DNA of 64,000 nucleotides, taken from contig RSEE01000003.1 in NCBI GenBank assembly GCA_003971905.1, positions 744,001 through 808,000 of the forward strand, given 5' to 3'. The position numbers were made by a program, and so were the translations under genes. The notes under the pieces were generated by a model. It ran no database searches, was not told the DNA's origin, and was given only the letters and a program-made list of their open reading frames with translations. This DNA is from Moniliella sp. 'wahieum' (lineage: Eukaryota). Numbering within the stretch: the first letter of the stretch is position 1; each line of letters opens with the position of its first letter. Positions 1 to 64,000 of this stretch are shown here, one piece after another.

Positions 1-1099
1 CACGGCGACTTCAAAGGCAACTTGGCTTAGACTGCGATACTCACTTAGGGTTCTAGCTGTTTTACCAACTGCTCACACAACGGGAGGAGAGACTTGGCCG
101 TTTCCGATGCAAAGAGGAAAAGGTTCCTTGCCCATCTAGACTGCGACCGTGAAACGTGCATGTTGCCCAGCAGCATGCTGTTCAGAGAGCTTAGCCGATT
201 GGACACATTGTCTGCAAAACCATCAGCCCAGCCCACTAGCTGGAGACGGACCAGAGCTCGGCCACAGGCCTTGGCTCGAAGGGGATTGACGCTCTTCCCA
301 ATTTCCTCACCGTCCCTTGTTCCTGTGTCGTACCAGGATGTGGAACGACAAGAATTGCCGCTGCGTGAAGAGCAAGAAAACTTACTAATGGTATAGTCGT
401 CGTAGAGGCGCAACTTGGTTTGTCCAACTGAGTAAGAATGAAGGCGCGTGTCCTGTTGCCGGTGAACTTCAGCAGGTTGGACGCCAAGGGTATGACAGGG
501 TTATGTGCGAGAGCACCTTTAAGATTATTGCCCGAAGATGTCGTCTACAGTTCTGGCAGGGGATACTGTGTTGTGTTATGATCACAAGGCCCATCATTCG
601 TTTGTCTGACCATAACAGCATCTGACAACAAATTAGAATATTGGTGCGATGGGGGTATGTTTTCGGATGTGATTCCTGAGGAATGCTTCATGGAATGGTT
701 AGCAAACATATTGATACAAAACTTACTGCTTAAATGCAGTGGTTGAAGATGGTGGAGTGATTATGTCGAAATGCTTTGCTCGAAGAGCAACCAAATACAT
801 ATCTATCGTAGGGTCCTTAAATCCTCCAACGTTTGCGGCTTTCCTTGTCGAACTTTTTAGCTACAGACAAGAGATGTTGACCAACAAATATGCCGATTAC
901 TCCCATATGAGAACATTCTGCCCCAAAATCGGGTGATAGGTATCTGATCCAACCATTTTTGACGGTACAATAGAAATACCAATTGTCCAAGGTTCCAGAA
1001 ACACACTTCCTAGGTGCAGACACGCACTGGGCGAACGTCCTCTCCAGCGGTGTAGACGTGACGAATAACATACCGTAGATGAGAAAAATCGTTCCTATT

Positions 1100-2700
1100 G
1101 TATTCCCTGAGGCCAACGAAATGATGAGGATTCTTCTTCCAGGTTATATCCGTCAGTTGTCCGACTCAACAGTTAAACGCGAGTAAATCATAGCCAATCG
1201 GTTTGTTTCAGCTGTTCCATCAGATTATTGTCCTAATATCCCCTTTGGTTCAATCACGGTATTATGGTCCGGTCGTAGGTCAGGATCGATGCCTGAGGGA
1301 ACCATGTCTGGGGACGATAACGGTTCATGACCGTGGATGAGGAAGGATATCAAATCCTTTTCAATCCTGCAAATATGATCGCAAAACCAAAGATGTGACA
1401 ACTTACATTAACTCGAATCCTGGTGCCTACAATCCGGAATGAACGCGAAAATTCATTCGGCGATCCCAGTGCTCCAAGCACCCAAGAGATTAGTGTTACT
1501 TTGTTAACCGCAATTACCGGTTTTAGCGGGCCTCTACCTGATGAAGCACAATGTTTTGCCGGTTTTATGTAGTGCGGTTTCCTGTGGGACTTGATAGTAC
1601 CAAAAATAACAGAGGATATACTTATTGCATTCTCGAGCAATCACTGCTCTACCCTAGGCCTCATCAGGTCTAGTGTGTCATGGAATGTGTTACCGTGGTG
1701 CATTCCAAAGTGGCCTTTTTAAATTCACGACACAATATGACGCCTATTGTTGCTGGGATAAGTGGTACTGATTTAAGTTGCATACCGGACACCATCAATT
1801 AATATCGTCGATTGAAAAACAAGCAATCATCAAACGCATATTAGTAATACGTTCAGACGAACACAATGCTTGACTCAGAAAATGGGAAAAGTGGGCACAT
1901 GTCCGTCCAAGCTGAAAGTATTCCATTCAAGTAATGATCACTAGTCTAAGGTGCAATGTATTTTTGTTGTGTGGATGAATTGCGTGCTATACTGGTGACA
2001 TGCGACCAGTGGCACTGCAGCAGTAGTTTTCTTATCTTCTTGTTTTTACTCTTTGCGAATGGGAGCATTGCTCCTGTGGGAGCTATGCAGTGAATCTTAT
2101 GACTTTACCACCTCCATCCCCACTTAGCTGCACAATAATTTTCTGACCTTGGGTGAGGCCAGTGGTTTCTCCACTGATCCTTTCGAACCACCGCCGACCT
2201 TGCTATCGGTTCAATTACTGATGCGCCTATGTTAGGAATGTTATGTATATCAGAACGCACATCGCGATCTACGTCTTACCTGGCTAAGGGCTGGGGTTTA
2301 TCGCGATGTATCTTCCCATTGGCGCGCCTCCTTTTTGTCAACTCTAGGTCAAACATCAGGGAATTGGAGGGTTTACCTGAGTAAATCGAAATCGAGTCTC
2401 AAAGATTTGGCGTCAAGAGCTTGTATGCAGCGTAGAAGGACCTCATCCGGTTTCATCGGATCTATCTAAGGAAGGGACGGTAATAGATGCTTGTACGATC
2501 TACCCCGCATACAATGGATGCTTCAAACAGACCTGATGACGAGGAAGGGTGCTTTGATATTATTACTCAGGGAAACCTGATGCATCCGGGACGATTGTGG
2601 TACAGGCTGCATTAGACTTGCGATGGACTGATCATCCATGTAATAAACCTCTTTTGGCATGTATTTCTTTCGTTGTGTCCGTTTCCCTTTTAGGTATAAC
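1100..2700 (-). mobile_element. Highly degenerate Ty3/Gypsy-like pol relic (RT to integrase remnants)
   Basis: AT-richer, ORF-poor block. The minus strand gives YYMDD near 2630-2650, GHFG near 1705-1718 and 'HYIKPAKHC...GPLKPV' (ORF 1350-1640), in RT-then-integrase order. The motifs are short and could be chance. Confidence 0.35.
1968..2129. repeat. Dispersed repeat, copy 1 (about 150-160 bp)
   Basis: tgtgtggatgaattgcgtgctatactggt...atgcgacca.tggcactgcagcag...tatgactttaccacctccatc recurs at 21350-21496. Confidence 0.9.
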
Positions 2701-5700
2701 CCCCCATTCCTGATTGGTGCGGATCCTTTCCTACTTTTTATTCTCGTTCCTTCCCGCTGTCCTTATCCAATATCTGCGGTTTCCAAACACTTGATTCAGT
2801 TCAGCTAACCTCGAGTCGACTTGTGTGTTCCTCATCTTCAAACTCAACTTCCATCTTTCATCCTCCTCAGTCGAGGAGCCATCCTTCATCTGAGTCGAGT
2901 ACCCGTACCAATTTAAGGTGTGGATCCCGGCCTCATGGCCTGCCGTTCGTTCTCAATCTCAGCGTTGGTATTTGTTTTGCCCACCATCCCTCTGCCCGTC
3001 CCCAAGGCATAGATGTTATAGACACGTTATTATGGCCGACCTCGGCGTTTACGCAGCCTAGTTGTACCTGCAGATGCTTTTGTTTCACGCCCAAAACCTC
3101 TCCTCGCCCCTAGCTCCATTCTCATACAGCAACTAAACCAATCCCGAAGAAATTACCGTGAGTCGTCCCCATCAAGTAAGTAATTGTGCCTCGCACACCT
3201 GGGTGAAGCCTCTTACGGCACCATCCCTGAAAGGTTGTTTACTTTCACGATGATAGAGAGGGTTTTTTCGTGAACACCAACAATATTTGGCATTATCGAC
3301 GTACAATCGACGCAAAGTAAACGTCCATCCAATGGCTTTGGTCTCCCGCCCGAGTTTAAATTTCTACCCCTCACCGTTCAGCGTTCAGCCTGAACCCCCC
3401 TCCTCCGCTCCAATTTATCTCCACATCCTGAACCTCTCAAGCCCCTCGTGCTATTGCTTCTTCTGTGACGCAATCTAGGTCTATGGTACCCGTCAATATA
3501 TCATTAATCGCGAGTTTGACTGGGGCCCACTGGGTGTTTGAAGGAGAGTATAATCCAGCTGCGAAATTGGCGTGGTCAACATGCGATATGTGCGTACTTC
3601 AACCGGAGAGCTCTATCCATGGGTGCTGGGAGGTCAGGGACTGTGGGATGGTTGACAAGCAGAGGGGTGCGAATACTAGTTGGGATGCGAAAAAGTTTGT
3701 TATGGAATGGTAAGGATGTGGTGATACCACTATGGATCGTGTCGTGAAAACATAGAGGGTACGTTCGGAAGGAAGTAATTGGAAATTCTGTGAGAGCGGC
3801 AAGTAGCAAGGAAGTCGTCGGTGGGTATCATCAAGACAATATGAGGTCCACAGACTTGGTGCGATGAAGGAAGAGGCAGGGCTTGGACATGAGGTTGTGA
3901 AAGCAAAGACGATCGATCTCAGAGAATTAAATGATGCAGCCACTCACGAATTCAACCAGACCATTACGCTGTCCTTCAGTATCCAGCACTTCAACACCCT
4001 TCTCTTAGACTTCTTTCGGGACATGAGCGAAGCCCTCAATGTCAGCTGTGAACGGACTGGGGCAGTTCTGCTTCGGGAACTGTGGTTTAAGAATTGACGG
4101 CAGAGGCTCAACAAACCGCGAAGAGGCATTCGGCATCCGTCTTGGTACTTAGCACCCAAACCAGGGCAATGCAAGTGCTCCCTCCCGAAGGGGAGGACAC
4201 ACCACCTCCTTCATCTTCCGAGTACCAAAACGCGTCAGTTCAAGGCGAAGTCTGGGACAATGACATCACGGACCCCTTCAAATCCTCCGGGGCCAACGAG
4301 ATCTTGGACAGACTTGGGCGTCAAGGGAACACCATCGGTTGTCAGGAGAAGCGCGTCATCGTCTCGGGTGTGGTCGAGGGTAAGAGCAAAGGGGGAAGAG
4401 TGCGGTCCAATCGGGATCATGGAAGTATTGGGCATGGAACCGAACATGCTCATAAAAGTGTGGGCAAGTCGAGAGTGAAAAGGGAGATGGAAGGGAGGAA
4501 GAAACTGAGATGTTAAGAGCGAGGGGGATAAATGAGGGGGTCTTGGGGATTGCCGGGAACAGGATGGGAGAGATCAAGGGGAGGAGCGGTAGTCGAACGC
4601 TGAGGATGGGATTACGACGCACCATGGGAGTTGGTTGGGTGCAAATATTTCATCAGAAAGGGTTATCAGAAGTATGAGGGGGTACAAGAGTAGAGGTAGG
4701 TAGGAGGTCTGGTACAACGGGAAGATCAGTAAGGTTGGATGTGTTACGAGGCGCCCCGTTTGTCTCCCGGACGCAGAGCTCCGCATTTCATAGGCAAGGC
4801 ATGATCTCATTGAAACACATGTCGGTCCCGTTAACCTAGCGAGCGAGAGTCAGCGGAGAGGTTATCTATGTTGCGAATATCCTCCGCGGCCCGTCGTGGC
4901 AACATGAACCCTTTGTTCCCACCACACCGAATCTTGGCGGAACCCTTAGTTACCTGCTGCGGCCCATCACCAGATCTCGGTTTTCACAGAACGGGCCCTG
5001 CTTTCCCTTACTACTGGCCGTTGCCCTAGCCTTATCCTTTTTGGGAGGCACCAGGTCTGTGTGTACACGCAGCAACGTGAAGTGCTGCATGATGTTACCA
5101 TTTTTCGGACAAGGTGAGTAGTAGAGCAATCAGGGTGCGCTATAGCACGATCCGTAAGGATGGAGCCGACTTGGAAGTACTCGGCGACGATTGAAGGAAG
5201 GAGACAGGTTTCTTTGGCTGCGTCTTTAAACTTATCTGGCCGCTGGTTTTCCTGATTCCGGTCAAGGTACTTTCACTCTCAGCTGCAAGTCTACGCTGCG
5301 GAGCCATGCCTTGATCTCGCCATGGTCTTTGCTGCATATTGGGCCCCTGCCAGTACCCATTTGGGGCTGATAGGATGCACCTCTCCTGTCCAGCTAGCTT
5401 TCTGTCGCTCCCGAACAGATTATCGTATCGGGCCTGTCTCGCATAGAAATGGTGTGCAACGCAGAACAAAAATCGGGAGACGTGTGGTGTGTGTGGACGG
5501 TGTGATCGAACGGGATGTGCAGACAAATCTGGGGGCGGGAAACAACCTATAGATCAAAAGATGGATGGGTGGTCCACAGGGTAGCACAGCAGAGCGATCG
5601 CCTGGCGGGGGTTGTTAGTATTTCAGTGCTCAACCATAATGATCTGCATGATGATCATGGATCGAATCAGCCAAAGACGGGTGGGGTGGGCGGAACACCA

Positions 5701-6386
5701 ATGGTTATCGACCGTCGGTTATCTGCACGTGTATGGCCTGTAGTTAAATCATTAACGTTTAACCATCAAATCATCGAATGCCACACATTTCTCAAGGCCG
5801 GGCGGCGGAGCTCCATCGTCTCATCATCGATCGTCGATCAACGAGCATATGGACCGTACTGCATAGTACATCATGCATCATGGATCACCCTAGCTTTGCG
5901 CGCGCATGTGTGCACAGGCCAGCCCAGGGGTGGGGCGGGGCGGACAGGGCAGCCGACCCCTCAGCCACCAGCCAGGGTGGGGCTCTACGCGGTCTATTCA
6001 ACGTTAAACTTAACAGTTCGTTAATATGAAGGCTCATCGGCTATTAGAACGACCGTAGGTGTGCTTGGCACTTAAAACAACCTCATCCGCATTGCCACTC
6101 TTTCCTTCCCAGCCAGGCATCCGATCTCAAACCTCAAGAGTGGGATCCTGGAAGTTGGGTGCCGCTCGTTCATTGCTTCTTCCCCACAACCCCCACCATC
6201 TCGCCTTTTCGCCCGTTTTTTCGCTTGCGTGCGGGCTAGCGTGCCGACGAAGAGAAAAAGCTAATAGCGGTGTTTGTGTGTGTGTGTTCATCTCATTATG
6301 CCCAGCTCCAAAGCCCCTGGGCACTCTACGGGCCCAAATCCCCTTTGGTCTCGCCTAAAAAATTGATGCGGACCACTCCCTAACCC

Positions 6387-8300
6387 ATGGCACCACCCCA
6401 AACATCCCTAACGTGCCCCACTCTCTTCATCAACTTCACTATGACCATCCTCCGGTCGCAACCTACGCTCCATCACCCCCTCCCTCCAAGCCCGTCTGAC
6501 GCGGAATGCGAAACACTCGGAATGACACTCTAGCATCTCTTGAGCGGCGATGTACCGAAGTGAACCCTTCGGAAGGTCTCTCTCTTGTCTCGCACTACTT
6601 GCCTGGCAAAAGTGCCCGGCTTCACCGTCTTGGTTCACGTCGCCATCGCGGCCGGTCGTTATACGATGACCAGATCAAGCCCATATCCTCGTTCATCTAT
6701 TACACGACCTCTGTCCCTTTTGGTCCTACCAGTGGCGGTGCCTTTCGTCGCTCGAGTGTCGTTACCCCTCGCTTACCCAACACTGAGCCAGAGCCAACCA
6801 AACCAAAACCCGCTCTTTCAATTACCTGACATTCCAGCTGCCTCGGCCCTGCACACTCACAAAGTGGGGGCAGGGCGTGCTGCATGGGGGCCTGATGGCG
6901 CTGGTAACGCCGCCCTTGGTGCGGGTGGATATGAAGATGACGATGGGATCGACATTGCCGTCATCCAGGGTACTACCCAGCCCGAATCCGCCAATGGTGT
7001 TGGCACCGGTCTCATTCAGCGTGTCACGGGACGACGCCCTTCCTCAGAACAGGAGGACTTTACCCCAGAGCCACTGGAAAAGCATATTGCCAATAACGAA
7101 GACGCATCGATTAAACCAGTCGGTAGTTTCCATCGCACGTTCGGTGGATTCGTGTGGCGCCTGACAGGGCGCCACAACAAGATTCGCCCTCTTCTGTGGA
7201 ATAAATTCAAGTGGGCCCTGTTTGTCGGCAATGCGTTTCTCACTCTCTATGGTATTGCCGCTTTGGTCGGCACAATTTTAACATGGACCCGTGTTTGGAG
7301 CAAGTCGGACAACGTCCTGGTCTCGGCCAACGAACTGATATGCACGTATTCTATCACGACATTGACTGTGATCTTTGCGTATGTATTGACATCTCATATG
7401 CCCGACCACTGTGCAGTATCGACTGTTGCCGCTACGCTATTTTTCGTTCAGCCATTGTTGGTTGGTGCGGACTCTTACTCAACAACCGGGCCTTTCTTAC
7501 GGTTTGGAATATCCTCTTGTGGATTTCGTTTGCTTTCCTTGTGGCACCAGGGTACCTAGCTTACAAAAAGCACACATTCACCTCGAGGGCAAACTAACGA
7601 ATTGTGGAGTCGCTCGTTAGATGTGACCCAGGGTCCATCGTCCAGAACACACTCAGTTGTTGCGGGTATTACAACCCCACCATGGAGGCGTCAGAGACCA
7701 ATCTTTGTTACGCACGAATTCTCTGTCTGGGTGCAAGGGACGCTTCCTCCGCTTGAACGAATGATGTTTCGCTATTTTTACACTGCTGCATTCTCGCTGG
7801 TTGGACCACACCTGTGTCTTATCGTACTGGGTCTGCTAGCTCCAACCACGTAACGTACCGCTTGGCAAGGGTATTACGCCACCAGCTTACCAACTCGACT
7901 CCCGTACTGCTCGAACGATTAAGGACAGCTTCCTCTTACAGTTGGCCAACATTTACTCGCCCGAACTGGTATGCAAGTGCTGCAAGTCCAACGTCGCAAC
8001 ATGGCTCGCAAGCAGCGTATGGTACCGAGCACGACGGAGAGCAAGCACCGCTCTTCCTTGCTTCCTCCTAGCACGCCCCCAGCAAGTAGTGGCGCTACTA
8101 CTCATACCATGGCTGACTCGGTTGTGCAAGCCCCAAGGACCCTACTGTTAGCACCACAGCTTCGCTCTTGGCTGTTCCCATCACGGAACTCCTCGCTTCT
8201 GGTCGGGACGACGCGGCACATGGGGTTGGCTTGCGGACCCATGACTCCGACTTGTCTATCGGGTCTGAGTCTCACCGGGGAAGTGATCCCTATACTCTTT
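6387..8300 (+). CDS. TSP2: Tetraspanin of the basidiomycete Tsp2 family (intron plus frameshifts; ends approximate)
   Basis: WNKFKWALFVGN, FAFLVAPGYLAYKKHTF, LEGKL..WSRSL, the CCGYYNP..EA...CYAR..GCKG loop at about 7657-7740 and SNHVTYR. Confidence 0.85.
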
Positions 8301-8992
8301 CGCGTTAGAGGCTGGCGTTTTCTCGCATTGTTTATCAGCAATAGCAACGGGCATTCTGTTCCCTTTTCCTCATCCATCCTGTTTCTATTTATATCAGATC
8401 ACAGGGCTTCATTTTGTATCGTTTAGGATAGCTGCAGTCATCGCCTCAGTCGTCTCCTAGATGAACTGTGGCCCATCTGTTCGGCGTGTGAACTGGTTGA
8501 AGGCAGCTGGATCCACCGTGGGTGCTGGAATCCTGCGTGCGCTCCCTCGGCGATTGCGGAACGTTGAACGTTTCACATTGAACTTGAACGTCGAACATTG
8601 AACACTGCACGTTGAACGTGTACGTTGAGCCTGCCGGCGCGCCCAGGCACAGGAGGAGAGGAGGCGGGGCACACAGGCGGGCTGCTGGGGCTCCGGAAGG
8701 CAGGAGGCCAGTGCCGCGTGGTCCGGCGCTGGGCCAACCCTAGCGCAGTGCGCTCCTGGGCGCCCAGGCTGGCCAGAGCCCAATTGGTTCGCAGACGCCA
8801 GTCCGCCGGGCAGGCAGCAGCGCCGCGCCCCCCACCACCACCTGCTTCCGCCCCACGCGTCGCGCCGCCCCTTCAATTCAGCCCGGCCCCTGCCTGCGCC
8901 CCCTTCTCCGCTCTCCATTCTGCTCCGCTCCGGCCTCTTCTCTCTCCGTCGCTGCCTCCCGCCCTCCCCTCCACTTACCCCCCTCGGTCATC

Positions 8993-10065
<1,073 letters not shown>

Positions 10066-12967
10066 TGACAGATGGGTTCTTTCCTTCAGCTTTGTCGCTG
10101 CAAGCTTTCTGACGACGGTCATGATAGACACCACCGAAAGAGAGAGAGTAGCATGCGGTCATTCTGAAAGCTCTTGCGGTTGCGCTTTCTTGCCCACGTT
10201 GATTTTGATCTCTTTGACTCGTACTAGCTTGGCACGTGTCTCCCAGATGAAGGTCCCCATAGAGGTTACACCCGGTTTCCTTGCGCTCATGCATGCTACG
10301 CCCTAAGCCCTGCGTCAAGGAAGCTGTTTGAGAGATGGTAGTTGCACAGAGCATTGCTGTGTCGATGTGTCTGTACTGATGGGGGTTTGGGCGTCACGCG
10401 GTCACGCGTCACGCGTCACTAGTACATTGGCACGTGTTGTGACGCGTGACGTACGTAGATATGGATAGCTTGCCCACAGGCAACACAATCCGCTTCAGCG
10501 CACTGACGGGAGCAGCGGGCAGCCCGCATGCGTGCGGTCTCTCCTCCCTGGCTTTCCCTCCCTCCTTTGTCGTGGCCACCACTGCCCCATGCTCTTCGTT
10601 CCACACAATACTTCGTTACCGCCCACCATCGTCTGCTCTGATACTCTCGACGTTATCCGAGAATGTTACTACTGTTAAGCTCACGGCGCAACACGGTCCC
10701 CGGCATCCCGACGTCTTTGGAAGTGCCTGCGATAATGTTCTTTTTCCCACCATATCTACCAGTCTTTCCGCATATGGTATCCTTTCCTCTTCTTCTCCCT
10801 CCCCCGCCTTCTCATCCTCTGATTTCGATTTTTCTCGCCGGCCTGAGCTACCGAGTGAGCGTCGCTCACCATCGGATCCCTATATCCTTCGCTCTACTAC
10901 TTCACAATCCCAACAATCTCAATCCATTTGGTGATCATGGCCAGCCCTCTCCACAAAGGCTGTCATCATGTAGACTTTAAGTCTGTTTCTAGTTCTGTCT
11001 GTGCGCCTTGAAGAAGACAACTTTGAATCTGCTAGCCTTGGCCTGGATCCGCTTTTGTCAGAGCGTACGAGCCAACGGAGTTTTCCTTCGATTCCGCTCG
11101 TAGCACGGAATCGAGGGATCCACTTTGTTTCGCGCAATCGCTTCCTGGGCCAGGGTGGTGCCCACGGCAAGGGAGAAATAAGGGAAAGTACGAGTTCAGA
11201 AATGTAGAGAAGTTTTAGTACGGTAGAGAAGACAAGCGGGAGGGCGCGTTGGGTGGGTCAAGCAGGGGCAAGGTGGGCGCAGTGACGGGAAGATGGGGAG
11301 GCGAGAGTGGAACGGATGTTGCAGCAGAGTCCATGGCAGGCGTGAGGCCGAGGGGGAGGAGACGGAAGCCCAGCGCAGTGGTGGCTCGGGAGGGATAAGC
11401 TGGCCCCGCAGATCCCACTCGACCAACACAGAATGGATGTTGGCCGCCGCTCCAAGCAGGCGTGGATTAGGTAATATACAGGCGCCAGGTGGCACCAGTT
11501 CTCGTACATCCGATGGCATGATCGCGACACTCCTTGTCCCTTTTGGCAGTCGTATAACGCCGCAGCTGTTGCGGCAGTCAGTGCCGGACAGCCTCGCTAC
11601 TGCCACTGGAAGTGGCATGTGAGCGAGCGCTCAGGCTGAGCACTGGGGTCGTATTCGACTAGAAAGCTTCTGCGCCTGAATCGTCCACAAGACTGGTGCG
11701 CTGTGCGTGCTCTCGGAAGGAAGGAAAGTCTGATTCACGGGACTCAGCTCCGCGCGGTCCGTCCTAGCACGGATGCCAACGGTGCCTTTCACGGGTACAC
11801 GCAAGTTGTATACTGAGGCGCGTAGTTGTCCGACTTCGAGCAAGCGCACGTCCGCGTCATGTTCTGAGAAAAAGTTGGGATCGCATCAGTCGGTGGTAGT
11901 GTGCGGAGATGCCAGCGTCTTGCTTGAAGCTTGAGGTGTCTGTGAAAATCTCTTATCATTCTGGCATCCACTCCGTACAAGGCCAGAGAGCAGACAGTTG
12001 ATGGTCTTGGAGTAGTTATGAGCCCACTCCGTATAGCTTCGAGGGCTGGGAGGCATCGTACCGCGTAATGACGTAGCACGTCAGTGCGTCAGCCGCCCGC
12101 CGGAAATGGGATAGAGAACCACGCTGGACCCGCACAATGAGCAATCGGTCACACTTCAGTTTGCCCTTTCAAGACACTCAACAGTACCAACAGCAACGCC
12201 ATCCCCTGTTGGAACTTGTTGGCAAGGTGCATTCCATCAACCCCTTGTGGGCGCGCATGGAACAAGTATGCGTACTGACTTCGATTTTCAGCGCCTGCCT
12301 GAGCGCGCCGCAAGCTCAGGCAGGCGCTGAACTCAGGCTGAGCGCTCTCAGTTCCTCAGATCTCGCCTCTTACCGATGAGGTCACCGGTCATGGAGTCTT
12401 CGTCAAAAAATCATCGGTTATCGAGTTATCATCGATATCATCTATCACCTGCTGGCCGAAGCGCCTGGGAAGCCGGTGCGGATCGGGTGTCTACAATTTG
12501 GTAGGCACGACGACCCCCCCCCCCCCCTAGTCCCGGCGGCACACCGCCCGCAAGATAGACGGGTGCTGGCTAGGAGCGAACGAACGTTGAACTGCTGAGG
12601 CGGTGGACGACGGGAGGCGATGTGTGACATGTGAGTATCGGTGCGCAATCGGGAATGCGCCGGTGGTTCCGACAGAGACATCGGTCGGCTCGCGGCCGAC
12701 GTTGCAAAACCTAGGGGTATTCGTGACAGGTGCAGTGCGTGGCGCAGTGTCCAATTAAACTGGGCTGTTCTCTGCAGCACACAAAAATACCACTTTTGAA
12801 CCACTGTGACAACGTAGAGACTCAGGCGTGACATGGTGACAGGCATGCCAAATCCTCTCAGACGTGCCCCTCCCCCACTAAAAGTCATTGCATCCGCCCC
12901 TCCTCCCACGATCTACCCCCCCCCTCTGGCGGCATCCCTCCCGATCCACCCACTACATCCTTGCTGG

Positions 12968-14056
12968 CGATGCTGTTGCGACCTGTCCTGCCCACCACCA
13001 CCGAGCTCAAGCGCATCCCCCCCCCGTCCGCCACGCCCCCCTTCCTGGAACACAAATTTGCCTCCACTTCCACTGGCGCGCGTTCTCCAATCGCCGCCTC
13101 TGTCCCACCGGTGCCATCACGTCCCTCGCTTCGCAGCACCTACTCCTCGAAGGGCTACACTGTGACCGCACCTCATCGTCCATCACATCCCTCCTCATAT
13201 GCCTCGCTCCCGCCGCGGCTCCTTCCCTACCAGATCCAGCCCTCCACCATCCTCATGCCGTGAGTGTGGTCCGCGTGCTACATCGCAACGCTCTACGCCG
13301 ACAAATACACCCTACAACACAATCTCCCCAACAGCCTTGTTAAGGAGCGTGAAAAACGTCCGTTGGAATCGGCGGCCCCCACTTCGTCCACCTTAATGGT
13401 GCCCACCCCACCGCCATCACGCTGCTCTTCCAGCTTACCCTCGACCCCAAAAGATGGTACAACGATCACTCCTGCACCGTTCCTCACCGCGACGTCCCAT
13501 ATCGCCGCTGCCCGGTGAAGAACAAGACGTGGGTCATGTTCTCCAGCGGATCGAAATGATCACTCGCCCGGTCGAGCTCACAATTCAAACGCTTCTCTTT
13601 CGCATCTTTCGTGCACTCCAAGTCGACTTTTTACGCTACCCTACTGGTGCGGGCGCACGGGCCATCAACTGTGGGTACATGTGCTTGCTTCTCTTGGGCC
13701 ATGTAGCACCCCAAAATAAGTGGGATGCCCTCTGGTTAGGGACAGTGCACAGTCGGCTCCAGAAGGTCTATCAAGATGTCCCTACTGCACCTTCTTCCTC
13801 TGTATTCCATCCTGATGGGGTCTCAAAGGAGGGCGCTGTTGATCTACTTGATTCAAAAGCCACCCAACAAGGCATAAAGGATCTATTGCAAATGCTGCGG
13901 GTGTTGGTTGGTTGCATCCAAGGTGTGTCGGACGCGATGGTCCGCAGTGGAGTTTGGGGCAGAAACCCAGCGTGGCCTCACTTGGCGCCACGAACGACAA
14001 CCAAGTCCTGCGAGCCTCCACGGCAACGAAACGTCGCAAGCTTGATCACAAACTGA
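12968..14056 (+). CDS. Hypothetical Pro/Ser-rich protein (frameshifted, family not recognised)
   Basis: Consecutive ORFs 12961-13263, 13264-13518 and 13454-14056 with protein-like composition; no motif I can name. Confidence 0.4.
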
Positions 14057-14316
14057 ATCCGAACGACAAACAAGAGTCATCCTAGTTATCCAACCCGTTT
14101 TTCCTGTCAACTCGACAAATGTAAGAAAAAAGGGAAGAGACAAGCTACAACACTTGCTTGGCTTTCTCTCGCTTTATCTTAATGTGATATACCCTCTCTC
14201 TCTCTCTCTTCCGTCGGGGCCAGCAGTGAGTAACAAGTTATGTTTTCGTTCGTCCTGGCCGATTACGCGCGCAAATGGTAGTTGGCTCCAGCAGACCGCA
14301 ACCGCGGGCTCTATAT

Positions 14317-14541
14317 TGCATCCATATATCATTGACAGAGCTTAAGGCAGGGACAGGGAAACGCTACGCATAAACCGCCCCATTCATCTTGCGTGTGTGC
14401 TGCTTGGTAGCACCAATCCCGCTAAGGAACCACAGGGGAATGGCCCGGAGATCAGGACCCTCTGGTGCGCGCCACTCGTTTCCATACCCCGAAGAGCGCG
14501 TGTGGACACGGATGCACGTGGTCGACATCCGAGCGAGGAAC
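14317..14541 (-). mobile_element. 5'-truncated 3' fragment of the CRE/Cnl1-like non-LTR family found at 58.7-60.7 kb
   Basis: Translates FLARMSTTCIRVHTRSSGYGNEWRAPEGPDLRAIPL versus FLARMSTTFLRVHTRFLGYGTGWREPEGPDILAIPL in the long copy. Shares the terminus tgcatccatat..cattgacagagcttaaggc. Confidence 0.92.
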
Positions 14542-15629
14542 GAACTTGAGTAGTGGTCTGATGGAAGGAAGCCGAGGAGCGAGAATTAACGATAAGGGAG
14601 CGGGGGTGGCAGTGCAAAGCGACTTGTCGCCACCCCACGACACAACCGTCACTACTTTTATATACGGGCAGTATATTGTCACTATACTACATCCATACAC
14701 ACAGTAGAGTTGCCGCTGCCTCGATATCGAAGTGGACTGCAACTCTGATTGAACTCTCCCTCTGCTCCCAGATTGGGTGTGGACGTGGGGGATCCCGACC
14801 ATCGGGTCCGAATCTCCTTCTCCAACTCACGTTTTACACTGTATATATAGTACCTACCTGCTCATCGTTCATCCTTCAACGATCAGATCAACTGAATCCT
14901 TCGGCCAACAAGCCGAGAAGAAAAGGGCTCATACAATCTTGCTCTTTGCTCCTTGGGGCCTCCTAAATGCTGAAGTCCTCGGGCTAATATGCAGCCGTTG
15001 TCGGGAAAATATGTTGAGGTAGAGTGGTAGGTACGGGTACGTATGTGGTTTGTGGTCGTGAGGGCGGTGAAGCGAACAATGCCCATTCGCACATCAAGCA
15101 TGGGTCCAAAAACCCTGCAAACTGAGACCATTAGCGTCATCGACCATCCGAGGTCTATGATACCCTACCACCCGCACCGACCCTTGTCCCATCCCCCAAA
15201 AGCCTCGGATGGTATCCGAGACATTGAAAACAGACCCCAGGTAAAGGGTGTACCCGTGTTTCGTATATATACATGGGCTCACAGAGGGAAAGGGAGGGAA
15301 CAGAAGGGAACGGAACAGAAAAGGAAGAAACGGGAAAGGAACAGAAGCGAGACCGAAGAAGGTACGCGCACACCGAAGGAGCCCCTATTTAATCCCCAGT
15401 GGGAGGAACAGAGAAAAGCAGGGTCGAATCGAATCGAATCATTGTTTTTATACTCTATCCCGGCAAGAATGACGAGAGAGAGACATAAAGGGGCCCACAG
15501 CTGCCGCACAACGCTTCCTACAAGAGAAAGAAAAAAGAAGAAAAACTCAAAGGAGTCAAGGACCAATTCCCAGTTCACTTTGGCAGTAGAGGAATACGAA
15601 GAAGAGGAGCAACACCAGATCCGGGTAGT

Positions 15630-16811
15630 GTGACGGAATCATCATCTGAGTGGGTAGGTTTAGATGGTGGATTGAAGAGTACATGGGAAAACTCGGCAGT
15701 GCGTCAGTGAAGGGGGAGGGGGCCAGGGAGGAGCAAGGGAAGGGATGCAACTAGGTAGGAAGGGCGTGGGAGAGTGGCGATAGTAGGCAGAGAGGCAGAG
15801 TATGTCGAGGTTTGCTCGTCCGTCCAGGACCTTCCGTACCCTTCTCCTTGCTCATGCTCGCCATCTACCACTCTCGGAGAGAGGTTGGAAGAAACTGGAC
15901 GGTTTGTCCCTGCCACATGAAAATGAGGAACTGGTGGGAGTGGGTGTGCCCAACTCCCATGGAAGAGGGACCATACGGATAAGAACGGCTGCGCCAGCTG
16001 CTTAGGAAAAGGGAGGAGGAATGAGGAGGAGGGGGGGCTTGGTTATGGAAGTTGGTCCAGTCAGGATCAGGACAAAGCAACTTGTGGGTACCGAGGGTGC
16101 GTGCGCCGGAAACTAGGTCTTTGTTACCCTGTTGGTGTAAAGGGAAAGGCAAATGAAGTGAGATAGGTTCCGCCACGGAGTCCTGTACGGAGGCGTGCGA
16201 ACTGGAGACGTGCGTGGAGGAGGCATCGCATTTTCCCACGGCTGGTGGCAGCGCCGTCGGTGCGCCCAGACGGGATGGATTTGCAAACGAACGAAACACT
16301 GTAGGCCGACGAGGAGGAATCTTGCATCGAGTGCTGACGGCATGCTGGGGTTCTGTCGTGTTGCCTTCTCTTACCTTGGGCTCTACCGTTGTGGTTGCTT
16401 GTTCAGCAAGGAGGCGGGGGACAATCAGTGTTCGACGAGCATGGGTTCTTTCATTCCAGGGTAGGGATACGCAGATGGGCGTTGAAGGGACGGGGGGGGC
16501 GTGGTGAGCGAAGCGCTCGGCTCTCATTTGAGGGGATGATCATCAATGCGGAAAAGGCAAGTCAAACCGTGTGCCTGACAGTAATGGCAGGCGGTAGCCT
16601 CGCGTGGAAGCACACAACGAATCTTGCGTTTGCGGCTGGGGAGTGTCAGAGATGGGAAGGGGGCAGGCATTAGTTCAGGGGAGGGAGGGGAGGGGAGGGG
16701 GGGGGCTACTTCATGAAGTGAATACGCAACAGGAATTAGAACGGCGGGGAAAACATACCATGGTTCGCACGCACTGATGGGGCGAGTGCGTCGCTTGGGA
16801 ACATTGGTCAT
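15630..16811 (-). CDS. Zn(II)2Cys6 binuclear-cluster transcription factor (3' end uncertain)
   Basis: Removing a GTATGT...CTGAC..CAG intron (16758-16636) gives MTNVPKRRTRPISA-CEPC-RKRKIR-C-VLPREATA-CHYC-QAHGLT-C, i.e. Cx2Cx6Cx8Cx2Cx6C. Confidence 0.9.
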
Positions 16812-18824
16812 GCGCTTCTGGCGTGAAAGGCGGATTGGGTAACAGGAGGAACGGCTGAACACGAAACCTGGCGTTGGGTCTGGGCAGAAGCGGGTTGGCA
16901 GCCATGGCAGTGGACGGCGACGGGTCGGATGTTCAATCAGAACAAGATCCTGGGAGGAGAAAGAGGAGGAAAAGGAGGAGGATGACTTGGGGGACTGGGC
17001 ATGGAAGAGGCAAAAGCGTGAGGAGCTGGTAGGGCGAAAACGGGGCTCGGGGAGGAAGGCGGTGGGCACATGAGCAGGGCATGAATGGACAGCGTGTGGG
17101 GAGGGAAGGAGCACAGTCTATTTATATCTGAGCGAGAAAAAGTCAAGTCGCTACGATGTATATATGATGCTCTCGCGGCGCCATACAAAAGTGTACGTCT
17201 GACTGTTTGTCATTGGCCGTGCGCAATACTGGTGCCCTTGCCAACAGCTGCGTGCTTTATCAGTTGGGGCCTCCATAAGGCCACGGCGGCAACAAACGGC
17301 ACACCCCATGAAAGCTACTAAGTGGTCCAGTACAACACCTATAGCGCTCGAGACTCAGCGTCTTGGTTGCCGCGTTATGCCCCTCCCCCCTTCTACCTCA
17401 CACACACAAGCAAACCATCGTAGGAAGCGGAGAAGAGGAGGTGGCAGGCGGATGCGACATACATAGGTGCCGCTTCCACTCCCCGACAGTTTGGCAAATC
17501 ATCTGCCAGCCTAGCCAAAAGTCTAACCCCATCGTATGTCACAGTACATAAACTTTCGCACAATACAGAACGTGCCGCGGCTCCGAGACACGCACCTCAC
17601 ATGAGGCTTACATATTCAGCCTTCAAGCTTCAGACTTCAGAACCCAATCACAAATGTATATTACTCACACCCAGCTGTATGTGTAGGAGCTTGTGTAACA
17701 GAGATGATCGATGAGATCGAGAGGAGGGTCCTACCTGCAGTAGAGAGAGACTTGACATCTTTGGTCACATTGTGTGACGATCTGTGTGGAGCAGTGTCTA
17801 CTATGTGTGACATTAGTATATACTGAATTTCGCCTCAGCGCTCAGCTCCCCCCCGTCTGAGAACAAGGTTGTCATTATATATACCAACATCTTTTGAAGG
17901 CCGAAGATCTATACCTGTCACATGTCAAGCATGCCTCCTCATCGTAGGAGAAACACGTTACGCAACACGTCCCAGACGCAACTACTCTAACCCAAGATAG
18001 AGTGTATGATGACATATACTGTGTGGTATTATGATCGCATTACTACTAAACGTTAACGTTAGAAGTATATTATGGTTATACTCTTGTGCCGAGCCTAGAT
18101 ATAGGACATCAGTGACCGACTCTTGACATCCATTATGCCTACTAATAGTGCGAATGCTTTTATTCACTGATGCGCTGCTCTTTGTTCTTGATGAGGGCTG
18201 ACGCGCCGATGCGCGCTGACGCCAGATCCTGAGAGGTGTGCAACGAAAAAGGGGATGATAAAGCAAAGGGGGCATCATATGATGGTGGAATATTACTCTG
18301 CTGGTTCGCGCTCTCTCTCTCTTGCGCCCCACATGTTAACATTCGATCATATCGCTCCAACTTCAACTTCAGCTTATTTTTCCCTACTAGCGCTTGACTC
18401 CCCCCCCCTGCTGTTCTTTCGTACAAAACTCTCTCTCGGGTGTATATGCTATCGATCTCATCTCTTTCTCATCTGCAAAGGATCATCGATCCATGTACCC
18501 CTACCCCGTATTTCCAAGGAGGGCTGCTCAAACAAAGAAGCCACTTTAGGCCCCATTCGCCTATCTCAATTAAAGTCACATACAGACTCCGATATTCCAG
18601 CGCAAAAATCACACACAGCTTTCCTAGTAGTAGCAGTCTTCTCGCGGCGTACCAGGGTGCGCCTGCAGGGGTGTTGAGTATATTCTACAGGTTATACACA
18701 GCCAGAAGGCGATTTCCGTTTTGGCATGCTTGTAAGCTTTTCAAGCCCCAAGCGGTACATGCTTGTAAGCATTTCACGTCCCGAGCCCGATATGATAGTA
18801 ACTGTACCCTCTTCTCAGTGGCGT

Positions 18825-19095
18825 TGTGGGACCCAACCTTTGGGCCCAGCTGGCTTTGTAGAAGGGACCGGTGGGGGTGTAATTAACGCTTTAACTCTTA
18901 TTTTTCGTCAAGTTGGCGCCCAACGATTGGGACCGAGAGCCATGTGTGGTCCCAACGTTTGGAATGGAAGGGTGCATGTGGACCCAACCCTTGGTGCTGA
19001 TCGGTGTGGGCCCAACCCCTGGGTCCGAAGACTTATGTGACCCGACCCCTAGGACCGGATAACAGTAGTGTGTGTGGGCCCAATCTTTGGATCGA
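18825..19095. repeat. Degenerate array of about 7 hairpin-containing units, consensus near TGTGGGCCCAACCCTTGGG
   Basis: CCCAAC-like cores at 18832, 18919, 18951, 18983, 19011, 19041 and 19079. Confidence 0.8.
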
Positions 19096-20389
19096 TCCTG
19101 TGAGCTGGAAACAATACCCTCAGCTAATAGGCATTTTCTCTGAGCTGACGCCCACCATGCACAGCCAAAAGGCACCAATTATGGAAAACAGACTTTTTCC
19201 ACACTTCACCGGCTTGACTCCTCATGCTCGTTCTTCTGCTTTCTCGGTGTTTTGACGTCAAAGGTTGGATCGTTTCGAGTCCCCTTCTTGCTCGACCCTT
19301 GGTATAATGCGTCACCAATTCGATCTGCTCCTGTGATGGACGGATGGACGTCTGGACTGGCGGCACCCACAAAAGCATAGTAGAATATCGTCATCAACCG
19401 TATTACTTGCTATATGTCCGTATCAGGAATTGCCGGAAAAGAGAGAGCCCGCACCAGGAACTTATATTGGGTGTAGTCGATATCTGAACGCAAAAAGTGG
19501 GCGGAAACGGCGTATACGATTAAGACTCGCTCGCTAGGTAACCGTCCTTCATTCTGGCTCAATAAGGGCCAACCGATAGCACCTGATTACATCGGATCGA
19601 TCGATCTCCAAATCAAGATTGGTACAAAAGGGGGCAGAACGCAAAGATGTGGGCCGTGTTTAGATAGCGAGGTGGATGCGAAACGGAAGAAGTGAAAGAG
19701 GCCTCTGAAGCAGGAGCCCCCAGAGGCTGACAAGAGATTATGACGCTCTGTGCCACCGCATCTTCCATCAAACTAAGCTCGCCTATTATAGGCGAATGAC
19801 GGAGACTCGATGAGGGCTAACGGCGCTAACACGTGCTCACCATGTGAGACGCATGTGGGTTTCCAACATGCGACTGCGCCTCTTTTAACGGGACTTAACG
19901 GGAAGAGAGAAGAGAAACGTTTGGTGGTAAGGCACAGCTGTGGTGTGGGTCCCTGGGCGCAGCGGCCGGCGCAACACAGAGGGTACTTCGGAGTTGTCGC
20001 TGCAGGCCAGCGCCAGGCCGGCATTGTGACCTGGGCCTGATCATGCATGATGACATACGATGTGCATAATGCATAGCTGCATAATGCATAACGCGCATAA
20101 CGGGTCTATAGTAGTGGGTACCGCCAGCGACTACGTAGATGCCCTTGTACTCTAACTTAAATTGATACTGTGATCGCAAGTAGTAACTGGTAAAGAACTA
20201 GGCCGTGCTACTAGTGACCAGTATATATAAAGGAAGTAGCAAGCAGAAAACGCGGAACTACGTGGCGCTTTGCATCACTCTTCTGTTTATCCCTGCATGC
20301 TCTCTGCTTCCTGCTCTCTTCCACCTTCTTCTATCTTGCCCTCTACTGTTGCGGTGGACATCGATGCTTTTTGAGGGACCGTGGTGGAG

Positions 20390-20990
20390 TAACCCAGGAA
20401 TTTGGGTGGAGAACCTCCTGCCGGGAGTCGGACGTAGAGCAATGCAATTGCGACCAAAAGGTGTTAGTTGGGAACCGTTGTGCTGGGTTGACGACTCGCT
20501 GTTTCCCCTCCGAGTGAAGACGTTTTCCGTCGTGTTCACCGCGCGCTGAATGATTTCTTTGTAGTCAAGGAGGACCTTGGCCCACAATTATGAAGAAAAA
20601 AATGGTAGGACTCAATGCCGAATATACGGTCGCGTTGGTGGTCGCCTGTGTCTGAACCATACTGTCGGTGTGGCCCAGCTCCTTGCGGAGCAGGGCGTGA
20701 CGGAGGCGATTTCGCGTTTGCTTCCTATGACCACAAATCGGTGATCAGTACAGCGGGCCGAGGAGGCTGAGGAAGGGGCCATTCTCAAGCGCTTTGTGGT
20801 GGAGTACCAGTCAGGGGTGGGATCGATCCAGTATGGCACGTCCGTATATTGCGTTTGCTGCCGGATTTGCGGGGCAGTCAAATGCCAAGCCGACCAAGCA
20901 GTCATGGGAAGTCGTGAACGGGATTCTTTGTTACCTGGTCGGTCACCAACTCAAGCTGGTGTACACCCCCCAACCCACCGAGTTGATCTA
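20390..20990 (+). mobile_element. Ty1/Copia reverse transcriptase relic, internally deleted
   Basis: GIWVENLLPGVGRRA, WVDDSLF, KDLGP-like, EYQSGVGSIQY, RPYIAFAAG....KPTKQSWEVVNGILCYL; these match the Copia YVDD, YQS.VGSL.Y..TRPDI and HW..VKRILRYL motifs. Confidence 0.8.
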
Positions 20991-21349
20991 AGTATGGACG
21001 GACGATGCTACCCTAGAAGGATTTCGCGAGGCAAAGCATCTGCTCAAGATAACAAAGAGCTTTGGGAGATGATTCAAAACAGCATGGATACCAAAGTGGA
21101 AAATCAGCGTGCTCTAGCTTATACTTGGGGGCACTGAGAAGTGATGGGCGCAACAAGCACTCTACTACATTGAGCTCAAGGCAAAATGGGCAAATGGGTA
21201 TAGAGGCTAGAACAATTCACTACAGAGGGTATTGTCCCACCCAGTCCATTGGGGCCGATCTCCTTGCCAAGGCTGTGTCTGTGGTCCTGCGCATGCCAAT
21301 GGATGCAAGGGTTGGTCTATAGGACCATTCCTATTCTTGAGGGAGAGTG

Positions 21350-21496
21350 TGTGTGGATGAATTGCGTGCTATACTGGTGGCATGCGACCAATGGCACTGC
21401 AGCAGCAGTGTTCTTATTTCTCCTTCTGCTCTTTTGAGGGAACTATATGCAGTGAGAATGCTATGACTTTACCACCTCCATCATCTCCAGTTAGCT
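21350..21496. repeat. Dispersed repeat, copy 2
   Basis: Direct-orientation match to 1968-2129. Confidence 0.9.
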
Positions 21497-21638
21497 CGTT
21501 GAGGCCAAGGCCTTCTGCCCCTTTTGGAAAAGACAGGGATTCGAACAAGTCAGAGTATACACGTGGAGGCAGTTCGGAGGTCAAATAAGGGCCCAAGGAG
21601 ATAAGGCATCTTATCCTATACATACATTAGGAGCGCAG

Positions 21639-21815
21639 TGTCACCGAATGACTAAGCTCTCGCTCCAATTTCCAATTCTGCACCCTGTGTCTCTCGCTTT
21701 CCCTTTCCTTTTGTTTCTGTTCTCGGCCCGATGCCTTCTGTTTCCTCCCACGAACAATCTTGTTTCTCCCGCCTCTGAAAGGACCTTGGTCCCTCGTTTA
21801 GTCCCAACTGCTACA
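21639..21815 (+). repeat. 5' LTR
   Basis: TGTCACCGAATGACTAAGCTC...CCCTCGTTTAGTCCCAACTGCTACA. Confidence 0.95.
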
Positions 21816-23649
21816 TATCGTTCGTCAACCCCAATCACAGACGAGCCCAACCAAGATGTCCGGGACACCCGAACAGCAGGATCTCAGCAACCCTACCAGT
21901 AACCCCCTCGTGCGCCGCAGTGGCCGTTATGCATTGGACGCCTCGGATGATGACGGCGATGGCGGCGCTGCTGGCGGTGGCGAGGAGGCAGAAAGGTACA
22001 TCCCCTCCGCTCCGATGGCCCAAGATCCATCTCCCATGGCTGGGCCCCCTGCTTCAGTAATCGCGCTGGACGAGTTGCGTGATGCTCGCGTGGCTCGTCG
22101 GCTGCAGGCGGAGAAGCTCCGCAAGAAACGGCCCACGAGGCCGAGAAGATTCAAGTCGATCGGGCCCACACTCAGTTACGGCGGGAGGGCAAACTGGAGG
22201 AGAAACGGGCTGAGGCCGCAGCGGCTGTTGAGATGTTGCAGCTGCTGGCACAAACGGCCGAGCAATTAAAGCGCGCGCTGCTGCTAGCGGTGGTCCCGCC
22301 AAAGTGCAAGGCCCCGCCCTTTCCGTCTCCGAGGGCGCCGTCCCAGCCTGCACCTGCGTCTCGCGACCTTAAGACGTTCGAGAGCCTTTACATTTTTGTC
22401 CGTCCTCCAGTGCTCACCCCAGCAAGAGTGACCGCATTTCGGCTGAAAAGGTCGTTACTTCCTTCGAGATCTACTCCCACGTCGCCCTTGGTCGCCACGC
22501 CGACGATGCGGAGAAGATTGACCGGTTCATGGGATTGATGCAAGGCGAGGCACTTCGGTGGCTCCAGCAATACGGGTTGGAGCCCGAACTGAGGGGTTGG
22601 CTCAGCGCACCTCCCCTGAACTTCAGTCGTGGCCGGCCTTTCGGACTGCATTTTTGACTGATGAATGGGGTGAATGTAACCCCCGGGGGGCAGTCAGCCT
22701 ATGTGGAGTATCGGGCACTCACCCAGATCGGGTCGGCTGCCGACTTTGCCGCTCAATATGTGCGTGTGCTGCGGTGCTGGAGCACCGATGCCCCTCATGT
22801 GAGCAGTTCTATTGGGACTTTCTGTATGGGCTGAAACCCAAGGTGCGGGACGGTCTTGCTGCTCGTGGTGAGAGTCTACACACGTCAAGCGGCTGTTGTT
22901 TGAGCAGCTGCGCACTGCGGCAATCGATATGGACAAGTCCCAGGCGTTGGGTATGCGCGGTGCTAGTAGGGCTTCTCAGGCTTCGAGCGGGAACCAGTTT
23001 TTTCGGCCCTCGGCGGCCGAACCCGAGCCCACATCGACCTTAGCGCAGCCCAGGCGCAGGCTACAGCGAGAGCAGCCGATATCGGGAGCGCAGGTGGAAG
23101 GATCCTGCTACTGTTGCGGCTCCCGTGCGGCCACAGTATTGCCCACTGCCCGCTTGCCAGTTCGCCCCCGCCTCGCCAGTCCGAATTTCCCGCGGCTGGT
23201 GCTGCCACTGAGGCGGCCGTCGGCCCCAGTCGGCCTTCGCCTGGATCTTTCAACGGTACTTGTTCATTTTCGCCCTGGTTCTTCGTCCTCGTCCCCGTCC
23301 TCAGCTCCGATTCCGGTTCTTGCCCTGATTGACTCTTGTGTCAAAACAGCATCTTCATGGATCGTGTCTTCGCCCACCGACACGGCCTGCTTACCCATCC
23401 ACTGGAGTATCCCTTGTCAGTCCGCGTAGTTGACGGACGTCCCGTCTCTTCGGGTCTGGTGACCTGGGCGGTGGAGGCATCCGTCGCGGTCGGCTTGCAT
23501 AATGTGACGACCGAAGAATTTTTCCTCACCTCCCTCCACCATCCCTTGATTCTTGGCCTTCCTGTTCTCGAGTCCCACAACCCTTACACAGACTAAGTAC
23601 CCCTCGCACACGTTACATTTCGACAAACCACAGTGTCGCGAGCATTCAC

Positions 23650-23790
23650 CCCAGTCCCAGTCTCAGCCCCAGCCTCAAAGCCCCAGTATCAGCCACAGTC
23701 TCAGCCACAGTCTCAGCTCCAGCCCCAGCCCAGCCCCAGCCCCAGCCCCAGCCCCAGCCCTAGCCCCAGCATTTCCCCAACCAGTCCCCA
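23650..23790. repeat. (CCCCAG)n-type hexamer repeat in the protease-RT spacer of the chromovirus
   Basis: cagccccagcccagccccagccccagccccagccccagccctagccccag with cagtct/cagcca variants. Confidence 0.9.
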
Positions 23791-26700
23791 CCTCCCCAAG
23801 GTACGCGTCTCCGCTCCTCACCCTCTGGTCCCGCCCCTCCCTACAGTCCTCCCTCCCCCCTAATAGCCTGCCGATTGACTTCCTTTCCTTGGAACAGTTT
23901 GAGAGGTGGCCGACGATCCCGACACCGAGTTATGGGTTGCCCATCCCAGTGACCCAGCTTCATCTCGTCTGTATCCGTTGCATATGGTCCGGAGCCAGTG
24001 TTTCCTGACGAGTTCGACACCCGGAGTATGTCGACCACGTTTCCGGAAAACAGTGCCTTCGCGCTACGATGCCTATCGATGCCTTCGCCAAGTCTGGCGC
24101 CAAGACGCTTCCCACCCATCGTGGGGCGGACCATTCGATCGGCTTTGTACCCGGCGCTACTCCCACCTTCACTCATCTCTACCCTCTTTCTACGGGCGAG
24201 ATGGATGTCCTGGACCGGTGGATTGAGAATCTGGCCTTTTTGGGTTCATTCGCCCGTCTAAATCGCCGTTTGGGGCGGGTGTTCTCTTTGTTTAGAAGAA
24301 GGATGGCTCGCTCCAAGTTTGTGTAGACTATCGTGCCCTCAACTCCATTTACCATATCAAGAATCGTATGGCTCTCCCCTTGATTAGCGACTCGCTCGAC
24401 CGCTTGTCCGGGGCCCGCGTTTTTACCAAGCTTGACCTCCGTCGGGCGTATAACCTTTTGAGGGTCAAGGAGGGCGATGGGTACAGGACTACTTTCGTAC
24501 CCGGTATGGTCATTTTGAGTCCCTCTCGTTCTGCCGTTCGGTCTCTGTAAGGCGCCCGCCACTTTCCACAAACGATCTCCTTCGGGACCTTCTCGACGTC
24601 TCGGTGCTGGTATATCTGGACGATATCTTGGTATTCTCGTCGGACGAAATGCCGAGGTGTTGCGGCGTCTGCAGCGTGCCAGGCTCTACCTTGATCCGGG
24701 CAAATGCCAGTTCCACACATCCCGTACAGAGTATTTGGGCTACGTCGTTTCGCCCACGGAGATTGTAGGAAGGGGATTGCTTTGGATGCCAATGGCATTC
24801 ATTCACAGGCTGCTTGGAGTGGTGCCTTACATACCAGAGAAGAATCTTCACACGGTAAACCACGCGTGATGAGGGGAAAGAGACAAAAGGGGCCAAAAAG
24901 GAGAAGATCTAGAACAGGGTCATACCCACATCCGGTGGGAATGTGTGTTTGACCCGTCAGGCCGTATCGGGATGGATCCAGCTAAGGTGGAAGCGATCAA
25001 AGCATGTGGCTGACGCCCAAGACCAGCCGCCAAGTTTAGGTGTTCCTAGTTGGGTTTGCCAATTACTAGTACTACCGCCACTTCATTCGCTCCTATGCCT
25101 GTTTCCGCCCCCCCTTTCCGACCTCACCCGCAAGACCCAGCGGTTTGATTGGATGCCTGCCTGTCAAAGCGCCTTCAACGACCTTAAGAGGATCTTCGCT
25201 TCTCCCCATGTCATTTGCCATTTTGACCCCAGTCAGCCACTCCGCGTTACAACTGACGCATCGGATGCCGCCTTAGGTGCAGTGCTGGCCCAGCAGGACG
25301 AACATATATGGCCGTTGGCGGCCTGTTGCCTTCCATTCCCGCAAGCTTTTCGCAGCCGAAAACTCAACTATACCACGTCTGAGAAGGAGGTACTTGCCAT
25401 TGTGGTGCCCATCGGGTATGGCGCCACTATGTTGAGAGCTTACGGTCCACACGAAGCGAACGCTACTTTCCGGCGGCCGCGCCTCCTGGACCGCCGGCAG
25501 GGCCGGTGGCGTCAGATCTTTTGTCGCCCTACCGGTTACCCATGGTGTATCACTCCGGGACAAAGAATGCTGCTGCTAATGGCTTGTCCCGTCGCCCCGA
25601 TCTTTCCATCGGCTCTCGCCCTGCCGAGGCTGGCTCCCAGACCTTGTTGGAGGCAGTTTCTGAGCGTTCCGCTGCTGTGCCCGAGCTCATGTCCGGTCAG
25701 CCCGATGCGCCGTTGGTAGCGCATTTGTCGGCCGACGAGATCCAATAGCGCATCCGCGACATGGTGCCCCGCGACCCCCGTTGGGACATTGCGACCTCCC
25801 CGGGACACCTCCCCCTCATGCTCTTACCGTTCGCGATGGCCTCCTGCGGCATGGTGAGCAGATCTATGTCCATCCCGATGCCCCTGTTTGTTCACCACAT
25901 TTTCCGCTACCATGGGTTGCCGCGCTACTTGGTTAGCGACAGTGGTCATACTTTTGCGAGCCACTTTTGGAGGGCCCTGTGCAGTGACTTGGGTATCCAC
26001 TAGAGCCTCGGCACGGCGTATCACTCCAATGGGGCGGACAGACTGAGAGGGTGAACCAGATTCTCGAGCAGTACCTTCGTTGCTACCTGTGCATGGATTG
26101 GTCTTCTCCCCACGACCGAATTTGCTTACAACTCTTCCCCCCACTCCAGCACAGGCGCGTCCCCCTTTTTCCTTACGTATGACAACTCGCCCCCCCCCGC
26201 GGTGAGAGTAGCGGCTGCGTCGTCGGCCGTTCCGGACGCCGCTTCGTACCTCGAGGGTCTCCGCTCGGCCCAAACCGTAGCTCGGAAGACGCTGGCCGCC
26301 GCCCAGGAGCGGTATCGGCACTACGCTGAACAGCATCGCACTGAGGCCGACTCCTTTGAAGTTGGTCAACCGGTTTTGGTCCGTCGCGATGGCTACTTAT
26401 CCACCCAAAATCCTTTCGACGGGTTGGATTACCCCTAACTGGGACCCTTTTTCTAATCGTCCATGCTGTCGTCCGTGCTGCGTATCAAGTACGCCTGCCT
26501 GATTGGCTTCATATCCACGATGTGTTCCACGTCTCCCGGTTGCGCGCCTATACAGTCCGGGCGACGAGGTCTCTGACCTTTTCGTCGAGCCCCCTTCCCC
26601 CTTCCCGACTATGCCAACGATGGGACGGTTCATCACGAGGTCCAGGAGGTTTTTGACTCCCGCCGTAAGGGTTGCGGTGGATGTCTGGAGTATTTTGTCC

Positions 26701-26880
26701 ATTTTTCGGGCTACCCTGTCCATGAGCGGGAGTGGGTGCCAACTGCGGACATGTCCCATGACGCCGACCCGATGGTTCGTTTCCATGCGATGTACCCCGA
26801 CAAGTCTGTTTCCCGCGCCCGACGTATGGCCCTTGCCCGCCTTCTCCAACGCCGGGGAGGTGAGGTCTGAAAGGAGGCAA

Positions 26881-27049
26881 TGTCACCGAATGACTAAGCT
26901 CGCTCCAATTTCCAATTCTGCACCCTGTGCCTCTCGCTCTTCTCATCTTTCCTTTTGCTTCTGTTCCTGTTTCCTGCCACGAACGATCTTGCCTTTCCCC
27001 CCGCCTCTGACAGGACCTTGGTCTCCCTCGTTTAGTCCCCACTGTTAGA
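26881..27049 (+). repeat. 3' LTR
   Basis: TGTCACCGAATGACTAAGCTC...CCCTCGTTTAGTCCCCACTGTTAGA followed by the TSD. Confidence 0.95.
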
Positions 27050-27080
27050 CGCAGAGCCCAGCAGGTGCTGTTGTGTACCC

Positions 27081-27180
27081 TCCTTCCTCTTCCTCTTCCT
27101 CTTCCTCTTCCTCTTCCTTTCTCTTCCTCTTCCTCTTCCTTCTTCCTCTTCTCTTCTTCCTCTTCCTCTTCCTCTCTCTA
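27081..27180. repeat. (TCTTCC)n polypyrimidine microsatellite
   Basis: About 100 bp of C/T-only hexamer units. Confidence 0.95.
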
Positions 27181-28565
27181 TTCCTCCTCACCCACCTCCT
27201 CCTCGAGCTCGTGAGAGGGCCCATAAAGGGAAACGGAGATGCTGGCCCATATCGGCATCCTCACCTCTCAATGAAAGGTGCGGAGGTGACAGGGGGGGGT
27301 GTAGGCTAACGATCCGATCAACAGTCAATAAGTTGGGCAAAGGGGAGTGGAAGGGGATATGGGGTCACATCCTCGTTTGGATGGGTCGACTGATTTTTCA
27401 TGGGCTACTAGTCAGATTCATACTCGAGCTAGTGCGCGTTGTCTCATCATGCAAAATGTCGCGAAGCACGATACCCCATCGTTTACGAACCAAATGGCGA
27501 CGTACTATAGTGACGGCAGGCAAATGGCGCGGTTTATAACTGCTACCACAGAAGCACAGATGAACGAGAACCGAGGTAATGAGTTGAGCGAAGAGGTGAC
27601 GGTGGTAAGGAAGAACAGAGTAATGTGCCAACGGTGTCTACTCGTGCCAGTGCGGCTTTTACAATTGGAACAACATGGTAACGGATGTGGAGGCGCTACA
27701 TGTGCCACGCACTCAGGGAGCACGGCCGGATGCAGGCCAAGTCTATAGACCGAGAAACCTCTAACTAGGGCAGCAGCAACGATGCAACATGAGATTGTGT
27801 GCCTACCCTCTGCCTGTGTTCCTCCCCTTGTCCAACTTCATCGTCCTTAGTCACAGTCCATCAGCTCCATATATGATGTTGAGTTCATTATATGTCTCCG
27901 CTGCCAATGTGATCCATTCCCTCGATTAGTACATATTGCCACCGCGCTGCGCCAACCCAACTCCTTCTCGCCTTGTGACCACGGCCGTCGGGGGCGGTGC
28001 TTGACATGCTCCTACCTCCATCCATCTTCGTATCTGATGCGCTGACGCGATCTGGGATAGGATGGACTTGAGTTGTAGTGTTGGGGTAGCTGGGCCACTG
28101 GGTATACCGACCTCCTCGGTATTCATCAGTTGAAGTGGCACCAACAGCGGAGCGAATCGAAGATCAAGGTCATCGCTGAGGATCATCGATCATCTTCGCA
28201 AGTTTGGATGTTCATTCTAGCCTGCATCAGGGGCGGAATGGGTACTCAGTACTCACGTGACAACTTGGGCGGAACCTGGCAAAGTGCTGAGTTCAGCTTC
28301 AATCGGCGTCGTTAACCACAGAGGATGAATGGTAGTGACGTCATTGGTGCCGTGACATGGCTATGGAGAATGCGAGCAACGAGTAACATGAGGCCATGGG
28401 GCCGTGCCTGCGCTCCATAGCACCTACTGCCCCCAGCAGGCCCGATCCAGGTCTGGGCTAAGCGCAAGGCACCGGTAAGCCCGATGCAAGCTCCCGTCTA
28501 CCTCAGCTGGCCAGCCATCATCGTCACCATTCCTATTCCCATCCCCATCCCCATTCCCCACCGCC

Positions 28566-31500
28566 ATGCCGCCGTCGTCTAACGGCGGGGTTGCCCGCGT
28601 TGAACGCCTCCTCGCCAAAGCCCACATTCTCAAGCTCGATGACGCCCAACCCAGCCAGCAGCCCCACCAGCACCACCAACGTCCTCCCTTGCCCGCTCTC
28701 ACTCAGATCAGTCTTCAACTGACAGCATCGAGCTCGCTGTGCGCACCGCGCGGCAGCATGCCGGTCTTCCTCCCGATTCCGAGAGCGAGGACGAGAAGTC
28801 TGAGGATGCTACTCCCGCTGGGGAGCAGCATGTCGTACCTCAACCTGTGCCCGAGGGTGTCGATGGGGCCTCGGTACCAACCAAATCAGGTCTGAAGCCC
28901 AAGATGATCCACAAGCTGCACAGCCCCAATCCCAACAAACACCCTCGTTGGGCTGCGTTTCATGATGCCTTACAGCGTGCTCCGCCTCCGATTCGCTTTG
29001 TTGGAGATACCGTCGGCTTTGTCGGTAACACTGCTCTCACAGTGGGACTGCTCCCGATCGAGCTCATCATCAAAGGGTTTCGTGCCCGTGACATTCCATC
29101 CACCGCGGCTGCAGCGCTGCAAAGCCAGGCAATTGCTTGGGACAAAGTAGATCCATCTTTCCCCCTTGGCTACTCTACCACATTTCTTGGCGTGGACGAA
29201 CTGGACACTGTCCGAGCCCAGCATATTCACCCTGTCATCACAGACAAAGCGCTTCCCAAGACCTTCCCTTACCCACATGGCATCTCAAGGGAGGATCCGG
29301 CTCTGACCAAAATCAAAGAGACGTTTTTCCTTCTGTATGCCGGCACGGTCATTCTGTTTGTCGTGCTTGGGTATAACCTCACTGTTGGTTCGCGCCACCC
29401 GTACTCCTTTGTGGCCCGTTCACTTTCCCTCACGGTCCTGACGGCACTGCTGTGCGTTGTTTTTTCGTTGATCCGCCAACAATTGATCCGTCAACTCCAA
29501 TCGCAACGCTACGCTCTCTTCACTGCGCGGAACGAAACGGTAATCCCTCCTATGCCTGAAAGCGTAGAGTGGATCAACGCTTCAATCCAGGCCCTTTGGA
29601 AGCAGATTGACCCCTCAGTCTTTGTCCCCCTAGCTGATCAAGTGGAGGACGTAATGCAAGCATCTCTCCCCACCTTTATCGATGCCGTCAAAGTGGATGA
29701 CATTGGGATCGGGATCAATCCATTTCAATTGGTCGCTTTGCGCTCGTTGCGGGCCAAAACATCCGAGGACAATGCGGGCGTTCCGACTTCAAAGGAATCT
29801 CCTTCTCCCCACCCCCAAACTCAACCAGACCTCTCATCTGGCCCATCTGACCCATCTGACCCGCAAGCATCGAACGAACTGGTCGGCTCTTTCTACGAAG
29901 GGTCGTCTTCTGCTTCTAAGGATTCCACCCCGACCCAGTCTGGCGCGAAAGAGCTCTCTTCCGTCCCTTCTAGTTTGCTTGACCAGATGAGCGTACCTGC
30001 CGACCAGAATACCAACCCCGATGTGATGGAAGGGCCTGTCAACCGGGAAAACGAGATCGAGCTGGATCGTCCTGTGACAGCGTTGAACAAAACGGATTTG
30101 GCCGACCTCAAGGAGGCCGAGTTTTTGACCAAGCGGGAGCCGATTGTACACAAGATTCGAACGCGTGTGCTGGGCAAAGTGCTTCACGGCTCTGCTGGCA
30201 AGAAGAAAGCCAAGGATGCAGCCGAGGAATCAGGGGAGCAACCAAATTCGGTTGGATCGACGGGTAGGCCCGAATCCAAGGATAAGGGTTTAAACAATGC
30301 CGAGGACCCCATCCTCCTGAATCGGCACAAGAAAGGAGATTAGCATCCTAGATGAGGCGGGTGGATTTGTCCACCTCGAAGCGTCATTTAGTTATTCTGC
30401 TGCCCCGCACTCGCCCCGCGCCGACAACATTCACATGATGATCCAATTCTTTATCGGCGCTATGGACATGTTCCAAGTGCCGTTCCCTGTGTGGGTACAG
30501 ATCGAGAAACTAAGTGGAACGATCCGTCTACGAGCGCAGTTGGTCAGCGAACCTCCCTACTTGCGCAACTTGACGTTTACCTTGATGGGTGTACCACGGA
30601 TCGAAGTCAGTGTGGTACCCATGATTCAGAATCTGGGCAACATTCTTGACATTCCCTTCATCTCATCTTTTGTTCAATCTTCGATTGCGGCAGCGGCCAA
30701 TGCCTATGTTGCGCCGCAGAGCATGACTCTCAACCTCGCCGACATTCTTTCGGGAGATGGGATCAAAAGGATACGGATACACTCGGCATTCTTGCTGTGC
30801 ACATCGACTACGCTCGTAACTTGAGCAGCCAAGATCCCAATGGTTTTAGCGATCCTTACATTCTCGTGATGCTCGCCAAGTTTGGTCGGCCCTTGTACCA
30901 TACCCGCATTGTCCGTCGTGATTTGAACCCGGTCTGGAACGAGTACGCCTTTATTCTTATCACTGCCAACGATGTGAAGAACGATGAACAGCTCTCCATC
31001 CAGTTGTGGGACTGGGACCGGCACAGCGCCGACGACATTATTGGTCGTGTGACCCGCTCGGTGCGGCAGCTGATGCGCCGACCTAACAAATGGCATCGCT
31101 ACACAGACGGTCTGCGAGGATTCGACGAGGGGACCGAGATGCAAGGTGAGCTCACCTACGAGGTGGGGTTCTTTGAAAAGGCCCCTCTCGGAGCCCCTGT
31201 TGTCGCTGTACCGGCCAAGGAAGCCGCCATGGCGAAAAATTCTGCCAATTCGGTGGAGGAGATGGAAGGTAGCGGCCCAGTTGCGTGACCAAGAAAAGGC
31301 CGAGTTGCAGAATCGCCGCTTGATGGCATCTCGGGTCCAGATTGTCCCAACCGACTCGGAAGAGTAAAGCGGGAGAAACTGTCCCTGCAAAAGAGTCGGG
31401 ATGAACGGGCAAAGCGAGAAGCGCTTGCGCTCCAAGCGAGTGAGACGATGCATCGTCCTCCGAACCCAGACTACCCCACAGGCGTCCTCTCTGTTCTGGT

Positions 31501-33140
31501 CGAGTCGATTGCGGGACTGGAGAACCGAGACGTGGAACGGGGGTACATGGGTCGGGCCCGTGAAGGTGGGGCAGGTCAGGATATTGACAATGAGCAAGCT
31601 AGTCATCGAATCCCTTCTGCCTACGTTGAAGTTTTGCTCAACGAGGAGGTATGGTATCGTACGCGCGTCAAGCAGTACACCAATGAGCCCTTTACAACGC
31701 TGGGGTTGAGCTCATGGTACGCGACTGGCGGAGCGCCAACGTGACCATATGTGTACGAGATGCACGCCTTCGTGAGCATGACCCATTATGGGCATTGTGT
31801 CGTATGTATCCGCCATCCCTTTTTTGCTCCCATGTCCAGTCATATCCATGATAGCTAACCCACTCTGCGCTAGACTTGACTTGCCCGACCTCTTCACCAC
31901 CAGCTCCCAAGTATCGCGCAAGTTCAGCTTGTCCGATGGGGTGGCTTTTGGCAAGGTACAGCTCTCGTTCCTGTTCCGCTCCATGTGCATCAACCTTCCC
32001 CGCGCGAACTGCGTGGGGCCGAAGTTGCCTCCCTCGAGGTTTTTGGACCCATCACGTTCTCTTCCCTCCCAGTAAAGAAGTGTTGGAGCTGGGTGGCTCA
32101 GCGCCCCTCAGTCAAGCGGAGGGAGGCAGTTATGAAGAGTGGCACACCAAGCTCAATTCAGCCAAACTAATGATCACTGTTGGGCAGCTTACCCACTTCT
32201 TTGACGTTAGCCAGTACAACCCCAGTGATGGTGGCTCGAACATTGTCACACGTTATGCTCAGGGCATGACGGGTGCCTGGTCTAACTACATGAACCGCCA
32301 ACAAGATGCCAATGAGGATGCGGAGGGGCCCAAAATTACACCTGCCTCCCTTCCTAACGAGGACACAGTACCTACCGAAAGGACAGATGGTCCGTCTGCT
32401 CCGCACCACAGCTTCTCCTGGTCCCCCAACGAAAACAACAAGCCCAGCCCAAGCGAGACCAACCCCATATCACTCAAGACAATCCCTCTTTTTGACCGTT
32501 ACATGACCAACGCCATCTTTGGACTCAACCCTCACCTCGGCATTGCCACGCTCTCTCCTGGGAGACAGTGTGATGCGTACGCGGCCCAGTGGCTTGGAGA
32601 CATTCCCGATTGTCTGCCCGAAGGGATGAAGGGTGGTGTCGTGGGTGGTTCACTGGACGAGGATCTATCCAAATCGCCGATCACTTGGGTTACGATCCCC
32701 ATCTTTGCCGGTCCCGGTGCCGAAGTGGCAGCGGGGAACTTTATTAGCCCCGAAGCAGCTTTGACCCACCAGTATGGGATAGTGGGGGAGATGCGGGTTG
32801 GATTGCGGGTCCGTCCTGGGTTTGGGCTGGCGCACGCAAAATTGGTGGATGGCCGGACGATGAACCATGAGTGGGAGACGTTCAAGCGGTTGCGCGGGAT
32901 GCCGCAGCAGGCCGAGATCAACTCGCACGCTGCCGACGACGGCGTGATTGATCGCCATGAGCGCCGGGCGATCCATCAGGCCAGAGGGAAGCGCTTCATG
33001 CGCGGCACCGTGGTTCGTATGGCTACGGGGCGGTGCGCACGGCTGTCTGGGCGAAAGACTCGCTCCACAACCGCATGCGAGAAGTACGACATACCCTAAC
33101 GGGCCATGGGGGGCGACAGCAGTCGGTCATGTCGGAGGTG
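28566..33140 (+). CDS. Mug190/tricalbin-like membrane protein with SMP-like and C2 domains (frameshifts, small intron)
   Basis: Two TM helices, then PESVEWINASIQALWKQIDPSVF..LADQVEDVMQASLP; SEPPYLRNLTFTLMGVP; C2 domain DPNGFSDPY...LNPVWNE...LWDWDRHSADD; RTRVKQYTNEPF; C-terminal HARHRG. Confidence 0.85.
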
Positions 33141-33444
33141 TAGTTGCCTCAGAATATATATGCTTGCCAGTGCTATCTGTTGTGCTGTATACGAGACCGT
33201 TTATACTGGCGGCATGGTTGGGCCATAGGAAGAAGGGCGATGTATTGTAGTGCGCAGGATGGCACTTATAATGGCTGAGTGTTTCAATGTTGCGTGTCAA
33301 TCATCCATCATCGGCATCATTAATCAATTAATCATTTTTCAGGCTGCGCGTGACGATGGGAGCGTGGAGGGCCAAGACCTGGCATGCTGGCGAACCAAGT
33401 CGCCAAACTACCGCATCATCACTACCACCCCCGCCTCCCCTCCC

Positions 33445-34467
<1,023 letters not shown>

Positions 34468-34483
34468 ATCCATCAATCTTGTG

Positions 34484-35400
34484 TTACATGAAGGAATCGT
34501 CGCTCCTCTCCACTTGCCGATTCGTCCTCGTTCTGCTCCTTCTTTGAAGCGCTTTTAGCTTTTGCCTCCGTTGTTGCTCTTCTTATGCGCGCCATAGCCT
34601 CAGGCGAGAGAACACTACAATCGAAGCAGGGAAGAGGCAAGATGCCGTGCATGTCAGATATCTGTACCGAGGGAGGGAGGAGGGTGGGACACATTCGCAT
34701 CTGTACCCAGAGAAATACATACGTTTGCTGTAGTCGCGAGCCTCCTTGTCGGCCTGGTATGCACGCCGGGCGGCCAATCCTCGTTTTCTAGAGCCAATTA
34801 GATTAGTACAATGTGATACAGTGGGGTCCCACATACACTCTTTACTGATGCCTCTTTCTTGATGCGCCCGGCCTTGCGGAGACGCTCTTGGCGCACCGCC
34901 TCATGATCCACCTCCTCCACCGTTTGGTCTTGTTGAGTCGGTTAACAATCGCATTTTCACGTTCGGGAATGTTAATGCGGCGAACCCGACGATCGTTGTG
35001 AAACGAGACGGCGCCAATAGCCATATCGCCTTGTTTCTTCACATTGGACCAAGGGGTGTAGATGATAGCCACATTCTCCTTGTTGCCCTGGATCGAATTG
35101 GCCTTGGTCAACTGTGCTGCATCCTGCACCAAGGCAGGCGGTATGGTATCCCATCCGTACGAACCGTCATCTGGCAAACGCAGGTACACGTGGGCCGAGG
35201 AGAGCTTGTCGACATGGAACCAGACGTCCTGTTCGTCGCCGTACTTGAGCAGCGTCTCATTCTCAAAACTTGTCCTTGCCCATAAAGAGCGTTGCAGGGG
35301 GCGACACAGCTAGGGAGTGAAGGTGTGAGGAAGAGGGCGAGGGGGCGCGGCTGACCCGGCGGGGGCAGGACGTACCCGTCGAGGTGAAGAAGACGACCAT
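34484..35400 (-). CDS. CCDC25/Jlp2-like NFACT-R domain protein (introns)
   Basis: MVVFFTS, intron, FMGKDKFENE..LKYG..QDVWFHVDKLSSAHVYLRL, AQLTKANSIQGNK, IIYTPWSN, NAIVNRLNKTK, ending DDSFM*. Confidence 0.9.
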
Positions 35401-35751
35401 GGCGAAAGAAGTGGAGGCGGGGGGGTTAGATTGATTCCAGGCCGTGGGAGAGGCAGAGGGACCAATCCATCTGGTTTCAAATTGCAGGAGCTGGAGCACA
35501 CGGTGCAAGTAAGCCCTCGCCCTACATTCCGCCCCGATCCACTGCAATTAAACGGCAACCGGTAACTTGGGAACCCTAGACCGCTGGCGGCAAGCCCGCG
35601 TCGGCTGGAAACCCGACTCGAGATCGCAATCGGAGAGAGCTTGTGCTGTAGGCGCAACTTGAACAGCGCGCTGACCGTTGGTGGTGGCGTCAAGACCCAT
35701 CAGATCGATCACCAGAGCCGTCAGCAGCACCAATCCCTCTGCACACCCACA

Positions 35752-37193
35752 ATGGCCGATGCCGATCCCTATCCGGACGCATTTACCGGTACAGCCATGA
35801 GATCTCCCAGATGGTGCGTGTCCGTGCCCCACTCTGCCTCGCTACGATGCTGACCATGCTGCTCAGGTCTTCGTCTTCACCGGCATGTCCGACGTCGCTG
35901 AGGACGTGTGTTGGGTCATCGAGGACATTGTTCGTGCCCAGTGTGTGGAGCTCGTACGTCCCTCCCCCTCCCTTCATCCCAATAGCAAGCCGACTGACCG
36001 ATAGCATCCAGCTTGTTCAAGCCCGCCGCCTCGCCGGCCGGCGCCAAGGCAAAGCCCTTTCCCCGAGGACGTGATTTTCCTCATTCGCCACGATCGTGCC
36101 AAGGTGAATCGTTTACGAACCTACCTAAGCTGGAAAGATGTGCGGAAAAATGCAAGAGAGAATGGGGCGGACGCAGCGGGGGGAGGTGCTGGTGGGGGAG
36201 AGATCGATGCACTTCCCGAAACCGAAGGAGCCGGTCCGGCCGACCTTGCTGCCCGCCCGCTGGAAAGGGCAAGATGCGTATGCCGTGGGAAGTAACCACA
36301 TTGTACACGGAAAATCTCCGTGCGCTTGCAGCCATGCCGACCAACATGGCTTCTTCTTCGGTGGCTGCGATTGCCCAGGCGGCTCAAGCGTCCGCGATCG
36401 CCGCGGAAGATGAGGAGGACGACGAAGAGGACATTGAAGCCCAACTAGCTAGTCAGCAGCGGCTCAAGGTAAGTCCCCTTCGTACGCTTCTTTCCCGCAA
36501 GCCTTGATATCTAACCCATTTACTCCCCCTTTGTAGGAAGCCGACGAGGCGACCAAGCGCATGACGCCCGAGGAATACGTGTATTACTCTGACTGCCGTC
36601 AAGCTTCCTTCACGTACCGCAAAAGTATGTCCCCTATCTCTCCCCCCCCACCACTGCAGTGGATGTGTGTGTGTGGTGCTCATCGTGCTTGATGTGACGC
36701 AACCGGAACCAGACAAACGTTTCCGCGAGTTTATCGATGCCGGCTCGTACATTGACGTCAAGCCCAACGACGACATCATTGACATTCTCGGTTTCCTGGC
36801 ATGTGAATTGGTACGAGAACTATGTTTGCAAGCACTCGCGATGCGCGATGCCGAAGAAGAAGAACAAAAGAACCCTCCTGCAGCCCCCGTGGGGCGAAAT
36901 ACGTCGGGGGGACCAAGCGAGCCTCGGAGGAAGATGAAGACCCGAGCCGCAAACGCGCCCGTAACCAATCGCCTAGCCAGGACGGTGGGGCTGAGCCTTC
37001 TCAAGACCAAGACCCTCTCGACCCGTCAGGTACATTGTGTTCTCTTTTTTCGCTCCCACCCAGTCGCGAGGCGCCCCTGACTGCCGACGTTACAAGCTGC
37101 CTTTTCCAGGGCGCAACGGATCGGTACCCCGCTCTTGAGGGGGGCCGAGACGGCAAGCAGGGATTGAGCCGAACTCGACTGTTTGTCATCTAA
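35752..37193 (+). CDS. SPT3: SAGA complex subunit Spt3 (several introns)
   Basis: [84 protein letters not shown]. Confidence 0.95.
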
Positions 37194-37899
37194 CGACCAA
37201 AGCGCGCTCCGGGGGAGGGGGGAGGGCAGGGTAGGAGGCCGTCGATTCAGTGTAATCAGTACCAGTGACAAGTGAGAGTAGTGCCCTATTTGCTTCTCGG
37301 GTTCGCCTTTTCTTTTGACTGTGTTGTTTGCGTGTGGCCTGGTGAGCAATGATGCATTATGCCAACGTTCAACTTTGGAAGAGCTCAAAGTGGACTGCAC
37401 TTTACCGGGATTGCCTGGGCGAAAGCGAAAGGCCAAATCAACATAGGGAGAGAGAGGGAAAGCGGAGCTCGATAGCTCATCACGTTCCATGAGAAAGCTG
37501 CGTGACATGCCGTGAGGTACACTGTGAGGCACATGGCTCCATGTGGGACGGCAGTTTAGTAGACCAACCCAGCTGTGCCTCTCTCGCCCAGCGAGAAAGC
37601 AAGTGGGGGAAAACAAGGGAGAGAAACCGGGGGGGGAGAAGAGGTAGGAGAACAAAGTAGGATAAAGCAAACGGGATAGAGCAAGAGCGGGAGAGAGAAA
37701 GCGGGAGAGAGAAAGAACCCCAATCGGGGGCGGGAGGAGGGAGCGAGGAAAGAAAAGGCTTAGGTCCTAGAGAACACAACACTGGCTCACCCCAACGCGT
37801 CCAGGGGAGGTACGAGGGGATCGGTCGGAGGGAAATAGGTAGGAGGGGATGGGATGAAGGAAAGGAAAGGGTGAAGAGGGGGGCTTTCAAGATGTCTGA

Positions 37900-40092
37900 T
37901 CAAGATATTTGCGCGAGCCCACTGCAGTCCCGAGGGTCGAATCGCTGGGTTCGTGCTTGCGTCTCTAGCCTAATCCAACTTTTCCCCCGGTGGCTCCGGT
38001 TGGGAGGCTGGTGTTTAGTGCGCCAAGAGGGGTAGACCTCTGCCGTCCCTGACCTGGGCCAAGGGGCCAAGGGGGTCAAGGGGGCCAAGGGGGGCAAGGG
38101 AGCCAAGGGAGCCGAGGGGACCGAGGGGAGAGCACGAGAGAAAGGTAGAGGCGGGGGGTGAGAAGCATGAGGGGCGACCAAAGGGAGAGAAGAGTTTGGT
38201 GGGGACCAAGGAGATGAAGCTGGTCAAGTGGCTGTGTTGATGCACGTGACGGGGACCCAGGAGGGGGGCGGTAGGGGGCTGGGAGGGAGGGGGCACCCAA
38301 GTGGTGTGGGGACCAGAGCGGTTTGGGAGGGAAGGGGGGAGGGAAGTGTCGGAAGCATGGGAAGGAGGCTCGTAGGGACCATACGGTGAGCCAGAGGACG
38401 GGCCGAAAGCCGGAGCAAGCACTGAGGGGCGATAAACACGGGGTCGGGGGGACATGCCTGAGGCAGGGACCAGTGTGTTGGGCGGAGCATAGGTCAAACC
38501 AGAGGGGTACGCGTCCATCCCCGCACTCGTGAGGACGGGAAGCAAGAGACAAACTGGCACCGCTAGAGATTGCATGGGATGCGGTAGAGGGGCAAGATAG
38601 GCCTCGCTGGTCTGGGACGAGAGGGGGTGGGTGGGCGGCGGAGGAACAGGGAAAGCATGTTCCGGACCAGGGAAGAGAGGGTACCATGAGACTGTGGGGC
38701 CAGGGTAGGAGTCGATGTGGGGAGAGGCAAAGGGAGGTGAACGAGGGGCAAAAGCGGGTCTGCGCTCCTCGAGAACGAGGCCGGGATGTGGCCCACGTCG
38801 GGCTCGCTCACGTACGTCAGAGTGCCATCGTCAGCACGGCGTGTGTTGTGGCGGCACTCGAAATTTGGACAGGGGCTGCAGCAGATCCGGGGACAGTGGC
38901 AGCGTACGAAGCGACGTCTCGGAAGGCACCGGAGACGATTGGCCCAAACACTCCATTGTGTAGTACGAAACGAGATGACAGGTCCCTTGAGCCGTTTCGA
39001 TAGAGATGGTCTGCCAAAGCGGTACGTGGAAGTAGGTCTGGGTGGGGTTCCGGAGCGCACATGTGCTCACTATGTACATGATATGGAGAAGGAGAACAGC
39101 GTACCTTTTTGCACAGCCCCTGTTCCACAAAAGGAGAAGCGGCCGTGACATAGGCCATGGCCCGGGACGTTGGTTCCGTCGTCGCGGGGCCGATGAAGCG
39201 CGGGTCAGGCGTGGAGTGAGGCGGTCAAGACTTGAATCGAGGCTCCTGTTCGCTCGCGCCACGGGCCATCTTGTTCCATCACCAGGAGTTATAGGAATGG
39301 GGTGCATCGTCTTCTGTTGTGTCTCTTCGCAACGTACCTCGGTGGGGGGAGAGAGGGGCGCAGGCCGCTTTGGGGGGCCAGGACACTTGGATGGGCCCGT
39401 ACAGGTGTGCTAGGATCTGGACGGGCCATGGTGTAGGTCGACCGTCTTCTTGTCAGTCGATTCGCTCGGGACCAGGAGGGTTCGGACCTCCCAGGAGGCA
39501 GATACGAAGTAGGCGGAGCAGAAGGTTCAGGAAGACGACAACGAGGGGTGAGAAGGTCTGCGTTCAATCTGGCGGTACACTGGAACGAAGGAGGGGAGGG
39601 GGGGGGTTAGCTTGTGTCAAAGTATAGAAACGTGGGCCTTGAACCTTGGTCCCAGGAGGATCTGAGGGAATTCGACACACGAGAAAGTCTGGAGGATCGA
39701 CTCGGGCTCCAGAGCAGGCCATCGGTCCACCGCTTGATGCCTGTCTGATGCTCATTAAAGATGAATAACCTGTCCGGATCGGATAAGCGAGCGACGCTCA
39801 TCGTCCCGCAAACGTCGCTGGATGAGGGGCACAAGTCTCGACGCGCTGCTTCGAGCAACAAGAGCGCATCCAAGGTCGTTGACACATAACCTTCCCATGC
39901 GCTGCGAACCATGGAGGCCCTATGAGGGTTGGGTCCTGGCGGGGCCGACAAAGGAGGAGGTTGCAACGGCGCGGGAACGGCACCGGGCCCGGCCGTGAGC
40001 GGGGCGGGCAGAAGAGGCAGCGCAGGACGCAGTGCAGGGGTCGTGTGGGAAGGAAGAGGCGTTAGATCATGAGTGTTGCCATCATCCGACAT
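37900..40092 (-). CDS. Gti1/Pac2 (WOPR) family transcription factor; ends approximate
   Basis: WEGYVSTTLDALLLLEAARR and FIFNEHQTGIKRWTDGLLWSPSR (WOPRa); TISI....HLVSYY at about 38960-39015 (WOPRb); Pro-rich tail with 9-bp ccaaggggg repeats at about 38058-38128. Confidence 0.92.
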
Positions 40093-41384
40093 GCGGCGGT
40101 CAAGGCGACTTGGAGGTTGGGACATGGAGAGAAAAGGAGCAAACGGAAAAGGGAGGAGGGGCGATGTCTTTCGTACGGCAGGACGAACCCTGTGATCAAT
40201 GGTTGTGGTCGTCTCAGGGGGTTGTCTGCCGGTTGGTCAGTCGTGCCGCAGGCGCGGGGGGCTCGTCTAGGATAGGTAGTCGGGAGAATAGAAAGACGGG
40301 CCGATGAAAGACGGGGCCGACGAGCAGAACTTAGCGCCGACGGGTGGGAAGCGAAGCAAGGCGGGAGGCGGGACGGGAGTGGTGTGAGAGGCAAGCTGGT
40401 GCCAGCAGGTTCATGTCGTCTCGTCCAGATGGCTGAGAAGAAGAGTGGGCCGCAACGCCAACAAAGGTCACAGCAATAAAGATTGCGCAAGGCAAAAGGG
40501 AAGGCGAGGGTGGGCTGTGCGCGGCGGAGGTGTGATGGGGTATGTGGAAATGGTGGCACGCGTGGTGGAAGTCAAACCCACAGTGTCGCGTAATACTGGG
40601 TGTGGGGGGCAGAAATAAAGCTCGCCAAAAAGAGCCCCAGTTGGCTTTAGCCTCTATGCGGCGGAGAGTATGTGAGGGGCGGGAGGTGCGAGGAGAGGGG
40701 CCGGAATGCGCAGACCACGTGCGAAGTGATGATGTGGTCGGAAAAGAATAGCGACTGGGAACACTCGTGAGCGTGAGCACAGCCAAAAGTAGGCCTTGGA
40801 GTTTGGTGATGGCTCTGCCTGAGCAGTAAGCACGAGAGGGGGGGGGGAACTGCGATGATGTGGCAGTGAAGAGGAAGGCGGAGCGGGGGTAGGCGGGGCG
40901 GCTCAAAGAGCGGTGGGGAACGGAGGATGCGGGAACGACAATAAGTGGAGAGGGGCAACAGACCAAACACGGCACTGGCACAAAAACTCAAATCACAAGG
41001 GCAAGGGCAAGCCACAGGAGGTGATGGGATTTGGGTCTGGGAGGAGGTCCGCTTGGAGGAGGAAGTCTATCGGCCGATGGACTAGGCACAAGTAGAAGAA
41101 AGGAACAGTAAAGCCTGTGAGACTTGAGATCAAGCATCGATATACTATGCCTATCAGTGGGTGGATGCGGACAAGCGTGCCAGGAGATGGGGGGTACATG
41201 TTTTGGGGGGCATTAGGCCAGGTATGACACACATGGCATCGGCTGCGGCCAGGCTCGAATAGGATGGAAGCGAAACAAACTACAGCAAGGCGAAGCACTG
41301 CGAAGCAAAAAGCAAAAGCATCAGCAACAGCAAAGCCAAAGCCCAAGCACAAAGCAAATCAGTAAAGTAACCCAAAGCACCTAG

Positions 41385-41413
41385 CAATGCAATGCAATGC
41401 AATGCAAAGCAAT
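41385..41413. repeat. (GCAAT)n pentamer microsatellite
   Basis: gcaatgcaatgcaatgcaatgcaa. Confidence 0.85.
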
Positions 41414-41549
41414 AGGGGAGGCGATGCTGGGCAGTGGGCTGGACGTAGGATTGAAAGCGTCGCGCTGGCACCACGGCGCTGGGGCAGAGTGTAAACAGTG
41501 TGTATGGATGACAGCCAACGCGTCAAGTTTATTGAAGGGAGGCACAAGC

Positions 41550-43635
41550 GTCGAGTGACGCTGACGAGTGACTTCGCTAGTGACTTGAGTTGGACCCAGA
41601 TCCACAGCTCTCAGATCTCCAGTCTAGTCAGTACTCAGTACTCAGTTGAGTACTCAGTAAGTCAGTCAGATTCTCAGAAGTCGATGACTGGGACAGCAAA
41701 GCCAAAAAGGAACCGCAGGGTGGCTCCGACGTATAATAGCTTTCGCATGGCACGGCATATGCTCAGCACTGAGACGTGCTAAGAGGTTCAGCGAGCAGAT
41801 GCTCTGCTGCACTGGCTGCACTGACACCAAGCCCAAAGCCAAAGTTCACCTGGGTAACGTGTGAACATGTAACGGGGGTGTGAATGTAGTGCTGAACATA
41901 CTGAGCGTCTGAACGTTGAGCTTAATGAACGCAATGCCAATGAACGTTGAACGTTGTATGTTGAACGTTGAACGTGACAGGAAGAGACTAAGATCTGAGA
42001 ACCGGCAACGTGGAGTTCTCAGATCTCAACGATTCAACTGAGTAGTGAAGCTAGTGAAGCTTGAAGAGTACTGGGTTATACTGCTGCAATGGAGGATTAA
42101 GCTTTGAGGAACAGTCTACCTATAAAAAGATGGAGCAAAACCCACCGAGGGCACAGAGGGCACAGCGAGGGCAAAAACAGTTGCAACCGGCAACCACGTA
42201 ACCGAGGCCGGCGTGGCTGACAAAAAGCTTAAGCTTCAGATGAAGTCCTTCAATCTGAGTACGGCAAGTATATCTGGCGAAGATTCAAGGGTGCGGCGAG
42301 AGCTGCGGCCTGTGCTGCAGCCCACAGGGCCACTCCTCTGCCTGCTTCAAGCTTCAGCTTCAGCGCTTCAGTGTCAACGTGTCCAACATTCTAGCTGTGG
42401 AGCAGGTAGCATCAACATGTAGCGCGTAACGATTGGACAGGGCGTGCCGGAAAAGGCGCTACAGGGCGCTCCTGATGACAGTCGATGGGCCGGTGGCGCA
42501 AAAGGGCGCAGATCGATTGTCAATCTCGGCGATGGGCGACGATGGTTGAGTACGTTGAAAGTTGATGCATGATGTTCGATACTCGAAAGTCGATATTCAA
42601 TCCAGTCATCGATCATCCAATGGTCGAAAGCTTCTGAGATTCTGAGCTCTGAGCCCACGGATGGACGGTGTGGGTGGGGCCAGGCCCCGGGCCCTGCACG
42701 CAAAAACAAGGCAAGCAACGGGCGAAGCTTGCAGCCGTGAAGCGCGTGAAGGCGAGCGAGGAGGGCGACCAGGGCGCTTGGCAGTGGCGCTTCCCTGAGC
42801 TGGGCGCTTAAGGCGCTAACTGCTCCGGCGCTGGGGCACTGGTGGGGGCGGATGCGGGATCGGGAGCGTCGGGGGGTCGCGGTGAGATGGGTGAGCCGGT
42901 GAGACGAAAGATGGATCACCGATGGGATCGGTCTGAGAATCTGAGATCGGGGGTCCGAGACGGGGCCGGTGTGGTGCAAAGCTTGCCACCACCCGAACAA
43001 GCTTGGTCCGCCCTCGCATGTGGCACACGCGGCACGTCACATGTCACACATCCGCCCCAGATCACATGCTCACAGGATGCACACCATGCATCACGCGTAC
43101 TCGCGAATACCAATAGGTGGCAGGGAGCATGTGATTCATGTGTTCACAGCAGACAGATCCACGTACAGAACACGTGGCACCCCTGTTTTGGAGCTAAACC
43201 CAAATTTGTCGGACTTGCTGAGCGCTGGCCAGTCAATGGTTTGAAATTGCAGGCAACCCATCACCGATTGCACACTGGCCTCAGGCCTCAGGCCCGTCAG
43301 GGTGCGTCATCGATCATCGATCATTGGCATCCATCACATGCGTCATCCATCAGTACACCCCGTACCTCATCAATGCCTGAGGCCAGGACATTGATCGCGG
43401 AAGCGAGCATGGCAGGGGAGGAGATGATCTCGATGGTCGATGGTGGGGATGCAACCAGGGAAGGCACCCCGGAGGCGCACCAGGGAGTGGTCACCAGGGG
43501 CGGAACGGGCGGAACGGTGTCGCCACGCACCATTGTTAAAATTTTAATAACGCATCTCATCGATCTCAACGGTACTGAGATTGCTATGTCGACTCGAGCT
43601 GCCAAAAAAGAATGACGCGTGACGCGTGACGAGAG
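41550..43635. repeat. Largest cluster of 7-bp-period palindromic-core arrays (upstream of the WOPR gene)
   Basis: tcagtactcagtactcag 41628; tgaacgttgaacgttg 41941; tcagatctca 42019; gcttcaagcttcag 42344; tcacatgtca 43037; ggcctcaggcctcagg 43277; tcatcgatcatcgatca 43307; tgacgcgtgacgcgtga 43613. Confidence 0.9.
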
Positions 43636-43699
43636 ATCAAAGTGATCAAGGGAATCGTACCCCAGCCCCGAAGGGCTGCCAGAATGTTTTTACTATACT

Positions 43700-46600
43700 A
43701 TCCCGCCACGAAGTTCCTAAACTAATAGGTGCTTCGGCAAGTTCTATACATCGAGCCTAATACTTGTGTGGTATGCACATACAAATGGGGACCTCTTATC
43801 ACGCTCGCCCATCCACGACGACGGTGGCGTCCCAATATCGGCTAACGTCCAGCCCGCAACTGTTTGGTTTGTTGGATGTCCTACGCCACATTTGGTCATG
43901 GCGCCAAGCGTTTGCTTGCGCAGGTGTGCTCACCCAGTCTGCTTCTGCACGGGCGAAGACGGGCTGACAAGCCCAACGGAGCGTACGCGCTCCCCTCGCC
44001 TCCCTAACCACGATCCCAGAGCTATAGTCGCTCCCGCAAATCCAGCCCAGTACGATAGTGGCTATAGTCAGACCCTCGGTGTTACATGTTTTACGGGTCA
44101 CTATACTGTCACTGGTCCCCGCGGACCAGTGCACGGCTCGCCTAAACAACCTATATATTCCGTTGCGCCTAAACAGAGCATGTTTCGTCTTTCTACCTGT
44201 GAGACCACAATAAAGCGATCGAGTCCCTTCCGTACGCGGCTGAGGAGATCTGTGCGTGAGCTTGGAGTCCCTACTGATTTTATTCTACTTCAAATATATG
44301 GCCCTTGGTAACTTTGGTCCACTTGAACCCAAGTGAGCTCTAAGTTGAATTGCCGGAACTGGACATCATTGCCCGATCTGGGCATCTCGCGCGTTATCCG
44401 GTTGTGACATTCTCCCTTCGTGGTCTCATGCCTTTTACGTTCTTACTGTTGAGGGTAGTGAACTTTTTGGCCCCTTTTCGTGTTTAACTGTTCCTGTTCC
44501 CATCCGAGCGTGGGAACCTATCCCTACTTGTCCTGCTTTTCACCTTTCGAGATCCATTCGCCTTGTTATTCCTTTCTCTTTCTACGTGGTATGTGGATTC
44601 CTTATAAAGTCCCTGTCTGAATAGACTTTGTTCAATGTCTTTCCCCTAGCGGATCATTTTATAGCAGCATCTCTCCTTGCGAAACCATTCTGTACCCACC
44701 AGATGACACCCGGGTTATATACTGTTCCCTAGAGGGGCGCTTCAACGAGGGCCCTACATGTTACGAGCCGGGGTTAATGATCGATGATATGTGTGATCCA
44801 AGCTAAGGCCCGCCTGCTCTGCACATGCTCATTACTTTATTTTGTGCTCCATATTGCACCTGCATCGATCAATCCCGCTTTTGACACGTCTTCCTTGCTA
44901 CACCTCCTATTGTATCCGTTTTCCCTTTTGATCTATAGCCTGTAAGTACCCCTGGTTGGTGGGGATCCTTTCCCCAGCTTCCATTCTCATCCGTTCGCGC
45001 GCCTTTCCTATCCAAATCCTTCCCTTTCCAGTCAATTGATTCAGTACAGACAACCTCCTCTAGTCCGCTTAGCTCCCACCTCTTCTTCCGATCGTCCTTC
45101 ACCTCTCCATCCGTCCAGTCGCGCAAGTCTTCCTTCAGCCGCGTCGAGTCTCCGCACCAGCTCATCGCCTGGGTTCCATTCCAGCCACGTCGTCAGCCGT
45201 CCCTGTTCAGTCCCAGCTCTGGCAGTGTTTGTCCTCCGCAACCTTTCCACACGTTTAGTCACCTTGGCTTCACGCCCAAAGACCTCTCTCGTCCCTCGCT
45301 CCGCTCGGATCCACCACTAGCCAAAACCCGAAACTACCGGAGCCGTCCTCCTGTCTCCTAAGGGTTTGTACTCCACAAACCTGGCTGAGCCCTCTAGTGG
45401 GGCCCGCCCGTGACATAATCGGCCCGCAACCTGTGGTCGGCCACCCCTGCCTTAGGTTGACGATGTCTTTGCTACCCTCAGCACGTTCCGTTGACGCATT
45501 TTGAATTTGGGAAAGTGAAGGCTGATCATGTCTCAACACTCCCAGGCCGACTGTGCGACGCCACAAGTTCAGCATCTTTAGCGGGTCATTGGACATGGTG
45601 AGATACCATGGTTTGGTCCCTCTGTGATGGTCGGGGTAGTGGTGGATGTTGTGGTGGTGGGCGAGGTGATACGGGAGGAGGTGGGATGAACTTGATGATT
45701 TTCCGAAAACAGAGACTGCGCCTGATTAGTAAATGAGAATCATTGGTCCTACTAGTACTGCCGAAAGTGGTACCCCTATAACATGATTGCCAAGTTGTTA
45801 CGATACCAGTGGCTACGATTAACACACTCAATGGGGTTCTTCTATTGGGCTCAGAGCAGATGAGGCCAGGGTTTCCGCAGGCATACTATACTGGCTGTCA
45901 CAGGGCGACGACTGAGCCGCCTTGCACAGCCACCTCCACTTCCTTATCGTCGCCACCCCGCTTCTCGGCTTCTTTCCCTATCGTGACTTAGATTCTCTTC
46001 CTATCTACAAAACCCACAACAATCATCGTTTCTCCGCTCGCGCTCGTCTAAAATCCAAAACACCACACCTTGTTTTCGACTCGGTTTCTCGCCTCGTTTT
46101 TCACCTCGGGTCCACTTTGTCCTTGACCCCCGCCTCATCAGTCGCCTCGGCCCTCTCGCGCTTGGTCCCCTTCTTCCCTTTGACTCGTTTCCCTTTTGCA
46201 CTGTAGACCCTCTTGGTCTCCCCTTGTTCCCCTTCTCTTCTATAAAACCTGCTTGTTCTTAGATCCAATGATGATGGCCCAAGCCGCCGACCATTCTTTC
46301 CCCTTCACCCTTCTTCTAGGCACTCCACTTCTAGAAGGAACACCTTTCGATCAGCTCGCTCGCCCTCCCTCGCCCATCGGAGCTCCCCACTTTCGCGTCC
46401 AACCCCTACATACGCAACCTCTGCTCGCAAACCGCTGCTCAGGCTCTGCTCGACGCACAGCAAAGCATCACTCACGACCCTCCTACGTTCACGCCAGTGA
46501 GCCTTGGACTTTGGATCTGAAATGGGTTCAGTCCTCCGTGAGTCTTGTCTCCGATGGGCAGGGAAGGTCTCCGCCTGGGAAGCCAGCCACCCCGTCATAC
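43700..46600 (+). mobile_element. Degenerate LTR-retrotransposon debris (Gypsy-like)
   Basis: HTNGDLLSRSP at about 43775-43812 resembles the RNase H-end H.NAD.LSR.P. An LTR-like TGTCACAG start lies at 45896, and PFTLLLGTPLL at about 46300 is protease-like. Confidence 0.45.
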
Positions 46601-46890
46601 TAGCCATCCTGGTCGCGTGGGAGTAACTCCGGTAAAGGCATACTTAGAGACAGCTAGGGTGTTGAGACATATCGTGGAGCTTCAGTACCTTTCATATGCC
46701 TTGGAACGAGAGTGCCAAATGTTATGGACGAAGAACACCGGGAACGCCACGCACATGCACCAAACCGTGCCCAGTGTGGAAAGCGAAGACAATTGATCGA
46801 CGGAAGGTTTGCGATTATAGCGCGGGAGAGATACAAGACAAGAAATCAGAAGACAGTACTAGTTTCACATAGAGCCACGCAGCGAGCTTT

Positions 46891-48839
46891 TTAAAACATG
46901 GTCGCAAACGCATCTTGTGCGTTCATGTCGCCCCCCGCCGTGTTGGACAGGCGAGCATTGGCACCCACGCCGTTCTTCCCAAAGGTAAACCCAACCCAGA
47001 GGCCACGGTCTAAGCGGCGATCCTGGGCAGTGATTTCCTTCTCTTGGACCGCTTCGACGCGCTGCTGCTTATCCTTGACCTCTTTGTACTTGGCCATGTC
47101 CTCGGGATTGTCAAAGTCGTCGAAATGCGCCGTGTCCCCTCGGACTCAAGTTGGGGGACGTAGGGCGGGGAACGTTCACGCAAGTTGTGGAATGATAAAG
47201 GTGTGAAAAATGGGTGCCCGCTCACCTCCGACAAGGACTGGTACGCGATTCAGGTGCCTGAATCAGCCTAGAATAAACGCCAGACATTGTCAGTCATCTC
47301 ATCTCATCACATCCCATCCCATCCAAGCACAACCAAGGACAAACATACTTTGTAATGGCGTCCCACGCCACATCAGTCAGTTAAATTGAAGGTCCTCAGG
47401 CTTGGTGTATACTGGCCGTTGCAAGACGCGCTTCCAATTCTTAAGGTTGGCCCACGTCCGGGGTTCGTCCAGAAAAGGGGGGAAGCCACAGAGGAACTCG
47501 TAGAGGATGCATCCCAACGACCAATATCCGCCCCACGCCATAGGTTGAGGTAGCCTTGGCACGTAGTACCTCAGGTGCCATGTAGTCGGTGAGCCAACGA
47601 TGGATTTAGCTGCCTCGACTTGGTACTGCCGGTTGGCACGGAAGTAGGTGCCGCGCTCGAGAGGAGTGCGGTAAACAAAGTCAGATTCCTTGACCTTGTC
47701 CAGACGCTCCCGAAGCGAGCAATCCGTCCTGGTCAAGTGCTCCGGCAGCCAAGCCAAAGTCGGTTAATTTGATGGCCCGAGGCGTCAACAAGGAAGTTTT
47801 CAGGCTTGAGGTCACGGTGCAAGTAGCCTAGTTTGTGTAATTCGTTGACCGCAACAAACATTTCAGCCGCATAAAGCGAGCATGTGTTCCCTCAGCACGC
47901 CGGACTTGTTGAGCAACGTGCGGAAGTCTCCACCAGGCACATACTCCATGGCGAGGTAGACAAAGTCGGCGTCTTGAAAGGCATACATGAGCTTAACCAG
48001 CCAAGGCGACCGGTAGCGGTAAGAATATCACGTTCAATTAGGACATGATGGGCCTCGTCCATCTTGACCAGCACTTTCTTCTTGAGTTTCTTGAGTGCGC
48101 AAACTTCACCCGTTTCCTTTTTCCGCGCCAAAAACCTCTCCGTACCCACTTGACCTACCTGAGTGATGATGTGGAATTGGCCCAACGCAGCTTGGTGCGG
48201 CGCTTGCGGAGAGACACGCTCGCGACCCAAATACGAGGCGCGCTCGCTCGCCTTCTCCCGCTCACTCAATGGCGTGCCGGTTGCTGGCTGCACCTGCTCG
48301 AGCTTCTCCTCAAACTCGGCTGACCTTGCCTTGCGCGATGAGAGGTACGAAGAGAGTCAAAGTAGTAGTTGAGAAAGTAGAGTTGAGCGACATTGGCCTT
48401 GCGTCGAACATCGGGTTGGTTTGAGCACCTGGTTTCCCAAGGTGATAGGAGCTCGCCGGCCTTCCACGAGCGCCACGAGCGAGGGTCGTCTTCTTCATCG
48501 GCGTCTTTGGTTGCAACTCCTTTGCCGGCAGCAAGCACCTTGGGAAGGAGAGCGTCCGAACCAATGTACCTTTCCGGTGTGTCCGGGAGCTGGTTCTCTT
48601 TGGCCCGTGGGCTGCTGGGCTGGCTATGCCGGGTGAGGGATGTGGGAGGCTGGTTGCCTGAGGATGAGTACGCCCAGGAGGGCGCGCTTGGGGGGCGAGG
48701 GCATGAAGAGAGCGAGTAGGGGGGGACGGAGGTGGACGTGGACACGAGGTCAGCAACAAGATGGTGGAGAATAGCCAAAAAGCGCTGCTGGCTCCGAACC
48801 GACTGGGTTGTGCTAGGTGTGTTTGGTTGTGCTGGCCAT
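46891..48839 (-). CDS. DBF2: NDR/AGC kinase of the Dbf2/Sid2 type (start approximate)
   Basis: [70 protein letters not shown]. Confidence 0.93.
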
Positions 48840-49656
48840 GAAGAAGTACGATCAGGCCCAGGCAACCGACACAGCCCCCTGGTACAGAGTAAACTCAACA
48901 TGGATCGCGCATAGTGGGCGTGCAGTGCAACACTGCCCTGTGCCGCCTACCTTCGCGGCCCACGCTCGAGAGGGTGAATCAACATCCCCCGGATGTGGGC
49001 GCGTCCGGGCCGGCCCAGCGCCAGTGTCCTACGCGCTGCGCTGCAGAGCACCCTGTCTGAGAATCCATGTTCGAAGCGGATGAGATCATCGATGCATCAT
49101 ACATCATGCATCATGCATCATGCATCATTCCTCCGTCGGTCTCATTCATCATCGATCATCGACCAAAGACCCGCGTCTGGCGAATCGACGAGTCACGTGC
49201 AGTATCGTTTTCCGCCCAGTCGTAATTAATTCCGGGAGGATTAGGTAATGGATGATGCTGACGTGAAAAACATTGATGACGTGGGCGGGGACAGCAGTTG
49301 CCGCTACAGGAGCGCACAGACCACCGCCTTCGGGCCAACCGGCGAGCCACCGCCGGTGAGCGGACCGGGCACGGGCAATAGTACCGTCTGATCCCCGATC
49401 AAAGAGCCGCTCAGCCCTCGGGCCCCAGTACTCAGTGCCTCGCGCCTGCCAGCTTCATGCTTCAGCGCTTCAGCCAGCACTCAGCCGCTCAGCGCCTGAG
49501 CGCCTCTGCCCCAACGGGGAGGGTTGGGAACGATAAGTCGATGAGCTACAAGGGCGACGGGTGATGCTTCATGGGTGATGCTGATGAATGACAAAAGAAA
49601 GACTGAACGCCGCCTCGCCGTCTCCCCACCCTTCTCCTACCACCGCCTCTGCTATC

Positions 49657-50419
49657 ATGTCGAACTTGGTCTGCGAGCACTGCTGGATCTCAAGGAGATC
49701 CCTGGGAAACTGGCACCTACGAGACGGTGGCCGGGGTCAAGAGCTACATCAAATCCGGAAGCAAGAAGGGCACCATCATCCTTGCTACCGACATCTTCGC
49801 ATCGCACCCCCAACCCGGCCTGTTGGCTGACAAGTACAGTGCCGGGACGGGTACACGGTGGTTGTGCCCGACCTGTTTAACGGCGATCCGATCAGCCCCA
49901 GCGGCTTCAACTTGAAGAAGCACACGGGCGACAACGACCCCCAGGTTGGACCAGGCATTTGGCGTCTTCATGGGCTGGCTTGGCAACAACCATGGGCCGG
50001 ACAACTCGCTCCCGTTGGTCACCAAGCTGATTGAGCACTATGCCCCGAGGGCCCTGTTGCCATCTCGGGATACTGCTATGGGGCCAAGCTCGCCGTTGTC
50101 GGCCATTTCGGGCGGTGTGCCACGGGTCCTGTTAAGGGCATCGTGCTCAACCACCCGTCCATGCTTGAGGCGCCCGAGGCCAAGGAGATCAAGGTCCCCA
50201 CCCTGCTCAACATGGCTGAGACTGACCCGATTCACCCCGAGGTCAAGGCCGAATGATCAAGCGCTTGAGGCCAACAACGTACTCGACCCTGCGTCGAAGA
50301 CCTACCCTGGCTGTTCACGGCTTCACTTGCCGCCCGGACCTTTCCAGGCCGACCTCAAGCAGGCGTTTGAGTCGGCCGCGGAAAACACGATTGCGTTTTT
50401 CAACAAAGTCTTGGCTTGA
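49657..50419 (+). CDS. Dienelactone hydrolase family (alpha/beta hydrolase)
   Basis: IILATDIF, LLADKY, VVVPDLFNGDP, nucleophile motif GYCYGAK at about 50068-50090, YPG.VHGF. Confidence 0.88.
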
Positions 50420-50622
50420 TCTGAACCGCCATTTGTTTCTTCCTTGGCCGTATGCCTGCACAATGGACCACGCCGGCGCACCGGTTCCGTTTTTCTTTTA
50501 GTCGTTGGTGCTGCCGACAGCACTGTATCCTTGCCATAGCCCCTAACCACGAGCCCAGCTAGTTCCTCATGTAGCTCACGCCAAACTTAGGTTTCTTCTT
50601 TACTGGTCTTCCCTATCAACAA

Positions 50623-50702
50623 GGTTCCATATTGTAGTTGGTTAGCAAGTAGGATTCTGATTCATTGAATCTGAAACCTGGGTTCGAATCCCAGTGGGAC
50701 CT
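50623..50702 (+). tRNA. tRNA-Gln(CTG) with a probable short (about 8 nt) intron
   Basis: Acceptor GGTTCCA/TGGGACC, D-arm TTGT/GCAA, anticodon loop TT-CTG-A, T-arm CTGGG-TTCGAAT-CCCAG, followed by a T-run Pol III terminator. Confidence 0.9.
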
Positions 50703-51464
50703 TTTTTGGCCTTTTTACTCTTCAAATTATTTTGGCGAAGCCTATGAACGACACAACTGTGAGCACGATTGAGCTGAGCATCCAAGCGAAGGGCGGCAAG
50801 AAAATAGCGCAGAGGCTCTCGAAGTCGGAAACGATGTCATTGTTGGGTGTATTTTAAGAGCTCAACTGGGTTGCCAGAGTCGTCAACCCACAAAAGTTCC
50901 ACGGGCACATCATTGTCAGGCTCCTCACCAAAATTGGAGATGAAAGCCTGGTTCTCTTCTCAGTTGGCACAGTTCAGTAAGTGGACCGATACGGCGACGA
51001 TGGCCGAAGGGCATGTCGCTCACATGCGCCCCGGGAACGCAACCAATGGAACGCCAACCAATCTCGACGGATATGACGTGGTCGCACAGGGCAACTAAGG
51101 ACTGATGAGGAGCAAAAAAGGGAGCGCAACGTTGATGGTGGTGAATGCGTTGAAGGGCGCGCACAGGCGGCATTATCTCGATAATCCATAACGCAGGTTG
51201 TCTATGGGATTATCGTACTGGGGGTGGTTCGACGACGGATGTAAATTTCGGGCGACGAGCGTACGTTCCATGTTGGGAAGAGCGAGAGGGTCGATCCGGG
51301 CCGATGCCACCAGGAATCAATGTGTGATCAGCGACCAGTAAGCAGTGGCCATTATCGTGACGCGTGATGATGCACGGACGGACGCAACATTTCACCCTTC
51401 ACTAGGGTTGGCGGATGGCTCCATCCTGACGTCAGGAAAATCGGGCGAGAAGACAACCACCATC

Positions 51465-53259
51465 ATGCGGGCAACGTCTCTTGTCCCATGCTTCCACCGT
51501 CTTCACCGTCTCCACGACCTTTCTCTGTTGGCCATGACGCTTCTACCTGCGGCAGCAGATGTTGTTGTTGGGTGGAGGGATTGCTGGCCTGGCCTCTGCA
51601 CGCTATCTGGCCTCTTCCCTCCCGCCCAGCGCTCGCATTGTCGTCCTCGAGTCCACCTCCCGCCCTGGCGGCTGGATCCATTCCGAGCGCATTTCCCTTC
51701 AGCCGCCCCCGGATCTACCAGCACTCCCACTGCGCTGGTTGAAAACGGGCCTCGGAGTCTGCGTCGCGTGGAGCAACTGCATTGGCGATGCTGGACCTAG
51801 TAGCCCAATCGGGTCTGTGGGAGCGCATGCTGCGTGTGCCTACTCGGCGCGTCGGCGCGCGCAAACGCTACATTTGGTCTGGGGACATATCAACCTTCTT
51901 CCCTCGGGACTGCTGAATCTGCACCGCGTCTTTACTGCTCCAGTGCTACGCCGCTCGTGGACGGATGCGCTCTGGACCTGGTTACTCCGGCTCGAGATAG
52001 TGCCCAGCCTCGGCCGCGTTCCGAGTCGATTGCCGAAGCAAGTCGGGTTCGGATGAGGAACCGTCTTATGCAGGACGAAAGTATCCACTTTTCTCTCCCG
52101 GCGATTTGGGGGACGCACGCGTCTGGCTGAAGATGTTATCTCGGCGCTGTGCATGGCATCTGGGCCGGGGACACTCGCACCCTCTCCGTTCTTCACTGAT
52201 GCCTTCGTTGTGGGACCGGGAACGTACCCACGGCCGGCTTTTGTTTGGGCGTGCTCGCCGTATCCTGCCCGCCCATCACATGTCGGAAACGGAGGCTCGA
52301 GTCGAACAAGCCCGCTCTCTCGCGCGCGTTCAATGAGACAGTGGACCGTACTTGCTCGAAGGGTCTAGGTGAGGAACGTGTTGGCCAGCTCGCCAACATT
52401 CTATCTACTCCTTCCCGGAAGACTGGGCGAGATCCCCAACGCCATCGTGCAACAGCTCGGCGCCCTCCCCAACGTGACGATTGCTACCGAGACGGCTTGT
52501 GATCTGCTCGAGTCCCGGCCAGACGGGGTTCAGGTGTCTACGCGCCACGGGTCGATCTTCGCAAAGCATGTCATTGCTTCTCTTCCATCGGGCAAACTGG
52601 CACCTTGCTCAGCCCACAATTCCTACGTCCCATTGGTGGAACCATCTGCAACGGTGTGGGGTAGTGAATGTGGTGGTGCCCGCCTGGGTGGCAGCCCAGT
52701 GCGCCCTGGTAAGAGACTCCTGGACGTTGAAGGATTTGGTGTACTGACCCCGGTCAGAGGAGAGAAGGCAAATCCAGACAAGTGTCGGGGTGGTGATTGA
52801 TTCAGAGGTGCCAAGCCAGGACGAAGAACGCCATGTCAAGTTGACCGTGATGCTCGGCGGCGCGTATTGGGCAGGGAAGGCGGATTCGGACCTTCCGTCG
52901 ATGGAACAGCTGGCCGAGGCGGCAAGCGTGCCGTGGAAAAGATTACAGGGATGCCTCGCGAGCCGCTCGACCATCCGGCCAGTTAATCCGACGCTCTGGC
53001 GCGCGACTGCATCCCTTGGTACACGGTGGGCCATGCCTACCGTTTAAGCCAGGTGCATCAGCAACTACTCCAGCCTCTCATGAGGGGGTGGGGAGGTCGG
53101 TTGGCGCTAGTGGGGGCCAGCTACTTGGGTGTAAGTTTAAATGACTGCGTGTACCATGCCCGACGGGTGGCATTGTCTATTGCCCAAGACCAGGCTACGA
53201 CCGGACTGGAGCCCCTAGCGCTCGAAGCTGGGATGGTGCTGGCAGACGATCAGCGCTGA
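51465..53259 (+). CDS. HEM14: Protoporphyrinogen oxidase
   Basis: GGGIAGLASARYL FAD fold, E....PGGWIHS, ENGPRSLR, EGFGVL, LTVMLGG, GASYLGVSLNDCV. Confidence 0.92.
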
Positions 53260-55681
53260 ATCATACCGCCATTGGACGTAACCACGATTCTCGCGCCAGA
53301 AGGAACGGGGGTTCTGTTCAGATCAAATGTATATGAAACAGCATGCGTGGTGCGAGCCAAACTCAGATCTCAGAACACAACACGCGGTACGGGTACGGCG
53401 CAGAGGGCAAGCACATCGTTGTTTGGCATGCGCCGGGCCAAATTGCTAGAATGGGTGCATGAATGAACGTCATGACACGAACTCTGTACCACCTTCCAAC
53501 GTTTGCCATATATGGCCATGGATATGGAGAGGTCAACTTGGCCGTTGAGTTCAACACATTCAACGTTCCAACTTGGATCAAAAGTGGACTGTCACTGCCT
53601 TCAATTGTTACGTGCCTTCACTTGTTACATGTCAGTGTTGGTGTTAGTCTGCTTCGATTTGGTTGCCTCAAGGCGTGTAACACATGATGTAACACGTATT
53701 AAATGTAGTTCATGAACATGTAATCGATAATCATTTATCGATTCCGTGTGTAACGCGCAACAGTAGCCATATGGTCTTGGAGGGTGTCGGGCTCGCGCTC
53801 CGTTGGCATTGAAGACGTTGAACTTGAAGGCCCTAAACGCTTGAAGCCAGGCGCTGAATAGCTTTTGATGCTCACTACCTCCCTCAAATTTCAACGTCTA
53901 ACGTTAGCGCTTAACGTCTGTGTGAACGTTGAATGTCCAGGCTTCAAGCTTCACGCTTAGCTCAAGTCTTATCGATCAAACCGTCGATGTGGGATGGGAA
54001 AGAGTGTGGAGCAAGCACTGGTGTGTGACATGTGAGCGGCTGAGCGGCAGGCACAGCGGAAGCAAGACACGAGCTGAACCATCGTCCTACTCGCAAATCC
54101 TGAAGAGTATTATACCGAGTGTGGGGAGGCACCCTTACACGTTGCCAAGTCTTACAACGCACCATGCCACTAAATTCCGCTGTGGAGAGGATGGCCGATG
54201 AGGATCGGGTGGCACAGCTATGGAGTAGCGGGAGAGTACAGCTGTGTGAGCATGGGTCACCGGTCAGGATTGATGAGACCTGGAGTCCTGAGGCCTGATG
54301 GTCCTCGAGGGTGAGCAATCGCACTGGTGGTAGTGGTCTAAGGCAACCATCAACGCCTACAGAGGAACGCAGCGAGTCGCCGCCAGGGCTAAGCTGCGGA
54401 ACAATGAAAAAGCAGGAGAGAGAAAACAACGGAACTCCCACAGGTCTGAGGAGGAACTGAAGGGCACCAAAGCACGAGCCACCGATGGCTCAAGAAGGAT
54501 ACTGACGAGGTGCGTGTATGCAATACCTTCTTAAATTATACCGATTGTTGAGTTGTGAGTGTGTATACACACCTCGGCCTCAGGCCTCAAGCTTCAAGGT
54601 CAAGTCGCGGCCTTCTCTCGTCTTCACGGAGTTATTACTCAATAGTGTTACAGATCAATGTGGCGTAGTGCATAGCGGGCTGGCCTGATCGATGATCGGC
54701 CTACTAACGCACAGCGCAGCTTTGACGACACAGCTCGGAGCCACAACTATGGAGGGAGGTACAGCTACCTGAGACTCAGGTTGGAGCAAAGGGAAGCACG
54801 TGTTTAATAGAGCGAGACCGAGAAGATACTCCTCTCGAATCCCAAGTCGCGCCCCACGCACGCTCCCCATTATTCTCTCCTAGGTCTTCGTCTTTTCTGC
54901 CGAGGCGTGTGATAGTAATTACTTGGACATGTGAGCTGGTGAAATCTGAGATCTCTCTTTCGATACGATGAATGTTGATCATTCGATCATCAATCGACCA
55001 TGCCAGACCACCAACGAGAGGCATTTTGATGGTAGGATGCAATAAGAGGAGAGTTGTGTGTTATTGCAGTACAAACTGATGGTATCTACATAAGTTTTGA
55101 CGTTATATCGGCGAAGGTGTAACTGCAATGAAGATTAGGCCCATAACAGCCACAACCCATGCACAGTTCTTGGTTACAAACTATTTTGGCTTCCTGCATA
55201 TATGCAATGCAATCACTGATGCAAGAGGGATGGCGAGCTGTGAGCACGCCGGCAGAGCCGGAACGCTGGGTGGGGCGCCACAGGCTATAGGGCTGTGTGG
55301 TGTGGGAGCCCGCATTCAGAGCTCGGAATGAATATGCGAGGTACAGCATACTACTAGACGTGAGTGGTGCGCTGCGGTTTGCTTTACATGCTTCCAGTCC
55401 GCCCTCTCTCCTTATCGAGTACAACGCCCTGGCGATCTTTTCACTAGCCCCGTTGTGGGGGCAGATGTGGATCTCCCTCTCGTCGAGACCCGTACCAACA
55501 ACGAATGACCTAGCACCCCCGGCTTGCATATATATACCCAATTCACTCCGCAACCCCTTGCTATTGCTCACCACCCTTCTTCTTTTCAATCTCCCCCTTC
55601 CCACTCTTTGTTCTTCGCGGCCGGACCGCCTTTCTTTCCCAGCACTCCCCCTCTCTCATCGCCTTTCTTCCATTCATCATT

Positions 55682-57992
55682 ATGGTCAAGGCTGTGGCTA
55701 CACTGCTCTGTGGCTAGTAGCCTAGCCAGCATCAGTGTCACTGATGCCAGCTCCCTCTACGCCCCTGCATGCTCATCTTGCTCGCCGCCAAGGCGGCCCT
55801 GCTGCCATTCCCGCAACTGGGTCCAGGAATCTCTCGCCCATCCCGACGATGCTGTCAAGTTTACTATTGCGCAAGGGAGAGAATTTCCATCAACTTGCCG
55901 ACAAGATGAACCAGATTTCCCATGAGGGAAGGGAAACTGCTCTCGGATGAGGAAATGACCAAGTACACTTCCCCATCGACGCAAGACAAGAAAGCGCTGG
56001 TCGCTTACCCAGAAGCACGGCATCAAGTCAGGACGTCACCTGGTCCAAGTACGGGACCACGCCACCGTCACTACCACTGCTGGCACCACCAGCAAGCTTT
56101 TAACCAACCTTCGCTCTACCGATTCAACAATACCGCCGTTAACCAGATGTCGATCAAGGCTCACTCTCTCAACATCCCCCCGCATCTGTCTAGCATTGTC
56201 GAGCACGTTCTAATCTGACCTCCTTCAAGCCCGCTCCGTCTACCCGTGGGGCCAAACTAACGCCCCTCTCCCCTGCTGCTGCACAGCGTCTCGCCCAAGG
56301 GGATGCGATCCGTCGGGCGTCACGGGCAAGTGTGCTTCGTTCCTTGTACGGGTAGACAAGTACACCCCTTCTGGTAAGGGGTCTACATTCCCCTCATGAT
56401 TCTTGGCTTCAGTAACGAATATGCTAGCAGCGTGAGTATTCTCTCTTAAATGATGAGTGTGGTGGAGATCATTTCCTCTATCTGTGGACCTACTCCTGTG
56501 GTTTTATACTGACATCTTCTTCATCAAACCAGTCCGATCTCAAGTCCTACCTTCAGCAGTTTGGTCCTTCCGGCTCAGAAAACACCCAAGTGAAGTTCAT
56601 GGGTGGCGGTGGCGGCCAGAACGACCCGAGCCAGCCGGGCACTGAAGCTTCGTTGGATGTGCAGGTTTCGGCTGTGATCAACTACCCGCTGACCAACACC
56701 TACCTTTACTACAACGAGAAGGATGGGATGTTTGACGAGCGTTGCAGTATGTCCTGGACAAGGGTCTGAAGCCGGGCGTGATCACCATCTCGTATGGCTA
56801 CTCCGAGTCCCAGGCAGGCCAGTCCCAAAACCAGCACACTTGCAAGCTGGTTCAACAACTTACGGCCCAGGGCACGACAGTGATCTCGGCTTCTGGCGAT
56901 TCGGGTGTGGAAGGAGTGCAGTACTCAGGCGAAAGTTGCTCCAATGGCTTTGATCCCACGGCGCCAGGTACCTGCCCTTACGTTCTTTCCGTGGGTGCGA
57001 CCAAGAACCCGAGCGTGGGCGCAGAAACGGCCGTCGCCTGGGGCGGTGGCGGCTTTTCCAATGAATTTTCCACCCCCGACTACCAAAAGTCGGCCGTCAA
57101 GACGTATCTCGGCAAGCTTGGGAGCAAAAACCAAGGAAAGTTCAAGCCCACCGGCCGCGCGTACCCTGATGTTGCTGCCATGGGCCAAAACTTGGTGCGT
57201 CTCATTTATTTTTGCTTCCCCCTTGACAGAAGCATAGAGGTGTGCTTTGAACGGTTTTTGTCTGACCCTCTCCTTCCTATCTTGTCAACTTTTCTCTAGG
57301 TGATCGTCTCAGGCGGCCAACAGAATACTGTACTCGGCACCTCGGCCAGCGCACCCATCTTTGCTTCTCTTCTTTCGCTAGCCAACGATGCTCGTCAAAA
57401 GAATGGGAAAGGACCCATCGGCTACGCTCACCCTACTCTCTACCAATCGGCCTCCTCCTTTACCGACATCACCTCGGGTCAAAACGCTGGGTGCAATGGG
57501 GACCCTACGCAGCAATCCCGCCGCAGCCTCCCTGCCCGCCAGTTTGGTAGCGGTAGTGGCAGTGGTGGAGGTGGAAGTGGCGGAGGTGGAAGCGAGCTTG
57601 GATTCCCTGCTACTCAGGGCTATGATGCGGTCACAGGGCTTGGTACCATCCAGGTGTCCAAGTTGGTCTCTATCTTGTCTGGTGCCTCGGGCTCCAATCC
57701 TGGCTCCGGATCGGGTGGCAACCCCTCTGGTGGAGGTTCAGGTTCGGGCGGTGGCAATGGTGGCGGTCAAGGTTCGCAGGGAGGTGGTCAAGGTTCGCAG
57801 GGAGGTGGTCAAGGTTCGCAGGGAGGTGGCCAAGGCTCCCAGGGAGGCGGCCAAGGCTCCCAGGGAGGTGGCCTGGGCTCAATGGGAGGCTTCGGGAGCT
57901 TCTTTGACAACTTTGACAAGAACTTTGACAATGGGGACGTGGGCGACTTCAGCAGTCTGTTTAAAGGCGCCCGAACAGTTAGCCTGGGTTAA
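55682..57992 (+). CDS. Secreted sedolisin / tripeptidyl-peptidase (S53) with a Gly-rich tail; introns about 56432-56532 and 57195-57299
   Basis: Hydrophobic N-terminus and prodomain; EASLDVQ, SYG, SGDSGV, GRAYPDVAA, GTSASAP, YDAVTGLG. Confidence 0.93.
57762..57870 (+). repeat. 21-bp coding tandem repeat x5 encoding GGQGSQG
   Basis: ggtggtcaaggttcgcaggga-type x3, then gg.ggccaaggctcccaggga x2. Confidence 0.95.
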
Positions 57993-58709
57993 GACGCTGA
58001 TGGGAAGACCTTTTCCATGCTCCATTGGCCCCCGGTTCTCCTTGAAAACCTCATTACAGGTCTCATAATACACGGCAATCTCTCTGAACCCCGTCGCCTA
58101 ACAACATACACTCCTACCCCGTTCTTTTATCTAAGAAACCCCTATGTTTCTCCTTTGTTGGTGGAAGGGCACTGCTGGCAGTTCCCCCTCCACCTTGCAG
58201 TTCTTCATCTCTACGCTGCATATGGCCTTCTAATATGCTGATGCCCCTGACCCACATCTCTTTTCAAGAATAGTTTACGGGGGCATCTTCTTTCTTTTTG
58301 TCCTTCAATTATGTCCTTGTCGACCTTTATGGGCCTCCAGCCTTATCGACCTCATCCTGTTGGTCATTGCCACATAGCGGTTACCTCAAATGATCAGAAA
58401 GAGACTGGCTCGGATGTGGGATTTGAATCCATCACCTTTTACTCCATCAGGTCTCCCTTGCACTGCGAGGGAGACGTACAGCCACCATATATATAAGAGT
58501 CACAGGGGTGCTTCTGAGCTGCAGGATTCTAACAATCGCATCCATCTCTTCTGCTAGCTCTGCTTGTGCTTATGCGCTTGTGTTAGTAGGAATCTGAATC
58601 TCGAAAATGTTACGGCCAGTCCGAATCCTACATTAGACTCATTTAATAGACTGTTCTGCATCCATATCATTGACAGAGCTTAAGGCTTGGACCAAGAGAA
58701 ACGCTCTAC

Positions 58710-60680
58710 TGCACGTCCATTTCATTGGCAGACTTAAGAAGGCTGGGACAGGGGGAACGCTACATCTAAACCTAACCGTTCATCTTGCGGGGGTTACTTA
58801 GGGGCGCCACCAGGGTCAAGGAACCAGGGGGATCGCCAGGATATCAGGACCCTCCGGCTCACGCCATCCGGTCCCGTACCCTAGGAAGCGCGTATGGACA
58901 CGGAGGAACGTGGTTGACATCCGAGCGAGGAACCATTTCCACTGAGACTTAGTAGCCAACTCCTTCCAATGCGCAAACAACTTGCTCGCCGTCTTGGTGC
59001 CGTAGTATCCTCGCGTCGTCAAAACCAGGGGGAAAAACGTCTCTTGAGTGCGTCCCTGGTACTTGGCGTTCTTCTCGCATTCTGCTTGTTCAAGCATCCG
59101 AAGCAGCTCCTTCTCCCGGCGTTCCAAGGGGGTTGCGGTGCTCGCATGCACCACCCTCCGGAACGCGCTCTGCGCTGCCAGTGATCCCGTGTCGCGCAGC
59201 GTGTGGTGGAACTCCATTCCTGATCCTCCGAGTGCTCCGGGTCCCATCACGCGGTAGTCAGTGCGCTGTGTCCTCTGTCTCCGGCCATCCTCGTCCTCCA
59301 CCATTGGTTCGTTGTGGACATGGGTGTCGGGAATGGAGCGTAGGAGAGCTGGAGAATGGGCTCCCGCACTGCGTCATGCAACGCTCCAAACTTGGCCTGG
59401 GAGCGAGTGCAATACATGATGTGCTCCAGCGAGGACATGACACCGCACTTGCACATGCTGCGCGTGGTGCGGCACAGCGAGCGGAGCTGGAGACCAACCT
59501 GGACCTGGTGGTCGGAGAGCCTGAGGTACGGGACGGACGGAATGGCGGAGAGCCAGTTGTGGCTCAGCGGGTTGCTGTGCTCAACCACGTGACGACCATC
59601 GGCAGCGTCCAGCTTCTGGAGCAGCTCCTGTCGACTTTTCTCCCACATCTCGCGGCAGCGCTGGCGTTGCTTCGTAAATGCGTTGGCCTCTGCTGTTTGC
59701 GGTCCCGAACGGTCAACATAAGTGGTAATAAGATAGTCGTTGACCTCGTTGGCCGCGGCACGGGCGTGGGGCGCGATATAAGAGTAGAGCGGGCTGCCGC
59801 ATCCTCCTAGCCGGAGAGGCAGGCTCATGAGCATGTCGAAGTGGTCGTCCTTGGCACCTTGGGGATCCTCGTCGCCCCGGATCCGTCGGAACTCCGTACA
59901 GATGAAGGCATCGATCTCGGCCAGCACTTCGTCTAGCTCTCCTTCCATCTGCATGGTGCGGAGCAGGTGGCGCAGCTTGGTCTGAGTGCTGAGCCGCCAT
60001 AGTAAGAGGCGTCCCTGGCGGGTGATGCCATCAAACTTAGGCATGTTCTCCCTCAGACTGGCCAGTTGGGCCCGGAGCCACGATCGACGACAGTCTACCC
60101 CTCCCACACACGTGCCCAGAACCTGCAGACCATCCTCCCGGATCTGGTCCCGGTCCCGCTCGACGCACTTGCGCAGGTTGAGCTTGAGGCCTGACGCGTC
60201 GTCTTCCAAAATCTCGGCAGCTTGGCCGGTAATGCCTGGCTCTGGACCGAAAATGGTAATGTCGTCCAGGTATGCCATCACCAGGTGCCCCGGCGGCAGA
60301 GCAATGCTCAACTTCTCTAGCGTGGGCCGCACTGCGATGGAGAAGAAAAAGGGGGCGAGGGGGTCGCCCTGCCGCACGCCCTCTGCCGACAGGACGCTGG
60401 TCTCATTTCCGCCCGACGCAACCCAAAGCTGGGTGGGGGAACCATAGATCCACCGGCCCAAGGTGAGGAGGTGGGGGGCGTAGGCATGGAGCGCCTTGGC
60501 GAGTGTGCGACGGCGCACAGTGTTGAACGCGTTGGTAAAGTCGAGCATGGCGACGTGGCTGAAGTCGCCCATTTCCGCATCGTTCTCCCCGCCTGGCGCT
60601 GTCATGCGCTCGACCATCCGCACGATAGGCTCCACCCCGTTTTGCGATGCTACTCCCAGCTGGGTGGGGAGAAGCCAGCT
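58710..60680 (-). mobile_element. 5'-truncated non-LTR retrotransposon, CRE/Cnl1/MoTeR-like (RT, CCHC and restriction-like endonuclease)
   Basis: QLGV...GVEPIV, LDFTNAFNTVRR, GVRQGDPLAPFFFS, AYLDDITI, LPLRLGGCG, CKCG....EHIMYC...HDAVR, RTD...EKNAKY...FFPLVLTTRG. Stop at 58816 and about 105 nt of 3' UTR. Confidence 0.92.
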
Positions 60681-62094
60681 AAAGCTCTACTGTATAAAGC
60701 GCTCCCATATCCTGTTTTACCTTATTGACTGTGGTCCACCGGCTCACAGTCGGTAGACCAGAGGTTCACCTCGCGGTTCCATCTGCTTCCACGCTGGAGG
60801 TACCGTGCTAGCGTGACGCTGTCTCCGTTCCCTGGTCCATTCTCCCATGATGCATGATGCATGAGTAGTAAAGGGCCCTCCTCTGCGTGTCTTGCCTTTT
60901 ACCAGTGTATATAGATGCTTCTTCTGTACCCAGATCCAAATTTGTGTCACACCTCAACGACCTCATCGACTTGTACTGCCCATCTGGCTCACTAGGCCAC
61001 ATATACAACGTGGAGGCAAGAGAGAGATGGGATGGGTGCAGGTCAAAAGTTAATTATATGCAAGATCAAGATCGAATCTGAGGTGAGCGCATCCCGGCTG
61101 TGGAGAGGGCACATAGGCCATTATCGATTTTCAAGGAGAAGGAGGAGAATGGATGACGTGATGCTTCTGCAGAGGCTATCTCAGAAGGGTACTAGGAGGG
61201 CCTCTCAGATTTCATACCGAAAAGTCGAGGGTACTGCGGAGCCGCGGGAGCGTCCGGGCCGACAAGAGAGGGGTGATGCCGGTGATGCCTATAACGCAGA
61301 ATGACATGATTGGGGGCATCCTCTACTATAGCTGGCGCCGAGAGCCCTGACATTGACGCCCCTGAGCCTGAAGCTAATCCAATCTTGATTACAACAGGGA
61401 AAGGAAAAGAAGGTAAGGAGCGATGTCGATGAGGCGGCCTGAGGCCTGAGGATGCGCACGATGGGGGATGTATTTTGGACAATATGTGATGTGACGGGAC
61501 GTACGTTACGCGTTACGCATACCCGTTTTCTTGGTTTTCTTGGCATGATTTGACAGACTATATAAGACCAACTTCAATTTCTCTTTCTCTTTCTCCGTCT
61601 CCCTCTCTCATGTGGTACACTGCAACGTACTATTATAGAGGAACGTCATGACATGGCCGCTGTGGATCAGTACGGCTGTGGCGGAAGAAACCTCGATCAG
61701 TTTTGAAACACAGTTGTGTGCCTCTATATATGCATTCTTTTGTACAACAAGCGGATATCCGGGCGGATCCACTGAGTACTGAGGTACTGAGGAGCAGCGC
61801 TGAGATTCAGGCACAACAGGATGGGATGGAGGAACGGATGTGCTGTTGGTTATGAGCTGACCCATTGCAGCTCCTCTGTCACATGTCACTAGTCCCTAAC
61901 ATGTGGCACGTCCTCGCAACGCCCTGTCCAAAGGCGACTGCCTCTGCCATGATGCATGATGTGGTCGACACGTGACACGTGACGCGTGATGCCGGTGACG
62001 TTCTCGGTGATATATCATGCATCATACACATCATGCAACCATGCATCATGCGACATAGCATGCACAGGATGCATGATGAATGATCGACAGGGAC

Positions 62095-62325
62095 TGTCAC
62101 AGTTTGGCTGAATCAGCGGGAGCTCTCAGACTGAGCTCTCCGACCCCGGAGCTCCCACTTCCACTTCCTGTCTCGAGCGCCTGGCTCTTTTCCTGTTATT
62201 CTGCTTCGCGCCGTGTCCTCGGCGCTCGCTTCTTCCCCACGAACGCTTGCTACATTCCCTTCCCTTGTCTCGGCTCTCGTCCCCCTCGTTTAGAGCTCGC
62301 GTAGCGCTGAGCCCCGACTGTGACA
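62095..62325 (+). mobile_element. Solo LTR related to the chromovirus LTRs
   Basis: TGTCACAGT...ACTGTGACA 9-bp terminal inverted repeat. Shares ccacgaacg and ccctcgtttag with the 21.6 and 26.9 kb LTRs. Flanks gggac/ggtat match only 3 of 5. Confidence 0.8.
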
Positions 62326-63444
62326 GGTATAGATGACCATCGATGAGGTGGAACACCGGCGCTTGGCCAGCCACCCTTATCAGTGATGTCTGGCCATGAT
62401 CGGTGAAGCCAAGACCAATAGAGACTGTGCTCTTGCCAGGAATATGGCGAATGCGGGGAAGGGAGATTCCGACACTGCCTCCAAGCCGGGTGGGTTAGCG
62501 GCATGGAACACACTTCCCCTGTGCACATAGCCAGACACACTCGGTCCCCATTACTCAGTCTTCAAGCTTCACCTCAGTCCTTAGGTCTTATTAGGTCTTC
62601 ATACTCGCTGTGTGTTGGAGGGTACCCTGGAGAGGAACAGTATGACATTCCGATGCGCCTGAAAAAACCAATCCACACGCAGTACAGTATAGGTGAACCC
62701 TACGGATGAAGAGCGATTCTCGGCAACGAGATGCGGTTCTCCTTAATGGACCTTGAAGCTTGAACTCATTACGCGCACATGTTTCTCGCAAATGATATAG
62801 ATGGCTCCCTTAGGCATGTGCATGATGACTTGGATGTGATTGATCTGCATGGTGGATACCGAGGTAATCTTACGCTGCCGCCTCACTCAGGGAGAGTCGG
62901 GACAGCTGCACTTGAGCCATACCAGATACCAGGGCATACCATTGGGACACCAAGGAGAGGAGAGAACAATCGTATCCTTTCCCATCATGCATCATCTGCA
63001 TCACATATCACACAAAATGCCAAGCCTCAGCAGGACTGTTTTTACAAGGCATGACTGTGCCTGCCCTCGATCATCCTCGGCCCGAGGGAACTACCTCGTA
63101 CCTAACACGTAACAACAGAGCACTTCGTTAAGCCCACAGGATCACAAGATATAGAGATGAATCATTAATCATCATAATATGCCAACTACATCCATAGTGC
63201 TCTTTCTTGTTCCGAAAGCACATCCGACGAGGAGCTACAGAGAGAGACGCAGTTATATATATAATGCTCTCCCTTGCCGTGTAAGTTCGGTTATACCCGC
63301 GCCCTCTTCCTTTCTTGTCCACCTCTTTTGAACAACCCCACTTTACCCTTCTCCCAACACACTCTCTTTCCTGCTTCGCTGGAAGCACCGTACCCGCACA
63401 CTCTTTTCCCTACACGCTCTTTGACACGCATACACGTTTTCTCT

Positions 63445-64000
63445 ATGCGCGCTTTTCTCTCCTCCCGTTGCTTGCGGGCGTGATTCTATCATCACTGGGC
63501 TTCGCGGATGCATCCTCCATGACCAAGAGAGGTGTGTCGCGCGCAAATCGGCACAATTTCCTAAACCCACGGGATGATTACCCTCCACCACTGCAAGACC
63601 CCTTCTATCATCGCCCGCACAACCTGAGCCAGTACCATCCCGGTGACGTTATTCGTTCCCGCAAGATCATTCCCACCATGATGGGGATTGAAGGTAAGGT
63701 CGGAGACACCTACCAGATCTTTTACCGTACCACCAACGCCGACGGTCACCCGTCTTCGACGGTCACTACCGTTATCCGCCCCAAGCAAGGCGGGCCTCCC
63801 AAGATGCTGTCTTACCATCTTTGGGAGGATGCTGCTCAACGCGACTGTGCCCCTTCCTACACTGTTCTCAAAGGAAACGCCTCCCCAACGTGAAGGTTGT
63901 CGGTATGTTCTTCTTCCCAGGCCCTTAAATTTAACCTGCTCTTATTCGATTCTGACCTCGACCAAACACGGTTCGTTTACGCATCAACAGGGGATGACGT
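63445..64000 (+). CDS. Secretory lipase (LIP / CAL-A-like family), 5' part
   Basis: Signal-like N-terminus, PPLQDPFY..P.NL....PGDVIRSR, YQIFYRTT, TVTTVIRP, LSY...ED......CAPSY; intron from about 63903. Confidence 0.88.

Follow-up and report, generated by a model that had tools for sequence, protein, structure and literature searches.

Results

Genes and heptamer scars in the window

The region analyzed was a 64-kb stretch of DNA from Moniliella sp. 'wahieum' (contig RSEE01000003.1, 744,001 to 808,000), hereafter called the window, which carries Arf, Mug190-like, PRMT, Gti1/Pac2 (WOPR), amine-oxidase, and subtilase genes along with kinase-like ORFs and an LTR element. One of the window proteins has its best named relative in Violaceomyces palustris (Ustilaginomycotina), with just 37% identity. 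Short sequences built on a 7-bp period, here termed scars, lie mostly between the genes (Table 1).

Table 1 Scars and related period-7 sequences in the window
Position	Feature	Context	Remarks
5869..5882	CATCATG x2 scar	Upstream of coding-like ORF 6564-7556 (+)	Perfect period-7 run
8559..8628	Degenerate (GAACGTT) array, about 10 units	Upstream of Arf gene (9448-10065 +)	Tandem Repeats Finder: period 7, 10.3 copies, 70% matches; perfect dimer 8559-8572
10391..10451	TCA-CGCG chain (three TSA)		8-bp-period variant (10393); opposite-strand TGA-CGCG scar
11922..12634	Three one-sided 12/13-mers (11922, 12380, 12623)		Full 7-mer + 2 P nt + 7-mer (12427-12442)
17621..17927	Four scars in 300 bp		Cores AGCT, TCGA, GCGC, CATG
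28181..28255	Two scars	About 650 bp upstream of Mug190-like gene ATG (28904)	
33317..33336	TCA-TTAA-TCA	Between Mug190-like gene and PRMT gene	8-bp variant
41628..43631	Densest cluster, 12 scar loci	Upstream side of Gti1/Pac2 (WOPR) gene (39610-40236 -)	9 palindromic cores; full 7-mer scars 42044, 42736; plain 7-bp duplications 42641
44777..44788	Isolated TGA-TCGA-TGA scar		
49087..49162	Longest perfect array (CATCATG), 27 nt	Upstream side of minus-strand kinase-like ORFs	TCA-TCGA scar
51356..51367	One-sided 12-mer	170 bp upstream of amine-oxidase ORF (51538 +)	
53362..54698	Cluster of 7 scar loci	Between amine-oxidase and subtilase genes	One TCA belongs to both a left-type and a right-type scar (54576-54598)
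60846..63172	Cluster of 10 scar loci		Full 7-mer scar 61272-61287; 8-bp variant 61778; plain 7-bp duplication 61967

Scars occurred at a density of about one per kb and were clustered in intergenic stretches (variance/mean per kb of 2.7). The initial annotation had reported none in coding sequences or in the bodies of transposable elements, and this was borne out: with coding status judged from Pfam-supported ORFs, 0 of 44 scar loci fell in such ORFs (5.9 expected, p = 0.003), and the LTR element likewise contained 0 of 44 (3.0 expected, p = 0.07). One bare 10-mer was found inside the reverse-transcriptase ORF (60185), where neither flank extends the pattern and where the number of bare 10-mers is within chance expectation. 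According to a dispersed-repeat search of the window, the arrays are not part of any longer repeat family.

The palindromic heptamer pattern exceeds the Markov background

Using S for C or G and N4 for the four bases between two TSA triplets, we counted 59 TSA-N4-TSA sequences, at 39 loci in the 64-kb window, that had a palindromic N4 and the same S on both sides. Simulated sequences gave means of 2.1–3.9 and a maximum of 11 (100 Markov simulations each at order-1, -3, and -5). The corresponding same-S sequences with non-palindromic N4 numbered 55 versus 28–36 in the simulations, and mixed-S forms (TCA-pal-TGA or TGA-pal-TCA) were found only 4 times versus 59 for the direct same-S forms. Spacing of 7 bp was preferred over lags 6 and 8 for same-S pairs: the observed/expected ratio at lag 7 was 3.88 for TCA followed by TCA and 3.06 for TGA followed by TGA, compared with just 1.2–1.6 for such same-triplet pairs at lags 6 and 8, whereas mixed pairs at lag 7 were below expectation (0.67 for TCA followed by TGA and 0.61 for TGA followed by TCA). 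Among the perfect period-7 dimers, 21 of 34 consisted of a 6-bp palindrome plus one base (3.5 expected), 17 of these 21 being A-N4-T plus C or G. Self-symmetric units showed no excess among perfect dimers with periods of 4, 5, 6, 8, or 9, which were at or below expectation.

The example motifs cited in the initial annotation are all present, and period-7 rows are frequent at their coordinates in the Tandem Repeats Finder listing. One of them, ATATAT at 62008, reads TGA-TATA-TCA; its S is mixed, and it was therefore excluded from the same-S class. The wide diversity of cores that had been noted (12 of the 16 possible palindromes) is real, but the list needed correction: with ATATAT removed and ACCGGT (12382, 54257) and AAATTT (53884) added, the same-S class includes 13 of the 16 palindromic N4. 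GC-centered N4 were in excess (30/59), and 15/59 were composed of G and C only. Contrary to the description of arrays as the usual form, 46 of the 52 maximal chains have two TSA triplets, five have three, and one has four.

The usual element is a one-sided 12-mer with a 7-bp insertion

The anatomy of the scars and its statistics can be read directly from the sequence. The usual element is a single 7-base insertion that yields the 12-mer TSA-n1n2/n2'n1'/TSA-n1n2 or its mirror image. In TSAnn-pp-TSAnn 12-mers, pp was the reverse complement of nn in 63 of 80 cases (a chance rate of 1 in 16), with one matching position in 13 and none in 4. Exact matches to the 12-mer pattern numbered 63, versus 0.45 in simulations, and one-mismatch forms numbered 83 versus 10. 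As a control we took 124 metagenome loci picked for TCA at 7-bp pitch (508 kb), in which just 30 of 1524 TSAnn-pp-TSAnn 12-mers had a palindromic pair; the scan gave mostly unrelated arrays. These loci included a fold-back element with subterminal heptamers (L061) and a 363-bp (GGCCTCA)n contig (L088).

The one-sidedness was evident from the flanks. Among the 46 two-TSA chains, 18 had a 2-nt flank match on the left alone and 15 on the right alone, compared with 6 that matched on both sides and 7 that matched on neither (Fisher p = 0.007); the modes of the extension table were (2,0) = 8 and (0,2) = 8, with (2,2) = 3. Of 141 perfect runs, most were 12 nt (75) or 13 nt (32) long. In rarer variants the whole 7-mer NNTSANN is kept on both sides of one or two palindromic bases: a full 7-mer, 2 P nt, and the 7-mer again at 12427, 42044, 42736, and 61272, or with 1 P nt at 42932, 49460, and 61778. 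Forms with an 8-bp period were present at six positions, and the simulated expectation was 0.00 for all of these variants. Plain 7 + 7 duplications occur too (42641, 61967), and the repeats at 12427 and 42736 stop at 7 bp. Such heterogeneous junctions, as expected of footprints, establish 7 bp as the length of the duplicated unit.

Expressed as nucleotides kept from the left/right overhang, the joints were distributed as 4/0 = 26, 0/4 = 37, 4/1 = 3, 1/4 = 3, 4/2 = 2, 2/4 = 3, 3/0 = 3, and 0/3 = 4. TSA + 8 nt + TSA, in which both overhangs would be kept, was found 0 times in the window, and TSATSA, with both lost, was not enriched (54 versus 47). We looked for a shared element-end remnant in the short fillers between 7-mer repeats and found none. 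The ancestral heptamers reconstructed at 33 sites were non-palindromic (0/2 complementary pairs in 16, 1/2 in 17), and therefore the palindrome was made by the event rather than recognized by it. Their outer positions had C at -3 or G at +3 in 31/66 cases (background 0.305, p = 0.005), a weakly palindromic target preference, C-N-T-S-A-N-G, as is usual for transposases. This preference for C at -3 and G at +3 explains the excess of GC-centered N4.

Discussion

Proposed excision footprints of a hairpin-type transposon

The joints described above are flanked by a direct target duplication of fixed length, the bases at the junction, like P nucleotides, are reverse-complementary to the end of the neighboring flank, and the joints vary among sites in trimming and P length, as do the footprints of hairpin-forming transposons. 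Such a pattern is what a 7-bp target-site duplication combined with hairpin-derived P nucleotides leaves behind. Judging from sequence, we favor, with a probability of roughly 0.55, the interpretation that the scars are excision footprints of a cut-and-paste transposon that forms flank hairpins and targets C-N-T-S-A-N-G. We infer the hairpin chemistry, the insertion preference, and the transposon as the agent, the last because no such transposon is present in the window.

The putative element would duplicate 7 bp on insertion, its target being abT[C/G]Acd with the weak consensus C-N-T-S-A-N-G. At excision both flanks would be sealed into hairpins, and host nucleases would open these 2 nt off the tip, so that each flank would be double-stranded exactly up to TSA and then continue as a 3' overhang of 4 self-complementary nt (cd d'c' or b'a' ab, depending on the side). 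End joining that retained one overhang and dropped the other would produce abTSAcd-d'c'-TSAcd or its mirror image, for a net gain of 7 bp. The palindromic N4 would thus represent flank bases with their own P nucleotides, and any 4-mer palindrome would therefore be possible, with the middle base copied directly and not complemented. The new site would be a symmetric target, so that re-insertion and excision, and later ordinary slippage, could lengthen it into perfect (TSA-N4)n arrays. The clustered, noncoding distribution may reflect local hopping and preferential insertion into open intergenic DNA, combined with selection against +7 frameshifts. The fold-back process proposed in the initial annotation was right in spirit because the palindromic bases behave like hairpin-derived P nucleotides; its template-switching version was rejected because it would result in a complementary middle base, and the primary product is not an array, each unit event adding one +7 bp scar to a site that is not palindromic.

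Several observations count against a transposon. No terminal-inverted-repeat element was flanked by a 7-bp NNTSANN duplication among 923 TSA-centered 7-mer pairs (64 kb, two stringencies), and no DNA-transposase domain was detected in any of the window's 161 ORFs of 110 aa or more. The density (about one per kb) is very high if the scars are footprints, the by-products predicted by the hairpin model (both overhangs kept or both lost) are not enriched, and no known superfamily is an exact fit.

Comparison with known transposons and other models

Hairpin formation at the flanks, with opening by host enzymes, is common to hAT, Transib, MULE, and RAG (PMC5499845). Ac/Ds footprints in Candida albicans consist of short deletions and P-nucleotide insertions with a few dominant products, which were explained by flank hairpins opened near the apex; the palindromes are centered on the complement of the element-adjacent base (PMC5873905). 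The scars resemble hAT footprints (maize Ac/Ds in plants, budding yeast, and C. albicans) in the retained target duplication, short P-nucleotide insertions, small deletions, and few dominant products. They differ in that hAT elements duplicate 8 bp with a 1-nt offset, whereas the scars have a 7-bp duplication and an even, flush palindrome. The offset hairpin of hAT predicts a complemented middle base, which is at odds with 59 same-S versus 4 mixed-S forms, and it was dropped as a model; the same absent feature led us to drop snap-back or strand-switch synthesis and resolvase-like hairpins. A duplication of 8 bp also distinguishes the KDZ elements of Cryptococcus.

Off-tip opening gives 1–2 P nucleotides in V(D)J coding joints, and Transib and RAG transposition duplicates 5 bp of target. 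The full-retention scars show 7 bp, not 5, and no RAG- or Transib-like gene was seen among the window's 161 ORFs of at least 110 aa. A 5-bp duplication would require one-ended P nucleotides, has a unique alternative end in 1/80 cases, leaves the full 7-mer scars unexplained, and is disfavored by the lag-8 and lag-9 variants, which point to 7 bp. The likeness to V(D)J coding joints and Transib/RAG is in the flush flank hairpin, its off-tip opening, and subsequent non-homologous end joining, as outlined in PMC5499845. Mutator-like elements (Muta1) share the flank hairpin intermediates, but their duplications are 8–10 bp and >90% of excisions in yeast were precise (PMC5499845); this superfamily occurs in fungi and tends to insert near genes (PMC5499845, PMC6446971).

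A 7-bp duplication is shared with the P-superfamily elements Galileo and 1360 (PMC2775673). These are insect elements. They have a palindromic target consensus with a different central triplet, and P-type excision leaves element-derived overhangs, not P nucleotides. A footprint of the Tc1/mariner type, in which end remnants carry a central mismatch, would call for a 2-bp duplication that is self-complementary and does not agree with most N4. A model in which TSA is a 3-bp duplication and N4 a remnant of the element ends was dropped on account of the 13 different N4, which follow the flanks, and tandem duplication of a palindromic heptamer (ww, a 14-mer) because extension on both sides is rare (6/46). 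Heptamer arrays in Xanthomonas, Beggiatoaceae, and cyanobacteria also have period 7 and lie in intergenic DNA (PMC4692102, PMC4679880), but they are long, use one fixed non-palindromic word per lineage, and have another origin. The openly accessible full-text literature yielded no description of the heptamer grammar and no fungal element with a 7-bp duplication, and full-text searches retrieved no paper on the heptamer family that the initial annotation had tentatively ascribed to Ustilago maydis.

Alternative explanations

The same chemistry might be the work of an agent that is not mobile, either a transposase-like nuclease encoded (and perhaps domesticated) by the host or some other break process that forms hairpins, acting at TSA sites in open intergenic DNA. 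This would agree with the lack of a transposon copy or transposase within the window, with the very high scar density concentrated in a few regulatory-looking stretches, and with a combination of 7-bp duplication and flush hairpin that is seen in no known superfamily. We regard it as unlikely: intact 7-bp copies flanking P nucleotides arise most simply from a prior staggered insertion, we found no transposon-free route that gives duplication, P nucleotides, and the same middle base, and a low-copy element could lie outside the 64 kb. It is improbable, too, that the scars are no selfish by-product and are written by a hairpin-forming transposase-like enzyme that the host has retained (domesticated) and that opens T(C/G)A sites of regulatory regions again and again; were this so, the enzyme would act as a built-in source of variation in promoters, where it would seed palindromic motifs and microsatellites, in a lineage of smut-related fungi. 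Ordinary microsatellite dynamics, in which foldable heptamers (6/7 bases self-complementary) slip as hairpins, escape repair, and expand, deserve a similarly low rating. Longer, partly degenerate arrays do exist (8559-8628, 49087-49128), the window is in general enriched in short tandem duplications of many different periods, and arrays once formed surely change length through slippage. Slippage, however, gives at least two full copies in any phase of a flank-independent unit that grows by whole units, and the scars differ on each point; as the initial annotation held, it is probably inadequate, with a symmetry excess limited to period 7 and missing at periods 5 and 9, a phase fixed on TSA, one-sided 12-mer units shorter than two full copies, only two TSA in 46/52 chains, and inferred precursors lacking the palindrome. 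GC-only stems are not favored (15/59), and the TCA-phase heptamer arrays of the 124 metagenome loci are almost never palindromic.

The position of the scars, mostly between genes, several just upstream of ORF starts and most densely upstream of the Gti1/Pac2 regulator gene, might suggest selected cis-regulatory elements that were multiplied in promoters as sites for one or more dimeric transcription factors or as a structural signal in the DNA, and some cores, ACGCGT and CACGTG, are identical to what we take to be well-known fungal motifs. This interpretation is very doubtful, and the polymerizing or multimeric DNA-binding factor suggested initially is not supported. Homodimeric (e.g., bZIP-type) sites have fixed half-sites with two-fold symmetry, whereas the scars have 13 interchangeable cores within the same outer A..T and the same spacer, and symmetric forms are few (4 versus 59 direct); the conserved unit extends by 2 nt on one side only, a feature predicted by no binding-site model, and the junction variants track the flank sequence, not a motif. 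An assembly or sequencing artifact is the least credible explanation of all. The pattern needs exact, locus-specific complementarity to neighboring bases, it avoids ORFs, and it shows mutational decay (83 one-mismatch forms versus 10 expected); we know of no sequencing error mode that yields flank-complementary scars of this kind.

Implications

Overall, the pattern looks more like thousands-per-genome repair scars than a protein-binding code. If the scars are excision footprints, the hairpin-type element, with its 7-bp duplication centered on T-S-A, matches no superfamily that we could find. Fossil footprints, not regulatory code, would then make up a sizeable share of the intergenic "motifs" and heptamer microsatellites; motif discovery in fungal promoters would be affected, as repair can create palindromic hexamers such as ACGCGT and CACGTG, and a self-regenerating target that yields arrays would be a route to microsatellite birth. 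The 12-mer rule provides a simple searchable signature to date and count past transposition in any genome, and if the footprint reading is right, about one base-pair-exact transposon scar survives per kilobase in Moniliella sp. 'wahieum'.

Results

The initial annotation had described intergenic arrays in which T(C/G)A (TSA, where S is C or G) recurs every 7 bp around interchangeable palindromic 4-mers (N4). The motif was present at each position that it named, but at the ATATAT site (62008) S is mixed, so that this site falls outside the same-S class. Tandem Repeats Finder likewise returned many short period-7 rows at these positions. The earlier count of 12 palindromic cores was too low: 13 of the 16 possible N4 are used, ACCGGT and AAATTT having been overlooked. 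The period itself held up but for most loci the description as arrays did not, as 46 of 52 maximal chains comprise just two TSA (three in five chains and four in one). TSA spacing showed the anticipated excess at lag 7 (TCA to TCA, 3.88 times the expected number; TGA to TGA, 3.06 times), compared with ratios of 1.2–1.6 at lags 6 and 8, and mixed pairs at distance 7 were depleted (TCA to TGA, 0.67; TGA to TCA, 0.61). Same-S TSA-N4-TSA ten-mers with a palindromic N4 numbered 59, spread over 39 loci, against simulated means of 2.1–3.9 and a maximum of 11 in Markov backgrounds of orders 1, 3, and 5 (100 simulations each), again as the initial annotation had supposed; those with a non-palindromic N4 numbered 55 (28–36 simulated). 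Among perfect period-7 dimers, 21 of 34 consisted of a 6-bp palindrome plus one base (3.5 expected), and perfect dimers of periods 4, 5, 6, 8, and 9 showed no excess of palindromic units.

The palindromic-N4 ten-mers are overwhelmingly direct (34 TCA..TCA and 25 TGA..TGA) rather than inverted (two TCA..TGA and two TGA..TCA), and TSA-N4-TSA forms the center of the conserved block, with 59 perfect 10-mers in phase versus 20–25 in the opposite phases. Inspection of the flanks of the 46 two-TSA chains showed the period running on for 2 nt at just the left end in 18 and just the right end in 15; six chains extended at both ends and seven at neither, such that left and right extensions were negatively associated (Fisher p = 0.007). 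In the joint table of extensions, (2,0) and (0,2) are the commonest classes, at eight each, compared with three for (2,2). This one-sided extension by two bases means that the usual element is a 12-mer, TSA n1n2-n2'n1'-TSA n1n2 or its mirror (the prime denotes the complementary base), i.e., a direct repeat whose copies are parted by the reverse complement of the neighboring dinucleotide. We refer to this structure as a scar. On both strands together, 63 of 80 TSAnn-pp-TSAnn 12-mers have an inserted pair (pp) that is the reverse complement of nn, with one matching position in 13 and none in four; the alternative, a pair complementary in reverse to TS, had one unique case. Simulation yielded 0.45 exact matches to this rule, compared with the 63 seen, and 10 one-mismatch forms, compared with 83.

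Rarer joints were also found. The full 7-mer NNTSANN, two palindromic bases, and the same 7-mer occur in succession at 12427, 42044, 42736, and 61272; a single base separates the copies at 42932, 49460, and 61778, complementing an adjacent end in all three; and forms with an 8-bp period lie at 10394, 12829, 49462, 42892, 54979, and 61780 (simulated expectation of 0.00 for each class). Plain 7+7 duplications lacking extra bases are exemplified by 42641 and 61967. These variants indicate that the duplicated unit is 7 bp, NNTSANN. Deletion of the inserted 7 bases from 33 isolated one-sided events gave original heptamers that are non-palindromic (zero of two complementary pairs in 16, one of two in 17) and weakly symmetric, in that 31 of the 66 outer positions hold C at −3 or G at +3 (background 0.305, p = 0.005), a preference that explains the dominance of GC-centered N4 (30 of 59). 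Scar structures with a T-A-A or T-T-A center were noted at 20063–20091, 5752–5763, and 61504–61518; the target thus seems to be T-N-A, with C or G preferred approximately fivefold, a figure that is rough given how few such cases there are. In the AGTACT array, an inverted junction at 41640–41659 (TACTCA-GT-TGAGTA) switches the orientation from TCA to TGA; junctions with mixed S, of which this is one, are very few.

The 52 12-mer events occupy 44 loci. In agreement with the initial annotation, which had seen no such sequences in coding regions or transposable element bodies, none of the 44 lies in a Pfam-supported ORF (5.9 expected from the share of TSA sites in these frames, p = 0.003), nor does the LTR element contain any, against an expectation of 3.0 (p = 0.07). 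When all ORFs of 150 aa or more are considered, 11 loci fall within one, versus 20.2 expected (p = 0.006). Scar counts per kb are over-dispersed (variance/mean of 2.7). With ORF starts as the reference for the promoter-side placement, the scars at 28183 and 28246 are shortly upstream of the Mug190-like gene and that at 51358 is shortly upstream of the amine oxidase, and the 41.6–43.7 kb cluster lies 5' of the Gti1/Pac2 ORF.

Features of the window, with domains from a Pfam search of 161 open frames, each 110 aa or longer
Feature	Position	Strand	Basis
Arf GTPase	9448-10065	+	Pfam
Mug190-like SMP/C2 protein	28643-33096	+	Pfam
Protein arginine methyltransferase	33540-34380	+	Pfam
NFACT-R protein	34845-35309	-	Pfam
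Gti1/Pac2 regulator	39610-40236	-	Pfam
Kinase fragment	47380-47763	-	Pfam
Amine oxidase	51538-52053	+	Pfam
Subtilase	56736-57296	+	Pfam
Reverse-transcriptase-type piece	24913-25716	+	Pfam
Reverse-transcriptase-type piece	59250-60686	-	Pfam
Scar cluster	17.6-17.9 kb
Scar cluster	41.6-43.7 kb
Scar cluster	53.3-54.7 kb
Scar cluster	60.8-63.2 kb

The best named relative of the Mug190-like protein is from Violaceomyces palustris (37% identity; others, 41–48%). On this evidence the DNA comes from a fungus, probably from a remote branch of the smut-related Ustilaginomycotina. An LTR retrotransposon spans 21350–27050, its direct repeats (21635–21813 and 26877–27047, 90–98% identical and 5.24 kb apart) enclosing the plus-strand RT/RNase H ORF, and a further LTR-like copy at 1968–2118 matches 21350–21482. 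A dispersed repeat (14168–14541 and 58664–58933; 109 nt at 80% identity and 29 nt at 93%) has one copy adjoining the minus-strand reverse-transcriptase ORF and may mark one end of another retroelement. In the open frame after the subtilase domain, an in-frame 21-bp (7-codon) tandem repeat of about five copies (57759–57889) probably encodes a Gly/Gln-rich repeat. Intergenic simple repeats include (AGGGG)6 at 16677–16705, (CCCCAG)20 at 23649–23770, and (CTTCCT)17 at 27083–27186, along with a 26-bp duplicated A/G-rich block with ACAAAAGGGA-like words at 15297–15346. Window-wide, an excess is likewise seen in short tandem duplications with other periods, among them period-9 16-mers (7+2+7; 64 versus 4.6 simulated) and period-8 forms (69 versus 17); most lack both TSA and palindrome, which indicates that small duplications also arise from another source.

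For comparison, we used 124 metagenome loci, each with five or more TCA spaced 7 bp apart. Their N4 is almost never palindromic, and the rule holds in just 30 of their 1524 comparable 12-mers, versus 63 of 80 in the window, which excludes the palindromic rule as a universal trait of TCA-phased heptamer arrays. In one metagenome contig (L061, 1540–3530), heptamers containing GTGAC form two clusters in inverted orientation, separated by about 1.8 kb; these resemble fold-back transposon subterminal repeats and are unrelated to the grammar of the window. Another contig, of 363 bp (L088, 322–345), has perfect (GGCCTCA)n repeats of the type at 43277 and 54576.

Discussion

A 7-bp direct target duplication with joint bases inverse-complementary to one flank end suggests transposon excision by a hairpin route, and we infer from the sequence, with a probability of roughly 0.55, that the scars are excision footprints of a hairpin-type cut-and-paste element. 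For hAT, Transib, MULE, and RAG, a flank hairpin is opened by a host nuclease and joined end to end, giving deletions and P nucleotides (palindromic bases left when a hairpin is opened off its tip; PMC5499845). A few dominant joints plus some rarer ones, as observed here, also resemble hairpin-transposon footprints; 128 Ac/Ds footprints from a fungus were of precisely this type, and two products dominated among them (PMC5873905). In the window, a duplication abTSAcd would have its flanks sealed as covalent hairpins on excision, and opening each hairpin 2 nt past the tip would leave flanks duplex up to the TSA with 4-nt self-complementary 3' overhangs. Retention of one overhang and loss of the other would give the two mirror 12-mers, whereas opening at the tip would give 7+2+7 forms if on one side and plain 7+7 forms if on both. 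Each scar would itself be a symmetric TSA site, so that renewed insertion and excision, and later slippage, could build longer perfect arrays (e.g., 49102–49128); local re-insertion would produce clusters, and selection would remove +7 frameshifts from genes. Such a process would account for the period of 7, the invariant yet directly repeated TSA, the freedom of any palindromic N4, the one-sided extension, the joint variants, and the non-palindromic precursors.

Several other origins are less compatible with these features. Hairpin-assisted slippage of foldable heptamers fails because the symmetry excess is specific to period 7, the runs are shorter than two copies, the extension is one-sided, and the inferred precursors are non-palindromic. 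Binding sites for dimeric or multimeric factors fail in that symmetric forms are missing (four mixed-S versus 59 same-S) and 13 cores are interchangeable, and the template-switch route, like strand-switch, snap-back, and resolvase-like routes, predicts a complemented middle base, at odds with those same counts.

Less probably, a host nuclease with the same hairpin chemistry would write the scars, an alternative prompted by the points that weigh against excision footprints. None of 923 TSA-centered 7-mer pairs in the window, at two stringencies, bounded an element that combines terminal inverted repeats with this duplication, and no DNA transposase was seen among the 161 ORFs of at least 110 aa. 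Scar density is high, at about one per kb. Of two conceivable excision by-products, that with both overhangs kept was not seen (0) and that with both lost was not enriched (54 versus 47). Furthermore, no known superfamily fits exactly. Transib duplicates 5 bp and the KDZ elements of Cryptococcus 8 bp, rather than 7. hAT elements also duplicate 8 bp (PMC5873905), and with their offset of 1 nt the middle base would come out complemented, whereas the scars keep the same S. MULEs make duplications of 8–10 bp and excise mostly precisely (PMC5499845), and P-type elements with a 7-bp duplication are insect elements (PMC2775673).

Our search of the full-text literature, with most subscription journals outside its range, found no comparable description. 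That transposons can leave footprints containing P nucleotides is textbook knowledge. What appears to be undescribed is a target with a 7-bp duplication centered on T-S-A, the scale on which scars form a main component of the intergenic sequence, and self-renewing targets that would seed palindromic heptamer arrays.

Follow-up and report, generated by a model that had tools for sequence, protein, structure and literature searches.

A 5'-truncated, dead non-LTR retrotransposon (copy B; minus strand, 58710-60680, approximately 1.97 kb) interrupts the 3' stub, approximately 85 nt long, of an older and diverged copy of its own family (copy A) in the same orientation. Read directly from the sequence, copy B lies between two direct repeats of 11-13 bp in the window, by which we mean the whole 64-kb stretch of DNA that was analysed. 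Its delimitation is based on its open reading frames, a match to RVT_1 and collinearity with a full-length relative (P0001). An earlier note on this DNA had described a CRE/Cnl1-like retrotransposon nested in the 3' UTR of its own family between repeats resembling a target-site duplication (TSD). A nested copy with a TSD in the 3' UTR remnant of its own family is borne out, the element being of the restriction-like endonuclease (RLE) type, of the R2 supergroup. The locus is a tidy case of a transposon within a transposon, and it documents in a smut-related basidiomycete an RLE-type element with interstitial copies, B being flanked by a TSD. We consider that it probably arose by ordinary nested insertion in two events.

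The 53-nt tail that had been reported to occur twice was found in two copies lying head to tail on the minus strand. One, defined by tail alignments and BLAST, is the 3'-terminal 53 nt of copy A (A-down, 58657-58709), downstream of B in the sense direction, and the other is the tail of B itself (58710-58763). BLAST and tblastn identified a further, uninterrupted copy (copy C; minus strand, 14317-14545), a 3' fragment of approximately 230 nt made up of the last 36 codons and the 3' UTR, whose coding end was recovered by tblastn with residues 148-183 of the second open reading frame of B, ORF2 (75%, E 6e-13). The fragments of the family in the window measure approximately 85 nt (A), approximately 230 nt (C) and 1971 nt (B). 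In pairwise alignments A-down and the tail of C were identical at 46 of 55 columns, the tails of B and C at 45 of 57, and A-down and the tail of B at 43 of 58. BLAST within the window matched 58657-58705 with 14317-14365 (86.3% over 51 nt) and 58719-58933 with 14326-14541 (74.5% over 220). As A-down is closer to C than to the adjoining tail of B, the duplicated tail derives from two source copies and not from recopying of B's own end. This bears on whether the tandem tail and the repeat could have been produced by a misjoin or a duplicated consensus in the long-read assembly, an artefact with which the one-base indel between the TSD copies and two extra bases in B at 59344, relative to both public runs, would be consistent. 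Copies duplicated in this way would be near-identical, however, whereas the two tails disagree in about one column in four, and neither resembles the other more than it resembles copy C at a distance of 44 kb. Moreover, B is truncated at its 5' end and has a TSD that abuts it precisely on either side, as is normal for a real insertion. We therefore regard an assembly artefact as highly improbable.

The direct repeat aaa(c)gctctac(tg), to which the earlier note had drawn attention, is present on both sides of B. The downstream copy (58699-58711; CAGTAGAGCGTTT in the sense direction) and the upstream copy (60681-60692; CAGTAGAGCTTT in the sense direction), both defined from the sequence and from shuffles, are one indel apart and adjoin the two ends of B exactly. 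When the 32-nt junction stretches were shuffled a match as good was obtained just twice in 3000 trials. The last two bases of the downstream copy (tg; CA in sense) may be part of the terminus of B, giving a TSD of 11-13 bp; a different assignment of B's first bases would make the range 9-13 bp. The proposal that copy A continues beyond the 5' junction is weakly supported. The segment at 60693-60721 (A-up, minus strand), whose 5' limit is uncertain, is probably the onward 3' UTR of A before the insertion point, on the strength of a weak homology to C: the 32 nt of A before the site, compared with the same place in C, were matched as well by 74 of 5000 shuffles and by 253 of the 18278 32-mers in the window. 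The corresponding comparison with B revealed no likeness, 4917 of 5000 shuffles reaching the same score. Given this weak homology to C and none to B, A may consist of no more than the 53 nt of A-down, in which case B would adjoin the 5' end of that stub. A candidate TSD for copy A itself (ACAGTCAAT / ACAGTCTAT, 9 nt with one mismatch) was not significant (576 of 3000 shuffles) and was discarded, and copy C has no recognisable TSD (2411 of 3000 shuffles as good).

A structure of this kind might also come from one composite event, in which the enzyme changed template from an A-type tail to B and then back to A in the course of one target-primed reverse transcription. R2-type reverse transcriptases are known to jump between templates. 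Two jumps would be needed, the second of them back to the first RNA with a recopied overlap of 11-13 nt. Plain insertion with a TSD gives the same structure in one step, and the template-switch model is rejected as unparsimonious, its probability being in our view minimal.

Nested insertion is favoured because the TSD adjoins both ends of B and because the two open reading frames of B are collinear with full-length relatives. The anatomy and the TSD described above, like the protein type and the decay described below, were observed in this analysis; the order and the chemistry of the steps we infer from the established behaviour of R2-type elements. The first arrival, in the space between two genes, would have been A (approximately 85 nt), a very short copy, truncated at its 5' end, of an RLE-bearing element with a single open reading frame. 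Target-primed reverse transcription of another RNA, from a diverged lineage of the family, would afterwards have placed B within A, both in one orientation. For this the RLE would have made a nick in the bottom strand immediately 5' (in sense) of GTAGAGCG, at a distance of 53 nt from the 3' end of A. Reverse transcription would then have begun at the 3' end of the RNA (...TGCA, no poly(A)) and ended inside the reverse transcriptase-coding region, thereby leaving approximately 415 codons and the 5' UTR uncopied in B, and cleavage of the top strand 11-13 bp downstream would have produced the duplication. B has decayed since then, by a 2-nt frameshift, replacement of R by L in the RHD motif and replacement of a catalytic D by H.

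The coding remains of B lie in two frames of the minus strand. ORF1 (59247-60686, 479 aa), characterised by Pfam, a PDB match and motifs, comprises a reverse transcriptase, a linker, a CCHC knuckle and LHD in place of RHD. Its Pfam reverse transcriptase stretch lies at 60159-60560 on the same strand (RVT_1 3.1e-13, above the curated cut-off), and motif alignment places the CCHC knuckle at 59409-59453 and the LHD at 59373-59381, both likewise on the minus strand. ORF2 (58816-59373, minus strand, 185 aa), in the other frame, was aligned with 11 relatives and contains the RLE part with NEP, RTD, MEFHH and EKNAKY; in MEFHH an H occupies the position of the relatives' catalytic D. Taken together, the two frames align collinearly with P0001 (1018 aa) over its residues 416-993 (ORF2 against residues 859-993 of P0001, blastp E 3e-14), and the N-terminal residues, approximately 415 in number, are absent from B. 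Of six public runs listed, two (X1 and X2) include sequence from this stretch, at shares of 0.36 and 0.26, and no RNA run was listed as including it. The contigs of these two are confined to 58739-60665, with a likeness of 80-100%, and reach neither flanks nor junctions. The two extra bases that split ORF1 from ORF2 (59344-59345), a frameshift or an assembly error, are absent from the sole covering contig of X1 and from that of X2, and the frames of ORF1 and ORF2 differ by 2. With the 2-nt frameshift, the R-to-L change in RHD and the loss of the catalytic D, copy B is dead.

The CCHC, RH, E, RxD, D and EK..KY motifs are common to B and the 11 relatives. The family has a CCHC knuckle and a PD-(D/E)XK restriction-like endonuclease C-terminal to the reverse transcriptase, although the version in B is degenerate. 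The best PDB match of the reverse transcriptase was to R2 (8gh6, 2.9e-6). A family profile matched R2Tg at 3e-33 as against 1e-11 for LINE-1 ORF2p, and the CCHC-RLE stretch matched R2Tg at 4.8e-5. RVT_1 was the sole Pfam family over the cut-off in all six full-length relatives scanned, with no AP endonuclease, and the consensus of the relatives has a C2H2-type N-terminus. The matches over the reverse transcriptase and the CCHC-RLE stretch support a non-LTR reverse transcriptase with an RLE and membership of the RLE-bearing R2 supergroup. No close relative of the family protein turned up in the collections searched, in which the nearest were 35-39% identical over most of the open reading frame, and viral contigs yielded no relatives. 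Protein clusters supplied no names and the protein Atlas yielded generic RVT_1 clusters alone; a tentative placement in the CRE clade or the Cnl1-MoTeR-FoTeR group draws on the telomere-adjacent relative L007. A search of genome contigs for relatives returned five loci, with useful flanks at L007 alone. L007 is single-copy in its assembly, has one open frame of 1248 codons (34.6% identical to ORF1 over 445 aa) and is separated by 1.4-1.9 kb from a contig end made of (TAACCC)n, with tandem repeats on its 5' side and a degenerate CCCAAT-type tract past its 3' UTR.

It had been noted that no telomeric repeat stands beside the copies, and this was confirmed: there is no tandem TTAGGG or CCCTAA in the 64-kb window, where the single hexamers occur 3 and 10 times respectively, and none of the three copies has such a repeat at its 3' end. 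The 3' end of B carries neither poly(A) nor a telomere repeat. Two telomere-like words within its 3' UTR (TTAGGG at 58798 and ctaaacctaacc at 58766-58777) are private to B and were attributed to chance, since related contigs differ at 58773, 58800, 58802 and 58803.

The 53-nt block had alternatively been suggested to be an unrecognised small-RNA target, that is, a multicopy small-RNA gene or other host target at which the element aimed and which it then carried along. There is precedent for this in RLE elements such as SLACS/CRE in spliced-leader genes, which are named in PMC12857005. The suggestion gains no support here. The 3' UTR of B (58710-58818, minus strand, 109 nt if the TGA stop at 58816-58818 is counted) was examined by sequence, folding and Rfam. 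No Rfam match was obtained in 58560-58900 or 14230-14480 at E up to 5, and at the gathering score nothing was found in the whole window except a tRNA at 50623-50702; a tRNA search found none at or near the copies. Folding of the tail and the 3' UTRs did not exceed that of shuffled sequences (z +0.6 to +1.5, with +1.5 for the 3' UTR of B). Against a host origin, the block is contiguous with the end of the open reading frame and the 3' UTR in both B and C, and an X1 contig passes out of the body of the element and on into the block, where its loose end is at 58739. When metagenomes were scanned for the block's 19-nt core, six matches came up, all of which were chance with no similarity past 19-20 nt. 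The three copies have three different flanks, and no multicopy RNA gene was seen to serve as a fixed insertion site. The small-RNA explanation is accordingly very improbable.

The possibility raised in the earlier note that the family carries its own target also failed to find support, since only one of the three copies in the window (B, co-oriented) is nested. Beyond the 3' ends of A and C no similarity to the tail was seen (779 to 2780 of 3000 shuffles as good), which rules out either flank as a decayed tail. That A and C lie in unrelated DNA, a finding that the earlier note had named as contrary to its proposal, excludes a strict or obligatory self-target. The 3' flanks of B and C both contain TAGAGC at most 3 nt from the junction, an observation made post hoc. 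True self-targeting, in which the endonuclease or the RNA prefers a word around TTTATRC|GTAG(A)GCGTTT in the family's own 3' UTR, would be in keeping with the co-orientation of B with A, its position within the 3' UTR of A and, post hoc, the shared TAGAGC. It has to be set against the single event available, the two of three copies (A and C) without tail similarity in their flanks, and the failure of the idea that the 3' UTR, as two tail-like units of approximately 55 nt, preserves an earlier tail nesting (u1 against u2; 1538 and 3363 of 5000 shuffles as good). We consider such a preference unlikely. Similarly doubtful is its corollary that new copies land approximately 53 nt from the end of older ones in tandem, which has been reported in broad outline for Cnl1. 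Chance landing on an 85-nt relic of the same family is nevertheless rare a priori, and this speaks for some preference; a loose, Cnl1-like liking for the family's own copies, or a shared permissive spot, is possible. A single nested case cannot show a preferred target.

A stronger version, that the family has a defined self-target (TTTATRC|GTAG(A)GCGTTT, 53 nt before the 3' end, with an 11-13-bp stagger), is less likely again, and we hold it only as a conjecture. Were it true, copies would stack tail-in-tail even away from telomeres, and this would be the first base-level self-insertion site for a Cnl1/MoTeR-like element. The preference of Cnl1 for its own copies has been linked to the growth of subtelomeric arrays and to drug-resistance mutations in Cryptococcus. 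The precise specificity of Cnl1 is called still undefined in one account (PMC12810828), and if the site described here is recurrent, a mappable self-target would make the question of the Cnl1 target word testable.

Several known systems share features with this family. The RLE motif layout is like that of the trypanosomatid elements of the CRE clade, SLACS, CRE1, CRE2 and CZAR, as set out in PMC12857005. Their target is the multicopy spliced-leader gene, whereas no RNA gene is detectable around the copies here. R2, which is specific for 28S rDNA (structures 8gh6, 9dou and 9nl3), provides both the best structure match and the profile match, and target-primed reverse transcription is inferred from it; unlike R2 with its one fixed 28S rDNA target, the copies here occupy three different contexts. 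The telomere-targeted RLE elements MoTeR1/2 (Pyricularia oryzae) and FoTeR (Fusarium oxysporum) have the same C-terminal layout of CCHC...RH(D/N)...E...R(x)D...D/E, again according to PMC12857005, and a MoTeR/FoTeR-like position near a telomere-type contig end was found for L007 alone. The 3' ends of FoTeR are followed by 3-7 TAACCC according to the same source (PMC12857005). In contrast, none of the three copies here has TAACCC after its 3' end; their flanks are ordinary, with a TSD in the case of B.

The nearest parallel in behaviour may be Cnl1 of Cryptococcus neoformans/deneoformans, a basidiomycete element of the R2 superfamily with a single reverse transcriptase open reading frame and a length of approximately 3.5 kb. 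The likeness is one of published traits. Unlike the three interstitial copies here, full-length copies of Cnl1 are found in subtelomeric arrays with telomere repeats alongside. In the published accounts (PMC9942834, PMC12810828, bioRxiv 10.1101/2021.08.11.455996) Cnl1 inserts in genes, in intergenic DNA and, in tandem, in older copies of itself, with TSDs of 0-13 bp and fragments of 25 bp to 3.5 kb. Self-nesting itself is therefore already published for Cnl1 (PMC9942834 and PMC12810828). The family described here resembles it in 5'-truncated copies down to tens of bases and in co-oriented nesting, here with a TSD of 11-13 bp, and the agreement of the published behaviour of Cnl1 with each trait further favours an ordinary nested insertion.

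For the nested feature the sense strand is the minus strand; unique DNA bounds the feature on both sides. The body of copy B, a 5'-truncated non-LTR retrotransposon, runs from 60680 down to 58710 (1.97 kb), starting abruptly inside the reverse-transcriptase coding region and ending in ...GACGTGCA. Upstream it abuts the target-site duplication (TSD) word CAGTAGAGCTTT (60681-60692), beyond which lies A-up (60693-60721, minus strand), about 29 nt with a weak resemblance to the 3' UTR of the element. Downstream, the TSD word (CA)GTAGAGCGTTT (58699-58711) marks the start of another 53-nt tail, A-down, which runs from 58709 to 58657 on the minus strand and ends in ...GGATGCAG. Searching all 64 kb of the window with BLAST and tblastn turned up, besides B and these two pieces of an older copy A, only copy C (14317-14545), which holds the final 36 codons, 3' UTR and uninterrupted tail in about 230 nt. 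The 3' end of copy C has a short (CT)n microsatellite (14196-14211) about 100 bp away. Copies A and B are in the intergenic DNA that follows the gene next upstream of the insertion site (56736-57992, plus strand). This gene contains a subtilase-family stretch (Peptidase_S8, 6.2e-5) and, after it, a tail rich in Gly and Ser that has GGGQGSQ-type repeats at approximately 57.75-57.9 kb.

The doubled tail and the TSD-flanked nested copy described in the earlier note are real. Homology between the tails is clear, with 43 of 58 columns identical between A-down and the tail of B, and the direct repeat flanking B adjoins both of its ends exactly and was equalled or bettered in 2 of 3000 shuffles. A-down is closer to C (46/55 columns) than to B's own tail, B and C sharing 45 of 57. 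The doubled tail therefore has two lineages as its source; this excludes that B's own end was duplicated and makes a duplication by the assembly less likely. A model of one event in which the template was switched twice was rejected, since it would require a precise return with an overlap of 11-13 nt. The nested insertion is well supported and most likely arose by two successive events of target-primed reverse transcription, the first inserting copy A in an extremely 5'-truncated form and the second inserting B, also truncated and in the same orientation, at staggered nicks 11-13 bp apart.

The further proposal that A continues beyond the 5' end of B, so that removal of B restores a sequence like C, is only weakly supported: at the corresponding place in C, an alignment as good was reached by 74 of 5000 shuffles and by 253 of the 18278 32-mers of the window. 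The DNA beyond the 5' end of B showed no similarity to the corresponding place in B. This leaves two sizes for copy A, a stub of about 85 nt that B has split or one of 53 nt whose 5' edge B adjoins; under either size the bottom-strand nick lies just 5' of GTAGAGCG. In shuffle tests the candidate TSD of copy A (ACAGTCAAT / ACAGTCTAT) was not significant and none was found for copy C. The hexamer TAGAGC is common to the 3' flanks of B (GTAGAGCG, 58699-58711) and C (TATAGAGCC, 14305-14316), at most 3 nt from the junction, and CAGT starts both the TSD of B and the candidate TSD of A. Three sites are too few for these likenesses to establish a target motif.

Copy B contains two open reading frames on the minus strand. 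ORF1 (59247-60686; 479 aa) carries an RVT_1 domain (3.1e-13) and its best relatives of solved structure are R2 proteins (8gh6, 2.9e-6); ORF2 (58816-59373; 185 aa) is in a different frame. Full-length relatives aligned to both are unnamed proteins of about 1000-1100 aa. Residues 1-427 of ORF1 are collinear with 416-838 of one of these (P0001), and 11-139 of ORF2 with 859-993, so that about 415 N-terminal codons are missing from B. Two extra bases at 59344-59345, absent from the covering contigs of both public runs that carry the family (X1 and X2), account for the frame break and may be a true frameshift or an indel of the assembly; without them the two frames would form one of about 622 codons. 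Alignment with 11 relatives revealed the restriction-like endonuclease (RLE) motifs CCHC knuckle, RH, E, R-x-D, D and EK..KY. In B, LHD replaces RHD and H stands at the catalytic D; with these changes and the frameshift, the copy is dead. For X1, the 3' part of B (58755-59300) had a summed contig depth of 19-109 and the RT part (59574-60665) one of 3-10; one bin, 59483-59573, which also holds short, unrelated contigs of a third run, X3, reached 60. Contig depth is no copy number, and the contrast hints at most at many 5'-truncated copies.

A family profile (A2) built from 21 relatives matched R2 proteins at 3e-33 and, in a separate CCHC-RLE stretch, at 4.8e-5, versus only 1e-11 for LINE-1 ORF2p. 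Together with the RVT_1 domain and the RLE motifs, these scores place the family, on sequence grounds, among the RLE (R2-supergroup) non-LTR elements, as a new member with few known relatives; the best-matching proteins, all unnamed, reach only 35-39% identity. A relative in the same protein family (34.6% identical over 445 aa) is found on contig L007, where a (TAACCC)n contig end is 1.4-1.9 kb away. Tandem repeats precede the ORF of this relative, and its 3' UTR is followed by a degenerate CCCAAT-type tract. This layout is the MoTeR/FoTeR arrangement and is an indirect pointer towards a possible place of the window family in the CRE/Cnl1/MoTeR clade. L007 (31.5 kb) is filed under a cyanobacterial assembly, in which the full-length relative (1248-codon open frame, within L007:1-5760) is single-copy. 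The tandem repeats lie 5' at 1450-1906 and in the 3' UTR at 5379-5687, the CCCAAT-type tract lies at about 5720-5750 and the contig ends in approximately 22 TAACCC repeats. The contig has the look of a eukaryotic chromosome end bearing a telomeric element of MoTeR-like type, and hence of contamination in the bacterial assembly.

The alternative suggestion that the tail block is a small-RNA target was rejected. A permissive Rfam search of both tail regions returned nothing at E up to 5, folding of tails and 3' UTRs was no better than that of shuffles (z +0.6 to +1.5), and in B, C and one public contig the element body runs on into the block without a break. The one Rfam match in the window, also the only ARAGORN match, is a tRNA-Gln (anticodon CTG; 50622-50703, plus strand) 8 kb away.

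The earlier note had also raised self-targeting. One of the three copies in the window (B) is nested and the flanks of A and C contain no tail-like sequence, which excludes a strict self-target; a loose preference of the family for its own copies is possible. A reading of the 3' UTR as a fossil of earlier tail nesting, with two units of about 55 nt, was tested and did not hold. The 19-nt core of the tail gave only chance matches in a metagenome collection, and among public-run contigs carrying the family at 95-99% likeness this locus was absent and no junction was covered. The proposed self-target rests on a single event.

The RLE motif layout of the window element and its 11 relatives is that of MoTeR, FoTeR, SLACS and CRE, as given in section 16 of PMC12857005. 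Internal MoTeR relics are described as always keeping at least a partial telomere repeat at the 3' end (in the account of PMC7367193), and in FoTeRs 3-7 TAACCC follow there (PMC12857005, section 19), whereas none of copies A, B and C (0/3) has one. The 64-kb window holds no tandem telomere repeat; telomere-like words in the 3' UTR of B are private to B when compared with public-run contigs. R2 has one target, unlike the window family, which has no such strict single target in its own tail. For Cnl1, the reported TSDs measure 0-13 bp, the length of inserts ranges from 25 bp up to a full-length copy, and ordinary genes are also entered (bioRxiv 10.1101/2021.08.11.455996 and PMC12810828), its precise specificity being described as undefined (PMC12810828). 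The self-targeting proposed here repeats a behaviour that is published for Cnl1 (PMC9942834 and PMC12810828), so that a loose preference in this family would not be new.
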